Shown here: in pieces, positions 1-64,000 of the stretch
Position numbering within the stretch: position 1 is the first letter of the stretch
Layout: each line of letters starts with the position of its first letter
Assembly (NCBI GenBank): GCA_041303415.1
Contig: JBFYPG010000187.1
Location: 9,902 to 73,901 of the forward strand
DNA length: 64,000 nucleotides
Origin: Bacteroidales bacterium
Lineage (GTDB): Bacteria > Bacteroidota > Bacteroidia > Bacteroidales > VadinHA17
Direction: 5' to 3'
Notes under the pieces: generated by a model
Seen by the model: the letters and a program-made list of their open reading frames with translations, nothing else
The model's database searches: none
What the model was told of the DNA's origin: nothing
Program-made: the position numbers and the translations under genes

Positions 1-1
1 C

Positions 2-217
2 GGCATTACTGTATTTGTAACCACGCATTATATGGATGAAGCCGAATATTGCGACAGGATTTCTATTATGAGCGATGGTAAGATAGTAGCGCTGGATACA
101 CCTGAAGGACTTAAGAAAAGATATAATGCGGAGTCGGTTGAGGAGGTATTTGTAAGAATAGCCAGACCCCCCTGCCCCCACTTCGCTCCGCTCAGTGCGA
201 GCTCTGAAGGGGGTTAA
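2..217 (+). CDS. ABC transporter ATP-binding protein, C-terminal fragment (5' end lies outside the window)
   Basis: Frame 2 is open from nt 2 (GITVFVTTHYMDEAEYCDRISIMSDGKIVALDTPEGLKKRY...VEEVFVRIA), which is typical of the region after the H-loop in ABC ATPases. Two ABC-2 permease genes follow directly. The last 17 codons (RPPCPHFAPLSASSEGG) are encoded by a GC-rich hairpin element. Confidence 0.85.
   Translation, partial: GITVFVTTHYMDEAEYCDRISIMSDGKIVALDTPEGLKKRYNAESVEEVFVRIARPPCPHFAPLSASSEGG
166..213. repeat. GC-rich imperfect hairpin element overlapping the 3' end of the ABC ATPase CDS
   Basis: CCCC-A-CTTC GCTCCGC TCAGT GCGAGC TCT GAAG GGGG (about 175-213) can fold with small bulges. It shares the word GAAGGGGGTT with the hairpin at 56042-56071. 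No T-run follows it. Confidence 0.45.
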
Positions 218-245
218 AACCCGGATCTAATTAATTATTGAGTAA

Positions 246-1355
246 ATGAAGCGGTTCATCGGATTTGTCAAAAAAGAGTTCCTGCATATCTTCCGGGATT
301 TCCGGACACTGATAATACTTTTCGGGATACCGACTGCGCAGATACTCATTTTTGGTTTTGTTGTCAGCACTGATATCAAGGATGCAGGAGTGGCATTTCT
401 CGACCTTTCAAAAGATGAAGTGACCTGCCAGATATCAGATAAAATATGTTCATCCGGTTTTTTCAGAAAGTCATCTGATCTGAATAACTATGATGAGATC
501 GACCTGGTTATGAAAAGCGGAAGCGCAAAAGCTGTAGTCGTTTTCGGAGCAGGTTTCGGGCATGATCTTATCAGCCGGAATAAGGCAACGATGAGCATAA
601 TCGCTGATGGATCCGAGCCCAATACCGCTACACTTATCACCAGTTACATGTCAGCCATCGTAACAGACTTCAACCGGGAATTTGCAGGAAGCTCCCTTAG
701 CGGTAATCTTCTTGTACAGCCTGAAGTAAGAATGTATTATAATCCGGAAATGAAAGGTCATTTCATGTTTGTTCCGGGTGTTATAACGTTGATACTGACA
801 CTGATCTGTGCGCTTATGACTTCAGTAACGATCACCAGGGAAAAGGAATTCGGAACAATGGAAGTGCTTCTTGTTTCACCTCTGAAGCCACTGCAGATAA
901 TCCTGGGAAAAGTGACGCCATATTTTCTGCTTTCATTCATCAATGTGATATTCATTATCCTGCTTTCTTATTTTGTATTTGACCTGCCTGTAAAAGGGAG
1001 CCTCCTCCTTTTGCTGGCAGAGAGCATGCTGTACATCTTAATGAGCCTTTCATTAGGAATCCTGATTTCAGCTGTCTCAAGTACAATCCAGCAGGCAATT
1101 TTCATGTCCTTCCTTGGGTTGATGCTGCCTACCATTCTTCTGTCCGGCTTTATCTTCCCGCTGGAAAACATGCCAGAAGCCTACGATTGGGTAAGTGCAA
1201 TATTCCCTCCAAGATATTTCATTGTGATAATTAAAAATATAATGATCAAGGGTACGAGCTTTTTATTTGTGTGGAAAGAGACTCTCATACTCACGGTCAT
1301 GACTATCCTGTTTATAGGGCTTAGTGTAAGGAATTTCAAGTTAAGACTGCAATGA
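246..1355 (+). CDS. ABC-2 type transporter permease (YbhS/YbhR-like)
   Basis: 369-aa ORF. The N-terminus is MKRFIGFVKKEFLHIFRDFRTLIILFG. It has a large loop after TM1 and a C-terminal cluster of hydrophobic TM segments. It is a paralogue of the next gene and lies 28 nt after the ATPase stop. Confidence 0.85.
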   Translation: MKRFIGFVKKEFLHIFRDFRTLIILFGIPTAQILIFGFVVSTDIKDAGVAFLDLSKDEVTCQISDKICSSGFFRKSSDLNNYDEIDLVMKSGSAKAVVVFGAGFGHDLISRNKATMSIIADGSEPNTATLITSYMSAIVTDFNREFAGSSLSGNLLVQPEVRMYYNPEMKGHFMFVPGVITLILTLICALMTSVTITREKEFGTMEVLLVSPLKPLQIILGKVTPYFLLSFINVIFIILLSYFVFDLPVKGSLLLLLAESMLYILMSLSLGILISAVSSTIQQAIFMSFLGLMLPTILLSGFIFPLENMPEAYDWVSAIFPPRYFIVIIKNIMIKGTSFLFVWKETLILTVMTILFIGLSVRNFKLRLQ

Positions 1356-1383
1356 GGCGAACAACTGGTTTAATTCAATAAGG

Positions 1384-2502
1384 ATGAGGACAATATTATA
1401 TCTGATAAGAAAAGAGTTTCTGCAGATATTCCGTGATAAATTCATCAGCAGGGCTATCATCGGAGTACCAATTGTTCAGTTGCTTATCCTTGTTCCGGCA
1501 GTGACTTTCGAGATAAAAAATGTAAGGCTTTGCCTGATCGACAGAGACATGTCGGCTGATTCAAGAGCATTGATAAGCCAGCTGGAAGGATCAACATTCT
1601 TTAAGATGAAGTATTCCACTTTCTCCGAAGAAGAGGCAAATAACCTCATGCACAATAATAAATGTGATCTTATTCTTCATATTCCATCAGAATTCGGAAA
1701 GAACATCGGATCAGGTAGGCCGGGGAAAGTCCTGGCTACAATAAATGCAATAAATGCAACTACGGCACAGCTCTCGTGGGCATACCTGAATGGAGTGCTC
1801 CGCGACTACAACAGGAATATACTGCTTGAAAATGCAGGAGATATGGTGATTACATCCATCCCGCAGATCGATATCACAAACAGATTCTGGTATAATGAGC
1901 TGCTGAACTACAAGTATTATATGCTTCCGGGAATACTGGGCATCCTTGTTACTGCTATCGGATTCCTGCTGGCGGGGCTTAACCTGGTAAAGGAAAAGGA
2001 GGCAGGAACAATAGAGCAGATAAATGTTACTCCTGTAAGGAAACATCAGTTTATCATTTCTAAGATGGTCCCCTTCCTTATAATCGGGCTGATCGACCTG
2101 TCACTGGGTCTCATAATCGGGAAGATTTTCTTTGATATCCCATTTGAAGGGAGCCTCGGTTTGCTGTTTGCCGGCTCCGCAATATTTCTGGTCGCAGTCC
2201 TTGGCCTGGCACTCTTTATTTCAACATTTTCTTCCACTCAGCAGCAGTACATGTTCATTGCCTTCTTCTTCATGATAATTTTCATTCTCATGAGCGGGAT
2301 CTTTACACCACTTGAAAGCATGCCGGAATGGGCGCAGAAATTTGATATCATTAACCCTATGGCTTACCTGATGCGCATCAACAGGATGGTTATGCTGAAA
2401 GGATCAACATTTACTGATATAAGCAGGGATATCTGGGCCCTCATTATTATTGCAGTTGTATTTACTGCGCTGGCTGTGAACCGCTACCGTAAAACGGCTT
2501 AG
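1384..2502 (+). CDS. ABC-2 type transporter permease (second subunit)
   Basis: 372-aa ORF. MRTILYLIRKEFLQIFRDKF parallels the previous permease, and the architecture is the same (TM1, large loop, 5 C-terminal TM segments). The stop TAG is at 2500-2502. Confidence 0.85.
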   Translation: MRTILYLIRKEFLQIFRDKFISRAIIGVPIVQLLILVPAVTFEIKNVRLCLIDRDMSADSRALISQLEGSTFFKMKYSTFSEEEANNLMHNNKCDLILHIPSEFGKNIGSGRPGKVLATINAINATTAQLSWAYLNGVLRDYNRNILLENAGDMVITSIPQIDITNRFWYNELLNYKYYMLPGILGILVTAIGFLLAGLNLVKEKEAGTIEQINVTPVRKHQFIISKMVPFLIIGLIDLSLGLIIGKIFFDIPFEGSLGLLFAGSAIFLVAVLGLALFISTFSSTQQQYMFIAFFFMIIFILMSGIFTPLESMPEWAQKFDIINPMAYLMRINRMVMLKGSTFTDISRDIWALIIIAVVFTALAVNRYRKTA

Positions 2503-5500
2503 TTATATCCTTATTCCCAGGATGATAATGTCGTCGATCTGTCCTATATGTTCACAATCGCGGGAGGGATAATTGATCCATTCATCAAGGATTTTTTCAA
2601 AGGCTTCTTTCTGACTGCTCATATCCAGGCTCTGGTTTTCGAGGAGCATTTTGGTGAACCTTGGTTTCATGAATTTCCTGCCGTCAGGTCCTCCGAACTG
2701 ATCGCAAAAGCCGTCGGAGAAGAGGTAAATTGTATCTCCTTTTCTTATTTCTGTTTCATTCATGGTGAAATCACTCATTCTTGAATAGACCCCGACAGGC
2801 ATAACATCAGCTCTTTTTTCAAGCAATTCATACACGTTGTCAACTTTCCTTATAAGCACCATCGGATTATTTGCACCTGCAAACTGAAGCAGGTTCTTCT
2901 TTAAGTCTATTGAGCATAATGCCATATCCATTCCATCCTTGCTGGTTTCATAGTCACCTTTCTGTTTCAGCGAAAGGATCACATTCTCACGAAGCTCATT
3001 CAATACCCTGTCGGCCTGGACTATCCCGTTTTCATTCACTATCTTATTCAGAAAACTTACTCCCAGCATGCTCATGAATGCTCCCGGAACACCGTGACCT
3101 GTACAATCTGCTGCAGTAAATATGACATGATCGCCTTTTTTTGACATCCAGTAAAAGTCGCCGCTTACAATGTCTTTCGGACGGAAGAGTATGAAATAGT
3201 CGCTGAAGTGGTTTTTAAGAATAGACTCATCCGGAAGGACTGCTTTCTGGATCGTCTTGGCGTATTGTATGCTGTCAGTTATCTCCTTCTTCTGATAGGT
3301 AACGATATCTCTCTGCCTGGCAATCTCATCCTTCTGTTCAACCACCTCCCGTGTGCGTTCTTCAACTATTTTTTCCAGCTTGACTTTTTCATCGATGAGC
3401 TTTTTCTCACGGTATCTGATGAATAGTATAATTGCTGAAGCGGCTGACAGGACAGACAATACAATGAACCATTTTGTCCTCCAGAAGGGAGGCTTGATAA
3501 TGAATAAATACTGTACGGGATCACCGGTCACCCCGAATTTATTTTTTGCCCTAACATAAAAGGTGTAATTGCCCGGACGAAGGTCTGAAGATGTCACGCT
3601 TCGTGAAGAAATGTAAGGCGACCATTCCCCGGACCCATTCCTTTCAAGTCGGTAGGAGAATGTAATATCACCTGGATTACTGAAGGAGAGTCCTGTAAAA
3701 TCGAAGGTTACATGATTATCCTTATGTGACAGTTGAAGGTTTTCCGGCAGGTCATACCACTTGCCTGTTGAAATATTTCTTGAATTCCAGTCCACTTCCT
3801 CAAAAAACAGTTTGACAGAGGTAATATGTGTTTTCGGCTGAACTGCAAGGTTCTCACTTATTGAGGGATTGAACCGTATCATTCCGTTCTTTGTCCCGAA
3901 CCAGATCATGCCGTCTTTATCCCTGGCTACTGAATTTGTGTTATTCTCCCCCCCGGTGAATCCGTCGCTGTTACCGTATGGGGTTACCTTTGCAACAGAC
4001 AGGTCTTCATTAAGTTCGATAAGATCAAACCCTTTATCCGTGCCAGCGATTAAGCTATGATTGCCGATGAACAGGAGTGAGTTCACTGTCCCGGAGGAGA
4101 GGAGACCTTTTGTTGCCAGCAATGATATGGGGAGAGAGTCTGCGTCAATATCAAACCTGTAAATACCCCCGCCGAATGTGCCGATCCAGATATTGCCGGC
4201 GGGATCTTCAGCAAGCGCATTTATCCTCAGGAAATCAAGGCCGTCTTCTTCATCAAAATCAGTATATATCTTATTTTCAAGCTTTACCAGCCCGCCGAAT
4301 GTTCCAATCCATATCCTCCCTCCTGAATCTTCGATTATAGTCTGAATTTCGTTATGAATCAGACCGTCATCTTCGCTCATTGTTCCGATCCTGTCTGCGG
4401 AGAATTCTGCATAACCTCCGCTGGTGCCTGCCCATAGTTTGTCGTCGCTTCCCGCCAGCAGGGTATTCACCTTGCTGTTGGGCAACCTGTAGTTATATTC
4501 GAATTCTGAAACGATTTTGCCATTAAAGACATTGATGCCATTGTTTGTACCTATATGTATATTTCCATGATACCTGGCTATGCATGTTGCCCCGGCATCA
4601 TTGAGTCCCTGAGCCAGTGAGTAGTGTTTCAGTTTTTGTATTTTATCGCCCGATTTTCTGAACGATGTAAATCCCTCCTCTGTGGCAGTATAGAGTGTCT
4701 CATCAGGGTCAAAAAAGATGCTGAGGACCTGGTTTCCGGTTACACCTTCAGCGGCACCGTAGGAAAGGAATTTTTCGTTGCTGTACATAATAGCACCCTG
4801 ACCGTATGAGGCGAGCCAGGTATTTTCCTCATTATCCTCCATGATGCCAAGTATTTGATTTGAAGGCAGTCCGTTATTCCTGTTGAATTCACCAGTAACT
4901 TTATCTTCCCTTAGCCTGATAATTCCGTTTTTGTCGGTTGCAAGCCAGGTTTCACCGTTCTTTCCGTCCAGGATATCCCACACTATGAGTCCGCGGAAAG
5001 AGCTATTTACTGAAGATTCCACTATTTCAAATTCAGCACCGTCTTCACCGGGAATTGCTTTAAAAAGTCCGTCACCGAGACTTCCAAGCCAGAACGTACC
5101 GTTATCACCCGGTTCAACTGAGAGAATGATGTCGGTTGGGATGATTGGGTCTTCAATACTCTCTATTTCAAGGGTGTCTGACCCTGAAAAGGTTAGGATA
5201 TTAACGCCTCCGACCATTGCAAGCCAGAGACGTTTTGCAGGATCCTCATATATATCAAAAATGAAGTTGCTGATTAGACCGTCGTCAATGGTGAAGTCTT
5301 TTATTTTGAGAGAATCGCCTGGCTGAATGGCAATAAGCCCGTTGCTGTTTGTTCCGATCCAGATTATGCCATTACTCCCTTCAGTTATTTTCATGACTGA
5401 TGTCCCTGACAATCTCTGCCTTTCAGTGAAAACAGAGAATTTCTGACCGTCATATAGTGTGAGGCCGGTAAATGTGCCTATCCAGAGATTGCCGCGGCTG

Positions 5501-5763
5501 TCCTCGCAGAGAGAGCGGATAACATTATCAGAAAGGCCGTCAGCTTTGGTGAAAGTTTCGAACCTCGTCCCATCGAAGCGGACAAGTCCGCCGCCATCGG
5601 TCCCCATCCAGATGAATCCCCTGCTATCCTGCAGAAGACAATAGACTGTCGATTGCGGAAGACCTTCCTCAACCGAATACTTTCTGAAAAAATACTGCTG
5701 TGCTTCAGCTTCTGAAAAACAGAGGCACAGCAAACATATCAATGTCAGGATTCTTTTCAGCAT
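2503..5763 (-). CDS. Transmembrane sensor phosphatase: signal peptide, two-component-regulator propeller repeats, Y_Y_Y domain, TM helix, coiled coil and a SpoIIE/PP2C phosphatase domain
   Basis: 1,086 aa. The N-terminal half has repeated G-L-x-x-N-x-I-x-x-I-x-E-D-x-x-G-x-(I/L)-W-I-G-T units (Reg_prop-like). ITFSYRLERNGSGEWSPY...GNYTFYVRAKN is Y_Y_Y-like. The TM helix is WFIVLSVLSAASAIILFI, followed by a Lys/Glu-rich coiled coil. The C-terminus SGDFYWMSKKGDHVIFTAADCTGHGVPGAFMSMLG...LFSDGFCDQFGG is SpoIIE/PP2C-like. The start codon lies 5 nt downstream of the caspase-gene stop. Confidence 0.85.
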   Translation of the reverse strand: MLKRILTLICLLCLCFSEAEAQQYFFRKYSVEEGLPQSTVYCLLQDSRGFIWMGTDGGGLVRFDGTRFETFTKADGLSDNVIRSLCEDSRGNLWIGTFTGLTLYDGQKFSVFTERQRLSGTSVMKITEGSNGIIWIGTNSNGLIAIQPGDSLKIKDFTIDDGLISNFIFDIYEDPAKRLWLAMVGGVNILTFSGSDTLEIESIEDPIIPTDIILSVEPGDNGTFWLGSLGDGLFKAIPGEDGAEFEIVESSVNSSFRGLIVWDILDGKNGETWLATDKNGIIRLREDKVTGEFNRNNGLPSNQILGIMEDNEENTWLASYGQGAIMYSNEKFLSYGAAEGVTGNQVLSIFFDPDETLYTATEEGFTSFRKSGDKIQKLKHYSLAQGLNDAGATCIARYHGNIHIGTNNGINVFNGKIVSEFEYNYRLPNSKVNTLLAGSDDKLWAGTSGGYAEFSADRIGTMSEDDGLIHNEIQTIIEDSGGRIWIGTFGGLVKLENKIYTDFDEEDGLDFLRINALAEDPAGNIWIGTFGGGIYRFDIDADSLPISLLATKGLLSSGTVNSLLFIGNHSLIAGTDKGFDLIELNEDLSVAKVTPYGNSDGFTGGENNTNSVARDKDGMIWFGTKNGMIRFNPSISENLAVQPKTHITSVKLFFEEVDWNSRNISTGKWYDLPENLQLSHKDNHVTFDFTGLSFSNPGDITFSYRLERNGSGEWSPYISSRSVTSSDLRPGNYTFYVRAKNKFGVTGDPVQYLFIIKPPFWRTKWFIVLSVLSAASAIILFIRYREKKLIDEKVKLEKIVEERTREVVEQKDEIARQRDIVTYQKKEITDSIQYAKTIQKAVLPDESILKNHFSDYFILFRPKDIVSGDFYWMSKKGDHVIFTAADCTGHGVPGAFMSMLGVSFLNKIVNENGIVQADRVLNELRENVILSLKQKGDYETSKDGMDMALCSIDLKKNLLQFAGANNPMVLIRKVDNVYELLEKRADVMPVGVYSRMSDFTMNETEIRKGDTIYLFSDGFCDQFGGPDGRKFMKPRFTKMLLENQSLDMSSQKEAFEKILDEWINYPSRDCEHIGQIDDIIILGIRI

Positions 5764-5768
5764 CCTTC

Positions 5769-7601
5769 CTATTTGAGCATAAAAATGAACTGGCCTCCTG
5801 CGTCACCGGCATTCCTGATGGGGCTGTAGAGAGGTGTCTGGTATGAATTATTCACAACAGGTATCTTCAGCGATTCAAAGACCTGACCGGCATCAAGATA
5901 TTTTTCCGAGTTATTTGTAAGTGCCTGCAGGAAATAGTATGCAAATACCGAATGCCCCTCCTTGCCTTTGTCCATAACAGGTTCCACGCCTCCGGAAGTA
6001 AGGGCTTTCCTGCTGTTCAGGGAATATACCTTCTGATAGTATTTGGTTGAATTCTCATAAGGGATGGTCATTGTTTTCCCCCTGAAAATATCGCCGCTGA
6101 AGCAGGCATCAGTGACAAGAAGAGTGTGTTTCGAATTTATTCCCGAGAGGAACGACCTGATATCCTCATTGGAGATATATTTTGAAATGGTTTTCGATGC
6201 GGCATCGATGGGCACCCAGAATCCCTTATCCATATTCTGCAGGTACTCGCCATGCCCCGAGTAATAAATAAAGACGTTGTCGTTAACCTTCACATTCTGC
6301 ATCAGCCATTCAAACTCCTTAAGGATATTGTCACGCGTAGCATCCTTGTTATAAAGGGCTTTCAGATAATGGAACGTATATTTTGAGGAGAGGGTTGTCG
6401 CAACGCTTTTTGCATCATTGACGGCATTCTGGAGCTGGGGCCATTCTCCCGAATACTGATCTATTCCTATAATAAGCGCGTAATACTCTCCTACCTGTAC
6501 CGACTTCATCGCCTGGGCAACGTTGAGTCCCTTGAGCGGATCATTCCCTCCCCGGAATTCGCTGAAGTTCTGTGCCAGCGACTTATCGATCTCCTTCCTG
6601 ACAGGCTTATCGACTTCGACTGACAGATCGAGATCATTTACATTTGTAATGTCGGCGCCGGTAATTTCAAATTTTACAGGGATTACAGAGTCGGCGTAAT
6701 TTTTTGTAGCGAAGAACTGAAGTGTCAGCAGCTGTTCTTCACCAGCTTTAAGGGATTGAACTTTTTTGAAATCGACCACCTCAACATTATCCGGCACCCT
6801 GTAGCTGATCTGCAGGTCGGAGGCATCCTTGTTTCCCACGTTGGTCACATTTACGGTAAGTGTCACCGCTTTGCCCACTGCGACCTTATCATTAGTTGTA
6901 ATGAATTTGTAATCCATTATCAGAACCTTTGATTTTTCAGCTTCAGTCTCATCGAGGTATGCGATATCAATATGATCGATCATGATGGTCGAATTGTCGC
7001 CTACCTGGAAGCCCAGGAGGTTTCCGAAGAAAGGCTCAAAGGGCATTGAGTGCACCAGTTTTTCGTTAAGGAAGAAATAGTATTTATCTGCCACTTTCCG
7101 CACCGTAAGTTTGTTGAAAGCGTACCTGTTGACATCATCTGAAATTGTGAACGGAACATAATCCCGGAATTGCCCGTCATATTTGTCGATGGTGAAATGA
7201 CCGCCCCCGGTAAGCAGGAAGTCATATTGACGGACAGGGTTGACTGATTTACCCCATTGGAGTCCATAACCTTTATCCATCATTCCCTCCACGAAACGGA
7301 TTGAAGTCTCGATCTCAAAATCGCGTTTCTGATCGATGATGGCAGGCAGCAGGTCTTCCTTTGACTTGTTTGTCAGTGACTGGAAGACCAGTTTGCCGTC
7401 CTCGATGCTTTCTGACCAGCTGTTTTCCTCTATCCCGAGCAGCCAGTAGTTGCTGAATTTGCTGAAGTCGTCCTGCAGGATGTACTGTTTCTTGAGCTCT
7501 CTGCTAAAGCTGTAATATGCAGGCGTGGCCTTCTCCTGGGCATAAATCACAGCGGCTGACAGGAAGAGGGAGACTGCACATAAGATTTTTCTTGGTGACA
7601 T
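5769..7601 (-). CDS. Exported caspase-family (peptidase C14, orthocaspase-like) protein with N-terminal lectin/LamG-like and CARDB/Ig-like regions
   Basis: 610 aa. The signal peptide is MSPRKILCAVSLFLSAAVIYAQ. The C-terminal ~240 aa read YYALIIGIDQY...AVNDA...VFIYYSGHGEY (His codon at 6252-6254) and HTLLVTDACFSGDIF (Cys codon at 6102-6104), giving a caspase His/Cys dyad in canonical order. The middle segment VGKAVTLTVNVTNVGNKDASDLQISYRVPDN is CARDB-like. Confidence 0.8.
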   Translation of the reverse strand: MSPRKILCAVSLFLSAAVIYAQEKATPAYYSFSRELKKQYILQDDFSKFSNYWLLGIEENSWSESIEDGKLVFQSLTNKSKEDLLPAIIDQKRDFEIETSIRFVEGMMDKGYGLQWGKSVNPVRQYDFLLTGGGHFTIDKYDGQFRDYVPFTISDDVNRYAFNKLTVRKVADKYYFFLNEKLVHSMPFEPFFGNLLGFQVGDNSTIMIDHIDIAYLDETEAEKSKVLIMDYKFITTNDKVAVGKAVTLTVNVTNVGNKDASDLQISYRVPDNVEVVDFKKVQSLKAGEEQLLTLQFFATKNYADSVIPVKFEITGADITNVNDLDLSVEVDKPVRKEIDKSLAQNFSEFRGGNDPLKGLNVAQAMKSVQVGEYYALIIGIDQYSGEWPQLQNAVNDAKSVATTLSSKYTFHYLKALYNKDATRDNILKEFEWLMQNVKVNDNVFIYYSGHGEYLQNMDKGFWVPIDAASKTISKYISNEDIRSFLSGINSKHTLLVTDACFSGDIFRGKTMTIPYENSTKYYQKVYSLNSRKALTSGGVEPVMDKGKEGHSVFAYYFLQALTNNSEKYLDAGQVFESLKIPVVNNSYQTPLYSPIRNAGDAGGQFIFMLK

Positions 7602-7874
7602 GACTTTTATATTAAAACTAATTCAATATTCAAGATTCAAAATTCAAGATTCAAAATTTCAGGTTGCTTGTACCTGTAGAATTCAGCAAAAAAAGAGCCA
7701 AAGAATAAAAGTACTAATTTTAAAGGACATATGTAATAAAATAGGGTGAATTTCCATTGCTGGCAATGGTTCGTTCATGACCTGAAAGGGTGTGCTCGTC
7801 AAAAAATGGACGCTGTTCTTGGAAAAACTGCGAATTCTCCGTAAATTTTAAAGTTTTTTTCTACAACCTGTCCT
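7602..7874. promoter_or_regulatory. Divergent intergenic region that must contain the promoters of the caspase/sensor operon (-) and the giant gene (+)
   Basis: A 273-bp AT-rich spacer lies between divergent start codons at 7601 (-) and 7875 (+). It contains a 7-bp-periodic tract ATTCAAN x about 6 at 7621-7662. TA-rich/TTTT words sit 20-35 nt upstream of 7875 (TAAATTTTA at about 7842-7850) and are only near-matches to the Bacteroidetes TAnnTTTG -7 box. The exact promoters are not resolved. Confidence 0.45.
7621..7662. repeat. Heptad tandem tract ATTCAA[T/G/A] x about 6 (equivalently a 14-mer TTCAAGATTCAAAA x 2 at 7629-7656)
   Basis: Read directly: ATTCAAT ATTCAAG ATTCAAA ATTCAAG ATTCAAA ATTTCAG. 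It begins 20 nt upstream of the caspase-gene start codon. Confidence 0.8.
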
Positions 7875-10800
7875 ATGAGAGTACCCTCTTTGAAAAGGCT
7901 TGTACTGGTCACAGCCTTCTCAGCAACAGTTTTCAGCCTGTTCTCGCAGACCTTCGTTGAACAGACAGGAATATCCCTGCCGGGCATACAGCGGGGCACT
8001 GTGGCATGGTGCGACTACGACAGGGATGGTGATCTTGACATCCTGATATCCGGAGATAATCTTACCAGCATATACAGGAATGGAGGAAGCAATACTTTCA
8101 CTGAACAAACTTCAATAACCCTTGAAGGGGTATGGCAGGGTTCAGCGGCATGGGGCGACTTCAACAATGACGGTTACCCCGATATCCTGGTGACAGGCTA
8201 CAGTTCGTCAGGCGCCATTTCAAAAGTCTACCGCAACAACGGCAACAATACCTTCACCGGGCAGACAAGCATAATCCTCAAGGGGGTAGGCGACAGCTCA
8301 GTTGATTGGGGAGATTATGATGGTGACGGAGATTTGGATATTTTACTGACTGGAGACGGATATTCAAGAATATACAGCAATAACAGCGATAATACTTTTA
8401 CCTGGCAAACAGGGATCAGCCTGCGAAGTATTAGCAGCGGCTCAGCAGCCTGGGGCGATTATGACAGGGATGGTGATCTTGATATTTTATTGACCGGTTG
8501 GGATAATTCAAGAATATACCGGAATAATGGTAATAATACTTTTTCAGAACAAACCAGCATCAGCTTTATAGGAATTTCTTGTAGTTCAGTGGACTGGGGC
8601 GACTATGATAACGATGGCTATCTGGATATTTTATTGACAGGAAGCGACAATCCCGGGACTCCATTGTCCAAAATCTACCGCAACAATGGAGATAACAGCT
8701 TCTCAGAACAAACCGGTATTGGACTAACAGGAGTAAACAATGGCTCTGCGACCTGGGGCGATTATGACAATGATGGTTTACCGGACATATTATTAACAGG
8801 TAATAGTTCCGGTGGTCCGGTTTCCAAAGTATACAGGAATAACGGCAACAACACTTTTTCTGAGCTGACAGGAATAACTATTCCCGGTGTCGATTATAGT
8901 TGTGCAGTCTGGGGCGATTATAACAATGACGGAAAGCTTGATATCCTTATGGCGGGAGATACACACAGCGGCAATGTGACTAAAGTGTACCAGAACGCCA
9001 CATCAACGGCCAACAGCGCACCGGCGACGCCAACAGGACTAAACGGAGCCGCAGGCACTTCATCAGTTACATTTAACTGGAATACCGTTACAGGCGATGC
9101 AACTCCATCCGGAGGTATGAGCTACAATTTACGCATAGGTACAGCCCCCGGTGGGACAGATGTTATATCTCCCTTATCGCTTGCTTCAGGGTCAAGGCTG
9201 TTGCCCGAAACCGGCAACACCGGATTAAGTGTAAATTTTACACTTAAAAATCCGAAGAAAGCAACATTTTACTGGAGCGTTCAGGCTGTTGATAACGGGT
9301 TCAAGGCCGGTGCATTTGCTTCTGAACAGCTGGTGACTTTTTCTTCTTCTATCCAGGCTTCTTATGTATTTGCCGACAGTATCAGGGAATCGTCAATTCA
9401 GCTTAACTGGATACGGGGGAATGGCACAGCCTGTGCTGTCTTTGCAAAAAAGGACAACAGCGGTACGGCATCTCCTTCAAATGGAACCTTGTACACTGCA
9501 AACAGTGTTTTTGGCAATGGTCAGCAGATAGGATCAACCGGATGGTATTGCATTTATAACGGGACAGGATCCACTGTTAAAGTGACCGGACTGGCACCTG
9601 TTACCGAATATATCTTCCAGGTTTTTGAATACGAGGCAGGGCCTTCATATTATTCGCAAACAGGAGAGTCGAATCCCGCAGTGATCCAGACAAATGGATT
9701 TGAGGAGCAGGCCGGTATTGCGCTTCAGGGAGTTAATAACGGCTCTGCCGAATGGTTTGATTATGACAGGGACGAAGACCTGGATATCATCCTTGCAGGT
9801 GACGGTATGACAAAGATCTACAGGAATGATGGCAGCAATGTATTTAATGAACAGGTTGGAATAATACCGGAAACCATAAGCAACGGTTCGGTTTCGACCG
9901 GAGATTATAACAACGATGGTTTCCCTGATATTCTTATGTCAGGGGATGGTCCCGGTGTTACGAAAATTTACAGGAACAATGGCGGCATCTCATTCACTTT
10001 TCAGTCGGGTATTATTCTGCCCGCAATAAGCAACGGATCTGCCGAATGGGGTGACTATGACAATGACGGTGATCTGGATATTGTTATTGCCGGCAACGGT
10101 TTTATCAGGATATACCGCAATAACCATGATAACACGTTTTCGTGGCAGTCTGAAATAGAACTTCCGGGTACTGCTGAAAGCTCCACAGAATGGGGCGACT
10201 CTGATAACGACGGTGATCTGGACCTGCTTGTGACAGGTTGGAACACCACACGGGTTTACAGGAATAATGGAGATAATACCTTCACTGAAATAACAGGCCA
10301 GCCATTTCATGGGGTTTCATGGGGCTCAACATCATGGGGCGATTATGATAATGACGGATGGATCGATATACTGCTTACCGGAAACGGAGCTGCAAGGGTT
10401 TACCGTAACAATCATGATAACACATATTCATATCAGTCATCGATTATTCTGGCAGATACCTGGAACAGTTCCGGTGCATGGGGCGATTTTGACAACGATG
10501 GCTATTCTGATATACTATTAACCGGATGCTGTCCGGCAGGATCGGTTTCCAGCGTTTTCAGGAATAACGGGAATAATACATTTTCTGAACAGAAGGGCAT
10601 TATTCTTACCAGTATATGCAATGGAACGGCCGTCTGGGGTGATTATAACAGTGATGGCAGACTGGATATACTTTTATCGGGAGGTTCCCCAACCGGAAAT
10701 ATAACAAAGGTATATTCCAATTCACTCTTGAGTTCCAACGCTGTTCCGCCGGCACCATCAGGTTTGTCATCGGTTGTAAATGAAACCTCAGTTTTGCTTC

Positions 10801-13800
10801 AGTGGAATGATGTAACGGGAGATGCCACCCCGGTTAACAGTATGAGTTATAATATCCGTATCGGAACTTCACCGGGCGGCAGTGAGATTAAATCGCCTCT
10901 TTCACTCTCATCCGGCAGAAGGCTGATATCAGCAAATGGCAATGCACAATTGAATAACCAGTTCATCCTGAGAAACCTGCCGAAAGGGACTTTCTACTGG
11001 AGCGTTCAGGCTGTTGACAATGGATTTTCAGGCGGGCCGTTTGCTGCCGAGCAATCTTTTACATGGTCCGTATCAAATCCGGCTTCAGGTATAATAGCCG
11101 ACAGCATTAAAACATCATCGCTGATACTTAACTGGACCCGGGGAAACGGATCAGCATGTGCAGTGTTTGCAAAGAAAGAAAACAGCGGATCAGCCTCACC
11201 TGTCAATGGAACTGCTTATACTGGTGATCCTGTTTTTGGAAATGGCACCCAAATCGAAACAAGCGGATGGTACTGTATTTATAACGGAACAGGATCATCT
11301 GTGAAAGTCACGGGGCTTGATATATTGTCATATTACATTTTCCATGTGATAGAATATGAGGCCGGACCTTCTTATTATTCTGCTGTGGGAGAAAATAACC
11401 CTGCAGTTTTACAGACAAACGCATTTACCCTGAGATCTGATTTCACTTTCCCGAACCTTAATCACGGTTCACCTGAATGGTGCGACTATGACAGGGATGG
11501 TGATCTGGATGTGCTTCTCGCCGGTGACGGATGGTCAAAGATATATCGCAACGAAGGCGGAACTGATTTTATTGAACAGACGGGAATAGTACTCGTCGGG
11601 GTCAGCAACTGCGCCATGGCATGGGAAGATTATGATCTGGACGGTTATCCTGACATCCTGATAACCGGTGATGGACCATCCGGCCAGATTTCAAAAATTT
11701 ACAGGAACAATCAGGACAGCACTTTTTCAGAACAGGCAGGTATTGTATTGCAGGGCGTGCGAAGCAGCTCTGTTGCCTGGGGCGATTATGACAATGACGG
11801 GGACCCGGACATACTGCTTACAGGAAGCGGGTTCTCACAGATTTACAGCAATAACGGCAATAACACTTTTACATGGCAGAACGGAATAAACCTTCAGAGT
11901 ATTGATGACGGCTCGGCAGCGTGGGGCGATTATGATCGTGATGGAGATCTTGATATAGTGCTTACCGGATGGGGGAATTCAAAAATTTACAGGAATAACG
12001 GGAATAACTCATTTACTGATCAAACCACTATTTTCCTCCAGGGAGTTCACAACAGTTCGGCTGTATGGGGCGATTATAATAATGACGGCTATCCTGATAT
12101 CCTGCTGACAGGATGGGACAATATAAAGCAAATATCAAAGATATATCGTAACAATGGTGACAATACATTCACTGACCAGGCATCGATTATAATGAAAGGC
12201 ATTCAGGGAGGTGCAGCAGCCTGGGGTGACTTTGATAATGACGGATTTATTGATATCCTTCTTTCCGGCTGGAGCTCTTCGGGTAATACAACAAAAGTAT
12301 ACAGAAACAATGGAGACAATACATTCACTGAACAGACCGGAATAGAACTTCCGCAGGTATCAAACGGTTCAGTATCATGGGGCGACTTCAATAATGACGG
12401 CAGGCTTGACATATTTCTGACAGGTGCAGGGGATGGGTATAATTTATCTGCAATTTTTCAGAATAACCTGCCACAATCCAATACTGCTCCTTCAGCGCCA
12501 TCAGGGCTCTCTTCAACAACTGATGAATCATCAATAACTTTTAACTGGAGCGGCGTTACAGGTGATGCCACACCTCCGGACGGAATGAGTTATAATGTCA
12601 GAGTGGGAACAACACCCGGCGGCAGCGATGTGGTCTCTCCCGTTTCGCTGGCATCGGGAACACGTCTGATCCCGGTATATGGCAATGCCAGGTCAAATTA
12701 CAAATTTGTCCTGAAAAATCCTGAAAAGGCAACTTATTACTGGAGCGTACAGGCAATCGATAATGGTTTCCTGGCCGGTGCTTTTGCTGCTGAACAGTCT
12801 GTAACATTCTCATCTCCTCTCCAGGCTTCGATGTTGTTCACTGACAGTATCATGCCGTCGTCGTTAAAACTTAACTGGACCCGGGGTAACGGAACAGCCT
12901 GCGTTGTATTTGCAAAAAAAGCAAACACAGGCACTGCAGCACCGGCAGATGGCACATCATATACCGCCAATAGTGTGTTTGGCAGCGGTTCTCAGATACT
13001 CACAAGCGGATGGTACTGTGTTTACAACGGGTCAGGGACGAACGTGAAAATCACGGGACTGGAACCGTTAACATATTATATTTTCCAGGTAATCGAATAT
13101 GATTCGGGCCCTGTCTATACTACAATAACAGGTCAGAATAATCCTGTTGTACAGCAGACAAACGCATTCACAGAGATAACAGGGCTGACAATCCCGGGGG
13201 TTAATAACAATTCAGCAGCATGGTGCGACTATGACAGGGACGGCGACCTTGACCTGCTGACTGCAGGTGACGGAATTACAAAGATTTACAGGAATGAGGG
13301 CAGCGATACTTTCAATGAACAGAGCAGCATAGTTCTGACCGGAGTATCTAACAGTGGTCTGGCCTGGGGTGACTATAATAATGACGGTTATCCCGATATA
13401 CTGCTGACAGGCGATGGCCCCTCGGGACCTGTTTCAAAAGTTTACCGCAATAACGGGAACAATTCTTTTACCGAACAGACAGGAATTACGCTTATGGGAG
13501 TAAGCAACAGCTCCGTGGCATGGGGCGACTTCAATAATGACGGGCTGTCAGATATACTTTTATCGGGACATAATAATACCGGAAACGGTATTACAAGGAT
13601 ATACCGGAACAATGGTGATAACACATTTACCTGGCAGGAGAGCATAGTACTGACAGGAGTCTCGGAAAGTTCGGTTTCGTGGGGCGACATTGATAATAAC
13701 GGATTTTCCGATATTCTCGTCAGAGGCTGGGGCGGCACAAGGCTATACCGCAACAACGGCGATAATACTTTCACAGAACTGTCAACTACAAACTGGAAAG

Positions 13801-16800
13801 GAGCAAGCTGGGGATCATCATCGTGGGGAGACTATGATAACGATGGCTGGCTCGATCTTCTGCTTACCGGTGACGGGTATACCTATGTCTATTCAAATAA
13901 CCGTAATGGATCTTTTTCAGAGGTGACAAATGTGGTTCTTGACCAGGTATGGCAGGGATCAGGAAGCTGGGGCGATTTTGACAACGACGGGTATGCTGAC
14001 ATACTCCTTAGCGGTTATACATCAACCACCAGTATAACTAAAGTGTACAGGAATAATGGTGATAAAACATTTACATATCAGCCGGGGATCGCCCTCACAG
14101 GTATCGGAAACGGCAACGCAATCTGGGGTGACTATAACAATGACGCGAAACTTGATATATTCCTTATTGGTAACAACGCCAACGGCAATACTGCCAGACT
14201 GTTTAAAGGGGGGATGCCAACTTCAAATTCCTCACCATCAGCACCTTCCGGGTTATCCGCAACTGCAAACGAGGAATCCATAATCTTCAGATGGAACAGG
14301 GTGGCCGGTGACGCTACTCCCGCGAAGGCAATGAGCTATAATGTGAGGCTGGGGACAACGCCGGGCGGAAGCGAAATAGTATCTCCGATGTCGCTGCCGG
14401 CAGGCAAAAGGCTGGCGCCTGATCCCGGAAATGCATTTGCCGATACCCTTTTTATATATAAGAATCCCCCGAAAGCGACTTATTACTGGAGCGTGCAGGC
14501 GATAGATAACGGGCTGTCAGCAGGTCCGTTTGCATCTGAACAATCCATTACATATTCCTATTCCGCCCAGGCATCGCATGTTTCTGCCGACAGTATCAGG
14601 GCTCTCGACATGGTTATAAGATGGGTCAGGGGAAATGGCAGCGGCTGTGCAGTGTTTGCAAAGCAAGGAAGCAGCGGCACAGCTTTGCCGCTTAACGGAA
14701 CTTCCTATGCTGCCGATCCGGAATTCGGCAACGGATCACAGATCGGCACAAGCGGATGGTACTGTGTATACAACGGGACAGGCACAAATGTAAGAGTGAC
14801 AGGGCTTGAGCCTGCTACGACATATATTTTCAGTGTTGTTGAATATGAGCCAGGCCTGGCTTATTATACATCAACAGGAGCTGACAATCCGGGTATTATC
14901 AGGACTCACCTTTTTGCCGAACAGTCCGGAATAACCCTGCCCGGTATAGGGAACCGTTCATCCGTTTCATGGTGCGATTATGACAGGGACGGAAATCTTG
15001 ATATCCTGCTCACGGGAGATGGAATTTCAAAGATCTACCGGAACGAAGGCAGCGGGTCCTTCATCGAACAGACAGAAATAATCCTTGAGGGTGTGTGGGG
15101 AGCAGCCTCGGCCTGGGGCGACTATGATTGTGACGGATATCCTGACCTTCTGATAACTGGCTGGATAAGTGCAGGTTATAATGCTTCCCGGATTTACCGT
15201 AATAACGGTAACAATACTTTTACATGGCAATCTTCAATCGCACTTATAGGTGTGGGAAACGGAGCAGTAGCCTGGGGCGACTATGATAACGACGGCGATC
15301 CTGATATTATTCTTACAGGCAGCAGATATTCAAAAATTTACAGAAACAACGGGGATAATACTTTTACTGAACTTACCGGAATCTCACTTTATGGAGTGGA
15401 AGTAAGTTCGGTGGAGTGGGGAGATTATGATCTGGACGGCGACCTTGATATTCTGCTTTCAGGACAGACTTCAAGTAACGGAATGACAAAGCTATTCCGG
15501 AATAACGGTGATAATACCTTTACCGAGCAAAACGGAATTGAATTTAACAGAACAACCGATGGTTCTGCTGCCTGGGGTGATTATAACAATGACAGTTATC
15601 CCGATGTCCTGGTAGCAGGCTGGGGGAACTCTTATCTATACAAAAATAATGGAAATAATACTTTCACATGGCAAAGTAATATTGTGACAGAGGGAATCCA
15701 TCAATGCACTGTGAACTGGGCCGACTATGACAATGACGGCTTACTTGATGTTCTGCTGACAGGAAATGATAATAATAATAACCTGATATCAAAAGTATTC
15801 AGGAATACCGGCAGCAATAGTTTCACTGAGCAAATTGATATAGTTCTCAGGGGTGTCAACCGTGGAAGTGCGGCCTGGGGTGATTACGACAATGACGGGA
15901 AGATTGATATACTCCTTACAGGCAATACAACTTCCGGGAACATAACACGGATTTACAAAAACTATACTGCTTCAGCAAATGCAGCGCCTCCTGCTCCGGC
16001 CGGATTATCTGCAGTTGTCAATGAATCATCCCTTGTATTCAGGTGGAACAGGGTTTCAGGCGATGCCACTCCTGCAAAAGGGATGACATACAATATCCGT
16101 ATCGGAACGGTTCCGGGCGGCAGCGATGTTGTTCCTCCGATGTCCTTATCATCAGGATCACGCCTTATTCCATGGGTTGGAAATACAGGGAGTGATACAT
16201 TGTTCATACTTCGCTATCCTGAAAAGGCAACTTATTACTGGAGTGTTCAGGCTATTGATAACGGTTTGAAAGCAGGCGCTTTTGCCTCAGAGCTGTCAAT
16301 TGCGTACTCTTCACGGATCCAGGCTTCCCAGGTTGCGGCCGTGAATGTTGAGGCAAACATTCTCAGGCTCGAATGGAGAAGGGGAAACGGATCAGCCTCC
16401 GCTGTATTTGCTAAGAAAGGAACTACAGGAACAGCACTTCCTGCTGACGGAACAACCTACAGCGCTGACCAGGTATTCGGCAGCGGCAACCAGATAGGAA
16501 CATCGGGCTGGTATTGTGTTTACAACGGCACATCATCAGGAGTGAATATTTCCGGGCTGGAACCACTTACAAATTATATCTTCCATGTAATAGAGTATGA
16601 TCCGGGTCCATCGTACTATACTCAGACCGGTCAGGCAAATCCGGCTCTGATTATGACAAACGTATTTTCCAGGCAAACCGGTATTTCACTGCAGGGCGTC
16701 TCGGGCAGTTCGGTTGCATGGGGTGATTATGACGGTGACGGTGATCCTGATATACTTCTTACCGGCTATAAATTAAATAACGAAAGAATCTCCAGGATAT

Positions 16801-19800
16801 ACCGCAATGACGGAAGCAATACGTTTACTGAACAAACAGGTGTTTATCTTCAGGGTGTGCAGAATGGCTCGGCTGAATGGTGTGACTATGATAATGACGG
16901 GGATCTCGATATTCTGATTTCAGGTGAAGGGATATCAAAAATTTACCGTAACAATGGCGCCGGTTCATTCTCTGAACAATCAGGTATTGTTTTCCCCGGA
17001 ATGAATCAATCTTCAGTTGCCTGGGGAGATTATGACAATGACGGTTTTCAGGACATTCTTCTTACTGGTCACAATTCAAACTGGATTACCATTTCAAAGA
17101 TCTATCGTAATAACGGCAATAATTCATTTACCGAACAATCGGGCATAACTCTGCCTCCCATGGGCAATAGTACAGTTGCTTGGGGCGATTATGACAATGA
17201 CGGATACCGGGATATCCTGCTGGGTGCCTATAAGATCTATCATAACAACAGCGATAACAGCTTTTCTGAACTGACCGGTGTCGATCTCTATGGATTGAAT
17301 GAATCTTCAGTATCGTGGGCAGACTACAATAACGACGGATTCCTCGATATATTTATCACCGGCTCCTCAAATGCAGAGTCGTTTGCAAAACTTTACAGGA
17401 ATAACGGTAACAGCACTTTTACAGAAGAATCAGGGTTAAATATTAAAGGGATTTACCAGGGATCAGCAACCTGGGGAGATTTTGACAATGACGGCAATAC
17501 CGACCTTCTGTTAACCGGGGGAGGTCTGGTAAAAATTTACCGTAACCAGGGTAATAATACTTTTGCGGAGTATCCCGATCTCCTGCAGGCCGGACTTCAG
17601 AACTCTTCTGCTGCATGGGGTGATTACGACAATGACGGCAGACTCGATATCCTGCTGTCAGGCCAATCGGGGAGCGGATATATTACAGCAATCTACAAAA
17701 ACGTTGCAGGGTCAGTCAACACCGCACCTGAAGCTCCCATTGAACTTTCATCATCAATCGATGAAACATCGATAGTATTCAAATGGAACCGGACCACCGG
17801 AGATATCACTCCCGGGAAGGGAATGAGTTATAATGTAAGAGCCGGGACTAATTCCGGAGCAGTTAATACGATCTCTCCGATGTCCCTGTCATCCGGAGCC
17901 CGTCTTATCCCGGCCATGGGTAACGCCTTTTCCGACACTCTTCTGGTTCTCAGGAATCCTAAGAAAGCTAATTATTATTGGAGTGTGCAGGCAGTCGACA
18001 ACGGATACAAAGCAGGAATGTTTGCAGCCGAGCAGTCGGTAACTTATGCTCTCTCGGTGCAGGCATCTAATGTTTTTGCCGACAGTATTAAGACCACGGC
18101 CCTGAAACTGTACTGGACAAGAGGAAACGGATCCGCATGTGCAGTATTTGCCAAAAAGAGCGACAGCGGAACAGCATCACCTGTCAATGGTACTGTTTAT
18201 AATGCTGATCCGGTCTTTGGCAGCGGATCACAGATTGGCTCAAGCGGATGGTACTGTGTTTACAATGGCATTAAGAATTATGTTGTTGTTACAGGTATTG
18301 AAGCTGCTGTTGGTTATATATTTCATGTAATAGAATATGAAGCAGGTCCTTCATATTACACTCAGACAGGACAGTCGAATCCCTTTATGCTTCAGCCATC
18401 CATTCTTTCCGAACAGAGCAGCATTTCTCTCGCGAATTTGGGGAACGGCGCTTCTGTTGCCTGGGGCGACTATGACAATGACAATGACCTGGACATACTT
18501 ATTACAGGCGATAATCAATCACTTATTTACAGGAACGACGGAAGTAATATCTTCACCCAGCAGAACGGGATCACTCTTCAGGGTATTTGGCAGGGTTCTG
18601 TTGCCTGGGGCGATTATGACAATGACGGTGACCTTGATATTCTTTTATCAGGAGCAATTAATACCGGTTCTGTATCCAAAGTATACAGGAACAACGGCAA
18701 TAATTCATTTACTGATCAGACTGATATAATATTGACAGGTTTGTCGAGCTGTTCGGCAGCCTGGGTCGATTTCAATAAAGACGGTCGTCTGGATATTTCA
18801 CTGGCAGGTAATGGTAATTCGGGTTCCGTGACCAGCCTTTATCGCAATGACGGGAATAACCTGTTTACCGGACTGGCGGGATTTGGAATTCCGGGATTAA
18901 GCAGCAGCTCAATTGCATGGGGAGATTACGATAACGATGGTTATCCTGATGCTTTAGTATCGGGAAACAGTCCTGAGGGAACAATTTCGAGGATCTATCG
19001 CAATAATGGCAACTCGACTTTTACATGGCAGGAAGGTATCAGCCTTTCAGGGATAAATGATGGTGCAGTAGCATGGGGTGATTATAATAACGATGGCTTG
19101 CAGGATATTCTGATATCCGGGAACGGAATATCCAAGCTCTACCGTAACAATGGCAATAACACCTTTTCGGAGCAGACAGGAATACAACTGGAGGGTCTCA
19201 GTAGTTCATCGGCTGCCTGGGGTGATTATGATAATGACGGCTACGCTGACCTTATTCTCACAGGATGGACGAACACCAGTAAAGCTGTCTCAATACTCTA
19301 TCACAATGATGGGAACAACACTTTCTCCGAAAAGACTGATGTTTATCTTACCGATGCGAATGATGGTTCGGCGGCATGGGGTGATTATAACAACGATGGC
19401 AGGCTTGACCTTTTACTTTCAGGAACGGATGAATACGGTGCACGGTTTACCCGGATATTCCGAAACTACGCTCCCATAGCCAATGTTCCACCTGCTGCAC
19501 CTGCAGATGTTTCAGTTACGGGCACCAGTACCTCACTGATCCTTCACTGGGAAGGTGTTGAAGGCGATGCCACCCCTGCCGGAAGCATGAATTATAATGT
19601 CAGAATTGGTACTTCCCCGGGCGGCTCCGATATTGTCTCTCCTATGTCGCTCCACACCGGATCGCGGCTTTTACCGAAACATGGCAATGCATGGTCTGAT
19701 ACTCTTTTCATCCTGAATACTCCGGCAAAAGCAACATATTATCTGAGTGTTCAGGCAATCGATAACGGATTTGCCGCCGGTCCTTTTTCAACCGAACAAA

Positions 19801-22800
19801 CTTATTCCTACTCCCAGTCAATACAGGCTTCACTTGTAATTGCCGATTCTGTCCAGGCAACTACATTGAAGCTTCTCTGGACGCGAGGTAACGGAACGGC
19901 TTGTGCCGTATTCGCCCGTAAAGCTGAAAGCGGAACCGCTTCACCCGCCGATGGAACAACATATACTGCAAATCCTCTCTTCGGATCAGGTTCCCAGATT
20001 GGAACGACAGGATGGTACTGTGTCTATGGCGGCACTGACAATCATGTAAAGATAACCGGCCTTGAGCCTCTCACGACCTATGTTTTCCATGTAATTGAGT
20101 ATGAACCAGGACCTTCCTGGTACACTCAGTCAGGCCAGGGAAATCCATTGGTAGTTCAGACCAGCCTTTTCAGCGAAATTAAGAATTCCGGGTTACGGGG
20201 TATCAGCTCGGGTTCTGCTGCATGGGGCGATTATAATAATGACGGAGACCTGGATGTCCTGCTGACCGGTTATGATCTTTCAGGCAGAATAACGCGATTA
20301 TACAGGAATAACGGGGACAGCACTTTCACCGGGCAGTCTGATATTATCTTCCCTCAGCTATCAGAAAGCTCTGCAGCCTGGGGTGATTATGACAACGACA
20401 ACGATCTCGACCTCATTTTAACAGGTTCCTCGGACGAAAGGCTGATCTCACAGGTTTACAGAAATGATGGCAGCAACACTTTTACCGGACAGACAGAAAT
20501 TTCACTTACTCCGGTAAACCAGAGTTCCGTTGCATGGGGTGACTACGATAATGATGGCTGGCTCGATATCCTGCTGAGCGGTGATAACGGCAATGGTCAG
20601 ATCACAAAGATTTACAGAAACTATGGCAATGGAACATTCGTTAATCAGCCATCAATAATGCTTCCGGGATTGAGCGGAGGTTCAGTTGAATTTGGAGATT
20701 ATGACAATGACGCGGACCTTGACATCCTGATTTCAGGGAACAATTATAACAGGATCTACCGGAATAATGGCGATAATAGTTATTCGGAGCTCAGCGAAGT
20801 ATATTTAAGAGGAGTCTCGGGCGGTGAAGCAATATGGGGTGATTATGATAACGACCGAGACCTTGACATATTGGTGACCGGTAACGGAAGTACAGTGATA
20901 TACCGCAATAACGGAAATAATATTTTCGAGGAGCAGACTGGTATTGCCCTCGAAGGAATTCATGGGGCATCTGCTGCCTGGGCTGACTATGATAATGACG
21001 GCAATATCGATATCCTTCTTGCCGGTTATGATAACACATGGATCCCGGTTTCAAAGGTGTACAGGAATAATGGCAGTAACAGCTTTACAGAGCAGACAGG
21101 CATCAGGCTGGAAGGTGCAGGGAACAGTACTGTTGCCTGGGGAGATCAGAATAATGACAATAAGCTGGATATATTGCTTGCCGGCAGCAACAGGAACTCC
21201 AACATCATCAGGTTATACAGCAATAACATTCTTTCATCCAATATACTTCCGCCGGCTCCCTCAGGATTAACTGCAGCCGCCACCGAGTCATCCATCATAC
21301 TGAAATGGAACAGGATAACGGGAGATGAAACTCCGTCAGGCGGAATGATGTACAATGTTCGTATCGGTACTGCTCCCGGGAAAGGCGATGTTGTCACTCC
21401 CATGGCACTCAGTTCAGGACGGAGGCTTCTTCCCGGGAGGGGTAATGCACAGTCAGATACGGCGTTCATACTTAAGAATCCGCAGAAATTAACCTATTAC
21501 TTCAGTGTTCAGGCAATTGACAATGGTTATTCTGCCGGCCCCTTTGCTGCCGAACAGACTATTACTTATACTTATTCGCTGCAGGCTTCCCGGATAGTGA
21601 CCGGAGAAGTCCAGGGATCGAAGCTTGAGCTTGTATGGACAAGGGGTAATGGCGCCGGTTGCGCAGTTTTTGCCAGAAAAGGAACCGGCAGTACAGCTGC
21701 TCCTGCTGATGGAGCTGTATACACAGCAGACGAGTATTTCGGCAGCGGCACACAGATAGGCACCAGCGGGTGGTTCTGTGTTTACAACGGTACAGGGAGC
21801 GAGGCTGATGTCAGTGGGCTTGAAGGGCTGTCTCAATATACCTTCCATGTGATTGAATATGATGCAGGCCTGAAATATGACACAAGATCAGCCCAGAATA
21901 ATCCGCTTATGGTACAGACCGGCTTGTTTGACAAACAAACCGGGATCACAATTCCGGGATTATCCGGAAGCAGTATGGCATGGGGCGATTATGACAACGA
22001 CGGTGATCCTGACCTGCTGATAACCGGATCATCTTCAACAGAGAATATATCCAGGATCTACCGTAATGAAGGAGGCAATTCATTCACGGAACAGACAGGA
22101 ATAAGCCTGCAGGGAATAAGAAGAGGATCTCCTGCGTGGGGAGATTATGACAACGACAACGATCTGGATATCCTGCTTACTGGCAGCGGGTATTCAAAGG
22201 TTTACACGAACAATGGAGATAATACTTTTACTGAACAGACTGATATTGCCCTGATTCCGGTTCAGAACAGTTCATCTGCCTGGGGAGATTATAATAATGA
22301 CGGGTATATGGATATCCTTATTACTGGGAACTCTGCAGGCGGCAATGTTTCAAAGGTCTACCGGAATAATGGCAATAATACCTTTACGGAACAAACCGGT
22401 ATCCTCCTGCAGGGAGTATCTCTTGGATCAGCTTGCTGGGGTGATTATGACAATGATCACGATCTCGATATCCTGCTTACCGGATCCACAACAGACAATG
22501 TATCCGGAGCGATTGTCAGGATATACAGGAACAACGGTGATAACACCTTTACGGAACAGACGGACATTTCTATTTATGGCGTCTTTGAAAACTCGGCAGC
22601 CTGGAGCGATTATGATAACGACGGCGACCTTGATATTACAATAAGCGGTCAATCTTCAATAGGATTTATTTCAAGGATCTACCGGAATAACGGCGACTAT
22701 ACATTCAGCTATCAGGCATCGATCTCACTTCCGGGTTTGTGGCAGGGCGCCATAACATGGGGCGATTTTGACAACGACGGCGATCCTGACCTGATACTGG

Positions 22801-25800
22801 CAGGCACGGTACAGGGCGGGTCTTATGGCAGCATGGTAAGGTTCTTCAGTAATAACAACGACAACAATTTTACTGAAATGCCTGAAATTGTCCTGCCCGG
22901 GATCTATAATGGTACTGTTAAAGCCGCTGATTACAATATGGATGGCAACCTGGATTTAGCAGTCTCGGGATTAGACCTCAATAACTTTCTCTATTCCGGA
23001 TTATTCCTGAACCGCAGTTCCGTTGCAAATGATCCGCCGCCTGCACCGTCAGGGCTTACTGCGGCAAGTGATGAAACATCCCTGACATTGAGCTGGATGA
23101 GAGTTACGGGCGATATAACACCTTCAGGCGGTATAGGGTATAATGTAAGGATTGGAACCTCACCGGGAGGTACTGAAATAGTTACACCTATGGCTCTCTC
23201 ATCGGGGGAAAGACTTATTCCGGTGAACGGAAATTCGGGATCAGATACTGTTTTTGTTTACAGGGCTCCACGTAAAACAACCTATTACTGGAGTGTCCAG
23301 GCTATTGATGATGCTTTCAATGCTGGTCCGTTCTCTGCTGAGCAAACATATACTTACTCTATCTCGGTTCAGGCATCTCAGGTTGCCGTGGAAAGGGTTG
23401 AAGGTTCCGGTATTAACCTGAAATGGACAAGGGGAAATGGTACCGGTTGCCTTGTGTTTGCAAAGAAAGGATCTGACGTGTCAGCATTACCGGAGGAAGG
23501 CACGACTTACACTGCCGGTGCGTATTTCGGCAGCGGCTCACAGATAGGCACCTCAGGCTGGTACTGCGTTTACAGCGGTACCGGAAGCAGTGTGGCAATT
23601 TCCGGACTCGAATCGCTTACAACATACACCTTCCATATTGTGGAATATGATCCGGGCCCGGTATATGATACACGAACAGCAGCCGGCAATCCGCTGATTA
23701 CCGAAACCGGATTGTTCGATGAGCAGACTGGCATAGTTCTCCAGGGTGTTTCACAGGGATCAGTCGCATGGGGCGATTATGACAGCGATGGTTACCCTGA
23801 TGTCATAGTAACCGGTAGCGGATATACAAGAATCTACCGCAATAACGGCGACAATACCTTTGCACTGACTGTGACCCTGCCGGGAGTATTCAACAGCTCT
23901 GCAGCCTGGGGCGATTATGATAATGACGGCGATATCGATATAATGCTGACCGGAAGCTCATCATCGCGTATTTACCGCAATGACGGGAGCGATACGTTTA
24001 CCGAACTGCCAGGTGCAGGCCTGACCGGAGTCTCATCAGGTTCATCTGCCTGGAACGATTACGACAGCGACGGAGATATGGATATACTGCAGACAGGCCG
24101 CCTGAGCTCCGGCGAGGCTCTTTCCAGGATATACCTTAATAATGGGAATGGTACATTTACCGGTCAGCCCCAGATAAGCCTGCCGAACGTATTTTACAGT
24201 TCGGCAGCCTGGGGTGACTACGACAATGACGGGTTATCTGATATCCTCATTACCGGTACAACAAATGGATCATCATCAGGGGCTCTTTCAAAGATATACA
24301 GGAATAATGGTGATAATACCTTCAGTGAACAAACGGGTATTGTTCTTCCCGGAGTATATTACAGTTCATCAATATGGTTCGATTACGATGCCGACGGCGA
24401 TCTTGATATTCTGCTGACAGGTAATACCGTCAGCCAGTCATTATTGCCTGTTTCAAAGATCTACCGGAACAACGGCGAGAACAGTTTCACTGAACAGACC
24501 GCGATAAATCTCACGGGTGTTTACCAGGGATCAGTTACCTGGGGCGACTTCAATAACGACGGTTACGCTGACATAATTCTTACAGGAAAGAGTGCGGCCG
24601 GTGAATTTATTTCAAAGGCTTATCTCAATAACGGGGAAAATAACTTCACTGAACAGAAAAGCATTGTGCTGCCCGGTGTTATAAACAGCTCAGTTCAGAT
24701 GAGCGACTATGACAGGGATGGCAGGCCTGATCTTCTGGTTTCAGGCCAGGCATCTTCAGGATTAATATCCGGGATACACCGAAACATGTCTGCTGTACCG
24801 AACAGCCCGCCGCTTCCTCCTGCCGGACTCTCCGCACTTGCAACTGAAAACGCGCTTGTCCTTAAATGGAACAGGGTTACCGGCGATGTTACTCCCGATA
24901 AGAGTATCACATACAATGTACGCATCGGGACTTCCTCAGGAGGAACTGAGGTTGTTTCTCCAATGGCGCTTGCATCGGGATCATCTCTGATACCATATCC
25001 GGGGAATGCAGGGGAAGATACGGTATTCACCCTCCGGTATCCCCGGAAAGCCACTTATTACTGGAGCGTTCAGTCAGCAGATAACGGCTTAATGACCAGC
25101 CCATTCGCTGCAGAACAGACATTTGATTACACAGTGTCAGTCCAGGCATCCCAGGTTTACGCAGGCAATATACAGGGATCAGGTATTGACCTCACGTGGC
25201 GAAGAGGGAACGGATCATTCTGTGCTGTTTTTGCAAAAGAGGGAACCTCAGGAATTGCTGCTCCGGATAATGGGGTGACATACACTTCAAGCCAGGTATT
25301 CGGATCAGGATCAGAGATCGGAACTTCAGGATGGTTCTGTATTTACAGCGGGACGGGAAATAAAACCCAGGTCACAGGCCTTCAGCCTGTCAAATCATAT
25401 ATTTTCCAGGTTATTGAATTCGATGCGGGACTTTTATATTACACTCAGTCGGGCCAGGGCAATCCGGTTGTTGTCCGAACAGGCTTATTCTCTATGCAGA
25501 CAGGCGTGACGATACCGGGTGTAGTAAACGGTTCAGCTTCATGGGGCGATTTTGACAATGACGGCGACCCTGATATCCTGATAACAGGAAACTCGGCTTC
25601 AGGAAGACTATCAAAGATATACCGGAACAATGGCGATAATACTTTTACCGAAAATACCGGTGTTACACTCCCTGTGATAAGCAACGGATCAGGCGCATGG
25701 GGCGACTACGACAATGACAGGGACCTTGACATCCTGCTGACCGGAACCACAAACGGTACTGCAGCAGGCGCCCTTTCAAAAGTATTCAGGAATGATGGCG

Positions 25801-28800
25801 GCGGGTTATTTACCGAACAGCCGTCAATAATTCTTGAAGGGGTCTATCACAGCAGTGCCGCCTGGGGCGATTATGACAATGACGGATGGACCGACATACT
25901 TTTAACCGGCACAACCGATGGTTCTTCATCAGGAGCTGTTTCGAGGATATACCGCAATAACGGGAATAACACTTTCACCAAACAGACCGGGATAGAGCTT
26001 CCGGGTGTCTATTACAGCTCTGCAGCATGGGGCGATTATGATAACGACAATGATCTTGATATTCTGATAGCCGGGAACCAGCTTTCAAGGATATACCGCA
26101 ACAATGGCGACAACACATTCACCGAACAGTCAGGCATAACACTCCCCGGTATCAGCGGCGGATCAGTCGCCTGGGGTGATTACGACAACGACAGTGACCT
26201 CGATATACTGATAACCGGATCTTCCTTATCAGGAAACAACTCAAGGATATACAGGAATAACGGGGATAACACATTTACAGCACAGACTTCAGTCAGTCTG
26301 ACCGCAGTCTCAGGCAGCACGGGAATATGGGGAGATTACGACAATGATGGTCTCACTGATATTTCAATAACAGGAAAGGCAGGAGCGACTTCGGCTGATA
26401 TCATCACGAAATTCTACCGGAACATCGGGAACAACTCCTTTGCCGAGCAGCCAAACCTCAGCCTTGAAGGGATTTATCTCAGCTCATTTGCCTGGGGTGA
26501 TTATGACAATGATGCAAAACCCGACATACTGCTTACAGGCCAGAACCCGGATTATACCCCTGTTTCCAGGATCTACCGTAACCTTTCTTTGACGGCAAAT
26601 ACTCCTCCTGCAACTCCATCAGGATTGCTTACAGTCATCAGCGATACTTCCGTGTTGTTTACCTGGAACAAGGCAGCCGACGATGAAACACCTTCTGGAG
26701 GGTTAAGTTATAACATCCGGATCGGCTCATCCTCTGGCAGCGACGATATAGTGGCATCAATGTCGCTTACTGCAGGGAAGAGGCTCGTTCCGGGTACAGG
26801 TAACGCCCAGACAGGTACTTCATACCTGCTTAAATACCCGAAGAAGGAGACATACTTCTGGAGTGTTCAGGCAATCGACCAGGGATTTCTTGCAGGAGCT
26901 TTTTCCGAAGAGAAATCATTCAGCTACACAGCCTCAGTGCAGGCACGGATGGTATTTGCCGATAATATCCGCCCGACATCAGCCGACCTTCACTGGCATC
27001 GCGGAAACGGATCAGTTTGCACGGTTTTTGCACGGAAAGGCAGCAGCGGAACCGCAGTACCTGCCGACGGTACGACCTATAATGCCGGCAGTCAGTTTGG
27101 TACCGGATCACAAATCGGCACAACGGGCTGGTTCTGTGTGTATAACGGTACCGGGAATAATGTCAGCATAACAGGCCTTGAGCCAATGAACAATTACATC
27201 TTCCATGTAATTGAATATGAGGAGGGGCCTCTGTACAACATACTGAAGGGTCAGGGTAACCCGCTCATGATACAAACTGACCTGTTCCTCGAACAAACCG
27301 GAATTAAACTGAATGCAGTCAGCAGCGGATCGGCTGCCTGGGGGGATTATGATAATGATAAGGACCTGGATATCCTGCTGACCGGAAGCGGAATTTCAAA
27401 AATATACAGGAATAACGATAATAATACTTTTACAGAGCAGACAACGATCACCCTGCCTGGAGTAACCAACAGTTCTTCGTCCTGGGGTGATTATGATAAT
27501 GACGGGGATCTTGATATCCTGCTGACAGGAGGAAATATTTCCAGGATATACAGGAACAATTCTGACAACACCTTCAGTGAACAGTCTGCAATAATGCTGC
27601 CCGGGGTTAGTTACAGTTCATCAGCCTGGGGCGATTCCAATAATGACGGCTTCCCGGATATTCTGCTTACAGGCCGCCTGGCCAGCCAGGATTATTTCTC
27701 CGGGATATACCTGAATAACAGGAATAACACTTTTACCGAACAGACAGGAATCCTGCTTACAGGAGTGAACAACAGCTCTGTTGCCCCGGGAGATTATAAC
27801 CATGACGGCTATCTGGATATTTTAATGACAGGAAACAGCACATCAGGTCCTGTTTCGAAAATTTACCTTAATAACAGGGATAATACTTTCACTGAACAGA
27901 CCTCTGTAAGCCTTGAGGTGGTGGCTTACAGTTCTGCTTCCTGGTGCGATTATGACAATGATGAAGATCTTGACATATTGATCACCGGCAACAGTATTTC
28001 AAAAGTGTACAGGAACAACGGTGACAATACCTTTACCGAACAATCAGGCATTATACTCCAGGGAGTTGCCTACAGTTCGTCGGCGTGGGGTGACTTTGAC
28101 AATGATGGTTATTCAGACATTCTTATAACCGGCACAACTGACGGAGCAGCTTCAGGTGCGGTTTCAAAATTCTATCGCAATAATGGTGATAATACATTCA
28201 CCGAACAGACAGGAATAAATCTTACCGGCGTTTACAACAGTTCTGTTGCCTGCGGCGATTATAATAATGACGGCAGCCTGGATGTTCTTCTGGCAGGGAC
28301 CACTGCAAACGGACAAAATATCTCAAAGGTCTATGCCAACTTCACTGAAAATACCAGGCCGGTGCCGGTTAAACCGGAACTCATTTCAAGCACTGTTACT
28401 GATACAACCATTGTGTTCAGATGGAAGAAGCTGAGACAAGATAACATTCCTGTGAAAGGGATAAGTTATAATATCCGCATGGGAGAATCTCCTTCATCAA
28501 GCAATATCCTGTCTTCAATGACATTGCCATCCGGATTGCGGCTGATACCAGCCAGAGGCAATGTGGGGTCGGATACCATCTTTGAGCTGCGTAACCCAAG
28601 AAGGGCAAACTACTACTGGAGTGTTCAGGCGATCGATAACAGGTACGGTGCAGGGGAATTCTCAACTGAGCAGTCATTTAACTTCGGCAACTGGATGCAA
28701 GCTACATATCTGGTCGCCAGCGATATCCAGGCATCCAGGCTGACTCTTAACTGGACAAGAGGCAACCTGAGCGATTGTATTGTGTTTGCGAAAAAAGGGA

Positions 28801-31800
28801 ACCGCGGGATGGCTCAGCCAGAGGTTGGCCGGCCTTATGATGCAAATTCAAAGTTTGGAAACGGCACTCAGATAGATACAACCGGATGGTATTGTGTATA
28901 CAGGGGACCCGATAACAGTGTTACAATCTCAAACCTTGAATCGCTGACAGAATATATTTATAATGTAATTGAGTGCGACGGGGCAACGAGCTACTTCAAC
29001 TTTGATGGCAGGCAGGGCAATCCATTGGTTGTCAGAACCGGGACATTTACTGAAATGAATACCATAAGCATCTATGGCATAAGGAATGGTTCCATTGCCC
29101 CGGGAGATTATGATAATGACAGTGACATGGATGTTCTGGTAACAGGCAACGGAACTTCAAGGATTTACCGGAACATGGGCAATAATATTTTCGCCGCGCA
29201 AAATGCTATTATACTTACCGGAATATCAAATGGATCTTCAGCCTGGGGTGATTACAATAATGATAATTACATTGATATACTTATCACCGGGCTTTCAGCC
29301 GCCAATATTTCTGTCTCGAAGATCTTCAGGAACAACGGCAACAATACATTTACTGAACAGACAGGAATAAATATCCGGGGAGTATCCGGCAGCTCGGCTG
29401 CCTGGGGCGATTATGATAATGACGGATACACTGACCTTATAATTACCGGAAAGTCAGAAGCCAACGATTATATCTCAACCATTTACCGCAACAACAGGGA
29501 TAACACATTCACGGAGCAGACAGGCATTTCATTCCCGGGAGTCTGTTCCGGGTCGGTAGCATGGGGTGACTATGATAACGACGGCGACCTGGATATCCTG
29601 CTTACCGGCTTTAACAACAACAACATACCTGTTTCAGGGATTTACCGTAACAATGGCGATAACTCATTTACCGAGATGACAGGCATCGGCCTTAAGGGCG
29701 TTGCGAGAAGCTCTGTTGACTGGGGTGATTATGACAACGACGGCGACCTCGATATAATTCTGTCAGGAGAGTCAGGAACAAGCGTTGTAGAGTATATAAC
29801 CAGGGTCTACAGAAATAATGGCGACAGTACCTTTACCGAACTGAACAGCGCCCTGCTCAGGGGAGTACATTCAGGATCGGTCGCCTGGGGAGATTACGAC
29901 AGCGACGGATTATCAGATATCCTGCTTACAGGGTACTCGGGCACAATCGAAAGCCAGTACTGCTCAGCCGTGTACCGGAATAATGGCGATAATTCATTTA
30001 CAGAGCAGCCGGGAATAAACCTTCTGAAGGTCTATAACAGCTCCGTAAAATGGGCCGATTTTGACAAAGACAGTAAGCCTGATATCTTCCTGGCAGGGTA
30101 TAATCCCAATTATGGTTCTGTCACAAGGATATACCGGAATCAGTATCCGAAACCGAACAATAGGCCATCGCCGCCTGCCGGACTCTCAACAACCAGCGAT
30201 GAAACATCACTGATCCTGAGCTGGGATATCGTTCCCGGCGATGAGACACCCGGGGCCGGCATGAGCTACAACGTGAAGATAGGAACATCTCCGGGATCGG
30301 GTGATGTTGTGACAGGGATGGCACTGACCTCAGGCTCAAGGCTTGTTCCTGAACCAGGGAATGCCCGCAACGATACGTTATTTATACTTAAATACCCGCA
30401 AAGGGCAACCTATTACTGGAGTGTTCAGGCTATTGACAACGGCTTTGCACCCGGACATTTTGCAGCAGAACAATCATACATGTTCACAACCCTGCTTCAG
30501 GCATCAAAGCTGTTTGCCGACAGCATTCAGGTTACGGCCCTTACACTTCACTGGAACAGGGGCAACGGAACCGCCTGTGCTGTTTTTGCCCGTAAAGGCA
30601 GCGGAGGAAATGCAGTGCCTGAAAACAATACTGATTATACGGCAAACTCAATTTTTAGCTCAGGATCACAGATCGGGACAACGGGTTGGTACTGTGTCTA
30701 TAACGGCAGTGGCAATAAGGTCAGGATCACCGGGCTTGAACTTCTCACAGATTACACATTCCAGGTTGTGGAATATGACCCGGGTCCGCTGTATTTTACA
30801 CAGACAGGCCAGGGCAATCCGGTCGTTGTTCAAACCAGTATTTTCTCAGAGCAGACAGATATCAGCCTTACCGGATTATCATACGGATCAGTTGCATGGG
30901 GCGATTACGACAACAGTAATTACCTCGATATACTGATCACGGGTACGGCTTCCGCAACATATTCAGGAGCTGCAGCTAAGATTTACCGCAACAACGGTAA
31001 CAATACTTTCTCCGACCAGGTAGTGATCAGTCTTCCCGGTGTCACAAACGGTTCTGCGCTCTGGGGCGATTATAATAATGATGGTTATACGGATATTCTT
31101 CTGACCGGACTTGATATAAACAATACATCAGTTTCAAGGATTATCAGGAACAACGGCAATAATTCCTTTTCCGAACAGACCGATATCAGCCTGGCAGGAG
31201 TCAGGGAAAGCTCAGCAGAATGGGCAGATTTTAATAATGATGGCAAACTCGATGTAATTATTACCGGAACTTCAGCTTCGGGTAATGTGACAAAGATTTA
31301 CAGGAATTCAGGGGCAAATCTCTTCAGTGAACAGCAGGGATTAAACCTGCCCGGAGTAACAAACGGCTCCGTGGCTTGTGCTGACTACGACAACGATGGC
31401 TTTACTGACATACTGCTTACTGGTTCCGGATTATCGAGGATATACCGTAATGCCGGCAACCCCTTTATGATGGAGTTTACGGAACAGCAGGGAATTGATC
31501 TGCCCGGGGTTACCAAAAGCTCGGCGGCATGGAGCGACTACGACAGCGACGGTGACCTGGATGTTCTTCTTGCCGGATACGATATTACAGGTAATATTCC
31601 GGTTTCTAAGATATTCAGGAATAATAACGGAGAATTCGAAGAATCGGGCATAATACTCATTGGAGTAGCGGGATCTTCAGTTGCCGACAATTCAGTAGCC
31701 GGGGCCAGCGAAACAATCTGGGGCGACTACGACAACGACGGTGATCCGGATCTGCTCCTGACAGGGGAGACCTCTTCAGGGCGAATCTGCAGGGTATACA

Positions 31801-34800
31801 GCAATAATGGCAACGGCACTTTCAAGGACCAGTCAAACTTCAGCCTTCCCGGAGTGAGGTACAGCTCAGCAGCCTGGGGAGACTATGATAATGACGGCGA
31901 CCTTGATATCATTATTTCCGGAGAACAGGGTACTTCGCGCATCACAAGGATCTTCAGGAACGAGATTCTTACATTCAACACTATCCCCGAGGTACCTTCA
32001 GGCCTCGGTGTCAGCGCCGCTGCGCCGAATACAATACTTTACTGGAACTCAGTCAGAACAGATGAGACTGCTTACAGAGGATTGACTTACAACATCAGGA
32101 TGGGAACAACTGCAGGAGGCAACCAGATAATACCGGCAATGTCGTCAGCTTCAGGCAAAAGGAGAATATCAGCAATGGGGAACAGCCAGCTTGATACATT
32201 TTTCGTGTTCCAAAACCTGAAGCCGGGAACCTATTACTGGAGTGTTCAGGCAGTGGACAACGGATTTGCCGGAGGCGCTTTTGCGGAAGAGAAAAGCTTT
32301 ACCATCGACAGCATCCAGGCCAGCAGGCTTGAAGGCAAACTGGTGACCGCAAACAAAAACGCCCTGCTGATAAAATGGAAGAATGGAAACGGAGAGCGCC
32401 GGGTAGTGTTCTGTAAGCAGGGATCAACAGGACTGGCTCTGCCGTCAGCTAATACCACCTATTCTGCCGATAACATATTCGGCTATGGCGATCAGATAGG
32501 GACCACCGGGTGGTACTGCGTATTCAATGGCAGAGGCGACAGCACAATAGTTACAGGGCTTTCACAGGGAATACCTTATTCATTCCATGTGGTTGAATAT
32601 GTCGGGAACACAGGATCAGAGATCTATTACAGGTCATCCGGAGAAAATAATCCGGGGATATTCTCCTGCGGATTATTCTCAGAACAATCAGATATTGAGC
32701 TTGATAAGGTATACAACAGTTCAGTTACATGGGGTGATTATGATAATGACGGAGACCTGGATATTTTACTAACAGGGAACAATTATCCTGAATCAGAATC
32801 AACGGCGATATCAAAAATATTCCGGAATAATGGAAATAATTCATTCACCGAACAGACCGGAATAAACCTGTTCGGCGTGCAGAACGGATCAGTGTCATTC
32901 GGAGACTATGACAACGATAACGATCTCGATATCCTGCTTACGGGACTTACTGAAGGCGCTTTCCCTGTTACAAAGATCTACCGGAACAACGCCAATAATA
33001 CTTTTACCGAACAGATAGGGATCAGCCTGATCGGAGTAAGCTATTCATCAGCAGGCTGGGGTGACTTTAACAATGACGGCTGGCTCGATATTCTGATTAC
33101 CGGCCAGGGAGCAGGATCAAACCTGATCTCAAAAGTCTACAGGAATAACCGCGATAATACTTTCACTGAACAGGTTGAAATAAACCTTGAACACGTTGCA
33201 AAAGGCTCCTCTTCGTGGAGCGATTATGACAACGACGGCGACCTGGATATTCTGATCACAGGAAACAACCTCTCAGGATCGCAAAATTCGGTTTCCATGG
33301 TCTATGCCAATAACAGCGACAGTACCTTTACACATCTGGACAAGACAGTTCTGCCGGGTGTTATGAACAGCTCCGCATCATGGGGCGATTACGATAATGA
33401 CGGCGATCCTGACATACTTCTGACAGGATATAACAATGAAGGCACAGTAGTCTATCTGTCAAGGATTTACAGGAACAATGGCGACAGTACATTTACCTGG
33501 CAGTCCGGAATCAAATTGGAGGGTGTTGCAAACAGCTCTGCCGCATGGGGCGACTTTGATAATGACGGAGATCTTGATATATTGATATCAGGCCGGCTTG
33601 TTAACGGCGGGTATACAACAAAAATTTACAGGAACGACAGAATTAACATATTTGCGGAAGTAACTGATATAACATTTACCGGTGTCGGTTACGGTTCGGT
33701 TGTATGGGGTGATTATGACAATGACGGGGATATAGATATTCTTATGACCGGGCAGAGCGCCGGCTCAACCGTTGTTACAAAGATCTACCGCAACAACGCA
33801 ATTATGAAGGCTGGTGATTACCAGTCTAACAGGAGGGCTGAAGCGCCGGCAAACCTAACAGCAGTGCGTCTTCCTGAGGGTATTAAACTATCATGGTCGC
33901 CGGTAAGGGCAGATGAAACACCTCCGGGGGCGATGACATACAACATTAATATTCAGCCTGAGGCTGGTGGATTGCCGGCTATGTCTGCCCTGGCCGATAC
34001 CGTCACTGGATATCGCAGGATTGTTGCGATGGGTAATGTCCAGACTGATACAACTTTCCTTATAAGGAACCTGATCCCCGGTAAATACCGCTGGAAAATA
34101 CAAGCGGTTGACCAGGGTTACAGGGGAGGCCAGTGGGCGATTGGTCCTGTGATCAATGCAAAGAATGTCCAGGCATTCTTTGATGCCGATACAGTTTGCA
34201 GGAAACAGGTAACCGGGTTTACAAACCGTTCGACGTCTTTCAGGGATCCAATACTCACGTATTCATGGGATTTCGGCGACGGAACTACTGATGATACGGA
34301 AGATGCGGTTCATACCTACACTACTTCGGGAACCCACACTGTAAGACTGGCAGTCTCTACAGCATTTGACACCGATACTTTGTTTAAGGAAGTTTACATA
34401 TACCCTGTCCCTGTCATTGATTTTTCAACGGAAGGATTATGTGAAGGTGTTGAAACCGTGATCAGTAACCTGACAGTCACAACAGGATTTACAATCGACA
34501 GATGGAACTGGGATTTCGGCGATGAACGTGAGTCTTCGCAGAAGAATCCGGGATCACATAATTACCTGAATTCAGGCAATTACTCAATGACGCTGATTGC
34601 AGAGACATCAAATGGCTGCGTCGATTCAACGCAAAAAAACATTACTATTGCAGATGCCCTCCCGGAACCGGCTATCTACGCAAAAGGCCCGAAAGTCTGG
34701 TACCTTGCCAGCAGCAATGATACAGCGAAATATTACAGATGGTATTGCAATTATGAGCTTATCGATGGCGCTGATAAGAATGTATATGTAGCGAACAGGA

Positions 34801-35162
34801 AATACGGAGTCTATTATGTGGCCATTTCCGATAATGATGTGTGCTATACGAACAGCGATTCAGTCAGCATACCTACAGGTTTCCATACCGGTATTGAGGA
34901 TATTGATCCTTTTCTGACGATGAATATTTATCCCAATCCGACATCGGGGAAGATCACTGTTGATATGGAGAACCAGGAGTTCGGCGACCTGAATATAACA
35001 ATTGTTACAATTGACGGACGGGAGGTTTACAGCAACAAGTTTGAAAAGTCCACAGAATATTTCTCAGTTGAGATTGACCTGAGCGACAGGGCGGAAGGGA
35101 CCTATTTTGTCAGGTTTACATTAGGGAAATCTTCAGCTGTGAGGAAGATTATAATAGAATAG
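7875..35162 (+). CDS. Giant secreted FG-GAP/VCBS-repeat protein (9,095 aa): signal peptide, 15 x [seven-bladed propeller + FN3-like domains], 2 PKD, an Ig-like domain and a T9SS C-terminal sorting domain
   Basis: A single stop-free ORF of 27,288 nt. The ATG at 7875 is followed by the signal peptide MRVPSLKRLVLVTAFSATVFSLFSQ. There are 105 blades of the form W-G-D-[YF]-[DN]-N-D-G-x-x-D-I-L-(L/I)-T-G ... (I/V)-Y-R-N-N-G-(D/N)-N-T-F-(T/S)-E-Q. FN3-like units read PPAPSGLS..W..V.GD.TP...MSYN.RIGT.PGG...YYWSVQA.DNG and NWTRGNG..CAVFAKK...GTA.P..GT.Y.A...FG.G.QIG.SGWYCVYNG...V.VTGLEP.T.Y.F.V.EY. WDFGDG PKD motifs are at about 34267 and 34510. The terminal sequence is MNIYPNPTSGKITVD...GTYFVRFTLG...RKIIIE. 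Confidence 0.93.
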   Translation: MRVPSLKRLVLVTAFSATVFSLFSQTFVEQTGISLPGIQRGTVAWCDYDRDGDLDILISGDNLTSIYRNGGSNTFTEQTSITLEGVWQGSAAWGDFNNDGYPDILVTGYSSSGAISKVYRNNGNNTFTGQTSIILKGVGDSSVDWGDYDGDGDLDILLTGDGYSRIYSNNSDNTFTWQTGISLRSISSGSAAWGDYDRDGDLDILLTGWDNSRIYRNNGNNTFSEQTSISFIGISCSSVDWGDYDNDGYLDILLTGSDNPGTPLSKIYRNNGDNSFSEQTGIGLTGVNNGSATWGDYDNDGLPDILLTGNSSGGPVSKVYRNNGNNTFSELTGITIPGVDYSCAVWGDYNNDGKLDILMAGDTHSGNVTKVYQNATSTANSAPATPTGLNGAAGTSSVTFNWNTVTGDATPSGGMSYNLRIGTAPGGTDVISPLSLASGSRLLPETGNTGLSVNFTLKNPKKATFYWSVQAVDNGFKAGAFASEQLVTFSSSIQASYVFADSIRESSIQLNWIRGNGTACAVFAKKDNSGTASPSNGTLYTANSVFGNGQQIGSTGWYCIYNGTGSTVKVTGLAPVTEYIFQVFEYEAGPSYYSQTGESNPAVIQTNGFEEQAGIALQGVNNGSAEWFDYDRDEDLDIILAGDGMTKIYRNDGSNVFNEQVGIIPETISNGSVSTGDYNNDGFPDILMSGDGPGVTKIYRNNGGISFTFQSGIILPAISNGSAEWGDYDNDGDLDIVIAGNGFIRIYRNNHDNTFSWQSEIELPGTAESSTEWGDSDNDGDLDLLVTGWNTTRVYRNNGDNTFTEITGQPFHGVSWGSTSWGDYDNDGWIDILLTGNGAARVYRNNHDNTYSYQSSIILADTWNSSGAWGDFDNDGYSDILLTGCCPAGSVSSVFRNNGNNTFSEQKGIILTSICNGTAVWGDYNSDGRLDILLSGGSPTGNITKVYSNSLLSSNAVPPAPSGLSSVVNETSVLLQWNDVTGDATPVNSMSYNIRIGTSPGGSEIKSPLSLSSGRRLISANGNAQLNNQFILRNLPKGTFYWSVQAVDNGFSGGPFAAEQSFTWSVSNPASGIIADSIKTSSLILNWTRGNGSACAVFAKKENSGSASPVNGTAYTGDPVFGNGTQIETSGWYCIYNGTGSSVKVTGLDILSYYIFHVIEYEAGPSYYSAVGENNPAVLQTNAFTLRSDFTFPNLNHGSPEWCDYDRDGDLDVLLAGDGWSKIYRNEGGTDFIEQTGIVLVGVSNCAMAWEDYDLDGYPDILITGDGPSGQISKIYRNNQDSTFSEQAGIVLQGVRSSSVAWGDYDNDGDPDILLTGSGFSQIYSNNGNNTFTWQNGINLQSIDDGSAAWGDYDRDGDLDIVLTGWGNSKIYRNNGNNSFTDQTTIFLQGVHNSSAVWGDYNNDGYPDILLTGWDNIKQISKIYRNNGDNTFTDQASIIMKGIQGGAAAWGDFDNDGFIDILLSGWSSSGNTTKVYRNNGDNTFTEQTGIELPQVSNGSVSWGDFNNDGRLDIFLTGAGDGYNLSAIFQNNLPQSNTAPSAPSGLSSTTDESSITFNWSGVTGDATPPDGMSYNVRVGTTPGGSDVVSPVSLASGTRLIPVYGNARSNYKFVLKNPEKATYYWSVQAIDNGFLAGAFAAEQSVTFSSPLQASMLFTDSIMPSSLKLNWTRGNGTACVVFAKKANTGTAAPADGTSYTANSVFGSGSQILTSGWYCVYNGSGTNVKITGLEPLTYYIFQVIEYDSGPVYTTITGQNNPVVQQTNAFTEITGLTIPGVNNNSAAWCDYDRDGDLDLLTAGDGITKIYRNEGSDTFNEQSSIVLTGVSNSGLAWGDYNNDGYPDILLTGDGPSGPVSKVYRNNGNNSFTEQTGITLMGVSNSSVAWGDFNNDGLSDILLSGHNNTGNGITRIYRNNGDNTFTWQESIVLTGVSESSVSWGDIDNNGFSDILVRGWGGTRLYRNNGDNTFTELSTTNWKGASWGSSSWGDYDNDGWLDLLLTGDGYTYVYSNNRNGSFSEVTNVVLDQVWQGSGSWGDFDNDGYADILLSGYTSTTSITKVYRNNGDKTFTYQPGIALTGIGNGNAIWGDYNNDAKLDIFLIGNNANGNTARLFKGGMPTSNSSPSAPSGLSATANEESIIFRWNRVAGDATPAKAMSYNVRLGTTPGGSEIVSPMSLPAGKRLAPDPGNAFADTLFIYKNPPKATYYWSVQAIDNGLSAGPFASEQSITYSYSAQASHVSADSIRALDMVIRWVRGNGSGCAVFAKQGSSGTALPLNGTSYAADPEFGNGSQIGTSGWYCVYNGTGTNVRVTGLEPATTYIFSVVEYEPGLAYYTSTGADNPGIIRTHLFAEQSGITLPGIGNRSSVSWCDYDRDGNLDILLTGDGISKIYRNEGSGSFIEQTEIILEGVWGAASAWGDYDCDGYPDLLITGWISAGYNASRIYRNNGNNTFTWQSSIALIGVGNGAVAWGDYDNDGDPDIILTGSRYSKIYRNNGDNTFTELTGISLYGVEVSSVEWGDYDLDGDLDILLSGQTSSNGMTKLFRNNGDNTFTEQNGIEFNRTTDGSAAWGDYNNDSYPDVLVAGWGNSYLYKNNGNNTFTWQSNIVTEGIHQCTVNWADYDNDGLLDVLLTGNDNNNNLISKVFRNTGSNSFTEQIDIVLRGVNRGSAAWGDYDNDGKIDILLTGNTTSGNITRIYKNYTASANAAPPAPAGLSAVVNESSLVFRWNRVSGDATPAKGMTYNIRIGTVPGGSDVVPPMSLSSGSRLIPWVGNTGSDTLFILRYPEKATYYWSVQAIDNGLKAGAFASELSIAYSSRIQASQVAAVNVEANILRLEWRRGNGSASAVFAKKGTTGTALPADGTTYSADQVFGSGNQIGTSGWYCVYNGTSSGVNISGLEPLTNYIFHVIEYDPGPSYYTQTGQANPALIMTNVFSRQTGISLQGVSGSSVAWGDYDGDGDPDILLTGYKLNNERISRIYRNDGSNTFTEQTGVYLQGVQNGSAEWCDYDNDGDLDILISGEGISKIYRNNGAGSFSEQSGIVFPGMNQSSVAWGDYDNDGFQDILLTGHNSNWITISKIYRNNGNNSFTEQSGITLPPMGNSTVAWGDYDNDGYRDILLGAYKIYHNNSDNSFSELTGVDLYGLNESSVSWADYNNDGFLDIFITGSSNAESFAKLYRNNGNSTFTEESGLNIKGIYQGSATWGDFDNDGNTDLLLTGGGLVKIYRNQGNNTFAEYPDLLQAGLQNSSAAWGDYDNDGRLDILLSGQSGSGYITAIYKNVAGSVNTAPEAPIELSSSIDETSIVFKWNRTTGDITPGKGMSYNVRAGTNSGAVNTISPMSLSSGARLIPAMGNAFSDTLLVLRNPKKANYYWSVQAVDNGYKAGMFAAEQSVTYALSVQASNVFADSIKTTALKLYWTRGNGSACAVFAKKSDSGTASPVNGTVYNADPVFGSGSQIGSSGWYCVYNGIKNYVVVTGIEAAVGYIFHVIEYEAGPSYYTQTGQSNPFMLQPSILSEQSSISLANLGNGASVAWGDYDNDNDLDILITGDNQSLIYRNDGSNIFTQQNGITLQGIWQGSVAWGDYDNDGDLDILLSGAINTGSVSKVYRNNGNNSFTDQTDIILTGLSSCSAAWVDFNKDGRLDISLAGNGNSGSVTSLYRNDGNNLFTGLAGFGIPGLSSSSIAWGDYDNDGYPDALVSGNSPEGTISRIYRNNGNSTFTWQEGISLSGINDGAVAWGDYNNDGLQDILISGNGISKLYRNNGNNTFSEQTGIQLEGLSSSSAAWGDYDNDGYADLILTGWTNTSKAVSILYHNDGNNTFSEKTDVYLTDANDGSAAWGDYNNDGRLDLLLSGTDEYGARFTRIFRNYAPIANVPPAAPADVSVTGTSTSLILHWEGVEGDATPAGSMNYNVRIGTSPGGSDIVSPMSLHTGSRLLPKHGNAWSDTLFILNTPAKATYYLSVQAIDNGFAAGPFSTEQTYSYSQSIQASLVIADSVQATTLKLLWTRGNGTACAVFARKAESGTASPADGTTYTANPLFGSGSQIGTTGWYCVYGGTDNHVKITGLEPLTTYVFHVIEYEPGPSWYTQSGQGNPLVVQTSLFSEIKNSGLRGISSGSAAWGDYNNDGDLDVLLTGYDLSGRITRLYRNNGDSTFTGQSDIIFPQLSESSAAWGDYDNDNDLDLILTGSSDERLISQVYRNDGSNTFTGQTEISLTPVNQSSVAWGDYDNDGWLDILLSGDNGNGQITKIYRNYGNGTFVNQPSIMLPGLSGGSVEFGDYDNDADLDILISGNNYNRIYRNNGDNSYSELSEVYLRGVSGGEAIWGDYDNDRDLDILVTGNGSTVIYRNNGNNIFEEQTGIALEGIHGASAAWADYDNDGNIDILLAGYDNTWIPVSKVYRNNGSNSFTEQTGIRLEGAGNSTVAWGDQNNDNKLDILLAGSNRNSNIIRLYSNNILSSNILPPAPSGLTAAATESSIILKWNRITGDETPSGGMMYNVRIGTAPGKGDVVTPMALSSGRRLLPGRGNAQSDTAFILKNPQKLTYYFSVQAIDNGYSAGPFAAEQTITYTYSLQASRIVTGEVQGSKLELVWTRGNGAGCAVFARKGTGSTAAPADGAVYTADEYFGSGTQIGTSGWFCVYNGTGSEADVSGLEGLSQYTFHVIEYDAGLKYDTRSAQNNPLMVQTGLFDKQTGITIPGLSGSSMAWGDYDNDGDPDLLITGSSSTENISRIYRNEGGNSFTEQTGISLQGIRRGSPAWGDYDNDNDLDILLTGSGYSKVYTNNGDNTFTEQTDIALIPVQNSSSAWGDYNNDGYMDILITGNSAGGNVSKVYRNNGNNTFTEQTGILLQGVSLGSACWGDYDNDHDLDILLTGSTTDNVSGAIVRIYRNNGDNTFTEQTDISIYGVFENSAAWSDYDNDGDLDITISGQSSIGFISRIYRNNGDYTFSYQASISLPGLWQGAITWGDFDNDGDPDLILAGTVQGGSYGSMVRFFSNNNDNNFTEMPEIVLPGIYNGTVKAADYNMDGNLDLAVSGLDLNNFLYSGLFLNRSSVANDPPPAPSGLTAASDETSLTLSWMRVTGDITPSGGIGYNVRIGTSPGGTEIVTPMALSSGERLIPVNGNSGSDTVFVYRAPRKTTYYWSVQAIDDAFNAGPFSAEQTYTYSISVQASQVAVERVEGSGINLKWTRGNGTGCLVFAKKGSDVSALPEEGTTYTAGAYFGSGSQIGTSGWYCVYSGTGSSVAISGLESLTTYTFHIVEYDPGPVYDTRTAAGNPLITETGLFDEQTGIVLQGVSQGSVAWGDYDSDGYPDVIVTGSGYTRIYRNNGDNTFALTVTLPGVFNSSAAWGDYDNDGDIDIMLTGSSSSRIYRNDGSDTFTELPGAGLTGVSSGSSAWNDYDSDGDMDILQTGRLSSGEALSRIYLNNGNGTFTGQPQISLPNVFYSSAAWGDYDNDGLSDILITGTTNGSSSGALSKIYRNNGDNTFSEQTGIVLPGVYYSSSIWFDYDADGDLDILLTGNTVSQSLLPVSKIYRNNGENSFTEQTAINLTGVYQGSVTWGDFNNDGYADIILTGKSAAGEFISKAYLNNGENNFTEQKSIVLPGVINSSVQMSDYDRDGRPDLLVSGQASSGLISGIHRNMSAVPNSPPLPPAGLSALATENALVLKWNRVTGDVTPDKSITYNVRIGTSSGGTEVVSPMALASGSSLIPYPGNAGEDTVFTLRYPRKATYYWSVQSADNGLMTSPFAAEQTFDYTVSVQASQVYAGNIQGSGIDLTWRRGNGSFCAVFAKEGTSGIAAPDNGVTYTSSQVFGSGSEIGTSGWFCIYSGTGNKTQVTGLQPVKSYIFQVIEFDAGLLYYTQSGQGNPVVVRTGLFSMQTGVTIPGVVNGSASWGDFDNDGDPDILITGNSASGRLSKIYRNNGDNTFTENTGVTLPVISNGSGAWGDYDNDRDLDILLTGTTNGTAAGALSKVFRNDGGGLFTEQPSIILEGVYHSSAAWGDYDNDGWTDILLTGTTDGSSSGAVSRIYRNNGNNTFTKQTGIELPGVYYSSAAWGDYDNDNDLDILIAGNQLSRIYRNNGDNTFTEQSGITLPGISGGSVAWGDYDNDSDLDILITGSSLSGNNSRIYRNNGDNTFTAQTSVSLTAVSGSTGIWGDYDNDGLTDISITGKAGATSADIITKFYRNIGNNSFAEQPNLSLEGIYLSSFAWGDYDNDAKPDILLTGQNPDYTPVSRIYRNLSLTANTPPATPSGLLTVISDTSVLFTWNKAADDETPSGGLSYNIRIGSSSGSDDIVASMSLTAGKRLVPGTGNAQTGTSYLLKYPKKETYFWSVQAIDQGFLAGAFSEEKSFSYTASVQARMVFADNIRPTSADLHWHRGNGSVCTVFARKGSSGTAVPADGTTYNAGSQFGTGSQIGTTGWFCVYNGTGNNVSITGLEPMNNYIFHVIEYEEGPLYNILKGQGNPLMIQTDLFLEQTGIKLNAVSSGSAAWGDYDNDKDLDILLTGSGISKIYRNNDNNTFTEQTTITLPGVTNSSSSWGDYDNDGDLDILLTGGNISRIYRNNSDNTFSEQSAIMLPGVSYSSSAWGDSNNDGFPDILLTGRLASQDYFSGIYLNNRNNTFTEQTGILLTGVNNSSVAPGDYNHDGYLDILMTGNSTSGPVSKIYLNNRDNTFTEQTSVSLEVVAYSSASWCDYDNDEDLDILITGNSISKVYRNNGDNTFTEQSGIILQGVAYSSSAWGDFDNDGYSDILITGTTDGAASGAVSKFYRNNGDNTFTEQTGINLTGVYNSSVACGDYNNDGSLDVLLAGTTANGQNISKVYANFTENTRPVPVKPELISSTVTDTTIVFRWKKLRQDNIPVKGISYNIRMGESPSSSNILSSMTLPSGLRLIPARGNVGSDTIFELRNPRRANYYWSVQAIDNRYGAGEFSTEQSFNFGNWMQATYLVASDIQASRLTLNWTRGNLSDCIVFAKKGNRGMAQPEVGRPYDANSKFGNGTQIDTTGWYCVYRGPDNSVTISNLESLTEYIYNVIECDGATSYFNFDGRQGNPLVVRTGTFTEMNTISIYGIRNGSIAPGDYDNDSDMDVLVTGNGTSRIYRNMGNNIFAAQNAIILTGISNGSSAWGDYNNDNYIDILITGLSAANISVSKIFRNNGNNTFTEQTGINIRGVSGSSAAWGDYDNDGYTDLIITGKSEANDYISTIYRNNRDNTFTEQTGISFPGVCSGSVAWGDYDNDGDLDILLTGFNNNNIPVSGIYRNNGDNSFTEMTGIGLKGVARSSVDWGDYDNDGDLDIILSGESGTSVVEYITRVYRNNGDSTFTELNSALLRGVHSGSVAWGDYDSDGLSDILLTGYSGTIESQYCSAVYRNNGDNSFTEQPGINLLKVYNSSVKWADFDKDSKPDIFLAGYNPNYGSVTRIYRNQYPKPNNRPSPPAGLSTTSDETSLILSWDIVPGDETPGAGMSYNVKIGTSPGSGDVVTGMALTSGSRLVPEPGNARNDTLFILKYPQRATYYWSVQAIDNGFAPGHFAAEQSYMFTTLLQASKLFADSIQVTALTLHWNRGNGTACAVFARKGSGGNAVPENNTDYTANSIFSSGSQIGTTGWYCVYNGSGNKVRITGLELLTDYTFQVVEYDPGPLYFTQTGQGNPVVVQTSIFSEQTDISLTGLSYGSVAWGDYDNSNYLDILITGTASATYSGAAAKIYRNNGNNTFSDQVVISLPGVTNGSALWGDYNNDGYTDILLTGLDINNTSVSRIIRNNGNNSFSEQTDISLAGVRESSAEWADFNNDGKLDVIITGTSASGNVTKIYRNSGANLFSEQQGLNLPGVTNGSVACADYDNDGFTDILLTGSGLSRIYRNAGNPFMMEFTEQQGIDLPGVTKSSAAWSDYDSDGDLDVLLAGYDITGNIPVSKIFRNNNGEFEESGIILIGVAGSSVADNSVAGASETIWGDYDNDGDPDLLLTGETSSGRICRVYSNNGNGTFKDQSNFSLPGVRYSSAAWGDYDNDGDLDIIISGEQGTSRITRIFRNEILTFNTIPEVPSGLGVSAAAPNTILYWNSVRTDETAYRGLTYNIRMGTTAGGNQIIPAMSSASGKRRISAMGNSQLDTFFVFQNLKPGTYYWSVQAVDNGFAGGAFAEEKSFTIDSIQASRLEGKLVTANKNALLIKWKNGNGERRVVFCKQGSTGLALPSANTTYSADNIFGYGDQIGTTGWYCVFNGRGDSTIVTGLSQGIPYSFHVVEYVGNTGSEIYYRSSGENNPGIFSCGLFSEQSDIELDKVYNSSVTWGDYDNDGDLDILLTGNNYPESESTAISKIFRNNGNNSFTEQTGINLFGVQNGSVSFGDYDNDNDLDILLTGLTEGAFPVTKIYRNNANNTFTEQIGISLIGVSYSSAGWGDFNNDGWLDILITGQGAGSNLISKVYRNNRDNTFTEQVEINLEHVAKGSSSWSDYDNDGDLDILITGNNLSGSQNSVSMVYANNSDSTFTHLDKTVLPGVMNSSASWGDYDNDGDPDILLTGYNNEGTVVYLSRIYRNNGDSTFTWQSGIKLEGVANSSAAWGDFDNDGDLDILISGRLVNGGYTTKIYRNDRINIFAEVTDITFTGVGYGSVVWGDYDNDGDIDILMTGQSAGSTVVTKIYRNNAIMKAGDYQSNRRAEAPANLTAVRLPEGIKLSWSPVRADETPPGAMTYNINIQPEAGGLPAMSALADTVTGYRRIVAMGNVQTDTTFLIRNLIPGKYRWKIQAVDQGYRGGQWAIGPVINAKNVQAFFDADTVCRKQVTGFTNRSTSFRDPILTYSWDFGDGTTDDTEDAVHTYTTSGTHTVRLAVSTAFDTDTLFKEVYIYPVPVIDFSTEGLCEGVETVISNLTVTTGFTIDRWNWDFGDERESSQKNPGSHNYLNSGNYSMTLIAETSNGCVDSTQKNITIADALPEPAIYAKGPKVWYLASSNDTAKYYRWYCNYELIDGADKNVYVANRKYGVYYVAISDNDVCYTNSDSVSIPTGFHTGIEDIDPFLTMNIYPNPTSGKITVDMENQEFGDLNITIVTIDGREVYSNKFEKSTEYFSVEIDLSDRAEGTYFVRFTLGKSSAVRKIIIE
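7947..34165 (+). repeat. Array of 15 in-frame super-modules (about 1.72-1.85 kb each) inside the giant CDS
   Basis: The W codon of the Y-Y-W-S-V-Q-A motif (or its equivalent) falls at 9273, 10998, 12741, 14487, 16239, 17979, 19743, 21501, 23289, 25062, 26859, 28617, 30417, 32238 and 34092. Approximate module starts are 7947, 9699, 11421, 13161, 14910, 16660, 18400, 20165, 21922, 23710, 25485, 27280, 29045, 30840 and 32670. Modules 1-14 are 7 blades + FN3-A + FN3-B. Module 15 is 7 blades plus a variant FN3-A only. Copies are diverged at the DNA level, with only about 20-26-nt identical words. Confidence 0.85.
34170..34660 (+). other. Two PKD domains within the giant protein
   Basis: QAFFDADTVC...YSWDFGDGTTDDTEDAVHTYTTSGTHTVRLAV and FSTEGLCEGV...WNWDFGDERESSQKNPGSHNYLNSGNYSMTLIAETSNGC. 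These carry the classical WDFGDG...H.Y...G.Y.V.L PKD signature. Confidence 0.8.
34921..35159 (+). other. T9SS (Por) C-terminal sorting domain of the giant protein
   Basis: The last ~80 aa are MNIYPNPTSGKITVDMENQEFGDLNITIVTIDGREVYSNKFEKSTEYFSVEIDLSDRAEGTYFVRFTLGKSSAVRKIIIE. This has the (I/L)YPNP(T/A)xG ... G(T/I/M)Y(F/L)(V/L) ... K(I/L)(I/V) pattern of type-A CTDs (TIGR04183-like). Confidence 0.85.
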
Positions 35163-35601
35163 AGGTGCTTGTTGCTGGTTGCTTGTTGCTGGTTCCCTTT
35201 GAATTTTGAGTCTACTCCGAAAAGTTTTTTTACCACCAAGGCTCCAAGGCACAAAGTTACTCCAAGAATAAGTCATTGAAAGATAAACTCTTGGTGAACC
35301 TTGGTGTCTTTGTGTCTTCGTGGCAATTTTATTATTTGGATTTATCTGGAATTTGGAATCTGAAATCAAACAACCACGGAGACACAGAGTGCACGGAGAT
35401 ACACAGAGTCGCCTCTTCCCGCCCTCTCGCCCTCCATTGTCCGCCGAAGTCCCGAGTACTCGGGACGAAGGCGGATCCCCATCTCCCCATCCTTCTTCTT
35501 CGTCCCAACTTTCTCTGCTTTAGTCAAATAAGTCGGGGTTCATTTGCTTTTAACAGGGATTTTGAGTAATTTTTCTATTTATTTTGTTAAACCTGATTGA
35601 G
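35163..35601. repeat. Repeat-rich spacer between the two giant paralogues
   Basis: There is a tandem 14-mer GCTTGTTGCTGGTT x 2 (35167-35194, heptad-periodic TTGCTNG). The words CACCAAGG/CCTTGGTG and CACAAAG/CTTTGTG occur on both strands (35232-35323). There is a tandem CACGGAGA(C/T)ACACAGAGT x 2 (about 35384-35420). The stem CCGCC-GAA-GTCCCGAG-TA-CTCGGGAC-GAA-GGCGG (about 35441-35474) has a perfect 8-bp palindromic core. Confidence 0.7.
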
Positions 35602-38600
35602 ATGAAAAGAATTCTTCTTAAAACACAGGTTACTCTATGGTTTCTTCTAATAATATCTGCCGGGCTCTATTCACAACCTTTCACTGATTCGGGGATATCC
35701 CTAACCGGTATCAGGGATGGTTCGCTGTCCTGGGGTGATTATGATAATGACGGAGATCTGGATTTTATTGTGTGTGGTGATTCCTCGAGTCGTAAAATAT
35801 CACGCATTTTCAGGAATTATGGTTCTGGAATTTTCACACCGCAATATCAGATAAAACTCGCCGGGATTCAGTACAGTTCCACTTCATGGGGTGATTATGA
35901 TAATGATGGAGATCTTGATCTTCTTATTTGCGGATATAATGAAAGCTCCCAAAAAATAACAAAAATTTACCGGAATGATAGCGGCTCATTCACTGACATA
36001 AATGCTCCGATAACCGGGGTAGGTTTCAAATGCTCTTCTGCATGGGGAGATTATGATAATGACGGGGATCTGGATGTTATTGTAACTGGAAGCTCGAGCA
36101 CAAATTACATTTCTAAAATATTCAGCAATAATGGCAACGGCACTTTTTCTGAAGATTTAAATGTTTCCCTACCAGGAGTTCAAAACGGATCAATAGCGTG
36201 GGGAGATTATAATAACGACAGTTATATTGACCTGATACTGACAGGAACAGATAACTCCGGCAACATTATTACGAAGCTCTACACAAACAATGGTGATAAA
36301 ACATTTGTCGAGAATATAAATACTGCATTCCCCGGAGTAACCAATGGCAGTGTAGTCTGGGGCGACTATGATAGTGATGCTGATCCGGATCTGCTGCTTA
36401 CAGGCTGGCTTGGTTCTGGTCTGGGTAGTATTTCCAGAATATACAACAACAATAACGGGATTTTCACAGATATTAATGCCGGTATTACCGGAGTATCGGG
36501 AAGCTCTGTTGCCTGGGGAGATTATGATAATGACGGTGACCTGGATATCCTGCTTGCAGGTTCCCCGGGCTCGGGTTCAATCACCAGTATTTATCGTAAC
36601 GATAGTGGTCTTTTTACTAATATCGGTGCAACATTGCCCATATCAGTTTCTTCAGGTTGTGCAGCCTGGGGAGATTATGATAATGATGGCGATCTGGACA
36701 TATTATTTTCAGGTTATTCAAGTCCCAACAGGTTTACCAGGATATATAGAAATAATTGTACTATTATAAACACCAAACCTTTAACACCTTCCGGTTTATC
36801 AACTGTAAATAGTAATGGTATTATCTCACTTATATGGAGTAAAACCACTGACAGCCAGACGCCGCAGAATGGTCTGACCTACAATCTTTATATTTATGAA
36901 TCAGCTCATACAGACTATAAATTTCCACCTCACGCTTTCAGGCAAAGTCATGCCTTAAATGGAAGGAGATTGGTAGCCCGGATTGGAAATATACAATGGA
37001 GTTCTTCAGGTTACATTGTAAAAAACCTGCCGCCTTTAAAAACATATTATTGGTCTGTTCAGGCAGTTGATGCCGGATTTGCAGGTAGCAGTTTTTCCAC
37101 CGAAAACAGCTTTACAGTTCCTGTCTATACACCTGTAGTTCAGTCTTCCCTGCTGTCATTCTCAGGAATTACGGCAACTCAGGCTGTGGCTTCCTGGTCT
37201 TTCGGAGGCGGGACTAACAGGGTAGCTTTTATTAAAGCGAATGGTACAGGAAATGCTGATCCGGTTGATAATACTACTTATGCAATAAACAGTCTTACTC
37301 CGGGAGGTTGGAAATGTGTTTATAATGGAACTTCCAATTCTGCAACCATCAGCGGATTAATCCCCGATGATAACTATGCCGTACATGTTTGTGAATATAA
37401 CGGGACTCCGGGTAATGAGAAGTATCTCTCAACAAATGTTTTTCAAAATCCTTCTGTAATCAATACTGTATTCACAGAAAATACCGGCATAAATCTTCCC
37501 GGTGGATACAGGTCTTCAGTATTGTGGGGGGATTATGATAATGATAATGATCTCGATTTATTTTTTTCAGGAAATTCGCCGGCAATAGCATACAACGGAA
37601 CATTATTTAATGACTTCAATGAACTTTTTTATCCTAGTACATATCCTATTAAGGTTTCTGCTTCCTGGGGTGATTACGATAATGATAATGATCTGGATAT
37701 TTTAATGTCAGGAGACCTTTTGTATGAAACCTCGAGTGATATATTTACCAATAATGGCGATAAAACCTTTACCGACCAGAATATTGTCCTCCCGGGTTTA
37801 TCAACAACTGCCCTTGCATGGGGTGATTATAATAATGATGGCTTACTGGATTTTGTGCTTACAGGAGCTGGAACTCTGAAGTATGCCGGGATCTATAAAA
37901 ATAACGGTAATAAAACATTCAGTGAGCAAACGGGAATAACATTGCATGGCGTTGAAAGAAGTGCGGTAGCATGGGGTGATTACGATAACGATAATGATCT
38001 GGACCTTATTATGCTGGGCCGCGATGACAACAGCAATAAGATTACTAGATTGTACAGGAATGATGGCAACAATTCCTTTGTGGAACAGTCTTATACAGAA
38101 TTAGTTGGATTGGAATCCGGCTCAGTTGCCTGGGGAGATTACGACAATGATGGTTTTCTCGATATTCTTATGACTGGAGTTGAAGCCTCCAATAACAGAA
38201 TTTCAATTATTTATCGTAACAATGGGAATGGGATCTTTACTGAACAATCAGATATTGACCTGACAGGTGTCTATTTAGGTTCAGGATCATGGGGTGACTT
38301 TGATAACGATGGAGATCTTGATATTTTAATAGCCGGCAGGACTAATAATGAAACATTAATATCCAGAATATATGAAAATAATGGAAATAATATTTTTTCG
38401 GAACAAACAGGCATCTTTATCACAGGCGTTTATAATGGTTCGGTTTCATGGGCTGATTGTGATAATGATTCTGACCTGGATATACTCATAAGCGGTCAGG
38501 ATATTTCGGGTACATATATAACTAAACTATTTAAAAACAATATAGTAAAACTCAATAGTGTTCCTGCAGCTCCACAAAATCTCAGTTATACTGTAAATCC

Positions 38601-41600
38601 AAATTCTATGATTCTTTTTAACTGGGACAGGGTTAAAACAGATGAAACATCCCTGAAATCGCTTTCTTACAATATGAAAATCGGAAGAGTCAGTGGTGCT
38701 ACCCATTTCCTTTCCCCTCAATCTGCCTCCAGCGGGTTCAGAAAAATACCTGAAATGGGTAATACTCAACTAGATACTTCATTTCTGTTTTACTATCACT
38801 GGGATACCCTTTATTTTGCCCGTGTACAGGCAATTGATAACTCTTTCAAAGGAGGAGCCTTTTCAAACGAGATCCAGTTTAATATAACTCCGCATCAGCC
38901 GTCAGATCTGATTGGTATTAATAAGTCGAACACTTCAATTCTGTTAAAATGGAAACGGGGGAACGGTACCCGTTGTATTGTTTTTGCGAGGGAAGGGACA
39001 ACAGGCACAGCGTCTCCGGCTAATTTTACTACCTATTACGGGAACTCCGTTTTTGCTGAAGGGTCGCCTATTGGAACAACCGGCTGGTTTTGTATTTATA
39101 AAGGAGAATCGGATACAGTTCTTCTTTCCGGGCTTAATCCTTCAAAAAACTACAGGATTCATGCTATAGAGCTGCAGGGAGGTACAGGCTCAGAAGTTTA
39201 TGCCAGTGTATCATCAGCAACTAATACAGGTACCTTTAGTACGGCTTCATTTACACAACAACAGATTATGGGACTGACTGATGCGGGAGCAAGTTCTGTT
39301 ACATGGGGGGATTATGATAATGATGGTGATCTGGATTTACTTCTCACAGGAGGATTTTTTGTTGAAATCGCCGGATTGGTCCCAATTACTTCTGCCGGAT
39401 TGTTTACAAACAATGGAGATAACACTTTCACGAGGCTGGCATTATTTGATTCACCGCTTGTACACTCAGGGTCAACTTCATGGGCTGATTATGACAATGA
39501 CGGTTACCTTGATATTCTTATAAGTGGTAATGCGGAAACAGCCCTGGTTACAAAAATATTCCGGAATAATAATGGAATTGATTTTTCGGAACAGGCTCAA
39601 ATTGTATTGCCACAGGTGTGTTACAGCTCTCTGGCATGGGCTGATTATGATAACGATGATGATCTTGATCTTTTAGTTTCAGGCGCGACTTCACTGAATA
39701 CGAGCAGAGACCCGGTGTCGATATTATATCGCAACAATGGTAGCGGAATCTTTGAAGAACAATGGTGGGTCCCTTTGCCCCAGGTATATAACAGTGCAGT
39801 TGACTGGGGTGATTACGATAAGGATGGTTATGTAGACATCCTTTTAACTGGTGCCACAGGAAATTATAATGATAATCAGCCTGTTTCAAAAGTATATCGT
39901 AATAACAGGGATAGTACTTTCACTGAAATGACAGAAATTAATCTGACAGATGTTTATGAGGGTTCAGTGAAATGGGTTGACTTTGATAATGACAGCGACC
40001 TTGATATATTTCTTTGTGGCGCTACTTCATCGGTCTATTCAGATAAACAACCCGTGTCAAAAATTTATATGAACAATGGTGATGGCACATTTACAGAACG
40101 AACAGATATAAATTTAACAGGTGTCTATAACAGTTCATCATCATGGGGTGATTATGATAGCGATGGTGATCCTGATCTTTTGATAAGCGGAAATATATTC
40201 TCTAACAGTTGTTATTCTGCGATTTACAGGAATGATGGAGATTCTGGATTTACCGAGATGAAAGATTTTTCATTAATAAACCTTGGATGGGGTTCAGCAG
40301 AATGGGCTGATTATGATAATGATGGTGACCTGGATTTTCTCCTGACCGGATTTGATGCAAACGATAACCCATTTACAAGGATTTATAAGAACAATGCAGT
40401 CATGATGGCAGCCTCAATTCCGCCCAACATAAAACCTGATTCCCCTTCATTACTCAAAAGTGAAATTACTCCTAATAATGTCAATTTAACATGGTCTCCG
40501 GTTTTAAGCGATGAAACGCCTTCGATGGCGATGAGCTATAATCTGCGATTAAGACCTTTAAATGATGTTGTGTGGTATTCCGCCCCTCATTCAGATTCAA
40601 GCGGATTCAGAAGAATAGTAAATCCGGGTAATATCCAGTTTAATAAAAGCTACAACCTTAAAGATTGGCCCGCCGGTTACTGGGAGTGGCAGGTACAGGC
40701 AGTTGATCAGGGTTATGCGGGAGGAGCCTGGTCAGCAATAGATACATTTATTGTTAAAAATACCCAGGCATTCTTTGAAGCCGATACTGTATGCCAGGGT
40801 TTGCCAACACATTTTACAGATCAGTCGGTTGCTGCAGAGGGCATTGCAGTATGGAAGTGGTATTTCAATGATGGTACAACTTCTTCACTGCAGAATCCCG
40901 TTCACATTTATTCAGCAGGAGGAACATATGCGGTAAAACTTATAATTACAAGCACTGCGGGAGATAAGGATTCTCTGACACAAAATGTAATTATTAAACC
41001 CAGACCTCTGGTTTCATTTTCAGCCCCAAATGTGTGCGAGGGACTCACAGCTCAGATAACAAATTATACAAATCCAAGCGGAACTACGATCACCGGATGG
41101 TACTGGACATTTGGTGATGGACAGACCTCAACTGTCCAGAACCCTGTAACACATTATTATTCTTATAAAGGCACATATAGTATAAAACTGAAAGCCATTG
41201 CCTCAAACGGGTGTGCGGACAGCCTCATAAAGTCACTTACAATAGCAACATACCCTAATGCGGCTGTATCAATCAGTGGTCAGACTACAATTTGCAGCGG
41301 CGACAGCATTTCTCTTTCAGTTGAGCACAATCCGCTCTATACCTATCAATGGAAACTTGATAATAATGATATTAATGGCGGACTTTCAAGCACATATATG
41401 GTAAAAGCTTTTTCAGGTCAATATTCAGTCCGGGTAACCAATCCGGCTGCAAATTGCATTTCAACATCAGCCCAGACCGCAATAACAATCAATCCGTCTC
41501 CGGTTTCACCATATATATCATCATCAGGTCCAGTTGAATTCTGCCAGGGCGACTCGGTTGAATTAAGTGTAACAAATACACTTAATTATTCATACCAGTG

Positions 41601-42771
41601 GAAGAACAACGGCGGAGCGGTAGGAGCCGATTCAAACAAATACATCGCAAGGAACAGCGGAAAATATAACCTTACAGTAACCAATACAAACGGATGTTCG
41701 GTCAATTCTACCGATTCAGTGACAGTGATTGTTAAACCTTCCCCCTCAGCCGGTAATATCAGCAGCAGCAGCGACACAACATTCTGCCAGGGGAGCACTG
41801 TTACCCTGAGTGTGCCTTCAACAACCGGCAATACATACAGGTGGAAGAATGAATTCGGAGTGATCCCCGGAGCTGAGACAAACAGTTATACAGCAGGTAC
41901 CACAGGAAAATACAGACTTGAAGTCTCTAATTCTGCAGAGTGTAGTTCAGAAACCAGGCCGGTCAATATCAATGTAAAACCATCCCCCTCAAAACCGGCA
42001 GTTGCGTCATCCAATTATTCACTGGGAGAATGCCCGGGAAAGGATCCGGTAATTTTAAGCGCCGGAACCGCGGTGCCAGGATATAAATACACCTGGATCA
42101 AGGATGGTGAACCACGTTTGAATGATACTCTGACACACCTTGAGTTTTATGAAAAGGGCATCTATAAGCTAAGGGCAGAGCTGGGAGATTGTATGATCGA
42201 GTCAGATCCTGTGACCATAACCCTTCCGGATGCTCCTGAAAAGCCGAAAGTATATGTAAAGGGACCTGTTGTATGGTACATGGCAGCAGAAAGCAAGACT
42301 GCGGACCGTTACCAGTGGTACCGGAACGGGGAACAGATAACGGGAGCTACAAAATATATCTATGTGGCGAACAAGACATTGGGAACTTACAAAGTGGCCG
42401 CGGGGAACTTGAACAATTGCTATACAATGAGTGAAGAGAGGACAATCCCGGCTTCCAAATCAGAGATGACCGATTTCCGCATTCCTGCGGAATACCTGGT
42501 CAGAGATGCTACCGATCCGTTCGAAAACCTGCAGATATACCCGAATCCGACATCAGGGATCCTAAGAATAGAGCTCGAAAATGAGCTTTCCGGTGATCTT
42601 CCGGTAAAAATTTATAATCAGGATGGGAAAGAATTGTATAACTTTATCTTTGAAAAGAGTTCGACCAGCTTTTCGGCTGAACTGAACCTGAACGGACTGG
42701 CAAAGGGGCTATATTTGATTTCAATTGAGTTAAACGGGACACTGACAACAAGAAAAATAATTCTGGAATAA
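35602..42771 (+). CDS. Large secreted FG-GAP/VCBS-repeat protein, paralogue of the giant gene (2,389 aa): 3 x seven-bladed propeller modules, 2 PKD, 5 Ig-like Cys repeats and a T9SS CTD
   Basis: The ORF track starts at a TTG (35584). I prefer the ATG at 35602, which gives the signal peptide MKRILLKTQVTLWFLLIISAGLYSQ. There are 21 blades (7+7+7). FN3 landmarks are at 37051 (YYWSVQAVDAGF), 38818 (YFARVQAIDNSF) and 40687 (WEWQVQAVDQGY). PKD motifs are WKWYFNDGTT and WYWTFGDGQT. The CTD is LQIYPNPTSGILRIELEN...GLYLISIELNG...RKIILE (42529-42768). Confidence 0.9.
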   Translation: MKRILLKTQVTLWFLLIISAGLYSQPFTDSGISLTGIRDGSLSWGDYDNDGDLDFIVCGDSSSRKISRIFRNYGSGIFTPQYQIKLAGIQYSSTSWGDYDNDGDLDLLICGYNESSQKITKIYRNDSGSFTDINAPITGVGFKCSSAWGDYDNDGDLDVIVTGSSSTNYISKIFSNNGNGTFSEDLNVSLPGVQNGSIAWGDYNNDSYIDLILTGTDNSGNIITKLYTNNGDKTFVENINTAFPGVTNGSVVWGDYDSDADPDLLLTGWLGSGLGSISRIYNNNNGIFTDINAGITGVSGSSVAWGDYDNDGDLDILLAGSPGSGSITSIYRNDSGLFTNIGATLPISVSSGCAAWGDYDNDGDLDILFSGYSSPNRFTRIYRNNCTIINTKPLTPSGLSTVNSNGIISLIWSKTTDSQTPQNGLTYNLYIYESAHTDYKFPPHAFRQSHALNGRRLVARIGNIQWSSSGYIVKNLPPLKTYYWSVQAVDAGFAGSSFSTENSFTVPVYTPVVQSSLLSFSGITATQAVASWSFGGGTNRVAFIKANGTGNADPVDNTTYAINSLTPGGWKCVYNGTSNSATISGLIPDDNYAVHVCEYNGTPGNEKYLSTNVFQNPSVINTVFTENTGINLPGGYRSSVLWGDYDNDNDLDLFFSGNSPAIAYNGTLFNDFNELFYPSTYPIKVSASWGDYDNDNDLDILMSGDLLYETSSDIFTNNGDKTFTDQNIVLPGLSTTALAWGDYNNDGLLDFVLTGAGTLKYAGIYKNNGNKTFSEQTGITLHGVERSAVAWGDYDNDNDLDLIMLGRDDNSNKITRLYRNDGNNSFVEQSYTELVGLESGSVAWGDYDNDGFLDILMTGVEASNNRISIIYRNNGNGIFTEQSDIDLTGVYLGSGSWGDFDNDGDLDILIAGRTNNETLISRIYENNGNNIFSEQTGIFITGVYNGSVSWADCDNDSDLDILISGQDISGTYITKLFKNNIVKLNSVPAAPQNLSYTVNPNSMILFNWDRVKTDETSLKSLSYNMKIGRVSGATHFLSPQSASSGFRKIPEMGNTQLDTSFLFYYHWDTLYFARVQAIDNSFKGGAFSNEIQFNITPHQPSDLIGINKSNTSILLKWKRGNGTRCIVFAREGTTGTASPANFTTYYGNSVFAEGSPIGTTGWFCIYKGESDTVLLSGLNPSKNYRIHAIELQGGTGSEVYASVSSATNTGTFSTASFTQQQIMGLTDAGASSVTWGDYDNDGDLDLLLTGGFFVEIAGLVPITSAGLFTNNGDNTFTRLALFDSPLVHSGSTSWADYDNDGYLDILISGNAETALVTKIFRNNNGIDFSEQAQIVLPQVCYSSLAWADYDNDDDLDLLVSGATSLNTSRDPVSILYRNNGSGIFEEQWWVPLPQVYNSAVDWGDYDKDGYVDILLTGATGNYNDNQPVSKVYRNNRDSTFTEMTEINLTDVYEGSVKWVDFDNDSDLDIFLCGATSSVYSDKQPVSKIYMNNGDGTFTERTDINLTGVYNSSSSWGDYDSDGDPDLLISGNIFSNSCYSAIYRNDGDSGFTEMKDFSLINLGWGSAEWADYDNDGDLDFLLTGFDANDNPFTRIYKNNAVMMAASIPPNIKPDSPSLLKSEITPNNVNLTWSPVLSDETPSMAMSYNLRLRPLNDVVWYSAPHSDSSGFRRIVNPGNIQFNKSYNLKDWPAGYWEWQVQAVDQGYAGGAWSAIDTFIVKNTQAFFEADTVCQGLPTHFTDQSVAAEGIAVWKWYFNDGTTSSLQNPVHIYSAGGTYAVKLIITSTAGDKDSLTQNVIIKPRPLVSFSAPNVCEGLTAQITNYTNPSGTTITGWYWTFGDGQTSTVQNPVTHYYSYKGTYSIKLKAIASNGCADSLIKSLTIATYPNAAVSISGQTTICSGDSISLSVEHNPLYTYQWKLDNNDINGGLSSTYMVKAFSGQYSVRVTNPAANCISTSAQTAITINPSPVSPYISSSGPVEFCQGDSVELSVTNTLNYSYQWKNNGGAVGADSNKYIARNSGKYNLTVTNTNGCSVNSTDSVTVIVKPSPSAGNISSSSDTTFCQGSTVTLSVPSTTGNTYRWKNEFGVIPGAETNSYTAGTTGKYRLEVSNSAECSSETRPVNINVKPSPSKPAVASSNYSLGECPGKDPVILSAGTAVPGYKYTWIKDGEPRLNDTLTHLEFYEKGIYKLRAELGDCMIESDPVTITLPDAPEKPKVYVKGPVVWYMAAESKTADRYQWYRNGEQITGATKYIYVANKTLGTYKVAAGNLNNCYTMSEERTIPASKSEMTDFRIPAEYLVRDATDPFENLQIYPNPTSGILRIELENELSGDLPVKIYNQDGKELYNFIFEKSSTSFSAELNLNGLAKGLYLISIELNGTLTTRKIILE
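41260..42450 (+). repeat. Five ~80-aa Ig-like repeats with conserved Cys pairs and P-S-P linkers inside the paralogue
   Basis: Units contain (T/F)-(I/F)-C-x-G-D-S-(I/V)-x-L-S-V ... Y-x-W-K ... G-x-Y-x-(L/V)-x-V-(T/S)-N ... C ... (I/V)-x-(I/V)-x-P-S-P. Approximate boundaries are 41260, 41500, 41745, 41990, 42240 and 42450. The last unit (KGPVVWYMA...YQWYRNGEQITGATKYIYVANKTLGTYKV) matches the single unit in the giant protein (KGPKVWYLA...YRWYCNYELIDGADKNVYVANRKYGVYYV). Confidence 0.7.
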
Positions 42772-42781
42772 CCCTTATTAC

Positions 42782-44707
42782 ATGAAGGCATCAAAAATAT
42801 ACATACCGTTCATTTTATTAATGCTGGCTCCGTCGTTAAAAGCCCAGATATACTTTTCTGAAAAGGAGAAATCGGTTATCTATTCCGATGCACTACTGGT
42901 ACTCAGTAATTATCAGTCCCACATTAATCAGATGGGCGAATTTGTGGTGAGTGATATCGAAAAAGCCAGGGGCGGAGCCGAAGGATTGCTTGAGCTGTTC
43001 GTTAACCGCCAGGTGCTTATCTTCAACGACCTCGACCCTGCACATAAGCTGAGCGAGTTTTATGAAGCTGAGACATATACCAACAGTATCATCCTCTGGT
43101 ACCCCGATGGTATTACAATAAGCCTCGATCTTAATAATGCCAGGGTAAGTGAAATCATGTCGCACGAAAACAATATTTACTCCATTGACATACTTACCAA
43201 AAAAACGATAAACGGAAACTACCTGAATCAGACCTTAAATCAGAATGTTGAGGAGCTTTTATTCAGGATTGCGTTTAGTGTGGAAAACAAATCGGCGGTT
43301 AACTTCAAGATAGTGGGAATAAGGAATGCAGCATCAGGCACTGCAATTGATTATTCCCAGGCACTCAGGGAAGTCAATGCAGAGGATATTAGCGAGGAAG
43401 ATATTGCTATGATCCAGAACTCCATTAAGGAAGTTCTCCGCGATTACACAAATTTCCTTTCCCTGATCGGCGATCCGCAGGAAGCAGCCGAGGAGAAGAA
43501 TTTTTATAAGGAGAGCTTCACCGGGCTCTTCACATCCGGAGATATAAGGGTTTACAATGATATAGCACCGGAGCCTGAAACAAACCTCATTTCTGTATCA
43601 GATTACCTGGTAAGCTACGTGGAAGGTTATCCTGAAGGCATCAAGAACCTCTCTATAAATGCTGATTCTGCAAAATTCGGACAGGTGATGAAAGCAGAGG
43701 ATGGAAGTTTTTACACTTACACCCGCGCAAGCAAGTTTTTTTCAGGCAATTTCAGGGGAAGAGATGTGTTCAGAAACTCATTTCAGCTGGTCTTTAAGAT
43801 CACTTTCAAATCAGCTGAAAACATATTTACCGACTTCAAAATAAACAGTATCGACAGATCTGAAACTGATTATCTGCAGGCTGCCGCTGAAACAGGCCCG
43901 GCCGAGCTTCCACAGGTAATTATAAGGCCTGTGACCAGGAAGGGACTGAGCCTCTCCTTTATTGGCTCTTTCGGCATGACCAGCATCACAAACAGAAATA
44001 TTGAGTCACTGACTATCCTGAAAGATTCGGTTTCCTGGACCCTGAAGCCGCTGTCCGGCTTCATCACTGCCCTCGGTGTCACTTACTACTTCAATGATAA
44101 TATTGCTGTGCGGAGCGGATTGGAATTCAACACTTATTCTGCAAAATACAATCTTGCAGGAAAATTCGGGAGCAAAACAAAGGCGGCTGATTTAAATTCC
44201 GATGAGTTTTATAAAAGGATTTCTGCTGATTATGATTCACTTATTAACATAAACTATATAACCCTGCCTCTTCTTATAAATTATACAAGCGGCAAACCCG
44301 GCAAATTAGGATTCTTCGCGGAAGGCGGGGCAAAAATCTCAATTCCTCAGAAAGCACAATACAACTGTACCGGATATTATATATATACAGGATACTACCC
44401 TGATAATCCAGCTGTGTTGCAGGTGCTTGACATTGAGGAACTTGGATTCTACAGGAGGGAAAATATAGACATTACAGATAAAGTGAAGATAAAGGGTTTT
44501 AACCTTGCACTTTACGCTTCCGCCGGAATTAATATACCTTTGGGATATTATTCATCAATAACATTCGGGCCCGAGGCTGTCATAGGGATAACTGATATTG
44601 CCGGCGAAAACAAAAAGTATATGGATATCTTCGGAGTTGAACACGAGCATCTGGCTACAAAAATCAAAAATTTCGGTTTAAGAATAAGTTTAGCATACAA
44701 ATTGTAG
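42782..44707 (+). CDS. Outer-membrane beta-barrel protein with a ~380-aa N-terminal region of unknown function
   Basis: 641 aa. It starts 10 nt after the paralogue stop. The signal peptide is MKASKIYIPFILLMLAPSLKAQ. The C-terminal ~255 aa show alternating-hydrophobic strands (GLSLSFIGSFGM, ITALGVTYYF, AVRSGLEFNTYSA, YITLPLLINYT, GFFAEGGAKISIP, GFNLALYASAGINIPL, SITFGPEAVIGITDI, NFGLRISLAYKL at the C-terminus), which is typical of OMP_b-brl_2/porin-like barrels. No PorP/SprF-type N-terminal motif was recognised. Confidence 0.7.
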   Translation: MKASKIYIPFILLMLAPSLKAQIYFSEKEKSVIYSDALLVLSNYQSHINQMGEFVVSDIEKARGGAEGLLELFVNRQVLIFNDLDPAHKLSEFYEAETYTNSIILWYPDGITISLDLNNARVSEIMSHENNIYSIDILTKKTINGNYLNQTLNQNVEELLFRIAFSVENKSAVNFKIVGIRNAASGTAIDYSQALREVNAEDISEEDIAMIQNSIKEVLRDYTNFLSLIGDPQEAAEEKNFYKESFTGLFTSGDIRVYNDIAPEPETNLISVSDYLVSYVEGYPEGIKNLSINADSAKFGQVMKAEDGSFYTYTRASKFFSGNFRGRDVFRNSFQLVFKITFKSAENIFTDFKINSIDRSETDYLQAAAETGPAELPQVIIRPVTRKGLSLSFIGSFGMTSITNRNIESLTILKDSVSWTLKPLSGFITALGVTYYFNDNIAVRSGLEFNTYSAKYNLAGKFGSKTKAADLNSDEFYKRISADYDSLININYITLPLLINYTSGKPGKLGFFAEGGAKISIPQKAQYNCTGYYIYTGYYPDNPAVLQVLDIEELGFYRRENIDITDKVKIKGFNLALYASAGINIPLGYYSSITFGPEAVIGITDIAGENKKYMDIFGVEHEHLATKIKNFGLRISLAYKL

Positions 44708-44733
44708 TATAGCAGGTAAACAAACGATAATTT

Positions 44734-45363
44734 ATGTTTAAAAGATTCCTATCAGCAGTATTAGTGTTATTTGTAAGTATCTGTGTTACAGCGCAGGAGA
44801 CCAAGACTGCTGTAACCACCAAACAGGCAAAGATTACCGACGAAATCAACCTCAGCACGGCCGATATCGAACTGTTCAAGGAACAAACCAGGCAGAAAGT
44901 TGAGGAGTTTCAGCAATATATTGTTACCCTCGGAAGCAAGGACGAACCTGTGGAAAAGAGAAATATGGCGGAAAAAGAGGCATTAAAGCTCTTTTATAAA
45001 GGCGCAGAAATGGAAATATCCACTGCTCTTCCTGACGGTTCTGTTCAGAAAGTGAACAGGCCTATGGAAAAATACCTTGCCAGGCTGAAATCGCTGCCAT
45101 ATACCAGGGTCGTAATTAAATTCTACGATATCGCTTATATCAGGGAATTCACAAAGGGACCTGACGGAAAGTACTATTCAACGGCTACCATCATACAGGA
45201 ATTTACCGGCTTCAGCAACGACGATATCATCTATACCGATATCACCAAGAAGGAGGTGGAGATCATAATCGATATTGTTGAAGATACTTTCTTCCAGGAA
45301 AAAAGATGGAAGATTTTCCTTGGCGATATCAAAGCCACTGAAACAAAAACAGCTATCTCCTGA
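44734..45363 (+). CDS. Hypothetical exported protein (209 aa)
   Basis: The signal peptide is MFKRFLSAVLVLFVSICVTAQ. It lies 26 nt after the upstream stop. It has no recognisable catalytic motif. By eye it shares a ~110-aa pattern with the N-terminal region of the 641-aa protein. Confidence 0.6.
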   Translation: MFKRFLSAVLVLFVSICVTAQETKTAVTTKQAKITDEINLSTADIELFKEQTRQKVEEFQQYIVTLGSKDEPVEKRNMAEKEALKLFYKGAEMEISTALPDGSVQKVNRPMEKYLARLKSLPYTRVVIKFYDIAYIREFTKGPDGKYYSTATIIQEFTGFSNDDIIYTDITKKEVEIIIDIVEDTFFQEKRWKIFLGDIKATETKTAIS

Positions 45364-46220
45364 TGACATCCGTTTTACCAAGGTTAAAAACAGTCCGGCT
45401 TTTTATTCCGGTTACTCTGGCATTTATTATCAGCAATCCTCTCTTTTCCCAGATCCTATCCGATCCGCAGAAGGAGCGCGAGGAGATATTCACCGCACGG
45501 ATCAAGCAGTTTAATGAATTTGCCGACAGGTTCAACCTTAAAACCGATTTTAACGGGAATCCCGCTGATTCTTCATTCCGTGCAAAAATGCCGCGTGAAA
45601 GGATGATATCAATGCTGTTCGATCTTAAGGATCCCAGGATAGTGAAACAGGGGAATGAGTATTCTGCTGACTACGTGAAGCTGAAGGAATCCTTCATCTC
45701 TGATGTGACATCAGCCAACTTCACTCTTTTTAAATATTCACCGGGTATCATCGCAGAAGCAAGGTCGAGGGTAACATACAGGGGACAGCCTCAAAAAATA
45801 AGTGTGTTCATGGTACAGGAAACTGTCGGAGGAGATATGGTGAAATGGGTTATCCATTCGGCTAAAGGTAATCTGCTCGATGTTTTCAAAACCGACACAT
45901 CAATGGTTCGCTTTATACCGCCTTCAAGCAACGAGACCGATTTCATGAACCTTAAAAGGGCACTGGAAGATACCGATCACCTGGCTGATTATGCCCGGAA
46001 TGATTATGTGCCCGACAAGCTTACACTCTTATTCACCCTCGTAAGGTCGGGCCAGTTGCGGTTTGAATATGTGGAGGAGGTTATTTATCATGTTACAGAT
46101 ATACCCGGCTGGTATATGCAGATAAGGGATTTCAACCGCATAGAGCTTAATTCGGGTTGGCTGATAACGAATCTGCGAAGGAATGACCCCGATCTCGCCG
46201 GTTTCATCGATACCCCCTAG
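45363..46220 (+). CDS. Hypothetical exported or membrane-anchored protein (285 aa)
   Basis: The ATG overlaps the upstream stop (TGATG at 45361-45365), which suggests translational coupling. The hydrophobic N-terminus is VRLFIPVTLAFIISNPLFSQ. No recognisable family. Confidence 0.6.
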   Translation: MTSVLPRLKTVRLFIPVTLAFIISNPLFSQILSDPQKEREEIFTARIKQFNEFADRFNLKTDFNGNPADSSFRAKMPRERMISMLFDLKDPRIVKQGNEYSADYVKLKESFISDVTSANFTLFKYSPGIIAEARSRVTYRGQPQKISVFMVQETVGGDMVKWVIHSAKGNLLDVFKTDTSMVRFIPPSSNETDFMNLKRALEDTDHLADYARNDYVPDKLTLLFTLVRSGQLRFEYVEEVIYHVTDIPGWYMQIRDFNRIELNSGWLITNLRRNDPDLAGFIDTP

Positions 46221-46385
46221 CTATTTAACGCTGACAACCGACTTCCCAGATATTGATTTTTGGATTCGTTTTCAGCGCCGGCTTCGAGCATGATCTTGTC
46301 AGCCAGAACAGGGCGGCAATGACAATCCTTGCAGTAAACCGCTACAGGAAAAGTGTGTGAAAGGATAAGTTATTGTGCCGTTCAG

Positions 46386-48527
46386 TTATTTTATCAATCC
46401 ATCAACCTTAGCCTTAAGATCTTCAATAATTTTCTGCTGTTCTTTCATTGCCTCCAGCAAAAGAACTGTAAGCTTTGTATAGTTGATTGCCTTATCGCCT
46501 TTTTTATCTGTTTTTACCAGTTCGGGAAATAAAACCTCAACTTCCTGGGCTATTAATCCAATCTGCGGCTCCCCGGGAAACCTGCCTTTTGGATATTCCT
46601 TTGTATTCCAGTTATATATAACAGGCCTTAACGACATTACATCAGATAATATTTCCGGGAAATCAGAAATATTTGTTTTAAATCTTTCATCTGATTTAGC
46701 AAAAATATCATAGTACATTACATCGCCGGCAATTTCAACATCAGCATAAAAACTGAGGTAATTGTTATCAAACTCGCCGTAAATAAGTGCTTCGTCCCAT
46801 GACAGGCCGGCATTATCAATATAAAGCCTGTTGGAACCTGTTTCGTCTATCCCGGCCTGATATCCGATGAAAATATTACTGCTTCCTGTTTCATTTGAGC
46901 TGCCGCTCAGTGTACCAATTGATACATTATAACTGCCTGTAAGATTTGCATTTCCAGCCTCCTGGCCAAGAAATACATTTTGTTGTCCGATTGTATTTTC
47001 AGTACCTGTCATAGTGCCGAGGAATACGTTCCATGAGCCTGAGGTATTTGCCTGTCCTGCTTCCTTCCCCAGGAATACATTTGATATCCCGTCAATGTTA
47101 CTGTTTCCGCTATACTCCCCCAGAAAAACATTATAACTTCCGGTTTCATTCTCCTCTCCTGCGCTTGCACCAATGAAGACATTATCAATACCATATGTGT
47201 TTGACCAGCCTGCAACATCTCCGATAAAAACATTATTGTCACCTTCCAGGTTCATGGCGCCGCTTTCTGTGCCGATGAAAACATTTGAAGTACCGAGGGT
47301 ATTTGTATATCCTGAACTCTCCCCCAGGAAAACATTTGAGGTTCCCTCGGTATTATTATATCCCGATGTGGAACCGAGAAATACATTATAACTGCCAGCA
47401 GTATTGCTTAATCCGGCATCTGCACCTATAAAGACATTGGATTCCCCGGTTGTATTGCCATGACCGGCAAGATCACCAAGAAAGACATTCCATGAACCTG
47501 TCGTATTCTCGTACCCTGCTTCATCGCCCATGATTATATTTGCATGACCACCGGTATTCGAACTTCCTGCCGTATTACCTATAAAAATATTCCAGTTACC
47601 GTCGATATTGGAATAACCGGTTTCATTCCCAATAAAAACATTATTATTCCCCGAAGTATTATTCACACCTGCATCGTATCCAAAGAAGGAGTTGTATAAA
47701 CCATCTGTAATTGAACTTCCTGCATCATGTCCGATAAAATAGTTCTCGGGTGTCAGATGCATAAGTCCGGTCACGCTCTCTTTCGTTATACCGAAACCAC
47801 CGATTGCAAATCCACCCTTTGGTCCTTTGGCAACTGTCTCATCAATATATATTCTTACACTGTCGGGAGATACTCTCATATATTCATTAGTCTGTCCTTT
47901 TGTAATTCCAAAACCTCCAATTGCAAATCCCCCTTTTGTACCTTTAACTCCCTGAGGATAATCGGCAACATTAATTCTTACACCCTCATTATAAACCCCG
48001 AAAATTATGTCTCCGTTCTTGTTTTTTACAACAAAAAGTGCAGAATCGGGATTATGACCCTCAACTTCGGCAATCCCCAGGGATGATAGGGCTGACAACT
48101 CGGGGGGTGATGACAGCTTTTTCGCTACCAGGGCATAAGGTACTGACTGTAATTCGCTGGTACCGAGATTCTCAAATCCTTCTCCGGCATCCATTTCCAC
48201 TTTCAGATAAAGGATTTCTGCACTCCATTCAATATCAGAGAATTGCAAAGCAATGCCGGCTGTTCTCGTGCCCTTTCCAATAGTAAGATTGAACAGCCCA
48301 ATATCATTTGTCACAACAGAATGAGTCTCCTCCCATACTGTTATTTCTGATGTTGATGATACAATGCCTATTTTCAGTGTTATTGATTTACTTACTAAGA
48401 CAAAACCATCACTGTTTCGTGCAACGGCCTGAAAATTAAAGCCCTGTGGCACCTGGGCCGATAGATCCGGCAAAAGACAACCAATGCTCAGAATCATAGC
48501 AAAGAGTGTTAAAACTGCTTTTTTCAT
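46386..48527 (-). CDS. Tail-fibre-like surface protein with a C-terminal peptidase S74 (intramolecular chaperone, autoproteolytic) domain
   Basis: 713 aa. The signal peptide is MKKAVLTLFAMILSIGCLLPDLSAQ. The N-terminal pattern is FNFQAVARNSDG...WEETHSVVTNDIGLFNLTIG. There are 18 x 17-aa repeats of N-V-F-(I/L)-G-x-x-(A/S)-G-x-x-N-T-x-G-x-x. The C-terminal 102 aa (SDERFKTNISDF...LRPVIYNWN...QIGLIAQEVEVLFPELV...INYTKLTVLLLEAMKEQQKIIEDLKAKV, 46389-46694) match the S74 SD-x-R-x-K ... GhIAQE ... hNY..L pattern. Confidence 0.8.
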   Translation of the reverse strand: MKKAVLTLFAMILSIGCLLPDLSAQVPQGFNFQAVARNSDGFVLVSKSITLKIGIVSSTSEITVWEETHSVVTNDIGLFNLTIGKGTRTAGIALQFSDIEWSAEILYLKVEMDAGEGFENLGTSELQSVPYALVAKKLSSPPELSALSSLGIAEVEGHNPDSALFVVKNKNGDIIFGVYNEGVRINVADYPQGVKGTKGGFAIGGFGITKGQTNEYMRVSPDSVRIYIDETVAKGPKGGFAIGGFGITKESVTGLMHLTPENYFIGHDAGSSITDGLYNSFFGYDAGVNNTSGNNNVFIGNETGYSNIDGNWNIFIGNTAGSSNTGGHANIIMGDEAGYENTTGSWNVFLGDLAGHGNTTGESNVFIGADAGLSNTAGSYNVFLGSTSGYNNTEGTSNVFLGESSGYTNTLGTSNVFIGTESGAMNLEGDNNVFIGDVAGWSNTYGIDNVFIGASAGEENETGSYNVFLGEYSGNSNIDGISNVFLGKEAGQANTSGSWNVFLGTMTGTENTIGQQNVFLGQEAGNANLTGSYNVSIGTLSGSSNETGSSNIFIGYQAGIDETGSNRLYIDNAGLSWDEALIYGEFDNNYLSFYADVEIAGDVMYYDIFAKSDERFKTNISDFPEILSDVMSLRPVIYNWNTKEYPKGRFPGEPQIGLIAQEVEVLFPELVKTDKKGDKAINYTKLTVLLLEAMKEQQKIIEDLKAKVDGLIK
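46827..47744 (-). repeat. 18 tandem 51-nt (17-aa) coding repeats, NVF(I/L)GxxAGxxNTxGxx
   Basis: Counted residue by residue from NYFIGHDAGSSITDGLY (aa 262) to NIFIGYQAGIDETGSNR (aa 567). Every unit is exactly 17 aa. Confidence 0.85.
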
Positions 48528-48547
48528 GATATTCCAGGATTTGATTT

Positions 48548-49048
48548 CTAATTTATTATGAACTTATAAGCCCGGCCTGGTATTCCGCCTGGGTAATTCA
48601 GATGTAAAAAATACATTCCTGTTTTCAGGTTAGATACATCCAGGGTGATCAGTTTATCACCTGAAGTGACATTTTTTCTTTCAGAATAAACCTTTATTCC
48701 CCTGAGGTCAAAAAGTTCAATCAGTAACTCTGATGATGCATGTCCGGTTGCCCTGATGAATATTATTCCGTTTCCCGGATTAGGGAATAGCGCTGACTCC
48801 CGGTTAGCTTCCAGATCATCAATACCAATGATCCTCTCCCAGTTTTGCTGAAATCCTACGGTAAGCATGTAATTTGATGATGTAAGAATATCAACAACAG
48901 CCTCCCCAACTGTCCATGACAGACTATTATTTGTTGCTGTTTTGTAATTCCCTGATACTGAAACAACTGAGCTGGCCAGGCTTAAATTCTGTGAAAAGGA
49001 TCCCAGACTAACTGTCAATGAAAATATGACAATAATTAACCTTCTCAT
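48548..49048 (-). CDS. Small secreted protein with a T9SS C-terminal sorting domain (166 aa)
   Basis: The signal peptide is MRRLIIVIFSLTVSLGSFSQ. A short N-terminal domain ends in YMLTVGFQQNWE. The CTD is LFPNPGNGIIFIRATGH...GMYFLHLNY...YKFIIN. It sits immediately upstream of the S74 gene on the same strand, with a 20-nt gap. Confidence 0.75.
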   Translation of the reverse strand: MRRLIIVIFSLTVSLGSFSQNLSLASSVVSVSGNYKTATNNSLSWTVGEAVVDILTSSNYMLTVGFQQNWERIIGIDDLEANRESALFPNPGNGIIFIRATGHASSELLIELFDLRGIKVYSERKNVTSGDKLITLDVSNLKTGMYFLHLNYPGGIPGRAYKFIIN

Positions 49049-49167
49049 TTTATGCTGATTTATTTCTTAATGCAATTTAAGAAAATAATTCGGGCTGGCA
49101 TATTACTGATGTTGACCGGAATAATCTGGATATTGCTGATTTTATAGAGAATCTTCAATAATTACAA

Positions 49168-49269
49168 GTTGGCAGTTGGCAGTTGGCAGTTGGCAGTCGG
49201 CAGTCGGCAGGCGGCAAATATTTTTGTTGCCAACTGCCAACTGTATACTGCCAACTTTCTGTTGCCAGC
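49168..49269. repeat. Inverted heptamer array: (GTTGGCA)4 (GTCGGCA)2 GGCGGCA, a 10-nt AT loop, then TGCCAAC units
   Basis: Left arm, 49168-49216: seven contiguous 7-mers. Loop: AATATTTTTG. Right arm: TGCCAAC at 49228, 49235 and 49249, then TGCCAGC at 49263. TGCCAAC is the reverse complement of GTTGGCA. The element lies 50 nt downstream of the EEP gene stop (49319, minus strand) and upstream of the 48548-49048 gene. Confidence 0.85.
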
Positions 49270-49318
49270 TTACAGTCATTAACAATCTTTTAGAAAATTA
49301 CAGTGTGTAGACTGGGGA

Positions 49319-50185
49319 TCACTTGAGACAAACAAGGGCCTCAACCGGCCAGTGGTCGGAAATGAAAATTCCCCGTTCTTTTTTAATGAACGTCCTGTGA
49401 TCAAGAATTTTCATGCCATCCTTTACAAAAATATAATCTATTCTTCCTGAGCCCTCCTTATCGCTGAATCCGTTAAATGTAAACCCCGGGCCGTAAGGCC
49501 TTTTTTCAGATATCTCATATGAATCCTTTAGCAGCGGAACACTTTCAGCAGGACCTGTAAGTATCTGGTAGCCTTTGCTGGCAGGCAGCATATTAAAATC
49601 ACCCGTGATAATAAACGGGAACCCTGAAGCGATGGAATCCACTTTTTTCAATAACAGGATGGAGCTCATGATCCTTGCGGAATCTGAATCATGTGCGAAA
49701 TGGGTATTGAAATAGAAAAGGTGTTCATGGCTCTCCTTGTCAACAAGCTCAGCCCACGTGACGATACGCGGAAGGTTAGCGCCCCAGGCCTGTGAACCTG
49801 CGACTTCGGGTGTCTCCGACAGCCAGAATGTTTTGGTGCGGACCATATCATACCTATCCTTCCTGAAGAAAACCGGATTCATCTCGCCGCCCTTTGCCCC
49901 GTCGCTTCTTCCGACTCCTGCAGATTCATATTCGGAAAGGGCAGAATCTAATACCTCGTACTGGCCGAGCAGAACCTCCTGCATGCCGAGAAGATCAGGT
50001 TTTTCTTCCTTTATAAAACGGCATACCAGATCAGCCCTGTAAGGCCAGGCATTGATGCTGTCGGCGGGATTATCATATCTTAAGTTAAACGTCATTACCC
50101 TTATATCATTGGAACCCGATTTGTTTCTGCAGCCCCAGGGTGCTAAAAGGAAAATGACCAGGGAAAGGGAAAATAGCTTTTTCAT
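49319..50185 (-). CDS. Endonuclease/exonuclease/phosphatase (EEP) family protein, probable lipoprotein
   Basis: Motifs are VMTFNLRYDN, LLGMQEV, FNTHFAHD, ITGDFN, RIDYIF and SDHWPV. I prefer the start at the internal ATG (50185), giving MKKLFSLSLVIFLLAPWGC (signal peptide plus Cys), over the ORF-track start at 50272. Confidence 0.8.
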   Translation of the reverse strand: MKKLFSLSLVIFLLAPWGCRNKSGSNDIRVMTFNLRYDNPADSINAWPYRADLVCRFIKEEKPDLLGMQEVLLGQYEVLDSALSEYESAGVGRSDGAKGGEMNPVFFRKDRYDMVRTKTFWLSETPEVAGSQAWGANLPRIVTWAELVDKESHEHLFYFNTHFAHDSDSARIMSSILLLKKVDSIASGFPFIITGDFNMLPASKGYQILTGPAESVPLLKDSYEISEKRPYGPGFTFNGFSDKEGSGRIDYIFVKDGMKILDHRTFIKKERGIFISDHWPVEALVCLK

Positions 50186-50314
50186 CTCAGATGAATTTTT
50201 CTCAAAGATAGTCATCAGTTTAAAAACAGGGCCGTAAATGCCATGAATTGTTCCGGGAAGCTCATGCGCCAATTATTTAATATCTTTGGAACGTGAATAA
50301 TAATCCGGGATTAA

Positions 50315-52123
50315 ATGCCTGATCTGATAAAGCTTTTACCTGATTCTGTTGCCAATCAGATCGCTGCTGGTGAAGTCATTCAGCGGCCTGCTTCGGTAGT
50401 AAAGGAGCTGATGGAGAATTCAGTTGATGCAGGCGCCGGGAAAATAAACGTAGTAATCAGGGATTCAGGGAAAACGCTTATCCAGGTTACTGACGATGGC
50501 TCGGGGATGTCGGAAACCGATGCAAGATTATCCTTCGAACGGCATGCAACATCGAAGATCTCCTCTGCCAGCGACCTTTTTGCCATCAGTACCAAGGGAT
50601 TCAGGGGCGAAGCGCTGGCTTCAGTCGCGGCAGTATCAATGGTTGAACTGAAGACAAGAAAGAAAGGCACTGAAACAGGCACGCTTGTCGTAATCAGCGG
50701 TTCAAAGGTTGAGGTTCAGGAGCCGTGCAGCTGCCCCGAGGGATCTGGCTTTTCGATAAAGAACCTGTTTTACAACATTCCGGCAAGGAGGAAATTCCTG
50801 AAATCCGATATGACTGAATTCCGTCATATCATAAATGAATTTCAGAAAGTTGTTCTGTCTCACCCCGAAATCAGGTTCACACTCAGCCATAACGATTCTG
50901 AAATCTATAATCTTCCCCAGGGGAATTTCAGGCAGCGCATCACGGGCGTTTTCGGGAAGCAGATAAACCAGGATCTTATAACGCTGGAGACAGATACAAA
51001 CCTTGTGTCGGTTAGAGGCTTTGTCGGAAAGCCGGAAAGCGCAAGACGCACTTACGGCGAACAGTTCTTTTTCGTTAACCGGCGCTTTATGAAACATCCT
51101 TATTTCCATAAGGCTGTTGCAGAGGCATATCAGAATATCCTTCCTGCCGAAGCAATTCCGACTTACTTCATTTACCTGGAGACAGATCCAGCAACCATTG
51201 ATATCAACATTCACCCTACCAAAACCGAGATAAAATTTGAGGATGAAAGATCAATCTGGCAGATCCTCATGGCCTCCGTCCGCGAGGCCCTGGGCCGTTT
51301 CAATATTGTACCGTCGATCGATTTTAAGGGAGAATCAATGATTGAAATACCTGTCAGGAAACCTGCCGACCCGATACCTGCACCCCCGGTTATAAATATC
51401 AATCCCGGCTATAATCCGTTTGACACCGATGACCGCCAGTCAGGCAGGGCTGGGATAATTGAAAGATTTGAAAGGGAAAACAGCGCCAGCTGGGAAAAGC
51501 TCTACTCGGCTCTTGAAAAAGGCGATAACCTCCCTGAAACAGATATGAGCAATGCCGGAACAGAAAGAAAATTTTTCCAAATCAGGTATAAGTACATCGT
51601 ATGCCCGGTCAAGTCGGGTCTGATGCTTATTGATCAGAGAAGGGCGCATGAGAAGATACTTTATGAGAGATACCTTGAATCTCTCAGCAATAACCGGTCA
51701 GTAAGCCAGAGTGAGCTCTTTCCGGTCACAACCGAACTGAATCCTGCTGATATACTTATTCTGAAAGAGATAGAAAAAGAGCTCAGCCTGCTGGGATTCA
51801 GCATTCTCTTCAAGGGAGAACATAAAATAACCGTCAGTGGACGTCCTTCCGGAACCGAATCATCCGATCCGGTAAAGATGCTTGAAGCGCTCATTGAAGA
51901 ATTCCGCAGTAAACAGAATGATCCCTCAGTAAATGCCAGGGAGAAGCTTGCGGCTGCAATGGCATCAGCTTCTGCAATACCATATGGCAAGCAATTGATG
52001 CAGAATGAGATGGAGGAACTGTTCGATTCACTGTTCGCATGTCAGTCGCCTAATTATAGCCCGGGGGGCAAATCAATAGTTGTAATCATTACCCTTGAGG
52101 ACCTCGATAAAAAATTCAAATAG
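50315..52123 (+). CDS. mutL: DNA mismatch repair protein MutL
   Basis: IKLLPDSVANQIAAGEVIQRPASVVKELMENSVDAGA...IQVTDDGSGM...TSKI...GFRGEALASI-like is the canonical GHKL ATPase N-terminus of MutL. The 602-aa length and the C-terminal dimerisation region are consistent. Confidence 0.93.
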   Translation: MPDLIKLLPDSVANQIAAGEVIQRPASVVKELMENSVDAGAGKINVVIRDSGKTLIQVTDDGSGMSETDARLSFERHATSKISSASDLFAISTKGFRGEALASVAAVSMVELKTRKKGTETGTLVVISGSKVEVQEPCSCPEGSGFSIKNLFYNIPARRKFLKSDMTEFRHIINEFQKVVLSHPEIRFTLSHNDSEIYNLPQGNFRQRITGVFGKQINQDLITLETDTNLVSVRGFVGKPESARRTYGEQFFFVNRRFMKHPYFHKAVAEAYQNILPAEAIPTYFIYLETDPATIDINIHPTKTEIKFEDERSIWQILMASVREALGRFNIVPSIDFKGESMIEIPVRKPADPIPAPPVININPGYNPFDTDDRQSGRAGIIERFERENSASWEKLYSALEKGDNLPETDMSNAGTERKFFQIRYKYIVCPVKSGLMLIDQRRAHEKILYERYLESLSNNRSVSQSELFPVTTELNPADILILKEIEKELSLLGFSILFKGEHKITVSGRPSGTESSDPVKMLEALIEEFRSKQNDPSVNAREKLAAAMASASAIPYGKQLMQNEMEELFDSLFACQSPNYSPGGKSIVVIITLEDLDKKFK

Positions 52124-52207
52124 TAGCGGATTATAAATTGCCGGTTTGCGGGATAAACATTAGTTTTGTGCCTGCGTTTTTACTTAATGAGAAATTAAAT
52201 ACTGCAG

Positions 52208-52951
52208 ATGAACGGATACGGCAGAGGCTTTTTCGGGTTACCACCGGTAGTTAAGAATGTTATAATGCTCAATGTTCTGATGCTCCTTGCATATTATGCA
52301 GTCAGGAGTGTTTTCGGCATTGACCTCAACAGCGTACTTGGCCTCTATTTCCCTAAATCAGACAGCTTCAATCCATCCCAGATACTTACACATATGTTCA
52401 TGCACGGAGGTATCTGGCATCTGTTCTTCAATATGTACGCGCTCTATATCTTCGGGCAGGTGCTTGAACAGGTATGGGGACCCAAAAGATTCTTTCTGTA
52501 TTATATGGTATGCGGCCTTGGAGCAGCACTTGTTCATGAGTCGGTAATAGCATTTGAGTACAATAAACTGATGAACGCCATCAGTCCGGATAACCTGCAG
52601 CTTGTACTCGATGAGGGCGCTGCCTACCTTGGAGAAGGCAAGGTCTTCACTGATCAGACGATGCAGGAACTTCAGATCCTTCTGAATACTCCTACCGTGG
52701 GAGCTTCAGGAGCAATATTCGGAGTGCTTCTTGCTTTTGGAGTTCTGTTCCCAAACACACAGCTTATGCTTCTTTTTCCTCCGATCCCTATAAGAGCCAA
52801 ATATTTTGTCCTTGGTTACGGCGCCATTGAGCTGTATCTTGCATTCACCCAGCCGGGCAGCAATATTGCCCATGCGGCTCACCTTGGCGGTATGCTGTTC
52901 GGGTACATCCTGATAAAGTACTGGCAGAAAACAACCACAACCCTTTACTGA
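52208..52951 (+). CDS. Rhomboid family intramembrane serine protease
   Basis: Multi-TM protein with HMFMHGGIWHLFFNMYALYIFG, a GASGAIFGVL catalytic Ser motif and AHLGGMLFG (His). Confidence 0.85.
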   Translation: MNGYGRGFFGLPPVVKNVIMLNVLMLLAYYAVRSVFGIDLNSVLGLYFPKSDSFNPSQILTHMFMHGGIWHLFFNMYALYIFGQVLEQVWGPKRFFLYYMVCGLGAALVHESVIAFEYNKLMNAISPDNLQLVLDEGAAYLGEGKVFTDQTMQELQILLNTPTVGASGAIFGVLLAFGVLFPNTQLMLLFPPIPIRAKYFVLGYGAIELYLAFTQPGSNIAHAAHLGGMLFGYILIKYWQKTTTTLY

Positions 52952-52955
52952 CCTG

Positions 52956-53843
52956 ATGGGAATCTGGAACGACATAAAAAGGACATTCCTCAGCGGGAAC
53001 AGCCTGATAAAACTTATATACATTAATATAGGGGTTTTCCTTCTTATATCGCTGGCTGCAATAATCGGATTCCTCCTGAACAATCCTGCTCTGTCGGAAA
53101 TCAGCCTTGCCCAGCTTGCTGTCCCGGCCTCGTTACGAATCCTTCTTCTGAAGCCATGGACACTCATAACATATATGTTTACTCACAAGGATATCTGGCA
53201 TATCCTCTTCAATATGCTGTGGCTCTACTGGTTCGGTAAAATTTTTCTTGAATACCTCGATCAGAAAAAACTTGTCGCAGTTTATCTTCTTGGCGGATTA
53301 AGCGGTGCTGTTGTTTATGTTCTGTCATTCAACATATTCCCGGCATTCACAGGACTGGTTGCCGAATCGGTTGCAATAGGGGCATCAGCATCAGTAATGG
53401 CGGTCGTAATAGCTGTTGCAGCATATGTGCCGGATTATTCCATCAATCTATTTCTCCTTGGCAGGGTGAAGATCAAGTATATGGCGCTGGCAATATTTAT
53501 CCTCACTTCCGTCATGGACTTTTCTGTCAATTCAGGAGGCAAGCTGGCCCATATCGGGGGGGCCCTGCTGGGTTACTTTTATGCCCTGAACCTGAAAAGA
53601 GGCAGGGACATCGGAAAAGGATTCAACAGGATAATTGATTTTTTTGCCACGATTTTCAAACCGCGCAAAAGGATGAAGGTTACGTATAAGAAACCGGCAT
53701 CCGATTACGACTTTAACAAAAGGAAGGCTGAGCACCAGGCCAGGATAAACGGTATCCTTGACAAGATATCCAAGGGTGGTTATGACAGTCTCACCAGGGA
53801 AGAGAAAGATATTCTGTTCAGCGAGAGTCAGAAGAAAAACTGA
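52956..53843 (+). CDS. Rhomboid family protein (second paralogue, with a basic C-terminal tail)
   Basis: YMFTHKDIWHILFNMLWLYWFG, GASASVMAVV and AHIGGALLGYF. It has a C-terminal soluble extension (KRKAEHQARINGILDKISKGGYDSLTREEKDILF). Confidence 0.8.
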   Translation: MGIWNDIKRTFLSGNSLIKLIYINIGVFLLISLAAIIGFLLNNPALSEISLAQLAVPASLRILLLKPWTLITYMFTHKDIWHILFNMLWLYWFGKIFLEYLDQKKLVAVYLLGGLSGAVVYVLSFNIFPAFTGLVAESVAIGASASVMAVVIAVAAYVPDYSINLFLLGRVKIKYMALAIFILTSVMDFSVNSGGKLAHIGGALLGYFYALNLKRGRDIGKGFNRIIDFFATIFKPRKRMKVTYKKPASDYDFNKRKAEHQARINGILDKISKGGYDSLTREEKDILFSESQKKN

Positions 53844-54922
53844 TGAAAAGAATTCTCTATAGGATATTGCTTGCCGTTAACATAATTTTTGCCCTGGCCC
53901 TGCTTTTGTCGTACCTGGCATATCTTATTAATCCTGAAGATTTTGCCATGCCGGCCTTCTTCGGGCTTGCTTATCCCTACATTCTGCTGATCAACATCAC
54001 TCTGGCGGTTGTATGGGCAATGCTTCTCAGATTTGAGGCGTTAATTTCGGTGATAGTGATTGCCCTCGGCTTCAACCATCTTACGAATTATATTAAACTC
54101 ATCAAACCTGAGAAAAACAGTGAGGATTCTTTTAAGGTTATGAGTTATAACCTGAGGCTCTTCAACTACTTTGAGGCCAATGGCAATATCTCGGAAAAAA
54201 AAGTGATGGAGTTCATAAAAGCACAGCAGCCCGAGATCCTCTGCCTCCAGGAATTTTTTATAAACGGTAATCCTTCACAGAAGGAATCCTCTTTAAAAGC
54301 CGCGCTCGGAGGCAAATATCATTCACACATAAAGGTGATCGGCAGCGGAAAAAACCGGTATTATGGTATAGTCACATTCAGTAAATTCCCGATCATCAGA
54401 AAGGGCGAAATAATTCATCTTCGTTCATCAAGCCTGTCGATCTTTACGGATGTTGTAATTGAAAAGGATACTTTCAGGATTTTCAATAACCATCTGCAGA
54501 GTTTCAGGCTGCACAATATTGAAAGATCATTTATTGAGGAGATTACGGCACCTGATGACAAGGAGACACTTGATGAGGTGCGGAAGATTTCCGGAAGCCT
54601 GAAGCAGGGTTTTGTCAGGAGAGCCCATCAGTCGCAGATGGTAAAGGCACAGATCACCAGTTCGCCCTATCCGGTAATTGTGGCCGGGGATTTCAATGAC
54701 ACCCCGGTTTCCTATTCATACCGCAAAATAAGAAAGGGATTGAATGATTCATTCGTAAGCTCAGGCTATGGTGCAGGATTTACTTATAAGGGCAACTATC
54801 CGCCGAACAGGATAGATTATATTCTTTATGATAATGCACTGAAGTGCACCTATTTTGAAACACTGAAAGTAAAGTACTCCGATCATTACCCTATAGTGGC
54901 ATACTTCCGCAAATCCAACTAG
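53843..54922 (+). CDS. Membrane-anchored endonuclease/exonuclease/phosphatase (EEP) family protein
   Basis: The start overlaps the upstream stop (TGATG at 53841-53845). It has 3 N-terminal TM segments, then VMSYNLRLFNY, ILCLQEF, FNNHLQS, VAGDFNDTP, RIDYIL and YSDHYPIVAYF. Confidence 0.8.
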   Translation: MKRILYRILLAVNIIFALALLLSYLAYLINPEDFAMPAFFGLAYPYILLINITLAVVWAMLLRFEALISVIVIALGFNHLTNYIKLIKPEKNSEDSFKVMSYNLRLFNYFEANGNISEKKVMEFIKAQQPEILCLQEFFINGNPSQKESSLKAALGGKYHSHIKVIGSGKNRYYGIVTFSKFPIIRKGEIIHLRSSSLSIFTDVVIEKDTFRIFNNHLQSFRLHNIERSFIEEITAPDDKETLDEVRKISGSLKQGFVRRAHQSQMVKAQITSSPYPVIVAGDFNDTPVSYSYRKIRKGLNDSFVSSGYGAGFTYKGNYPPNRIDYILYDNALKCTYFETLKVKYSDHYPIVAYFRKSN

Positions 54923-54956
54923 TGTTGTGTAAACTCAAAATTGACGGAATATAAAA

Positions 54957-55043
54957 GTTGGCAGCAGGCAGTAGGCAGTGGGCAAAAAGTAAAAGGATAA
55001 TTGCCAACTGACATTTGCCAACTGCCAACTGCCAACTGCCAAC
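54957..55043. repeat. Second copy of the inverted heptamer array: GTTGGCA GCAGGCA GTAGGCA GTGGGCA, a 16-nt A-rich loop, then TGCCAAC x5 (one degenerate)
   Basis: Left arm: 54957-54984. Loop: AAAAGTAAAAGGATAA. Right arm: TGCCAAC at 55002, 55016, 55023, 55030 and 55037. It lies between convergent stops at 54922 (+) and 55078 (-). Confidence 0.85.
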
Positions 55044-55077
55044 TAATACTTAGAGACATAATAGGTTTAACTTGATA

Positions 55078-56022
55078 CTATAAGGGAAGCTTCCTGAAAT
55101 CGACATTGCCTCCCGAAATAACAATACCAATCTTTTTGTCTTTGAATTCACCGGGGTTTTCCATAATGACAGCAAGGGTTGTGGCTGATGATGGTTCAAC
55201 AATGATCTTCATCCGCTCCCATATAAGCCGCATGCATTCAATTATTGTTTCTTCCCTGACGGTAAAGATCCGGTCAACATTTTTCCTGATGATGGCAAAA
55301 GTCAGTTCGCTGAGTGAGGTAAGCAGTCCGTCAGCTACTGTTAAAGGATTAACAGAAGGTGTGAGCTTCCCGGTTGTGAATGAAACATAAGCGTCATTGG
55401 CATTGAGAGGTTCTGCCCCGAAAACCTTTATGCTATTGCTTATTGCCTTAGCCGCAGTGGAGGTGCCGCTCATAAGTCCGCCTCCTCCGATGGGAGCGAT
55501 AATTATCTCCAGATCGCTTCTCTCTTCAAGAAGCTCAATCGCAGCTGTTCCCTGACCGCAGATCACATTGAAATTATCATAAGGGTGAACGAGGACGGCT
55601 CCGGTTTTTTCCATAATGGTACGCGTTGTTTCTTCGCGTGACTGAAGCGTAGGTTTGCAGAAAGTGATATCGGCGCCGTATCCCGCAACCGCGTTTTTCT
55701 TTACCGCAGGTGCTGTTTCAGGCATCACGATGTACGCTTTCACCCCGTTCATGACTGCCGCAAGCGATAGTGCAGCAGCGTGATTACCAGACGAATGTGT
55801 TACTACTCCTTTCTTTTTCTCACTTTCCGGAAGGGAGAGGACTGCATTTGTCGCTCCCCTGAACTTGAATGCACCCACTTTCTGGAAATTCTCGCATTTG
55901 AAAAACATCTCACAGCCAAATATCCTGTTGAGCTGCCGCGATGACATAACCGGAGTTCTGTGGATAAAGGGTTTTATCCTTTCATGAGCAGCCTGAATAT
56001 CTGACAGAGTTGGAAGTACCAT
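55078..56022 (-). CDS. Pyridoxal-phosphate-dependent threonine/serine dehydratase family enzyme
   Basis: 314 aa. FKCENFQKVGAFKFRGATNA carries the PLP-Lys motif of the fold-type II family. It also has HSSGNHAAALSLAA and a glycine-rich GGGGL loop. Confidence 0.85.
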   Translation of the reverse strand: MVLPTLSDIQAAHERIKPFIHRTPVMSSRQLNRIFGCEMFFKCENFQKVGAFKFRGATNAVLSLPESEKKKGVVTHSSGNHAAALSLAAVMNGVKAYIVMPETAPAVKKNAVAGYGADITFCKPTLQSREETTRTIMEKTGAVLVHPYDNFNVICGQGTAAIELLEERSDLEIIIAPIGGGGLMSGTSTAAKAISNSIKVFGAEPLNANDAYVSFTTGKLTPSVNPLTVADGLLTSLSELTFAIIRKNVDRIFTVREETIIECMRLIWERMKIIVEPSSATTLAVIMENPGEFKDKKIGIVISGGNVDFRKLPL

Positions 56023-56030
56023 GGCTGAAT

Positions 56031-56071
56031 AACTTAAAAAGCCCCCTTCCCTGCTTCAGGAGGGAAGGGGG
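56031..56071 (-). terminator. Rho-independent-type terminator downstream of hppA
   Basis: A perfect 11-bp stem, CCCCCTTCCCT (56042-56052) / AGGGAAGGGGG (56061-56071), has an 8-nt loop. On the minus strand it is followed by C-TTTTT-AAG. It begins 25 nt after the hppA stop. Confidence 0.6.
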
Positions 56072-56095
56072 TTGGGGGATGGGTACATGTATTTT

Positions 56096-58387
56096 TTAAC
56101 CCAGTATACTGAATGCAACAGTCAATCCTGCAAGAACAACTGATACCATCGACATCAGCTTGATAAGAATATTAAGTGCCGGACCTGATGTATCCTTGAA
56201 GGGATCACCGACCGTATCACCAACAACTGATGCTTTGTGAGGTTCGCTTTTCTTGCCGCCATAGTTGCCTCTTTCAATGAATTTCTTGGCATTGTCCCAT
56301 GCGCCGCCGGCATTGTTAAGCATGCTTGCAAGAACGAAACCTGAACTCATGCCTCCTGCGAGAAGGCCGATGACTCCGGGTACACCAAAAATAACTCCAA
56401 CAATAAGCGGAACCGCGATAGCCATAAGTGACGGAACAAGCATTTCCTTCTGTGCACCGGCCGTGGAAATTGCCACGCATTTTGCATATTCAGGTTTTCC
56501 TGTACCTTCCATGATTCCGGGAATTTCACGGAACTGGCGTCTGACCTCCTCAACCATGCTGCCTGCAGCGCGTCCCACTGCTTTCATGCTCATCGAGCTG
56601 AAGAGGAATGCCATCATTGCACCGATGAAGATTCCGCCAAGCAGAATGGGGTTGAACAAAGAAAGGTCATAGGCATTTGCAAAATCCTTTATTGTAGCAG
56701 TTGTTATATTAACAGCTGTCTGTCCATCCTGAACTGCCGGCAATGTGCTGTTATAGAAGAGCACATCGCCTATCTGTTTAAATCCGTCAGGAGCCTTGTC
56801 AATCAGCCTTCCCAGCCAGAGTCTTACTTCTTCCATATAGGCGGCCATAAGAGCCAGGGCAGTGAGGGCAGCTGAGCCGATGGCAAATCCTTTTCCGGTT
56901 GCAGCGGTTGTGTTTCCAAGGCCGTCAAGGGCATCTGTTCTTTCCCTGACTTCTTTGGGGAGCTCCGACATCTCAGCATTGCCGCCTGCGTTATCAGCGA
57001 TTGGACCGAAAGCGTCAGTTGCCAGGGTTATTCCAAGTGTTGAAAGCATTCCAACGGCTGCAAAGCCAATGCCATAGACACCCATGGCGAAATCTTTAAA
57101 GCCGCCTGCGAATCCGAATGCAGCGATGATCCCTGCAACAATAGTCACAACAGGCACCCATGTTGACAGCATTCCGACAGACATCCCTTCAATTATTACT
57201 GTTGCCGGACCCTGCAGAGCCTGTTTTGCGATCCCCTGGGTCGGTTTATTTGCGTCGGAAGTATAATACTCGGTTGACTGACCGATGATCACCCCTGCCA
57301 GAAGGCCTGCTACTGCTGATCCGAACACTCCCCAGGTTATCATTCCGGCAAAAGCCATAATAGCCAGGACAACAAGAATCAAAGCCGAGCTGCCTCCGGT
57401 GCCAAGCAAGAGGGCACGCAGAAGCGCTTTTGGAGTAGCTGATTCTTTTGTCCTTACAAGGTATACTCCGGCTATTGAAAGAAAAATTCCAATGGCTGAT
57501 ACGATCATTGGCGCTATAACAGCTTGCATCTGGTCCATTCCGGCAGCAATGGGAAGCGCAGCACCCAGTGCGGCTGTGGCCAGAATTGAACCGGCATATG
57601 ATTCATAAAGGTCTGCACCCATTCCGGCAACGTCGCCAACATTATCACCAACGTTATCTGCAATAGTTGCAGGGTTACGCGGGTCATCTTCAGGAATACC
57701 TGCTTCTACTTTTCCGACAAGGTCAGCACCCACATCGGCTGCTTTTGTAAATATGCCTCCGCCAACACGTGCAAAGAGAGCCTGTGTTGAAGCACCCATA
57801 CCGAAAGTAAGCATAACTGCGGTGATCTCAATGAGCTTCTCATGCTCTGTTGTTCCGGGATGAACAAAGGTAAGTCCCAGGAAATCCCAGCCATTGGCCA
57901 TATTCTCAGGAGTGAAGACTAATCCGTTGAGGATCAGGAACCACAGTGCTATGTCAAGAAGGCCGAATCCCACAACAACAAGGCCCATGACAGCGCCGCT
58001 TCTGAGAGCGACCTTCAACCCCTTATTAAGCGATTTGGAAGCAGCAGCAGCTGTCCTGTTTGATGCAAAGGTCGCGGTTTTCATACCCAGGTAGCCACAG
58101 AGTCCCGAGAAGAAACCGCCTGTCAGGAAAGCTACAGGCACAAACGGGTTCTGAATACCAAAATAGGCAAGAATAAGAAGGAGAACCACCAGGATTATAA
58201 AAACCTTGATGACAACCGAATACTGGCGTCTCAGGTAAGCCATTGCTCCTTCCCTCACATAAGCAGCTATCTCTTTCATCCTTTCTGTTCCCTCATCCTG
58301 AGCTTTCATGTTTCTGTAGAAGATCCAGGCGAAGAGCAGGGCAACGAGTGCTGCTACAGGTACAATCCAAAAAATTGCGTTGATCAT
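56096..58387 (-). CDS. hppA: Membrane-bound ion-translocating pyrophosphatase (K+-dependent type by the GNTTAA signature)
   Basis: 763 aa with about 16 TM segments. Motifs are [35 protein letters not shown] and [22 protein letters not shown]. Ala rather than Lys after GNTTA is the published determinant of K+ dependence, and this clade includes the Na+-pumping enzymes. Confidence 0.93.
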
Positions 58388-58501
58388 AATATCAGTATTA
58401 AAATTAATCTTGAATATTATTTGAAAAAATTATGCCTGCAAAACTAAGCTAGTTTTTTATTAATCCAAATGAAAAATGTGATAATATTATGCCGTTTCAG
58501 G

Positions 58502-59266
58502 TCAGATTCCGCGAAAGAATTCGTAATTAATATCTTCAAGTTCTTTCATTGAGGGATAAGGATACCAGACTATTTCATCATTCGCCCCCACATAAAACCC
58601 TGACTCAATAGTACGGTACAAAAGCGTTCCTGAGAATATCCTCTGAACCGTCTTCATGTGCTTCTCATATTCACCTTTCAGGATCTCCAGGCAGTCTCTC
58701 AGGTGCCCGATATTGGGATAGGGAAGATGTTCCGCCGAACCACCGAGAGGATTAGTTGCCAGCTCTCCAAGTTTAAGCTCGACAAAAAACAGCTTTGGAA
58801 GGCTGATAGGAGTTGAACCGTCGGTGAGTTTTTTAAGAAAGGTTGAAGGTGGAAGTCCGCTTGCTACAAGGGGTGTTACAGGAGCAAGCTCCTGGTAAAG
58901 ATGAAGGGCATTCTTCTGCTCACGCGACTTGTCGTACGCTGCTCTTTTCAGTTCAAGAACGCATCCGTGATCTGTAGTGAGATAAAGGCTCTTAAGCGCT
59001 GAAAGGGGGATCATCTCGAGGGTTCTGTAAACTGACAGGTAAACAGAGCTTTTAGGGCTGCCGTCTTCTTTGGCAACACACCTTTTATTCAGGCTGTTCA
59101 TATCGATGAGGCTTTCAATTTTGCCAAGATCAACCTCAAAAAATATCGTTTGGCCTTTGTTACGTTTTTTTGTTCCTGTAGAAAGGTACATTCCGAACCC
59201 TTCCGGAGGAAGCATTGAAGCTACCAGAGCTTCCGGGGTGCTTGTTAAATAAACGTATTTGCTCAT
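58502..59266 (-). CDS. Hypothetical cytoplasmic protein (254 aa)
   Basis: A clean ORF with an ATG start (MSKYVYLTSTPEALVASM...). It has no signal peptide, TM segment or recognisable motif. Confidence 0.55.
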   Translation of the reverse strand: MSKYVYLTSTPEALVASMLPPEGFGMYLSTGTKKRNKGQTIFFEVDLGKIESLIDMNSLNKRCVAKEDGSPKSSVYLSVYRTLEMIPLSALKSLYLTTDHGCVLELKRAAYDKSREQKNALHLYQELAPVTPLVASGLPPSTFLKKLTDGSTPISLPKLFFVELKLGELATNPLGGSAEHLPYPNIGHLRDCLEILKGEYEKHMKTVQRIFSGTLLYRTIESGFYVGANDEIVWYPYPSMKELEDINYEFFRGI

Positions 59267-59363
59267 AGTATTATGTGTTTAAATGGACAATGATAAGAAG
59301 CTTGAGTTTAAGTGAATCTATTTCAAATTTAAGCTTCTTTTTCCACAACAGCAGGCAGAATCT

Positions 59364-61775
59364 TCACTTTTTATTCTTTACATATTTATCCATCCAGTCC
59401 AGTACTTCCCGGTGCTTGTGAAGAATTGTCTCGCGGGCCGCATAACCATGACTTTCATTGGGCAGCATAACCAGACGGACGATCGCGCCATGCCCTTTCA
59501 GTGCCGCATAAAGCCTTTCGCTCTGAATCGGGAATGTCCCGCTGTTATTGTCAGCCAGCCCGTGGATCAGCAGAATGGGGTCCTTTATCTTATCAGCGTT
59601 CATGAAAGGCGACATCCTGTTGTAAATCTCCGGCGCCTCCCAGTAGCTTCTTCTTTCATTCTGGAATCCGAAAGGAGTGAGACTCCTGTTATATGCACCG
59701 CTCTCTGCGATACCTGCAGCAAACAGCCTGCTGTGGGCCAGCAGGTTGGCAGTCATGAATGCTCCGTATGAATGACCGCTTACGGCCACCCTTTCATGGT
59801 CTGTCACTTCCATTTCAACTGCTTTGTTTATGGCAGCTTCAGCATCTGCAACCAGCTGTTCAACGAATGTATCGTTTGGTTCCGTACCTCCCGCACCTAC
59901 AATAGGAAATGCAGCATCCATAAGTATTGCATAGCCCTGTGTAACATAAACAAGGGCCGAGGCAGGGCTGATCCTGGTGAAAGTATACGGAGATCCGTTT
60001 ACCTGTCCTGCCGCAGACGGGTCATTGAATTCACGGGGATATGCCCATAAAAGGGTTGGTAATGTCCCATCTCTGGCTTTATCATAACCGGCTGGCAGAT
60101 ATAGTGTAAATGACAGATCGAGGCTGTCATTCCGTTTGTATTTTACCAGCTCCTTATGTACACCAGCGAGCTGAGGATAAGGATTTTCGAACTTTGTTAC
60201 CTGTATAAGCTTACCTGTCTTCAGGTTCCGGATGAAATAATTTGGGACTTCAGCGACAGACTGGCGGGAAGTCAGTACCAGGTTCCTGGCAATATCCAGG
60301 ACAGTCAGAACGCTTTCATAATAAGGGGCCTCTGATCTCCAGAGCCTGGTTGTTTTTCCTGATGCTATTTCGTATTTGTCAAGGAAAGGCCGGTCTCCTT
60401 CAGGTGATGCTCCGTTTCCCAAAAGGAGCAGGGATCTTCCTTTATCAATGAATTTCAGCACATTGCGGCCATATTGATTCTGATCGGTATAAAACCTTCC
60501 GGGGTTATTATATCCGTCATCATAATTGTATTCATGGATCATTTTTTTTGTATTCTGCGGGTCCGCAGGATCAAATGAGCTCACAACCCGCATCCTGGTT
60601 TTGCTTAATCCTTCTGAAACAAGGGCGTAATTATCGTTTCCCCAGTTGATCCCGCTGAACCTTTTTTCTGTGGCAATATATTTCCGGGGCTCTCCCGTAA
60701 ATGGTTCTTCAAGAAGGTATACCTGGTCGTGGTACTGCATCTCATTTTTATAATCGCCATTATCAAGGGCTTCCACCCAGTATATGGTTGCAGGTTTGTC
60801 GGACCTCCATGAATAGTATCTCGGACCGGGAAGCACCATATCGTGTCCGCGGGGCTCGTTCTCGATAAGCGGCTCTTCAAGAAGTGTTTTAACGGTATTT
60901 CCATGGATATCCAGGATCAGGGTTGTGGTCGGGAAATTATAATAAGGGACGATGTAGGAAAAAGGCTGTTTGATCTCATTTACCAGCAGGTATCTGCCGT
61001 CAGGTGAAGGTGAGGCATCGGTTATCATGCCCGGCTTTCTGATTGTATAACTACTGCTTCCATCCCAGATCATAAGCTGCGACCGGGCAAAATATGCAAA
61101 TGTTGCCTCATCCACGGGATCTTTCAGCAGATCCTGGTATGTTGCCGACTGGCCTTTCTCACCAAGGCTCTCCTGGACAACAGGGCCTTCAGGCACAAGG
61201 CTCCGCTGAGGCATCTGTCCCCTGCCCGGATCGGTTTCCAGATACACGATGCTTTTATTGTCGGATAACCATGAGAATGAGCTTCTGAAGACCATATTCA
61301 GCCGGTCTGTTACTTTTGTCAATTTCAGGGTGGCAATATCACACGCCCATAATTCTATTCCTGAGTCAAGAGTATTTGTAAATGCGAACCTGGTGCCGTC
61401 AGGCGACCACTCGAGCGATCCCAGCCTCGGATCATCAGGCAGTCCGGTGATCTTGACAGCACCGGTACCGTCAATGTTCATAATGGTGAATCCCAGATTG
61501 TATGTCTGCCTGCTGGGCCCGCTGATAGCAGGATTTATCCTGAGCCCGGCTATTCTGAGCTCCTCCTCCGACAATTCAGCTATGGTAATTATCGGGGGTC
61601 TTTCAATTACCAGGATCCTTGATTTGTCAGGACTTACTGATACCATCGGGGTTACGGGAGCATCGACGATCTTCACGATTTCCTCAGGTGGAAGCTGGTA
61701 TCTAAGCGCTTCCTGTGAGGTTGCAGCTGCAGCAAATAGTGCAGATATCAGCAAAGAGAACAGTTTTTTAATCAT
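59364..61775 (-). CDS. S9 family serine peptidase (prolyl oligopeptidase/dipeptidyl-peptidase-like) with an N-terminal beta-propeller
   Basis: 803 aa. The signal peptide is MIKKLFSLLISALFAAAATSQ. The C-terminal alpha/beta-hydrolase triad context is VAVSGHSYGAFMT (GxSxG), LLIHGLADNN (Asp) and NESHGY (His). Confidence 0.88.
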   Translation of the reverse strand: MIKKLFSLLISALFAAAATSQEALRYQLPPEEIVKIVDAPVTPMVSVSPDKSRILVIERPPIITIAELSEEELRIAGLRINPAISGPSRQTYNLGFTIMNIDGTGAVKITGLPDDPRLGSLEWSPDGTRFAFTNTLDSGIELWACDIATLKLTKVTDRLNMVFRSSFSWLSDNKSIVYLETDPGRGQMPQRSLVPEGPVVQESLGEKGQSATYQDLLKDPVDEATFAYFARSQLMIWDGSSSYTIRKPGMITDASPSPDGRYLLVNEIKQPFSYIVPYYNFPTTTLILDIHGNTVKTLLEEPLIENEPRGHDMVLPGPRYYSWRSDKPATIYWVEALDNGDYKNEMQYHDQVYLLEEPFTGEPRKYIATEKRFSGINWGNDNYALVSEGLSKTRMRVVSSFDPADPQNTKKMIHEYNYDDGYNNPGRFYTDQNQYGRNVLKFIDKGRSLLLLGNGASPEGDRPFLDKYEIASGKTTRLWRSEAPYYESVLTVLDIARNLVLTSRQSVAEVPNYFIRNLKTGKLIQVTKFENPYPQLAGVHKELVKYKRNDSLDLSFTLYLPAGYDKARDGTLPTLLWAYPREFNDPSAAGQVNGSPYTFTRISPASALVYVTQGYAILMDAAFPIVGAGGTEPNDTFVEQLVADAEAAINKAVEMEVTDHERVAVSGHSYGAFMTANLLAHSRLFAAGIAESGAYNRSLTPFGFQNERRSYWEAPEIYNRMSPFMNADKIKDPILLIHGLADNNSGTFPIQSERLYAALKGHGAIVRLVMLPNESHGYAARETILHKHREVLDWMDKYVKNKK

Positions 61776-61893
61776 AGCAGGATAAATTAATAACCATCAG
61801 TATTTTCAAAGATATAAATATTAATGATTGTGTTCCGGACTTATGAATACACGTTACTTTTATTACATTTGCCCGAATTATAAGATATGGATA

Positions 61894-63129
61894 ATGACGG
61901 ATTTTTTCGAAGATAAGATCTCGGAACGGCTGGGCGGCAGTAGTTTCGGCAAATCCACGGCCATTTACAAGTTTGAACTTATAAAGCGGGCAAAGGCGGC
62001 AGCAAAACTTGCCCGTCCGGATGTAAAGCTTATAGATATGGGTGTGGGAGAGCCCGACTGGCCTGCAGATGATATCGTTGTCAAAACCCTTGCCCGGGAA
62101 GCCGGAAAGCCTGAAAACAGGTGGTATGCCGATAATGGTATACCGGAATTCCAGGAAGCAGCAGCTGAATACCTCGAAAGAGTATATGGTGTGAAAGGTC
62201 TGGTTCCTTTGGAAAATATAATTCATGGAATTGGATCAAAACCTGTGCTGGCAATGCTGCCGGTCTGCTTTATTAATCCCGGTGATGTACTACTGACAAC
62301 TGTCCCGGGATATCCTGTTTCTGCGACATATACGAAATATCTTGGCGGTGAAGTGTACAATTTACCTTTGCTGGAGTCCAACTCGTTTTTACCCGACCTG
62401 GATTCCGTACCAAAAGAGATCAGAAAGAAGGCTAAACTTCTTTATCTGAACTATCCGAATAATCCAACTGGTGCAGTTGCCAGCAGGGAATTCTTCAGAA
62501 AGGCAGTTGATTTTGCATCGGAAAACGGGATTGTTGTGGTTCACGATGCTGCCTATGGAGCCCTCACCTACGACGGCTGCAAACCGCTCAGTTTCCTTTC
62601 GGTTGAGGGTGCAATGGACGTTGGAATTGAAGTTCATTCATTGTCGAAGGCGTTTAACATGACAGGCTGGAGGATCGGTTTTGTGTGCGGGAACAGCAAG
62701 GCAGTAAAGGCTTATGCAACAGTAAAGGACAATACCGATTCAGGTCAGTTCAGGGCGATACAGAAAGCGGCTGTCAAAGCATTTGAAAATACTGATATAA
62801 CCTTAAGGACAATTGAAAAATACTCCAGGCGGTTCAATATGCTGGTTGATGCCCTTAATGAAGCGGGATTTAATGCCAGAAAACCAAAAGGATCATTTTT
62901 TTGCTATGTAAAAGTTCCGGAATGTACGCGTGATGGAAAAACTTTCAATACAGCATCTGAATTTTCAGAATACCTGATAAGGGAATCCCTGATATCAACT
63001 GTGCCCTGGGATGATGCAGGGAAATATGTAAGGTTCTCTGTAACTTTTGAGGCCGGCTCTTTACTGGAGGAGAAGGAGGTGATTAATGAAATGAAGAAAA
63101 GGCTGAAAGTTCTGAACCTGATATTCTGA
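61894..63129 (+). CDS. Class I/II PLP-dependent aminotransferase (LL-diaminopimelate aminotransferase-like)
   Basis: I prefer the ATG at 61894 (MTDFFEDKISERLGG...) over 61828. Motifs are DMGVGEPD, YPNNPTGA, HDAAY and SLSKAFNMTGWRIG (PLP Lys). The specific DapL assignment is unverified. Confidence 0.8.
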   Translation: MTDFFEDKISERLGGSSFGKSTAIYKFELIKRAKAAAKLARPDVKLIDMGVGEPDWPADDIVVKTLAREAGKPENRWYADNGIPEFQEAAAEYLERVYGVKGLVPLENIIHGIGSKPVLAMLPVCFINPGDVLLTTVPGYPVSATYTKYLGGEVYNLPLLESNSFLPDLDSVPKEIRKKAKLLYLNYPNNPTGAVASREFFRKAVDFASENGIVVVHDAAYGALTYDGCKPLSFLSVEGAMDVGIEVHSLSKAFNMTGWRIGFVCGNSKAVKAYATVKDNTDSGQFRAIQKAAVKAFENTDITLRTIEKYSRRFNMLVDALNEAGFNARKPKGSFFCYVKVPECTRDGKTFNTASEFSEYLIRESLISTVPWDDAGKYVRFSVTFEAGSLLEEKEVINEMKKRLKVLNLIF

Positions 63130-63319
63130 AATTGTACAGGGATGCTTATTGTTATTCGCAATAAAGGGCAATAATCAATAAGAAATTAAGTTCTTGCTTA
63201 TAAGGATTAACCAAAACCGAAGACAAAATTCGACCATAAATAAGTAATTTTCTAAATCTAAATTTTTGTATCTTTCCGATAGTTACTATATTTACCGCGC
63301 AAAAAACTAACCTGATGTC

Positions 63320-64000
63320 ATGCCCAGAATTTCTGCCGTAATCATTACGATGAATGAGGAAAAACTGATTGAACAGTGTCTTCAGTCATTGGATGATATT
63401 GCAGATGAGATTATTGTAGTTGATTCATTTTCAACTGATTCTACAGAACAGATCTGCAAAAAATATAATGTCAAATTTGTACAGCGCGAATTCAGGGGGT
63501 TCATGGACCAGAAGAATTACGCTGTATCACTTGCATCGCACCCGTATATTCTTTCCCTTGATGCTGATGAGGCTCTGAGCAGCGAACTGCAGAAATCATT
63601 GCTCGAGGTAAAGAACAATATTAAGTTTGAAGGCTACAGAGTAAGCCGCCTGAGCAATTACTGCGGGCAGTGGATAAGACACTCCGCATGGTACCCTGAT
63701 CCCCAGCTGCGCCTTTTCAGGGCCGACAGGGGAAGCTGGGGTCTGATAAATGTTCATGAGACTTTCATCATGAACCATGACAGCAGGATAAGCAAACTGA
63801 AAGGCGACCTTCTTCACTGGCCATGCACTTCGGAACAGGACATGACTCAAAAAATTGAGATTTATTCAGATATTGCCGCAAGAGAATTCTTTTCCAAAGG
63901 GTTGAGGGCTGGATTTGTTAAACCTTATTTTCACGGAGTCTGGAGATTCATACAGACTTATTTTTTCCGTCTCGGATTCCTTGACGGCAGAAAAGGTTAT
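63320..64000 (+). CDS. Family 2 glycosyltransferase, N-terminal part (3' end outside the window)
   Basis: This ORF is absent from the ORF track because it runs off the window. My translation from the ATG at 63320 is stop-free for 227 codons: MPRISAVIITMNEEKLIEQCLQSLDDIADEIIVVDSFSTDSTEQICKKYNVKFVQREFRGFMDQKNYAVSLASHPYILSLDADEALS... This has the GT2 fold with a DxD-type LDADE motif. Confidence 0.85.
   Translation, partial: MPRISAVIITMNEEKLIEQCLQSLDDIADEIIVVDSFSTDSTEQICKKYNVKFVQREFRGFMDQKNYAVSLASHPYILSLDADEALSSELQKSLLEVKNNIKFEGYRVSRLSNYCGQWIRHSAWYPDPQLRLFRADRGSWGLINVHETFIMNHDSRISKLKGDLLHWPCTSEQDMTQKIEIYSDIAAREFFSKGLRAGFVKPYFHGVWRFIQTYFFRLGFLDGRKGY

Follow-up and report, generated by a model that had tools for sequence, protein, structure and literature searches.

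Two neighbouring minus-strand genes in the window, the 64-kb stretch of Bacteroidales DNA analysed here, encode a caspase-like protease and a sensor phosphatase that are both predicted to face the periplasm; upstream of them, in divergent orientation, is a gene for a giant surface protein. The favoured reading, held at a probability of about 0.5, is that the periplasmic orthocaspase works as cognate partner to a phosphatase receptor, HTCS-like and of SiaA type, which in this clade controls the adhesin locus. The pair suggests an undescribed protease-assisted signalling route, which may control cell-surface adhesins. All source sequences are uncultured MAGs or metagenome contigs.

In the ORF list, the caspase gene (5769..7601, minus strand, 610 aa) precedes the sensor gene (2503..5763, minus strand, 1086 aa), and the giant T9SS cargo gene runs in the opposite direction (7875..35162, plus strand, 9095 aa). 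The ORF ends at 5763 and 5769 leave a spacer of 5 nt between caspase stop and sensor start (5764..5768, minus strand), and those at 7601 and 7875 a divergent intergenic region of 273 bp (7602..7874), in agreement with the arrangement originally described. The caspase/sensor junction reads TAG-GAAGG-ATG, and no terminator-like site was found in the 5-nt spacer; the two genes would be co-transcribed as a signalling pair facing the periplasm. The divergent region contains a heptamer array, (TTGAATn)x5.6, at 7620-7658, a short way ahead of the caspase start. The array is not conserved in related loci; these often have a TAnnTTTG-like box 20-30 nt upstream. No Rfam match was obtained in the 273-bp region. 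The giant protein carries about 91 FG-GAP_3 repeats together with fn3 and PKD, and has a C-terminal sorting domain of type A. Profile scans place the conserved part of the adhesin cluster at 35584..46220 (plus strand), with four genes coding for a 2395-aa FG-GAP/PKD/type-A CTD protein, a 641-aa OMP beta-barrel, and exported proteins of 209 aa and 285 aa, whose orthologues are collinear in four relatives (L009, L019, L023, L036).

The caspase protein is composed of a signal peptide, a ConA-like lectin/CBM-like domain, a CARDB Ig-like domain, a linker and Peptidase_C14, all encoded on the minus strand, and its homologues are 75-100% identical among the 120 matches listed. The signal peptide (residues 1-21; 7539..7601) was read from the sequence. 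Pfam gave no match for the N-terminal beta-jelly-roll (residues ~22-222; 6936..7538), which AF2 and Foldseek assign to a ConA-like lectin / CBM66 / DUF1080-like fold, with pLDDT mostly 63-90 and lower toward the N-terminal edge; the best Foldseek matches in the PDB are CBM66 4B1M (E 2e-08, TM 0.61), BT3469 4JQT and the Emp47p lectin. The CARDB / DUF11 Ig-like domain (residues 234-322; 6636..6902; Pfam E 1.9e-06) varies more in the alignment than any other part of the caspase protein. Peptidase_C14 (residues 374-610; 5772..6482) is recognised by Pfam at E 2.8e-21, its 76.7 bits exceeding the cut-off of 21.4; the AF2 model of this domain is poor (pLDDT mostly <50). Alignment identifies the catalytic His450 (6252-6254) and Cys500 (6102-6104), invariant across 44 orthologues, with Asp498 within the D-x-C motif. 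Since SGHG and DACFSG align with the metacaspase motifs SGHG and DSCHSG, the metacaspase-type D-x-C motif predicts cutting after Arg or Lys. Together with the signal peptide, these features bear out the exported caspase-like protease of the original prediction.

The sensor combines, in order, a signal-like N-terminus, an HTCS-type double propeller, Y_Y_Y, one TM helix, a helical linker and a SiaA-type PP2C domain, an architecture that Pfam (Reg_prop E 4.9e-50, Y_Y_Y 2.6e-08, SpoIIE 7e-19 at residues 877-1085), hydropathy and alignment with SiaA confirm as first proposed. The periplasmic ectodomain (residues ~22-749; 3517..5700, minus strand) matches PDB 4A2L, the periplasmic domain of the HTCS BT4663, at E 8.4e-59, as well as 3V9F and 3VA6. 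Apart from the N-terminal signal-like segment, hydropathy reveals only one internal hydrophobic helix (residues about 762-785; 3412..3480, minus strand; peak 2.19), and W765 and F766 are invariant in the alignment. The cytoplasmic part (2506..3411, minus strand), delimited by PDB and NCBIfam matches and motifs, comprises the charged helical linker (785-876), which aligns with the helix preceding the SiaA PP2C domain, and the PP2C domain (877-1086), which matches SiaA-PP2C 6K4E at E 4.7e-36 over 275 residues. All metal-site residues of SiaA, as listed for its active site in PMC7647112, are kept (GDFYW, DCTGHG, SDGF, DD), and 15 sensors show no variation in these motifs. The C-terminal region matches NCBIfam SiaA at E 6.4e-50, the score of the whole sensor being 170 against an equivalog cut-off of 700. 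On these sequence grounds the sensor is classified as a SiaA-like Ser/Thr phosphatase.

Cleavage of the caspase signal at VIYA|QEK would expose Gln22, with A21 and Q22 invariant in the alignment, and thus fits the Q-rule described for SPI substrates in Bacteroidetes (PMC5837995). Both the caspase and the sensor carry Sec/SPI-type signals only, both fit this rule, and Pfam and NCBIfam scans and the sequences themselves revealed neither a T9SS C-terminal domain nor a lipobox in either protein. The two proteins are therefore predicted to be periplasm-facing rather than exposed on the cell surface, and "exported" is predicted to mean, for the caspase, the Sec/signal-peptidase-I route into the periplasm. 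Direct action at the surface, as implied by the surface-sensing and processing module that had been proposed, is hence unlikely, and any action of the periplasmic caspase on the fibre would be confined to the time when the fibre is in transit.

Conservation supports the two genes as the real co-oriented unit they had been taken for. Among 30 species-level loci anchored on the caspase, the sensor follows on the same strand in all 29 with room for it. Gaps within the clade are 3-232 nt, or 536-772 nt in loci with an inserted PDDEXK_3 gene of 136 aa. Across 80 loci anchored on the sensor, with 625 other genes, all eight caspase-domain genes lie on the sensor strand, seven at position -1 and one at -2, a placement beside the sensor with Fisher p = 5e-07 for counts that are not phylogenetically independent. 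The partners in this set include TPR-caspases of 445 aa, 486 aa and ~795 aa with His and Cys kept, and in diverged pairs the sensor is 30-40% identical and the caspase down to 25%, with other N-terminal domains in the caspase. In a rough NJ tree without support values, the caspase-paired sensors group together, and a 330-aa exported protein, encoded upstream, is the dedicated partner of a second sensor clade. Two sensors inside the caspase-paired clade (L008 and L042) lack a caspase gene, so the sensor can exist without it. The synteny check fixed beforehand as a refutation of the pair's dependence on propeller genes found six loci with a diverged pair and no FG-GAP, other propeller or T9SS gene nearby (L045, L055, L056, L059, L100, L112), of which L055 has the same 5-nt spacer as the window; the dependence does not hold, and the pair is a free-standing module.

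The link to FG-GAP genes belongs to this lineage and is no intrinsic property of the caspase-sensor pair. Within the clade, a giant surface-protein gene is found divergently upstream in all 26 loci with room, being of FG-GAP type in 25, and this arrangement persists where identity has fallen to 58% for the caspase and 43% for the sensor. To that extent the pair may be coordinated with the propeller fibres, as suggested, but the adjoining gene varies between loci (giant FG-GAP, PKD_6/VWA, or fn3/Fib_succ_major), so no particular giant gene is a conserved partner. In other sensor subfamilies the neighbours are a PorP/SprF gene and a cargo gene whose CHU_C T9SS signal domain was confirmed by Pfam, and downstream of two further sensors stand giant genes in which T9SS sorting motifs were recognised by eye. 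At least three other subfamilies are thus linked to giant T9SS cargo genes, which makes a connection between this type of sensor and surface fibres plausible. Homologous pairs elsewhere have housekeeping and other genes (RibD, DnaE, MatE, U32 peptidase, SusC/SusD) as neighbours and no adhesin nearby, so control of adhesins can at best be clade-specific wiring.

Such neighbourhoods favour the alternative that survives best, in which the pair is a periplasmic sensor of nutrients or envelope signals, like an enzyme and its HTCS in a polysaccharide utilisation locus, and adjacency to the adhesin is inherited gene order. The HTCS-type ectodomain, the variation of the adjoining giant gene and the lack of any gene for a DNA-binding output at the locus agree with it. 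It is nonetheless considered a possible rather than a probable explanation, as the divergent adhesin is retained throughout the clade while the downstream flank is variable, its ABC exporter being replaced in several loci, and as other sensor subfamilies are tied to T9SS giant cargo. An improbable alternative is that the caspase, acting in the periplasm ahead of export by the T9SS, processes or quality-controls the giant FG-GAP cargo, which it would trim, mature or clear when stalled, with the sensor reporting cargo load. T9SS cargo lies beside the pair in every clade locus, glycosylated cargo could serve as a ligand for the lectin and Ig domains, and caspase, sensor and cargo in transit have the periplasm in common. 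However, pairs exist with no T9SS cargo nearby, the sensor subfamily whose operon includes T9SS type-B cargo has instead the 330-aa partner, which is unrelated to caspases, and the caspase is 58-92% identical where the adjacent cargo is highly variable. This processing scheme is close to the idea first put forward, with the periplasm in place of the surface as the site of action.

A scan of every plausible ORF revealed no STAS, RsbW, SiaB, SiaC, sigma-factor or protein-kinase gene in the 64-kb window, as had been noted for partner-switching, sigma-factor and kinase genes; the window's intergenic gaps hold no candidate ORFs, and purpose-built SiaB and SiaC searches of the window gave no match. 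SiaB, SiaC, STAS and RsbW are also absent from the 10 kb leftward of the window and from every orthologous-clade locus. MutL has the HATPase_c fold but is a mismatch-repair protein. The output pathway proposed for this organism is therefore putative. In relatives, genes for a SiaB-like kinase and a SiaC-like phosphoprotein adjoin the sensor at four loci (L052, L096, L101, L117) and lie nearby at a fifth (L065), and they match PDB 6KKO_A (E 1.9e-16) and 6K4F (E 6e-13). As these five relatives combine a SiaA-like PP2C with SiaB and SiaC, the expected substrate is of the SiaC type (DUF1987), in place of the classical phospho-STAS (RsbV/RsbW) partner of the original prediction.

If the orthocaspase is the cognate partner of the receptor, it would bind a protein or glycoprotein substrate in the periplasm via its lectin and Ig domains and then cleave it, the propeller ectodomain sensing the cleavage product or the protease-substrate complex. 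This reading would switch the PP2C domain and lead to dephosphorylation of a SiaC-type phosphoprotein, opposed by a SiaB-type kinase, both presumably encoded elsewhere in the genome in this clade. The freed SiaC-like protein would alter an effector, and the likely target in this clade would be production or display of the divergent T9SS FG-GAP adhesin cluster. That the caspase instead cuts the sensor ectodomain or a bound inhibitor, irreversibly switching the PP2C, is likewise improbable: tight and ancient linkage, partner-specific sensor clades and the shared 5-nt spacers would suit such gating, yet no conserved cleavage site was identified, irreversible activation is ill-suited to a reversible kinase-phosphatase partner switch, and HTCS ectodomains offer no precedent. 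A cell-death or conflict effector triggered by the sensor, like the cytoplasmic EACC1/NACHT-associated bacterial caspases, is very improbable, for although NCBIfam caspase_w_EACC1 matches weakly (E 4.5e-16) and some distant relatives have EAD11, the score of 59 is far under the cut-off of 140, the caspase is exported with an invariant Q-rule signal peptide and lacks an NTPase or effector-associated domain, and the sensor output is cytoplasmic whereas the protease is periplasmic.

The orthocaspase-receptor pair resembles several known systems in part. Like orthocaspases and metacaspases (Yca1 4F6O, 7QP0, TbMCA2 4AF8; surveyed in PMC3501461 and PMC6426788), the protease has a C14 fold with its His in SGHG and its Cys in a D-x-C-x-S-G motif, together with N-terminal interaction domains of a variable kind, but it is predicted to be periplasm-exported, joins lectin-like and CARDB domains to C14, and is encoded in a fixed gene pair with a receptor phosphatase. 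The survey of 2012 (PMC3501461) includes an analysis of metacaspase operon neighbours, and its main text does not contain the word "phosphatase". The PorU and PorZ proteins of the T9SS attachment complex likewise join a clan-CD cysteine protease with a protein of two Reg_prop-type propellers, T9SS cargo adjoins here, and the sensor propeller region has a partial NCBIfam match to PorZ (E 1.3e-26), its score of 93 falling short of the 260 cut-off. However, both proteins here lack a T9SS CTD, the propeller protein is an inner-membrane PP2C receptor, and the protease is of family C14 rather than gingipain-like, so that this is a resemblance only. Transmembrane RsbU-type PP2C sensors, such as Chlamydia RsbU, follow the same logic of an extracytoplasmic sensor, a TM helix and a PP2C domain acting on a small phosphoprotein, though the sensor domain here is unlike theirs, relatives indicate SiaB/SiaC instead of RsbV/RsbW, and a protease gene is paired with it.

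The Bacteroides HTCS (4A2L/BT4663, 3V9F, 3VA6) have the same Reg_prop propellers and Y_Y_Y followed by a TM helix, and the ectodomain presumably binds a periplasmic ligand as theirs do. The output is PP2C instead of HisKA-HATPase-REC-AraC, so the sensor would neither bind DNA nor phosphorylate itself and must signal via separate proteins. From SiaA of the Pseudomonas aeruginosa SiaABCD aggregation/biofilm pathway (6K4E, PMC7647112) the sensor differs in its N-terminus, where the HTCS-type double propeller and Y_Y_Y stand and no NCBIfam match begins before residue 795, in the absence of siaB, siaC and siaD in cis here, in the caspase gene upstream and in its Bacteroidales host. It is like SiaA in the membrane-anchored PP2C with its linker, in the metal-site residues and in the SiaB-like and SiaC-like genes adjoining its relatives, and the outcome may be comparable to that of SiaABCD in Pseudomonas, namely control of adhesion or aggregation.

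The caspase gene (5769-7601, 610 aa) and the sensor gene (2503-5763, 1086 aa) both lie on the minus strand, separated by a 5-nt spacer that reads TAG-GAAGG-ATG and holds no terminator-like site, and a divergent region of 273 bp (7602-7874) parts the caspase gene from the giant gene (7875-35162, plus strand, 9095 aa). The ORF list and the sequence bear out the original prediction in all these details. The short spacer without a terminator-like site, taken with the shared orientation of the two genes in all loci, suggests that they are co-transcribed. An Rfam scan of 2300-8200 returned no RNA element, a scan for sigma-70 promoters and terminators found no more sites than in shuffled sequence, 30 orthologous caspase genes had no conserved operator in the sequence ahead of them, and no regulatory site common to both divergent genes was definable. 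TAnnTTTG-like boxes, as read by eye, are frequent upstream of the orthologous caspase genes, often 20-30 nt from the start. The window also carries 5.6 tandem copies of the heptamer TTGAATn (7620-7658), 19-57 nt before the start codon of the caspase gene; this array is missing from the orthologous loci, some of which have GC-rich CAGGC-type repeats instead of a TAnnTTTG-like box. At its other end the pair meets a convergent ABC-2 permease gene, the two stop codons abutting at 2502/2503 with 0 nt and no terminator-like site between the genes; in most related loci this tail-to-tail spacing amounts to a few tens of nucleotides at most, or to a 4-nt ORF overlap.

The caspase carries a signal peptide cleaved at VIYA/QEK, where A21 and Q22 are invariant in the orthologue alignment, consistent with the Bacteroidetes Q-rule for signal-peptidase-I substrates (PMC5837995). 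Sequence and domain searches find neither a lipobox nor a T9SS CTD in the caspase, and the mature protein is therefore predicted to be periplasmic; in profile searches, caspase and sensor alike are devoid of a C-terminal sorting domain of type A (Por_Secre_tail) or type B (CHU_C). Pfam has no match for residues ~22-222, which AF2 models, mostly with good confidence, as a beta-jelly roll; the nearest solved folds in a Foldseek search with that model are CBM66, the DUF1080-type protein BT3469 and lectins. A CARDB domain (Pfam) is also present, and residues 374-583 belong to Peptidase C14 (PF00656, 76.7 bits against a cut-off of 21.4). The AF2 model is good for the N-terminal and CARDB domains only and the active site lies outside this well-modelled part; in alignment, the catalytic dyad of His450 (in SGHG) and Cys500 (in DACFSG) matches the SGHG and DSCHSG motifs of metacaspases, and both residues are invariant in 44 orthologues. 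Asp498, two residues ahead of Cys500, fits the metacaspase D-x-C motif. Metacaspases prefer a basic P1 residue, and by analogy the caspase is predicted to cleave after basic residues. Its full-length relatives among the best 120 database matches are 75-100% identical to it and fall into one cluster at 50% identity, while the caspase domain is part of a very large subfamily, being 55-64% identical to many clusters among those listed, whose N-termini consist of WD40, ankyrin, Ig-like or other domains. Assignment to the EACC1-associated caspases (NCBIfam NF047832) was rejected at 59 bits against a curated cut-off of 140, and the protein has no effector-associated domains.

The sensor combines Reg_prop (E 4.9e-50) and Y_Y_Y domains with a SpoIIE domain at residues 877-1085 in Pfam searches, and its hydropathy profile indicates a single internal TM helix (763-785) and a signal-like N-terminal segment, so that the architectures of both proteins are as originally described. 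The cytoplasmic domain is a SpoIIE/RsbU-type PP2C (PF07228, 68.9 bits against a cut-off of 25) in which the motifs GDFYW, DCTGHG, SDGF and DD are kept, as they are in all of 15 diverse sensors. Classification of the sensor as PorZ (NCBIfam NF052228) was discarded, the score being 93 bits against an equivalog cut-off of 260 and the match confined to the propeller repeats.

With the caspase as anchor, a scan of one genome per species recovered 30 loci, all from uncultured Bacteroidales-type MAGs and here called the orthologous clade; their gene order was read from tblastn and spacing tables. Wherever a locus has room for it, the sensor gene comes after the caspase gene in the same orientation, with gaps of 3-232 nt, and in eight loci a gap of 536-772 nt holds a 136-aa PDDEXK_3 gene, again on the same strand. 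These inserts (GxxExxY-type; loci L003-L006, L015, L016, L024 and L028) are highly alike and have the look of small mobile or selfish genes tolerated by the pair. Within each genome the caspase is far better conserved than the sensor (e.g., 78% vs 57% identity), and the divergent arrangement persists even where identity has dropped to 58% for the caspase and 43% for the sensor. A large divergent surface-protein gene lies upstream in all 26 loci whose upstream sequence measures 1.2 kb or more, with FG-GAP matches in 25 of the 26; L030 has a 1641-aa fn3/Fib_succ_major gene there, ahead of the contig end. The gene adjoining the caspase differs by locus (giant FG-GAP, PKD_6/VWA or Fib_succ_major), and the particular giant gene is thus a variable neighbour. 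What the orthologous loci retain is the FG-GAP/PKD/CTD gene together with the OMP, 209-aa and 285-aa genes where the contig reaches them. The divergent arrangement is steadier than the other flank, because the surface-protein gene is always upstream whereas the convergent ABC-2 exporter, present in most loci, is absent or replaced in L007, L023, L034, L035 and L038 and displaced in L017.

The giant gene encodes about 91 FG-GAP_3 repeats, fn3 and PKD domains and a type-A T9SS sorting domain, and is followed by a 2395-aa FG-GAP/PKD/CTD gene, a 641-aa OMP beta-barrel gene and two small exported-protein genes; both FG-GAP genes of the window end in a T9SS C-terminal sorting domain. Over its final ~2000 residues, the giant protein matches orthologues of the second FG-GAP gene (35584-42771) about as well as that second gene itself does (48% vs 46% in L019), a resemblance that suggests the giant gene may have arisen by tandem duplication followed by repeat expansion. 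The most conserved gene of the adhesin cluster encodes the 209-aa exported protein (44734-45363), which has no family match and is 72-81% identical across loci in which identity of the adjacent OMP reaches only 45-61%. A fibre-like protein of 713 aa, which bears a Peptidase_S74 chaperone domain, and a 166-aa protein with a type-A T9SS CTD travel together (46386-49048, minus strand), lying between sensor and ABC exporter in L017 (15395-18042) and straight after the sensor in L034 (10976-12985); because its position differs among the three, this cassette evidently moves within the locus. GGCAGTT heptad arrays occupy two intergenic regions in opposite orientations (49171-49238 and 54967-55040; 10 matches against 0.23 expected) and may form hairpins or a REP-like element. 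The 10 kb to the left of the window hold only the remainder of the ABC exporter, TetR, methylmalonyl-CoA mutase and two small unrelated ORFs.

When the sensor served as anchor, a metagenome scan yielded 80 loci with sensors 27-74% identical to that of the window. Among 625 other genes in these loci are eight with a caspase domain, seven immediately upstream of the sensor on the same strand, one second upstream and none elsewhere (Fisher p = 5e-07, not corrected for relatedness). Two of the eight (L040, L041) are orthologues of the window's caspase. The pair also occurs outside the orthologous clade, as seen in four loci with TPR-caspases (~795 aa where complete, the one in L056 being cut by the contig end), in L045 (a 445-aa C14 protein, then a 276-aa ORF) and in L055 (a C14 protein of 486 aa, its gene 5 nt from that of the sensor); the C-terminal domain of the TPR proteins is only ~25% identical to the window's caspase, with His and Cys kept. 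Caspase-paired sensors group together in a rough NJ tree, L008 and L042 falling inside the group without a caspase, and a second sensor clade is preceded by a 330-aa exported protein.

These non-orthologous pairs have RibD, DnaE, MatE, U32 peptidase and SusC/SusD as neighbours, and no FG-GAP or T9SS cargo is found among the genes near them. The operon and the link to the surface fibres, as first suggested, are plausible and now backed by conservation rather than by a single adjacency, but the pair also exists independently of propeller genes. The strongest alternative takes caspase and sensor as a module unrelated to adhesins, for which these neighbourhoods speak and against which stands the divergent surface-protein gene in 26 of 26 loci of the clade; we regard it as a serious but minority possibility.

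The window contains no STAS, RsbW, SiaB, SiaC, sigma-factor or protein-kinase gene, all plausible ORFs and intergenic gaps having been covered and purpose-built searches run, just as originally noted for partner-switch, sigma-factor and kinase genes. SiaB and SiaC genes are likewise absent from L001-L041, L120 and the 10 kb further left. In other relatives, SiaB-like (DUF6272) and SiaC-like (PF09345) genes directly adjoin the sensor (L052, L096, L101, L117) or lie within 6 kb of it (L065); their matches among solved structures are the SiaB-SiaC complex (6KKO_A, E 1.9e-16) and SiaC (6K4F, E 6e-13). The expected substrate of the sensor family is therefore a SiaC-type phosphoprotein, and the relatives indicate partners of SiaB/SiaC type in place of the classical STAS partner first envisaged.

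The ~330-aa exported protein is encoded immediately upstream of the sensor in nine loci (L076, L084, L087, L090, L093, L094, L097, L101 and L102), whose Reg_prop-PP2C sensors form a clade of their own with this protein as dedicated partner. The 330-aa protein has no Pfam match and no PDB sequence match, and relationship to the caspase was rejected (hhalign probability 0.8%). In L093, L094, L097, L101 and L102 it follows PorP/SprF and PD40/PKD genes, preceded in four of the five by a CHU_C-type T9SS cargo gene, giving in this clade the order CHU_C (type-B T9SS) cargo, PorP/SprF, PD40/PKD, 330-aa protein, sensor. L101 (1-11329) runs from CHU_C cargo through PorP/SprF, a PD40/PKD-family protein, the 330-aa protein and the sensor to SiaB-like and SiaC-like genes. 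The sensor is followed by a 1775-aa gene in L049 and a 2640-aa gene in L052, with C-terminal T9SS sorting motifs, read by eye, of type A and type B respectively; L052 (8924-21271) has the order SiaB-like, SiaC-like, sensor, 2640-aa gene. L052 and L101 each unite all elements and are the best candidates for studying the sensor family. Seen in the 330-aa clade, L049 and L052, the link of this family to giant T9SS surface proteins is recurrent, not universal. Sensor subfamilies seem to be marked by an exported partner of their own, whose gene directly precedes that of the sensor: a caspase in one, the 330-aa protein in another.

The best-supported reading, to which we give a probability of about 0.5, is that caspase and sensor form a periplasm-facing two-gene signalling module wired, in this clade, to the divergent T9SS adhesin cluster. 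The exported orthocaspase would be the cognate partner of an HTCS-like receptor whose SiaA-type phosphatase would drive a SiaB/SiaC-type partner switch. Protease and ectodomain would be coupled physically or functionally, with a putative ligand, substrate and effector; both proteins are predicted to face the periplasm and not, as first proposed, the cell surface. A more specific version is distinctly tentative: the caspase would be an obligatory proteolytic co-receptor of the transmembrane Ser/Thr-phosphatase receptor, N-terminal domains (lectin-like, TPR and others) would select what is sampled, and cleavage would be relayed over the inner membrane to a SiaB/SiaC-type switch governing giant T9SS adhesins. 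That the caspase processes cargo or controls its quality in the periplasm would suit both its predicted location and the T9SS cargo genes next to it, and pairs without such cargo nearby speak against this reading; we hold it to be improbable. Cleavage of the receptor itself is less probable again. A role as a cell-death effector is very improbable for an exported protein.

The components of the pair belong to known families, and many database proteins share the Reg_prop/Y_Y_Y-PP2C architecture, of which we know of no experimental study. The searchable full-text literature describes neither a Reg_prop/Y_Y_Y-PP2C receptor nor a caspase-phosphatase receptor pair, and that on T9SS with caspase or FG-GAP and on Bacteroidetes partner switching contains nothing about the caspase-sensor pairing, which represents a widespread, uncharacterised signalling design. 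Exported bacterial caspases are numerous in Bacteroidota and to our knowledge have no known function, and the pairing offers them a concrete, testable role; the co-receptor reading, if true, would for the first time give an exported bacterial caspase a part in signalling and would define a new protease-coupled receptor class in Bacteroidota. The pair further suggests a way in which very large surface adhesins, and aggregation, might be regulated in environmental Bacteroidota.

Compared with known systems, the sensor shares the Reg_prop and Y_Y_Y periplasmic domain of the Bacteroides hybrid two-component systems (HTCS), its ectodomain matching HTCS periplasmic domains of solved structure (4A2L, E 8.4e-59). 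However, its cytoplasmic part is a PP2C in Pfam searches, and the protein, lacking HisKA, HATPase_c, receiver and AraC-type DNA-binding domains, does not qualify as an HTCS. Linker and PP2C instead resemble the phosphatase domain of Pseudomonas aeruginosa SiaA (6K4E, E 4.7e-36 over 275 residues), and all SiaA metal-site residues as given in PMC7647112 are found in the sensor. Full SiaA membership (NCBIfam equivalog NF038263) was rejected at 170 bits against a cut-off of 700, the match being limited to model positions 385-656, i.e., linker and PP2C. The results as a whole put the likely pathway of the Reg_prop/Y_Y_Y-PP2C receptor family in SiaA/SiaB/SiaC-type signalling. In Pseudomonas, SiaABCD controls aggregation (PMC7647112), and by this analogy an adhesion-control role for the caspase-sensor module would fit.

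Follow-up and report, generated by a model that had tools for sequence, protein, structure and literature searches.

A single open reading frame in the genome of an uncultured Bacteroidales bacterium most probably (at a rough probability of 0.6) represents a genuine gene for a 976-kDa surface protein, an anchored multivalent binding fibre that has grown from a family of three-module proteins. The gene is located in a short-read MAG (GCA_041303415.1, contig JBFYPG010000187.1), of which a stretch of 64 kb (9,902 to 73,901), referred to here as the window, was analysed. Pfam searches, an HMM of the blades and an AF2 model agree with the first-pass annotation of this DNA in that one polypeptide carries 15 FG-GAP/VCBS propellers separated by FN3 units (Table 1). 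The reading frame is free of stops, as had been claimed: none is present in the 9,095 codons of the coding frame, against 352 and 778 in the other forward frames. The mass of 975.6 kDa calculated from the translation is in line with the earlier estimate of approximately 1 MDa. The landmark heptapeptide YYWSVQA recurs in frame and at intervals of 1,725-1,854 nt, as noted before, but only 8 of the 15 copies are exact; the others contain one or two substitutions (FYWSVQA, YYLSVQA, YRWKIQA, and others).

Table 1 Features of the giant gene and its neighbours (window coordinates)
Feature	Position	Strand	Remarks
Sensor-like protein	2503..5763	-	Signal peptide, Reg_prop propellers, Y_Y_Y, one TM (aa 763-785), SpoIIE/PP2C
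Caspase-family (Peptidase_C14) protein	5769..7601	-	Exported, signal peptide, CARDB; divergent from giant gene
Giant gene	7875..35162	+	ATG start; precursor of 9,095 aa, 975.6 kDa, pI 4.26
Sec/SPI signal peptide (aa 1-24)	7875..7946	+	Predicted cleavage before Gln25; read from sequence
Module 1	7983..9728	+	Propeller aa 37-383, FN3a+FN3b aa 384-618
Module 2	9729..11456	+	Propeller aa 619-956, FN3a+FN3b aa 957-1194
Module 3	11457..13196	+	Propeller aa 1195-1540, FN3a+FN3b aa 1541-1774; modelled by AF2
Module 4	13197..14954	+	Propeller aa 1775-2120, FN3 pair aa 2121-2360
Module 5	14955..16694	+	Propeller aa 2361-2705, FN3 pair aa 2706-2940
Module 6	16695..18446	+	Propeller aa 2941-3285, FN3 pair aa 3286-3524
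Module 7	18447..20198	+	Propeller aa 3525-3867, FN3 pair aa 3868-4108
Module 8	20199..21956	+	Propeller aa 4109-4456, FN3 pair aa 4457-4694
Module 9	21957..23744	+	Propeller aa 4695-5048, FN3 pair aa 5049-5290
Module 10	23745..25517	+	Propeller aa 5291-5639, FN3 pair aa 5640-5881
Module 11	25518..27317	+	Propeller aa 5882-6244, FN3 pair aa 6245-6481
Module 12	27318..29075	+	Propeller aa 6482-6827, FN3 pair aa 6828-7067
Module 13	29076..30872	+	Propeller aa 7068-7425, FN3 pair aa 7426-7666
Module 14	30873..32708	+	Propeller aa 7667-8036, FN3 pair aa 8037-8278
Module 15	32709..34154	+	Propeller aa 8279-8644, single FN3a aa 8645-~8760
Two PKD domains (~aa 8770-8835, 8845-8921)	34182..34637	+	PKD_4 E 2.7e-24, two stretches
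~95 aa between PKD2 and CTD	34638..34925	+	No Pfam match above cutoff
T9SS type-A CTD (aa 9018-9094)	34926..35156	+	PF18962, TIGR04183
3-module paralogue	35602..42771	+	2,389 aa; probable ATG at 35602; 21 blades = 3 propellers
omp641	42782..44707	+	Signal peptide, NTF2-like x2 (~aa 27-182, 205-359), barrel aa 388-640
u209	44734..45363	+	Small, exported; no family match; always next after omp641
u285	45363..46220	+	Exported; no family match; third of conserved downstream trio

Propellers, spacer domains, and export signals

Module bounds were based on Pfam calls, an HMM built from the blades of the giant protein itself, and mapping of the spacers. With the blade HMM, exactly 105 blades were found, in 15 runs of 7. 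The earlier count is confirmed by this result, albeit not on the basis then used: the strict motif W-G-D-[YF]-[DN]-x-D-G-x-x-D is present in only 59 of the 105 blades, the others carrying degenerate variants. The pattern D-x-[DN]-x-[DN]-G-x-x-D fits 84 of the 105, with near variants in the remainder, and by eye a loop of the D-x-D/N-x-D type was recognised in every blade. Judged from the sequence, essentially all 105 blades would carry a DxDxDG-type cation loop between strands A and B. PF13517 (FG-GAP_3; 159-237 bits per module, cutoff 26.9, E 1e-47 to 1e-71) and PF01839 (FG-GAP; 42-87 bits per module, cutoff 22.1) both match 15 of 15 modules which, together with two PKD domains and one TIGR04183 match, is the outcome that had been expected of the Pfam/TIGRFAM searches.

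An AF2 model of module 3, for which the alignment consisted only of the 15 paralogous modules of the giant protein (pLDDT 87.8, pTM 0.80), contains a 28-strand seven-blade domain (pLDDT ~90) followed by two seven-strand beta-sandwiches (strands 352-451 and 458-567 of the module model). Its best Foldseek matches are the seven-bladed lectins AAL2 (4tqm) and PVL (2bwr), at E 1e-11 over ~345 columns with 20-23% identity and a moderate TM score of 0.53-0.55, and these are followed by integrin alpha-V and the tandem FN3 domains of titin, NEO1, and PTP-delta. From the number of strands and the superposition on PVL and AAL2, we infer that the seven blades close into one propeller per module, in agreement with the grouping in sevens proposed earlier. 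A strand with the velcro-like sequence F[ST]EQTGIxL precedes 15 of 15 propellers and resembles the closing strand of the propeller that it precedes; for propeller 1, the mature N-terminus (QTFVEQTGISL) has the appearance of this closing ("velcro") D-strand.

PVL and AAL2 are members of the VCBS supercluster with DxDxDG loops (PMC8023676) but, in contrast to the giant protein, they are fungal single-domain soluble GlcNAc lectins. Integrin alpha and CRTAC1 likewise have seven FG-GAP blades, Ca2+ hairpins of the DxDxDG type in the A-B loops, and Ig/FN3-like "leg" domains after the propeller; both are also retrieved in a PDB sequence-profile search (CRTAC1 at E 2e-7 and integrin alpha-V at E 2e-5). 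Integrins, however, have one propeller per chain, Ca2+ loops in 3-4 blades, and a beta-subunit partner, whereas the giant protein combines 15 propellers and cation loops in nearly all blades with no partner domain. A CRTAC1/ASPIC-type identity was rejected because no UnbV_ASPIC domain was detected in the 16 segments of the giant protein scanned. A polymorphic toxin was rejected as well, no toxin or enzyme domain being present anywhere in the 9,095 aa.

Spacers 1-14 are 234-242 aa long and consist of two FN3-like domains each, while the 15th contains one FN3-like domain followed by two PKD domains. The total of 29 FN3-like domains is the number that had been expected, but Pfam fn3 (PF00041), which was to identify them, scores 16.7-24.3 bits against a gathering score of 25 and stays below it in every module; Pur_ac_phosph_N (33 bits, cutoff 30) passes in two modules only. 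Foldseek matches the sandwiches of the model to the tandem FN3 domains of titin, NEO1, PTP-delta, and fibronectin (E 1e-7 to 1e-9), which suggests that the spacer domains are FN3 at the level of the fold, though their sequences fall below the Pfam fn3 cutoff. The presence of two PKD domains was corroborated by PKD_4 (PF18911; 85.4 bits, two stretches) and PKD (PF00801; 49.6 bits), both above their gathering scores.

As read from the sequence, the N-terminus, MRVPSLKRLVLVTAFSATVFSLFS/QTF (the slash marks the predicted junction), combines a basic n-region with a hydrophobic core of 15 residues and has Gln at +1. It is a predicted Sec signal peptide that fits the Q-rule of Bacteroidetes, according to which Gln is found at signal-peptide position +1 (PMC5837995). 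A pattern SQ/xF[VT]EQT is also present at the signal-peptide junction in homologues. The C-terminus (aa 9018-9094 of 9095) matches PF18962 (Por_Secre_tail; E 1e-16, 61.3 bits, cutoff 27) as well as the type-A sorting domain TIGR04183 (46.8 bits, cutoff 23), and the signal peptide and Por-type CTD reported in the first-pass annotation are thus both retained. None of the T9SS core genes is located in the 64-kb window, for which reason the secretion competence of the host is assumed from its phylum and from the presence in the window of three genes with a CTD (the giant gene, 35602..42771, and 48548..49048).

SprB of Flavobacterium johnsoniae is encoded together with accessory genes, including that of the PorP-like outer-membrane barrel SprF. 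Like the giant protein, SprB is a giant repetitive T9SS cargo; it forms a surface filament and is a gliding adhesin (PMC9143113). It differs in having a type-B CTD, PorP-like anchoring, and no propeller repeat unit, whereas the giant protein matches the type-A CTD only and not the type-B CTD (TIGR04131), and has a companion barrel of the OMP_b-brl_2 family. No PorP/SprF family is among the matches of this neighbouring barrel protein, omp641. A SprB-type gliding adhesin was rejected on account of the wrong CTD type.

Integrity of the gene, its family, and its neighbours

The modules are 43-62% identical to each other in amino acids and ~63% in nucleotides, and no pair exceeds 77% identity over any stretch of at least 100 nt, which makes collapse or mis-joining of repeats unlikely. 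A second assembly, GCA_041303425.1, with 99.97% identity over 13.8 kb, likewise has a called product of 9,095 residues; the 5' 3.9 kb of the giant gene recur with 100% identity in a Logan assembly of SRR28346262. A 9,274-residue product is encoded at the same position in the ENA assemblies ERZ27256921 and ERZ28653714. The orthologue in a Lake Pavin MAG, also at the same chromosomal position, has 10,262 codons and ~17 modules and is colinear with the giant gene (65% identity in register vs 50-56% out of register). The gene caller split this orthologue, which contains one TAA in frame; should the stop be genuine, loss of the gene is possible. By these sequence comparisons, 7875..35162 is a genuine intact gene for a predicted secreted protein of 976 kDa and not an assembly artefact. 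Scans for Rfam families, tRNAs, and sigma-70 promoters or terminators in the window and its intergenic regions gave no result, the promoter scan being one that does not cover Bacteroidota promoters.

A profile search of 1.84 billion representatives was used for a census of the family. Among the best 150 matches, complete [propeller+FN3]xN proteins with a T9SS tail have up to 13 modules, examples being proteins of 7,066 aa with 13 modules (P0136) and of 7,048 aa with 12 modules (P0137), and MCX6301696.1 (P0140), an "FG-GAP-like repeat-containing" multi-propeller T9SS protein of a Bacteroidia bacterium. In these same 150 matches, the module type with two FN3 domains reaches a maximum of 5 modules and that with one FN3 domain a maximum of 13. 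The widespread common form of the family has 3 modules and ~2,400 residues. A word-index search with a single module returned only matches of <1,000 aa, and in an exact look-up in the protein collection both the giant protein and a TTG-start version of its paralogue were absent. As the proteins of 9,095 and 9,274 residues, present in a gene-position index, are missing from the best 150 profile matches, a claim that the giant protein is the largest of its kind was dropped.

With these uncharacterised multi-propeller T9SS proteins, the giant protein has in common the signal peptide, the iterated unit of a 7-blade FG-GAP/VCBS propeller and FN3-like sequence, and a C-terminal CTD of the Por_Secre_tail or FlgD_ig type; it differs in having 15 modules with a pair of FN3-like domains per module (a single one in the last). 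Companion genes are also shared between the 3-module homologues and the cluster of the giant gene. No characterised relative was found in the literature on FG-GAP or VCBS in connection with T9SS or giant genes, and the class is not mentioned in a survey of giant genes (10.1101/2023.11.21.568195). The novelty suspected earlier is therefore only partial: iterated [7-blade propeller + FN3] T9SS proteins are already numerous in the databases and size-matched orthologues exist, although none of them appears to have been characterised. On the basis of its sequence, the giant protein is an extreme member of an uncharacterised but common protein family and not a new kind of system, all of its domains and its secretion route being known. 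It stands for a class of surface proteins in Bacteroidota that is numerous yet unstudied, consists of integrin-like poly-propellers encoded beside fixed companion genes, and probably shapes attachment to particles, polymers, or neighbours in anoxic sediments. Single propellers of the array could also serve as soluble units in studies of lectin activity or Ca2+ binding.

Comparison of modules indicated that the terminal modules of the giant protein and of the adjoining 3-module paralogue are orthologous, module 15 being closest to the last module of the latter. The paralogue, with the order P-a-b, P-a-b, P-a, PKD x2, Ig_7, type-A CTD, has the common form of the family. The number of modules differs by lineage (15, ~17, 3-4). 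The giant gene probably originated by internal module expansion from the widespread 3-module family, and its regular but divergent array of 15-17 modules would then be a clean natural case of expansion at the level of modules from a 3-module ancestor.

The giant gene is part of a conserved cluster with the NTF2-NTF2-barrel outer-membrane protein omp641 and two small exported proteins. The barrel of omp641 is small and OmpA/OmpX/OpcA-like, and the gene is located directly 3' of an FG-GAP+CTD gene at every locus examined. The product of u209 is 66-85% conserved; neither it nor u285 has a Pfam or NCBIfam match, even at E values up to 5. On the other side, the caspase domain scores 59 bits in NCBIfam, far below the cutoff of 140. 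The caspase gene is also kept beside 3-module homologues elsewhere, and the gene of the Reg_prop/PP2C sensor is co-conserved with it. At one locus (L016), the genes for RegProp-PP2C, caspase, FG-GAP protein, omp641, u209, and u285 are all retained at 36-48% protein identity. Such synteny was mostly seen among related Bacteroidales MAGs, and in the Lake Pavin MAG the place directly upstream of the giant gene is taken by a further FG-GAP gene instead of the caspase gene.

Proposed function and alternatives

In the proposed route, Sec would carry the precursor across the inner membrane, after which the ~5-nm domains would pass the T9SS translocon one by one. The CTD would be removed and the protein fixed to the outer surface as other type-A cargo, for which covalent linkage to anionic LPS is the general rule (PMC9143113). 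Once exported, the protein may form a Ca2+-stiffened fibre of beads on a string, ~150-200 nm long if extended, with 15 propeller faces made of loops B-C and D-A, the most variable ones. With these faces, the fibre could bind glycans, exopolysaccharide, other cells, or particles multivalently, in the manner of a lectin or adhesin. VCBS propellers typically bind carbohydrates or proteins (PMC9218822). By analogy, we infer an adhesin or matrix role, which is consistent with lectins and integrin being the closest folds and with the existence of the propeller adhesins Bap1 and RbmC (PMC10102183). If expressed, the protein would be among the largest predicted T9SS substrates (~1.5x SprB) and would test how the translocon handles folded 5-nm domains strung into a chain of megadalton size. 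Its 976 kDa would exceed the 669 kDa of SprB, the largest established T9SS cargo (PMC9143113), and this size counts against the surface-fibre reading.

The best functional precedent is formed by these two secreted bacterial propeller adhesins of Vibrio cholerae, the propeller of which binds VPS exopolysaccharide and has a velcro closure strand (PMC10102183). They differ from the giant protein in that they contain one eight-bladed propeller and beta-prism inserts and have no T9SS signal, and they are absent from the top 50 structure matches and from the PDB sequence-profile matches (E up to 0.001). A Bap1/RbmC-type identity was rejected, as the giant protein has seven and not eight blades per propeller and no prism insert. 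The protein could nevertheless be shed after T9SS export and cross-link the exopolysaccharide of its own producer in the manner of Bap1/RbmC, which bind VPS directly and probably multivalently; 15 propellers per chain would suit the cross-linking of a polymer, and the high acidity of the protein and its abundance of cation loops are in keeping with this. This is rather unlikely in view of the general covalent linkage of type-A CTD cargo to anionic LPS (PMC9143113), the absence of exopolysaccharide biosynthesis genes from the window, and the eight-bladed nature of the Bap1/RbmC propellers, to which no significant sequence match was seen.

The variation among blades bears on an alternative in which the protein is a passive coat or spacer, i.e., a rigid Ca2+-stabilised brush against phage, predators, or particles, or a device that sets the distance between cells, without a specific ligand. 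The 105 blades are ~52-58% identical to each other regardless of their position, as conservation of a stable scaffold would give; blades 1-5 are nearly interchangeable in sequence and the best match is at the same position for only 30 of the 105 blades. The loops are the most variable parts of the propellers, as under relaxed constraint, and module number drifts by lineage. The nearest solved folds, however, are ligand-binding lectins and integrin, and the top-face loops are still 54-55% identical between orthologous modules of a protein pair that is 65% identical overall, making a purely passive role an unlikely one. When orthologue and paralogue identities were compared per loop class, the gap was largest in the top-face loops, with a divergence ratio of ~1.3-1.9 that was similar across classes; the higher conservation of these loops between orthologues is no evidence of specialised ligand faces, plain rate heterogeneity explaining it equally well.

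The binding-fibre reading could be extended to a T9SS-linked surface apparatus of sediment Bacteroidales that has not been described before, in which Ca2+-dependent lectin fibres of 3 to ~17 propellers have their own accessory proteins. The NTF2-NTF2-beta-barrel outer-membrane protein and the two small exported proteins might hold or service the fibres, and the exported caspase-like protease and the glycan-sensor-like Reg_prop/PP2C protein might control or process them. Each propeller would have its own conserved ligand face, such that one fibre reads 15 distinct cues (particle, prey, or kin). This extension is speculative and improbable as a whole.

A more doubtful proposal makes the giant protein the recognition arm of a sensing or self-recognition system with the caspase-like protease and the Reg_prop/Y_Y_Y-PP2C protein, acting for instance by ligand-triggered proteolysis or signalling. 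The six-gene cluster retained at locus L016, the signal peptide of the caspase-family protein, and the mention of VCBS proteins in connection with bacterial self-recognition (PMC9218822) point in this direction, but the synteny among mostly related MAGs, the different upstream gene in the Lake Pavin MAG, the low score of the caspase domain, and the lack of a mechanistic precedent all argue against it.

Finally, the short-read origin of the MAG, the presence of several paralogous FG-GAP genes at the locus, and the split Lake Pavin orthologue with its in-frame TAA might suggest that paralogous 3-module genes have been joined into a chimeric ORF of 27 kb or that this ORF is a relic in decay, which is highly improbable given the divergence of the modules, the stop-free frame, the identical product length in the second assembly, the match to the Logan assembly, and the orthologues, colinear or matched in size, that two further lineages carry at the same position.

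Architecture of the giant protein

The 9,095 codons without a stop that had been read from the window were recovered as a single ORF with an ATG start. Translation gave zero internal stops, whereas the remaining forward frames of this stretch contain 352 and 778 stop codons. The product, here called the giant, is a very acidic precursor (975.6 kDa, pI 4.26), and both of its ends proved to be as the first-pass annotation had described them. The N-terminus is Sec/SPI-like, with MRVPSLKRLVLVTAFSATVFSLFS as the predicted signal peptide and QTF... behind the predicted cleavage site; a Gln in this position is known as the Bacteroidetes 'Q-rule' (PMC5837995). The last 77 residues form a type-A T9SS C-terminal sorting domain (CTD), matched by PF18962 Por_Secre_tail (E 1e-16) and, once as expected, by TIGR04183 of NCBIfam (46.8 bits vs a cutoff of 23). 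Propeller 15 is followed by one copy of FN3a, the first of the two FN3-like spacer domains, by the two anticipated PKD domains (PKD_4, 85 bits), by about 95 residues without a family and then by the CTD.

A BLASTP search of one module, consisting of a seven-bladed FG-GAP/VCBS propeller and its FN3-like spacer, against the whole giant returned 15 consecutive copies of 575-620 aa with a mutual identity of 43-62 %. An HMM made from the giant's own blades found exactly 105 of them in 15 runs of seven. This is the total that had been counted with a strict W-G-D blade motif, although the motif itself fits just 59 of the 105. Similarly, the YYWSVQA landmark does recur in frame at 1,725-1,854 nt, but in its exact form only eight times, the number of 15 being reached with one or two substitutions. 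Both PF13517 and PF01839 were called by Pfam in all modules, as foreseen, with FG-GAP_3 scoring 159-237 bits over six to eight stretches. The spacers between the runs of seven blades measure 234-242 aa. Pfam fn3 remained just below its gathering score in them, but HMMs of the two spacer halves yielded the predicted 29 domains (FN3a 15 times and FN3b, the second spacer domain, 14 times), and the FN3-like model Pur_ac_phosph_N scored above its cutoff in two modules. At the sequence level, the spacers are less firmly assigned than the propellers. FN3b has a conserved Cys pair and a GWYC motif and is not confined to these spacers: at four comparison loci, other Bacteroidota proteins carry long tandem arrays of FN3b alone, and one 3,193-aa Bacteroidota ORF contains 15 copies. 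Because of these stand-alone arrays, FN3b is considered an independent, widely amplified repeat family.

The AlphaFold2 model of module 3, based on an alignment of the giant's 15 modules (pLDDT 87.8, pTM 0.80), predicts 28 β-strands, which make up seven blades of four strands each, and behind them two sandwiches with seven strands each. This agrees with the proposed grouping of the blades in sevens. When Foldseek was used against the PDB, the best fold matches of the modelled propeller were the seven-bladed lectins AAL2 (4tqm) and PVL (2bwr) (E ~1e-11, ~345 aligned columns, TM 0.53-0.55), with integrin alpha-V next; the modelled spacer resembles the tandem FN3 of titin, neogenin, PTP-delta, and fibronectin. 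CRTAC1 and integrin alpha-V were matched in a profile search of PDB sequences. The domain architecture is regarded as near-certain.

Any two blades are 52-58 % identical regardless of their position, with blade 7 alone being distinct. Every blade carries a cation loop of the D-x-D/N-x-D-G type (84 of the 105 fit the strict pattern); integrins have such loops in three or four blades only. The B-C and D-A loops are the most variable blade parts, in length as well as in sequence, and the C-D loops are conserved. An 'F[ST]EQTGIxL' segment stands in front of all 15 propellers, even the first, which lies at the mature N-terminus. This segment copies the blade consensus of the D-strand/D-A loop and presumably is the 'velcro' strand completing blade 7.

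Proposed role of the giant

Based on established knowledge, the giant would be exported through Sec and then secreted by the T9SS. As type-A T9SS cargo is known to lose its CTD and to be attached to anionic LPS (PMC9143113), the giant would be processed likewise and end up on the cell surface. A string of ~5-nm folded domains could plausibly pass through the translocon domain by domain. Integrins and related lectins bind their ligands by the propeller top faces (B-C and D-A loops). The corresponding 'top' faces of the giant, with their variable loops, are the proposed ligand-binding side, and the propellers would be stiffened at their 'bottom' faces, where ~100 cation loops sit in the A-B loops next to the conserved C-D loops; the cation-loop motifs of related lectins have been described (PMC8023676). 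The closest characterised bacterial precedent for these propellers is Bap1/RbmC, of which the propeller binds Vibrio exopolysaccharide (PMC10102183), and VCBS propellers as a class have been associated with the recognition of carbohydrates or proteins (PMC9218822). Because of the top-face loops, this precedent and the general role of VCBS propellers, the giant is best read as a multivalent fibre that binds glycans, matrix or cells. The probability of this statement as a whole is put at about 60 %, with moderate confidence in its functional part. Beside the LPS attachment expected of type-A cargo, a protein that is shed and cross-links the matrix seems unlikely; a passive spacer or coat is rated lower still.

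A further role is suggested by the genes for a caspase-family and a sensor-like protein divergently upstream of the giant gene (see the table). In the sensor-like protein, the Reg_prop/Y_Y_Y part is predicted to be periplasmic and the PP2C phosphatase part cytoplasmic. This pair also adjoins 3-module homologues in other MAGs, again divergently, in one case with only 36-48 % identity in protein. The caspase protein is 78-90 % identical in relatives vs ~42-44 % for the FN3-spacer matches of their FG-GAP proteins. The conserved neighbourhood suggests a functional cluster; that the giant is the recognition arm of such a caspase/PP2C signalling cluster is the least probable of the roles considered.

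Features of the giant locus (coordinates in the window)
Feature	Coordinates (strand)	Product	Content
Sensor-like gene	2503..5763 (-)		Signal peptide, Reg_prop propellers, Y_Y_Y, one TM segment, PP2C phosphatase
Caspase gene	5769..7601 (-)		Exported; Peptidase_C14 and CARDB
Tandem 14-mer	7629..7656		Two copies of TTCAAGATTCAAAA in the intergenic region between the divergent caspase and giant genes
Giant gene	7875..35162 (+)	9,095 aa	15 modules
GC-rich patch	35370..35500		~130 bp in the 440-bp spacer that separates giant gene and paralogue and is AT-rich elsewhere; 8-bp hairpin GTCCCGAG-TA-CTCGGGAC
Paralogue	35602..42771 (+)	2,389 aa	21 blades, PKD x2, Ig_7, type-A CTD
omp641	42782..44707 (+)		OMP_b-brl_2 match
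u209	44734..45363 (+)		Small exported protein
u285	45363..46220 (+)		Small exported protein
Fibre-like gene	46386..48527 (-)	713 aa	Exported; long NVF[IL]G-type repeats, C-terminal Peptidase_S74 intramolecular-chaperone domain (E 2e-13)
Mini-protein gene	48548..49048 (-)	166 aa	Little beyond a type-A T9SS CTD
MutL-rhomboid group	50315..54922 (+)		MutL, then two tandem rhomboid genes; an Exo_endo_phos gene on each flank

Integrity of the gene and its orthologues

That the giant ORF is an assembly artefact is essentially excluded. The DNA identity among the modules is ~63 %, with a maximum of 77 % for any pair over at least 100 nt, so that near-identical repeats which a short-read assembler might collapse or mis-join are lacking. 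Contig JBFYPF010000001.1 (MAG GCA_041303425.1), which was reached via the neighbouring caspase gene, matches the window at 99.97 % identity along 13.8 kb, its called product likewise having 9,095 residues, and a Logan assembly (SRR28346262) shows 100 % identity across the first 3.9 kb of the giant gene. The ENA metagenome assemblies ERZ27256921 and ERZ28653714 contain a gene in the same position with a 9,274-residue product, and a colinear orthologue with two extra N-terminal modules is present in a Bacteroidia MAG from Lake Pavin sediment (JAPLDX010000048.1). Residues 24-7439 of the giant are 65 % identical in register to residues 1258-8680 of the Lake Pavin orthologue, vs 50-56 % out of register. 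According to downstream-locus coordinates, the Lake Pavin frame runs from ~30,585 to 61,376 of its contig (10,262 codons, ~17 modules). Because of a single in-frame TAA at 53142-53144 of the contig, at the FN3a/FN3b junction of the 13th module, the gene caller split this orthologue in two, with 2,737 aa in the second gene; the TAA may stem from faulty sequencing or from a recent nonsense mutation, or may be read through. The gene order common to all these loci is giant, 3- or 4-module paralogue, omp641, u209, u285, Exo_endo_phos, MutL, two rhomboids, Exo_endo_phos, PALP, and H+-PPase.

Family, origin and companion genes

A 15-module profile run against 1.84 billion representative proteins retrieved ~150,000 FG-GAP relatives. 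The best-scoring ones are complete proteins whose N-termini resemble signal peptides and whose C-termini are of the Por_Secre_tail or FlgD_ig type; the few with a name are annotated as 'FG-GAP-like repeat-containing protein' or 'hypothetical protein'. Among the best 150 listed, the plan is [seven-blade propeller + one FN3] x N, the highest N being 13 in a 7,066-aa homologue with 91 blades, and the two-FN3 module type of the window reaches 4-5 modules at most. As the known 9,095- and 9,274-residue proteins are missing from this list, it is an incomplete census at the top sizes and the giant is not claimed to be the largest. The novelty supposed in the first-pass annotation stands in so far as no characterised member was found, but the domains, the secretion route and the iterated propeller-FN3 plan are all known, the plan is already in public data, and size-matched orthologues have been deposited without comment. 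In the searchable literature, no member of the FG-GAP/propeller family was found together with the T9SS, and giant poly-propeller proteins go unmentioned as a class in a recent survey of giant bacterial genes. The giant is an extreme, well-conserved family member, and its conserved companion genes form a set that has not been studied so far.

In GTDB species representatives, searched with a spacer profile, the two-FN3 module was found mainly in MAGs assigned to Bacteroidales, Bacteroidia and 'Rikenellaceae', with sediments, fens and groundwater as their sources, and a 3-module protein of ~2,350-2,400 aa is by far its commonest form. The paralogue has exactly this form and its last module is closest to module 15 of the giant, which together with the prevalence of the 3-module form marks the giant as an internal expansion of the 3-module plan. 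The expansion is old, the modules having since diverged to ~50 % identity, and the common ancestor that the window organism shares with the Lake Pavin MAG already had it.

The paralogue is tightly followed by the trio omp641, u209 and u285. An AlphaFold2 model of the omp641 product (44-sequence alignment, pLDDT 82) predicts two NTF2-like domains and a small OmpA/OmpX/OpcA-like barrel. No family match was obtained for u209 and u285 in Pfam/NCBIfam; u209 is 66-85 % conserved. A gene with FG-GAP_3 and Por_Secre_tail lies directly upstream of the omp641 homologue in all 11 loci inspected, and homologues of u209 and u285 are located behind it in most of them. Two tandem copies of the omp641-u209-u285 cassette are present in GCA_016709865.1.

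The GC-rich patch between the giant gene and the paralogue gave no Rfam match and contains no terminator-like site. The 713-aa protein weakly matches the N-domain of the Bdellovibrio 'mosaic adhesive trimer' and, judged by its sequence, looks like a phage-tail-fibre-like trimeric fibre in a chromosome. Neither its gene nor the adjoining 166-aa gene is found at the corresponding position of the Lake Pavin and ERZ27256921 loci; the pair lies beside RegProp/caspase genes in one comparison locus. The MutL-rhomboid group has been kept in all syntenic relatives examined.

Follow-up and report, generated by a model that had tools for sequence, protein, structure and literature searches.

Layout of the giant gene

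The 64-kb window, by which we mean the whole stretch of DNA analysed, carries on its forward strand an uninterrupted ORF of 9,095 aa (7875..35162; reading frame open across 27,288 nt) with 15 modules. It opens with a putative signal peptide, MRVPSLKRLVLVTAFSATVFSLF... (7875..7943), in which a basic n-region ahead of a hydrophobic core can be read by eye. Behind the modules lie two PKD domains (34176-34412 and 34413-34649, together 34176..34649; Pfam PKD_4 E 1.6e-25, PKD E 5.2e-14), a beta-rich domain delimited by sequence comparison (34650..34904) and a T9SS type A C-terminal sorting domain, or CTD (34905..35159; Pfam Por_Secre_tail E 8.3e-15; TIGR04183 45.3 bits, cut-off 23). The beta-rich domain gave no family match, and a counterpart precedes the CTD of the downstream paralogue too. 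Along with PKD and Por_Secre_tail, Pfam recognised FG-GAP_3 (E 8e-122) and FG-GAP (E 7e-32) in the ORF. Judged by its sequence, the product is a predicted T9SS cargo, a secreted surface protein whose repetitive body is the region 7947-34165. No T9SS machinery genes were found within the window.

Each module consists of an integrin-alpha-like FG-GAP/VCBS beta-propeller with seven blades and, behind it, two FN3-like beta-sandwiches, FN3-A and FN3-B (one in the last module), for a tally of 15 propellers, 15 FN3-A and 14 FN3-B. Modules 1 to 13 (M1-13) are of type A. M1 (7944..9689) divides into propeller 7944-9005, FN3-A 9006-9341 and FN3-B 9342-9689, and the same order holds in M2 (9690..11414; 9690-10730, 10731-11066, 11067-11414), the M1-like M3 (11415..13157; 11415-12473, 12474-12809, 12810-13157), M4 (13158..14906; 13158-14219, 14220-14555, 14556-14906), M5 (14907..16655; 14907-15971, 15972-16307, 16308-16655), M6 (16656..18398; 16656-17711, 17712-18047, 18048-18398), M7 (18399..20159; 18399-19475, 19476-19811, 19812-20159), M8 (20160..21917; 20160-21233, 21234-21569, 21570-21917), M9 (21918..23705; 21918-23021, 23022-23357, 23358-23705), M10 (23706..25478; 23706-24794, 24795-25130, 25131-25478), M11 (25479..27275; 25479-26591, 26592-26927, 26928-27275), M12 (27276..29036; 27276-28349, 28350-28685, 28686-29036) and M13 (29037..30833; 29037-30149, 30150-30485, 30486-30833). 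M14, of type B (30834..32666; 30834-31970, 31971-32306, 32307-32666), has a conserved blade 5 that is 11 aa longer. The terminal M15, of type C (32667..34175), has a propeller (32667-33812), FN3-A (33813-34175) and no FN3-B, and its linker carries a 6-aa insertion. M12 has divergent FN3s and the atypical linker PVPVKPELIS; both this linker and the VAGSSVADNSVAGASETIW insertion in M14 were found as previously described. Directly downstream, on the same strand, lies a paralogue with three modules of seven blades (35602..42771), of which P1 and P2 have both FN3s and P3 has FN3-A only; these are followed by two PKD domains, Ig_7 repeats and a T9SS CTD.

The unit of duplication

The landmark [YF][YF]WSVQA occurs 15 times in the ORF, and the blade anchor pattern D-x-[DNS]-x-[DNS]-x-x-x-[DN] exactly 105 times, seven per landmark interval and zero past the last landmark. 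The proposal that every unit keeps exactly seven blades is borne out by counts of seven in 15/15, 17/17, 3/3 and 3/3 modules. In other genomes, 106 of 138 untruncated runs of at least four blades also number seven; shorter counts probably reflect mostly anchors missed by the pattern, and of the five eight-blade counts the three that were checked were all regex false matches to an FN3 motif.

A sequence-only reading of this DNA had taken the complete module (7 blades + FN3 + FN3) as the duplication unit, and blade nearest-neighbour tests agree. For 45/105 blades (14 expected) the nearest neighbour sits in a different module but in the same slot, and for 3/105 (6 expected) it sits in the blade's own module. 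In a 17-module orthologue, described below, same-slot neighbours number 70/119, including 41/49 among its young 5' modules, and averaging orthologue pairs gives 51/84 (11 expected), with 12/12 in each of slots 1 and 7. Raw blade identity is a weaker guide (51.5% in the same slot vs 49.7% otherwise), with 0/2,000 slot-label permutations as high. Slot signatures are likewise as described: blade 1 of modules 1, 3, 4 and 5 reads WCDYDRDG[DN]LD and that of module 2 WFDYDRDEDLD, with none beyond modules 1-5, and the R of DYDRDG is found in 5/15 slot-1 blades compared with 3/90 blades of the remaining slots (Fisher p=0.0013). A basic residue (K/R) marks slot 7 in 11/15 modules, the same 11 as claimed, vs 2/90 elsewhere (p=4e-10).

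Blades that clustered by module would have pointed to another history, in which each propeller was amplified from a single blade, or its blades were homogenised within the propeller, and the sevenfold count is convergent. Blade amplification is documented for VCBS propellers (PMC9218822), and all 105 blades here are ~50% identical regardless of slot or module, both of which speak for such an origin. Clustering by module was not seen, however: nearest neighbours favour slot, with a same-slot signal 3-7 times above chance and own-module neighbours at 3-7 (6 expected), while blade identity within a module (49.7%) equals the background (49.7%), and the FN3 pair is interleaved between propellers at a constant 121 + 116-117 aa. 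The blade-level tests rule out independent genesis of the propellers, which we regard as extremely improbable. The modules are ancient copies of a whole unit, propeller plus spacer domains. Unequal homologous recombination with modules in register would be the likely mechanism, and growth by whole-unit duplication is an ordinary route for giant adhesin-like genes.

Age of the modules and the apparent gradients

The 17-module orthologue (modules R01-R17) belongs to the MAG Bacteroidia bacterium LacPavin_0920_SED3_MAG_41_20 (JAPLDX010000048.1; loci L001, L005 and L022). M4-M15 are collinear with it, 1:1, at 59-75% identity, and it has a three-module paralogue downstream, as here; the paralogue on its upstream side is a different one, and it contains one in-frame TAA, in module 13, between FN3-A and FN3-B. 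Thirteen orthologous module pairs reach bootstrap 90-100 and, taken together with M15/R17, run collinear from M4/R6 to M15/R17. M1 pairs with R01 (95-97), M2 with R03 (90-91), M4 with R06 and M5 with R07 (99 each), M8 with R10 (98), and M6, M7, M9, M10, M11, M12 and M13 with R08, R09, R11, R12, R13, R14 and R15 (100 each). M15 and R17 are mutual best matches (75%; bootstrap 100 in the propeller tree). M3 is without an unambiguous orthologue and shares the blade-length barcode of R02; the M2/R3 and M3/R2 pairs fall out of collinear order. Of 14 orthologous modules, 12 agree exactly in their blade lengths; the insertion of M14 recurs near-verbatim. Two further MAGs hold orthologues of M9 (596 aa, in L006), M10 (L007), M11, M12 (L009 and L010), M14 and M15, with lengths matching in all five complete ones. 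Since synonymous sites are saturated, with four-fold-site identity at ~33% for paralogous and 28-47% for orthologous pairs (26% random), the duplications are old. The ancestor shared with the Lake Pavin MAG would already have carried M4-15 in this order, each with its own blade-loop lengths, and gain or loss since then has been limited to the 5'-most M1-like modules.

The idea that the 5' modules are younger finds support in nested clades, {M1-4}, then +M5, then +M6/M7 (bootstrap 90/76/66), and in a module number that varies only in the 5' group. The difference between 15 and 17 modules falls among M1-3 / R1-5, the extra copies being M1-like and at the 5' end, and R1-R6 are 63-70% identical to one another and mosaic in sliding windows. 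These trees are neighbour-joining trees of short, saturated alignments, in which support for a clade of M1-8 and M13 swings between 100% and 15% with the taxon set, and the branching of M8-M13 varies accordingly.

M14 and M15 are older, distinct module types rather than the decayed end of a gradient. Both types also occur in the adjacent paralogue and in other Bacteroidales three-module genes. In bootstrap trees M14 groups with R16 and Q2 (bootstrap 96-100) and M15 with R17, Q3 and P3 (bootstrap 92); Q1 to Q3 are the modules of the relative's three-module gene. An ancestral 3-aa segment, G[SNA]E, in FN3-B is kept in 12/12 outgroup modules and in P1, P2, Q2, M14 and R16, but is missing from every one of M1-13 and R1-15 and from Q1. 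This common deletion in the second FN3 indicates that M1-13 come from one founder. The ancestor was probably a three-module gene, [A][B][C]-PKD-PKD-CTD, with M14 as its B module and M15 as its C module. That plan persists in many Bacteroidales MAGs and in the gene directly downstream (35602..42771), which is a representative of it. Amplification would have been restricted to the A module, each time as complete propeller + FN3 + FN3, yielding 13 copies of A in this gene and 15 of them in the related MAG. Because Q1 has the type A deletion and P1 does not, modules have moved between neighbouring genes, and a simple [A][B][C] history is incomplete. The best match of outgroup modules is often M11.

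The landmark spacings reported earlier (1725, 1743, 1746, 1752, 1740, 1764, 1758, 1788, 1773, 1797, 1758, 1800, 1821 and 1854 nt) are exact and rise with position (Spearman rho 0.91, p=7e-6). The length gradient is real, but it is not an ongoing drift: it lies in propeller loops only, and it is ancient and conserved, as the orthologue shares the blade lengths. Greatest deviation in modules 12-15 holds for 12, 14 and 15 and not for 13; M14 and M15 are the least similar to the others (42-49% vs about 50-61%). A smooth 5'-to-3' divergence gradient did not hold up, the propeller part having no trend (rho -0.17) and the FN3 trend being due to M12, M14 and M15. The apparent gradient is thus a matter of phylogenetic nesting, with the youngest copies lying 5', and of the two non-A modules that close the array, not a product of decay or homogenisation.

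Two other accounts of the gradients deserve consideration. Conversion or unequal crossover could have homogenised the 5' modules, so that the gradient records the recency of conversion rather than duplication age. M1-5 resemble one another somewhat more closely (52-61%) than the remaining modules do, M3 and M5 match in register over a run of 24 polymorphic sites (borderline; naive permutation p about 0.01), and the mosaic similarity of R1-R6 points the same way, the R01 propeller resembling M01 at up to 90% while its FN3s resemble R02 at 71-77%. Yet four-fold identity within M1-5 (26-39%) is not above that of other pairs and is near random, DNA repeats are only 60-75% identical, and M1, M2, M4 and M5 are each nearest their own orthologue (66-71%, bootstrap 90-99) and not any paralogue. 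Recent homogenisation in this genome, which the sequence-only reading had offered as an option, is largely refuted by four-fold sites near random with saturated dS, by a longest DNA string of 32 nt shared between any two modules, and by orthologous modules (59-75%) being closer than paralogous ones (about 50%); we consider such concerted evolution unlikely. Selection that depends on position, acting on equally old modules so that the cell-proximal 3' ones evolve faster or under different constraints, would produce both gradients, and it would accommodate the divergent FN3 domains of M12, M14 and M15 and the propeller loops that lengthen toward the 3' end. It fits poorly with M14 and M15 being the most conserved modules between species (75%) and sharing indels and clades with modules of three-module genes, with loop lengths frozen between orthologues, and with between-species conservation that has no positional trend (rho 0.37, p 0.2), and we give it little credence. 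The two-genome comparison suggests equal rates across positions.

A module number and order produced by misassembled repeats can be weighed on the same evidence. Related MAG contigs with such genes are often short fragments, but the propeller DNA is 53-62% identical with at most 32 identical bases shared, too divergent for collapse or mis-joining, the frame is open throughout, and an independent MAG reproduces the module order and lengths. The probability of such an artefact is close to nil.

Predicted fold, inferred function and known relatives

The AF2 model of module 1 (pLDDT 92.8, pTM 0.89) shows seven 4-stranded blades and two beta-sandwiches, and a DxDxDG-type predicted Ca2+ loop is present in nearly all blades. 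Foldseek matched it to CRTAC1 (E 7.5e-13), to the lectins PVL and AAL2, which also have seven blades, to integrin alpha heads and to tandems of FN3 domains. Modelling two modules together, on a shallow alignment (14 sequences), lowered pTM from 0.89 to 0.57, a weak sign of flexibility. Carbohydrate recognition is the role typically associated with VCBS propellers (PMC9218822). From this analysis we infer that the giant protein is probably a Ca2+-stabilised adhesin or lectin fibre. After export its C-terminus would be anchored in the outer membrane, and the chain may extend as beads-on-a-string into a Ca2+-stabilised, multivalent adhesin or lectin-like fibre, whose distal tip would consist of the evolutionarily labile N-terminal modules. 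Altogether, we think it quite likely that a T9SS cargo grew from a three-module ancestor by amplification of whole A modules, through old duplications and 5' turnover, into a fibre with a presumed adhesin-like function.

The modules belong with the VCBS / FG-GAP supercluster (Pfam PF13517, PF01839), which includes integrin alpha heads, the fungal lectins PVL and AAL2, and CRTAC1 (PMC8023676, PMC9218822, PMC3192720). Like these propellers they have seven four-stranded blades with a DxDxDG-type Ca2+ loop per blade, score far above the Pfam threshold, and find their best fold matches in CRTAC1 (9etn), PVL (2bwr), AAL2 (4tqm) and integrin heads. Sequence identity to solved structures is 14-22%, and sequence search detects only CRTAC1 (E 4e-5). 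Unlike these relatives, the chain has fifteen propellers, each with an FN3 pair after it, and, compared with integrins, it is without thigh or calf domains.

Giant repeat adhesins (RTX/LapA-type, Bap-type, Ig-repeat) are likewise very long secreted surface proteins of tandem modules, with Ca2+-binding motifs; the adhesive role is presumed here. Many of them have near-identical repeats whose number varies between strains, whereas here the modules share ~50% identity, each of them is conserved between species, and their number is stable save at the 5' end, and export is predicted to run through the T9SS instead of a type I system. SprB of Flavobacterium johnsoniae is a multi-thousand-residue surface protein exported by the T9SS via a C-terminal sorting domain, with a type B CTD and other repeat types; the CTD here is of type A (TIGR04183), and a link to gliding is not indicated. 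Giant genes have been surveyed elsewhere (10.1101/2023.11.21.568195, PMC12863079).

The closest comparison is with the three-module FG-GAP/FN3/PKD T9SS proteins of Bacteroidales (35602..42771 and L012, L013, L014, L016, L017, L021 and L023), some of which have extra Ig_7 repeats ahead of the CTD. They have three modules rather than 15 and retain the G[SNA]E of FN3-B that M1-13 have lost. The module of seven blades, FN3-A and FN3-B is common to both, as is a terminal module without FN3-B followed by PKD-PKD and a T9SS CTD; the second module of these genes groups with M14 and the third with M15.

Architecture of the giant protein

The giant gene (7875..35162, forward strand) is an uninterrupted open reading frame of 9,095 amino acids, in which FG-GAP repeats run along the whole protein and the tail consists of two PKD domains and a Por_Secre_tail domain (Pfam). 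In the first 975 residues, the FG-GAP_3 model matches 13 stretches (E 8.2e-122, 398 bits against a cut-off of 26.9), and FG-GAP is also matched in the giant protein (E 6.7e-32), which places it in the FG-GAP/VCBS beta-propeller families (PF13517, PF01839). Blades are anchored by the motif xxD-x-[DNS]-x-[DNS]-x-x-x-[DN], of which there are 105 copies, seven in each of 15 modules (M1-M15) and none in the rest of the protein. Nearly all blades (103/105) fit D-x-[DN]-x-D-x-x-x-D, a putative cation loop of the DxDxDG type, and 84/105 fit the stricter D-x-[DN]-x-[DN]-G-x-x-D.

A sequence-only reading had described every module as a propeller followed by two FN3 domains (here called FN3-A and FN3-B). 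This holds for modules 1-14, but module 15 lacks FN3-B and continues directly into the PKD domains. The FN3-A landmark, [YF][YF]WSVQA, was recovered 15 times at exactly the spacings first reported. Pfam's fn3 model (PF00041) gave no reported match in the first 975 residues of the giant protein, and the FN3-like Pur_ac_phosph_N reached 20.4 bits there, below its cut-off of 30; fn3 is matched in the adjacent downstream paralogue (E 7.6e-12).

An AlphaFold2 model of module 1, built from an alignment of 18 window modules and 10 database homologues, has a pLDDT of 92.8 and a pTM of 0.89 and consists of seven four-stranded blades, then two beta-sandwiches. A Foldseek comparison of this model with the PDB returned CRTAC1 (9etn, E 7.5e-13), the seven-bladed Ca2+-binding fungal lectins PVL and AAL2 (TM 0.54-0.57 on the target), integrin alpha heads, and many FN3 tandems (1fnf, 1qg3 and contactins, E 1e-7 to 1e-9). 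Among these structures, CRTAC1 was the only one detectable by sequence search (E 4e-5). The propeller is thus predicted to form a closed seven-bladed fold and the FN3 part a tandem of seven-stranded beta-sandwiches. A two-module model from a shallow alignment scored lower (pLDDT 82, pTM 0.57), faintly suggesting that a single module may be a rigid unit, joined to the next by a junction without confidently fixed geometry.

[quoted passage not shown] The N-terminus, judged by eye, is basic and then hydrophobic, like a Sec signal peptide. No gene for the T9SS machinery (PorK/L/M/N, Sov, PorU/V) was found among the scanned ORFs of the window. A 197-aa TTG-initiated ORF in another frame inside M13 (30343-30936, forward strand) is most likely a chance overlap.

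Whole-module duplication and a single founder

The blades carry a memory of their position, or slot, within the module. All the strings quoted in the sequence-only reading are present, both those of blade 1 in modules 1-5 and the eleven of blade 7 that carry K/R, and the enrichment of their signature residues is strong: K or R stands at the signature position in 11/15 slot-7 blades against 2/90 in other slots (p=4e-10), and the R of DYDRDG in 5/15 slot-1 blades against 3/90 elsewhere (p=0.0013). Across all 105 blades, which are all about 50% identical, mean identity is 51.5% for the same slot and 49.7% both for the same module and for neither, an excess that none of 2,000 permutations of slot labels within modules reached. 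By information-weighted matches, a blade's nearest neighbour in the final alignment falls in the same slot of a different module for 45/105 blades (14 expected) and in the blade's own module for only three (6 expected). The same-slot count is 24/35 within M1-5 (4 expected) and 21/56 within M6-13 (7 expected); the signature is strongest in slots 1 and 7 and weaker in the interior. Because blades do not cluster by module, the earlier proposal that the array grew by duplication of whole modules stands.

The count of seven blades per unit, also proposed earlier, is constant in all 15 modules here. Over all database loci, 106/138 untruncated runs of at least four blades have seven, and the shorter counts are probably mostly anchors missed by the pattern. 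Three of five apparent eight-bladed propellers were checked and all were false matches of the regular expression; those in loci L002 and L003 fell on the FN3 motif SDDTSVTLQWN. The apparent eight of L057 is an unrelated repeat. Propellers with other blade numbers may be removed by purifying selection.

A G[SNA]E segment of FN3-B marks the origin of the main expansion. All 12 outgroup modules examined have it, as do P1 and P2 of the downstream paralogue, M14, and Q2 and R16 of the closest relative, a Bacteroidia MAG from Lake Pavin whose orthologous modules are R1-R17 and whose three-module paralogue is Q1-Q3. M1-13, R1-15 and Q1 all lack the segment. Therefore M1-13, by this sequence character, descend from one founder module, and M14 lies outside the expansion. 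Accompanying trees group M14/R16 with Q2 (96-100%) and M15/R17 with Q3 and P3 (92%). M14, P1 and P2 have in common a 3-aa insertion in FN3-B; M15 and P3 have in common a 6-aa linker insertion, a QAVDQGY motif and the lack of FN3-B. Growth of domain arrays by tandem duplication is textbook knowledge; here, the array would have been amplified by unequal homologous recombination between modules in register.

Conservation between genomes and turnover at the 5' end

A scan of GTDB species genomes with an alignment of the FN3 pair yielded 79 loci, mostly in Bacteroidales and Bacteroidia MAGs. The best 120 protein homologues listed included none above 1,019 aa, and some of them contain just one module of this propeller + FN3 + FN3 composition. 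The best relative, on Lake Pavin sediment contig JAPLDX010000048.1 (loci L001, L005 and L022 combined, about 30369-61373), encodes 17 modules of seven blades in 10,263 aa, followed by the Q1-Q3 paralogue. Its frame is interrupted once, by an in-frame TAA at the FN3-A/FN3-B junction of module 13 (...EEKTFVF*ASVQAQ...), with 7,591 open codons on one side and 2,743 on the other; the TAA could reflect a sequencing error, a recent pseudogene or a gene that is truly split.

The identity matrix between the two arrays is sharply diagonal over a paralogue background of about 50%: M1-R1 71%, M2-R3 67%, M4-R6 68%, M5-R7 through M13-R15 59-71%, and M14-R16 and M15-R17 75% each. Neighbour-joining rooted on M15/R17 recovers 13 orthologous pairs with 90-100% bootstrap, and M15 and R17 are themselves mutual best matches, joined with 100% support in the propeller tree. 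The correspondence extends to fine detail: blade-unit lengths are equal in 12/14 orthologous modules, the odd insertion of M14 is kept almost letter for letter in R16, and the linker is atypical in M12 and R14 alike. Clear orthologues of M9, M10, M11, M12, M14 and M15 occur on fragments in another two MAGs, both labelled Rikenellaceae; the five that are complete match the lengths found here (596, 591, 587, 611 and 611 aa), and the 5'-type modules of these MAGs have no assignable orthologue. Many other MAGs have three-module genes whose third module resembles M15 (type C).

The 15-versus-17 difference in module number falls among M1-3/R1-5, and the extra modules have M1-like sets of blade-unit lengths. 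With outgroups included, the trees contain nested clades, first {M1-4, R1-6}, then the same with M5/R7 added, then with M6/M7 added as well (bootstrap 90, 76 and 66); the outgroup joins near M11/M12, and M8-M13 are left without resolution. A grouping of M13 with the M1-8 ladder had a bootstrap of 100 in one taxon set, fell to 23/150 after outgroups were added and was dropped. The 5' modules of the relative are 63-70% identical to each other and mosaic, with an R1 propeller up to 90% identical to that of M1 in one window of comparison and R1 FN3 domains closest to those of R2, which fits old unequal crossovers in register.

Two explanations had been offered for the similarity of the 5' modules, namely that they are younger or that gene conversion homogenises them. 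Nucleotide identity between modules is 46-68% across the three domains in codon alignments, and copies found by repeat search are only 60-75% identical. Four-fold sites under conserved residues are about 33% identical against 26% at random and are not raised among M1-5; and the longest exact string common to any two modules is 32 nt. None of this points to recent conversion. A GENECONV-like scan gave a longest in-register run of 24 matching polymorphic sites (M3/M5), which was borderline in a naive permutation and was rejected as a conversion tract. Concerted evolution of the array was likewise rejected on the excess of orthologue identity (59-75%) over paralogue identity (about 50%), the orthologous-pair bootstraps of 90-100 and the limit of 32 nt on shared DNA. 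Conservation between species shows no trend with position (rho 0.37, p 0.2; highest in M14 and M15), and the greater mutual similarity of the 5' modules therefore reflects more recent ancestry and not a slower rate of change. The younger age of these modules is what the nested clades and the copy-number difference, found only at the 5' end, support. The ratio dN/dS is uninformative here: dS is undefined or above 1-2 for most module pairs, and dN lies near 0.42 in each of the three domains, which leaves no contrast between propeller and FN3.

The sequence-only reading had also combined growing length and growing divergence into one 5'-to-3' gradient, and these come apart. Length does rise along the gene (rho 0.91), entirely within the propeller (338 to 370 aa). 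What varies is the loop that follows the ...LLTG strand, so that a blade unit measures about 48, 52-53 or 55 aa; FN3-A stays at 121 aa throughout modules 1-14, and FN3-B at 116-117 aa apart from 120 aa in M14. Outgroup polarisation of this gradient failed, as the P modules have long loops but Q2 has three short blades. Divergence does not decay smoothly. Protein identity between modules is 42-61% in a nearly flat matrix around 50% (52-61% in M1-5, lowest at 42-49% in M14 and M15); propeller identity to other modules shows no trend with position (rho -0.17, p 0.54); and the FN3 trend hangs on M12, M14 and M15, being non-significant within M1-13 (p 0.14 and 0.064). A Mantel test gives a modest signal of isolation by distance (r about -0.36, p about 0.002). 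What looks like a gradient along repeats can thus consist of phylogenetic nestedness plus non-homologous end modules, a caution for reading such arrays by eye.

Some local patterns at the 5' end are more intricate. In propeller parts, M2 groups with M4 (bootstrap 91, or 71 with R3 and R6 included; modules 2-4, 9690-14906), the propellers of M1, M3 and M5 (within 7944-16655) are alike, and in FN3-B M1 pairs with M2 (70%), hinting at a possible duplication of a two-module block, then recombination. Separately, Q1, the first module of the relative's paralogue (36285-41864 of the combined locus), has the type A deletion of M1-13 and groups with giant-gene modules, unlike P1 (35668-37461), which keeps the ancestral G[SNA]E segment; this suggests that modules may have been exchanged between the giant gene and its neighbour.

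Genomic setting and possible function

The downstream paralogue (35602-42771, forward strand) comprises P1-P3 with seven blades each, two PKD domains, about four Ig_7 repeats and a T9SS C-terminal domain; P3 has FN3-A only. ORF listing places its start at TTG 35584, and the likely start is ATG 35602 (MKRILLK...). The 439-nt spacer (35163-35601) contains a perfect tandem 14-mer, TGCTTGTTGCTGGT x2 (35166-35193), a 26-nt inverted repeat (35308-35333/35364-35389) and an 18+18-nt near-palindrome (35440-35475). Neither a sigma-70 promoter nor an intrinsic terminator turned up in this spacer by consensus scan, and such scans are expected to be uninformative in Bacteroidota.

Further downstream, on the reverse strand, a 713-aa protein (46386-48527) has a C-terminal Peptidase_S74 intramolecular-chaperone domain and an N-terminal part that weakly matches the 'mosaic adhesive trimer' fibre family of Bdellovibrio; beside it, a 166-aa protein (48548-49048) consists of hardly anything beyond a T9SS type A sorting domain. 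Two genes upstream of the giant gene, also on the reverse strand (2503-7601), encode a 1,086-aa Reg_prop/Y_Y_Y protein with a SpoIIE (PP2C) phosphatase domain and a 610-aa caspase-like Peptidase_C14 protein with a CARDB domain. These two genes, together with ABC-2 permeases and MutL, indicate a chromosomal, Bacteroidota-like setting. Many database FG-GAP propeller proteins (e.g., P0004, P0006 and P0014) were named 'predicted nucleotidyltransferase' by JGI. In the giant, PF01909 is only sub-threshold (20.7 bits against a cut-off of 21; 33690-33761, within the M15 propeller), so this name looks like an annotation artefact.

Cargo of the T9SS type A class is exported and anchored by its C-terminus to the outer membrane. 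If the giant protein follows this route, its labile N-terminal modules would sit at the distal tip. VCBS propellers usually recognise carbohydrates (PMC9218822), and by analogy with these propellers and with giant surface proteins generally (10.1101/2023.11.21.568195) the giant may be a multivalent, Ca2+-stabilised adhesin or lectin fibre, which by a rough estimate would be about 150 nm long. A bolder idea, which we consider rather unlikely, is that the fifteen propellers are an ordered set of individually specialised binding heads and not interchangeable spacers, with the N-terminal distal end as the only evolvable growth zone. It arises because each propeller keeps its own blade-loop barcode (its set of blade-unit lengths) and its position across synonymous-saturating divergence. 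If true, the giant would act as a positional fibre of the multi-lectin or multi-ligand kind, with some 13-15 distinct specificities, and not as a simple repetitive adhesin.

FG-GAP/VCBS propellers, FN3, PKD and T9SS sorting domains are all already known. What the giant gene offers is a clean example of a very long, non-homogenised array, with modules that are about 50% identical and are each retained 1:1 across genomes, even in the number of residues per blade, and with turnover only at the distal 5' end. It also supplies 15 differentiated seven-bladed propellers as a natural series in which to study what sets the number of blades and the length of loops. The likeness to integrin alpha is confined to the propeller, and identity as an integrin alpha subunit was rejected on the FN3-like domains (in place of thigh and calf domains) after each propeller, the T9SS domain at the C-terminus and the absence of a transmembrane segment. 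Many giant adhesins consist of near-identical repeats whose number varies between strains, whereas the modules of the giant protein are only about 50% identical and are individually conserved.
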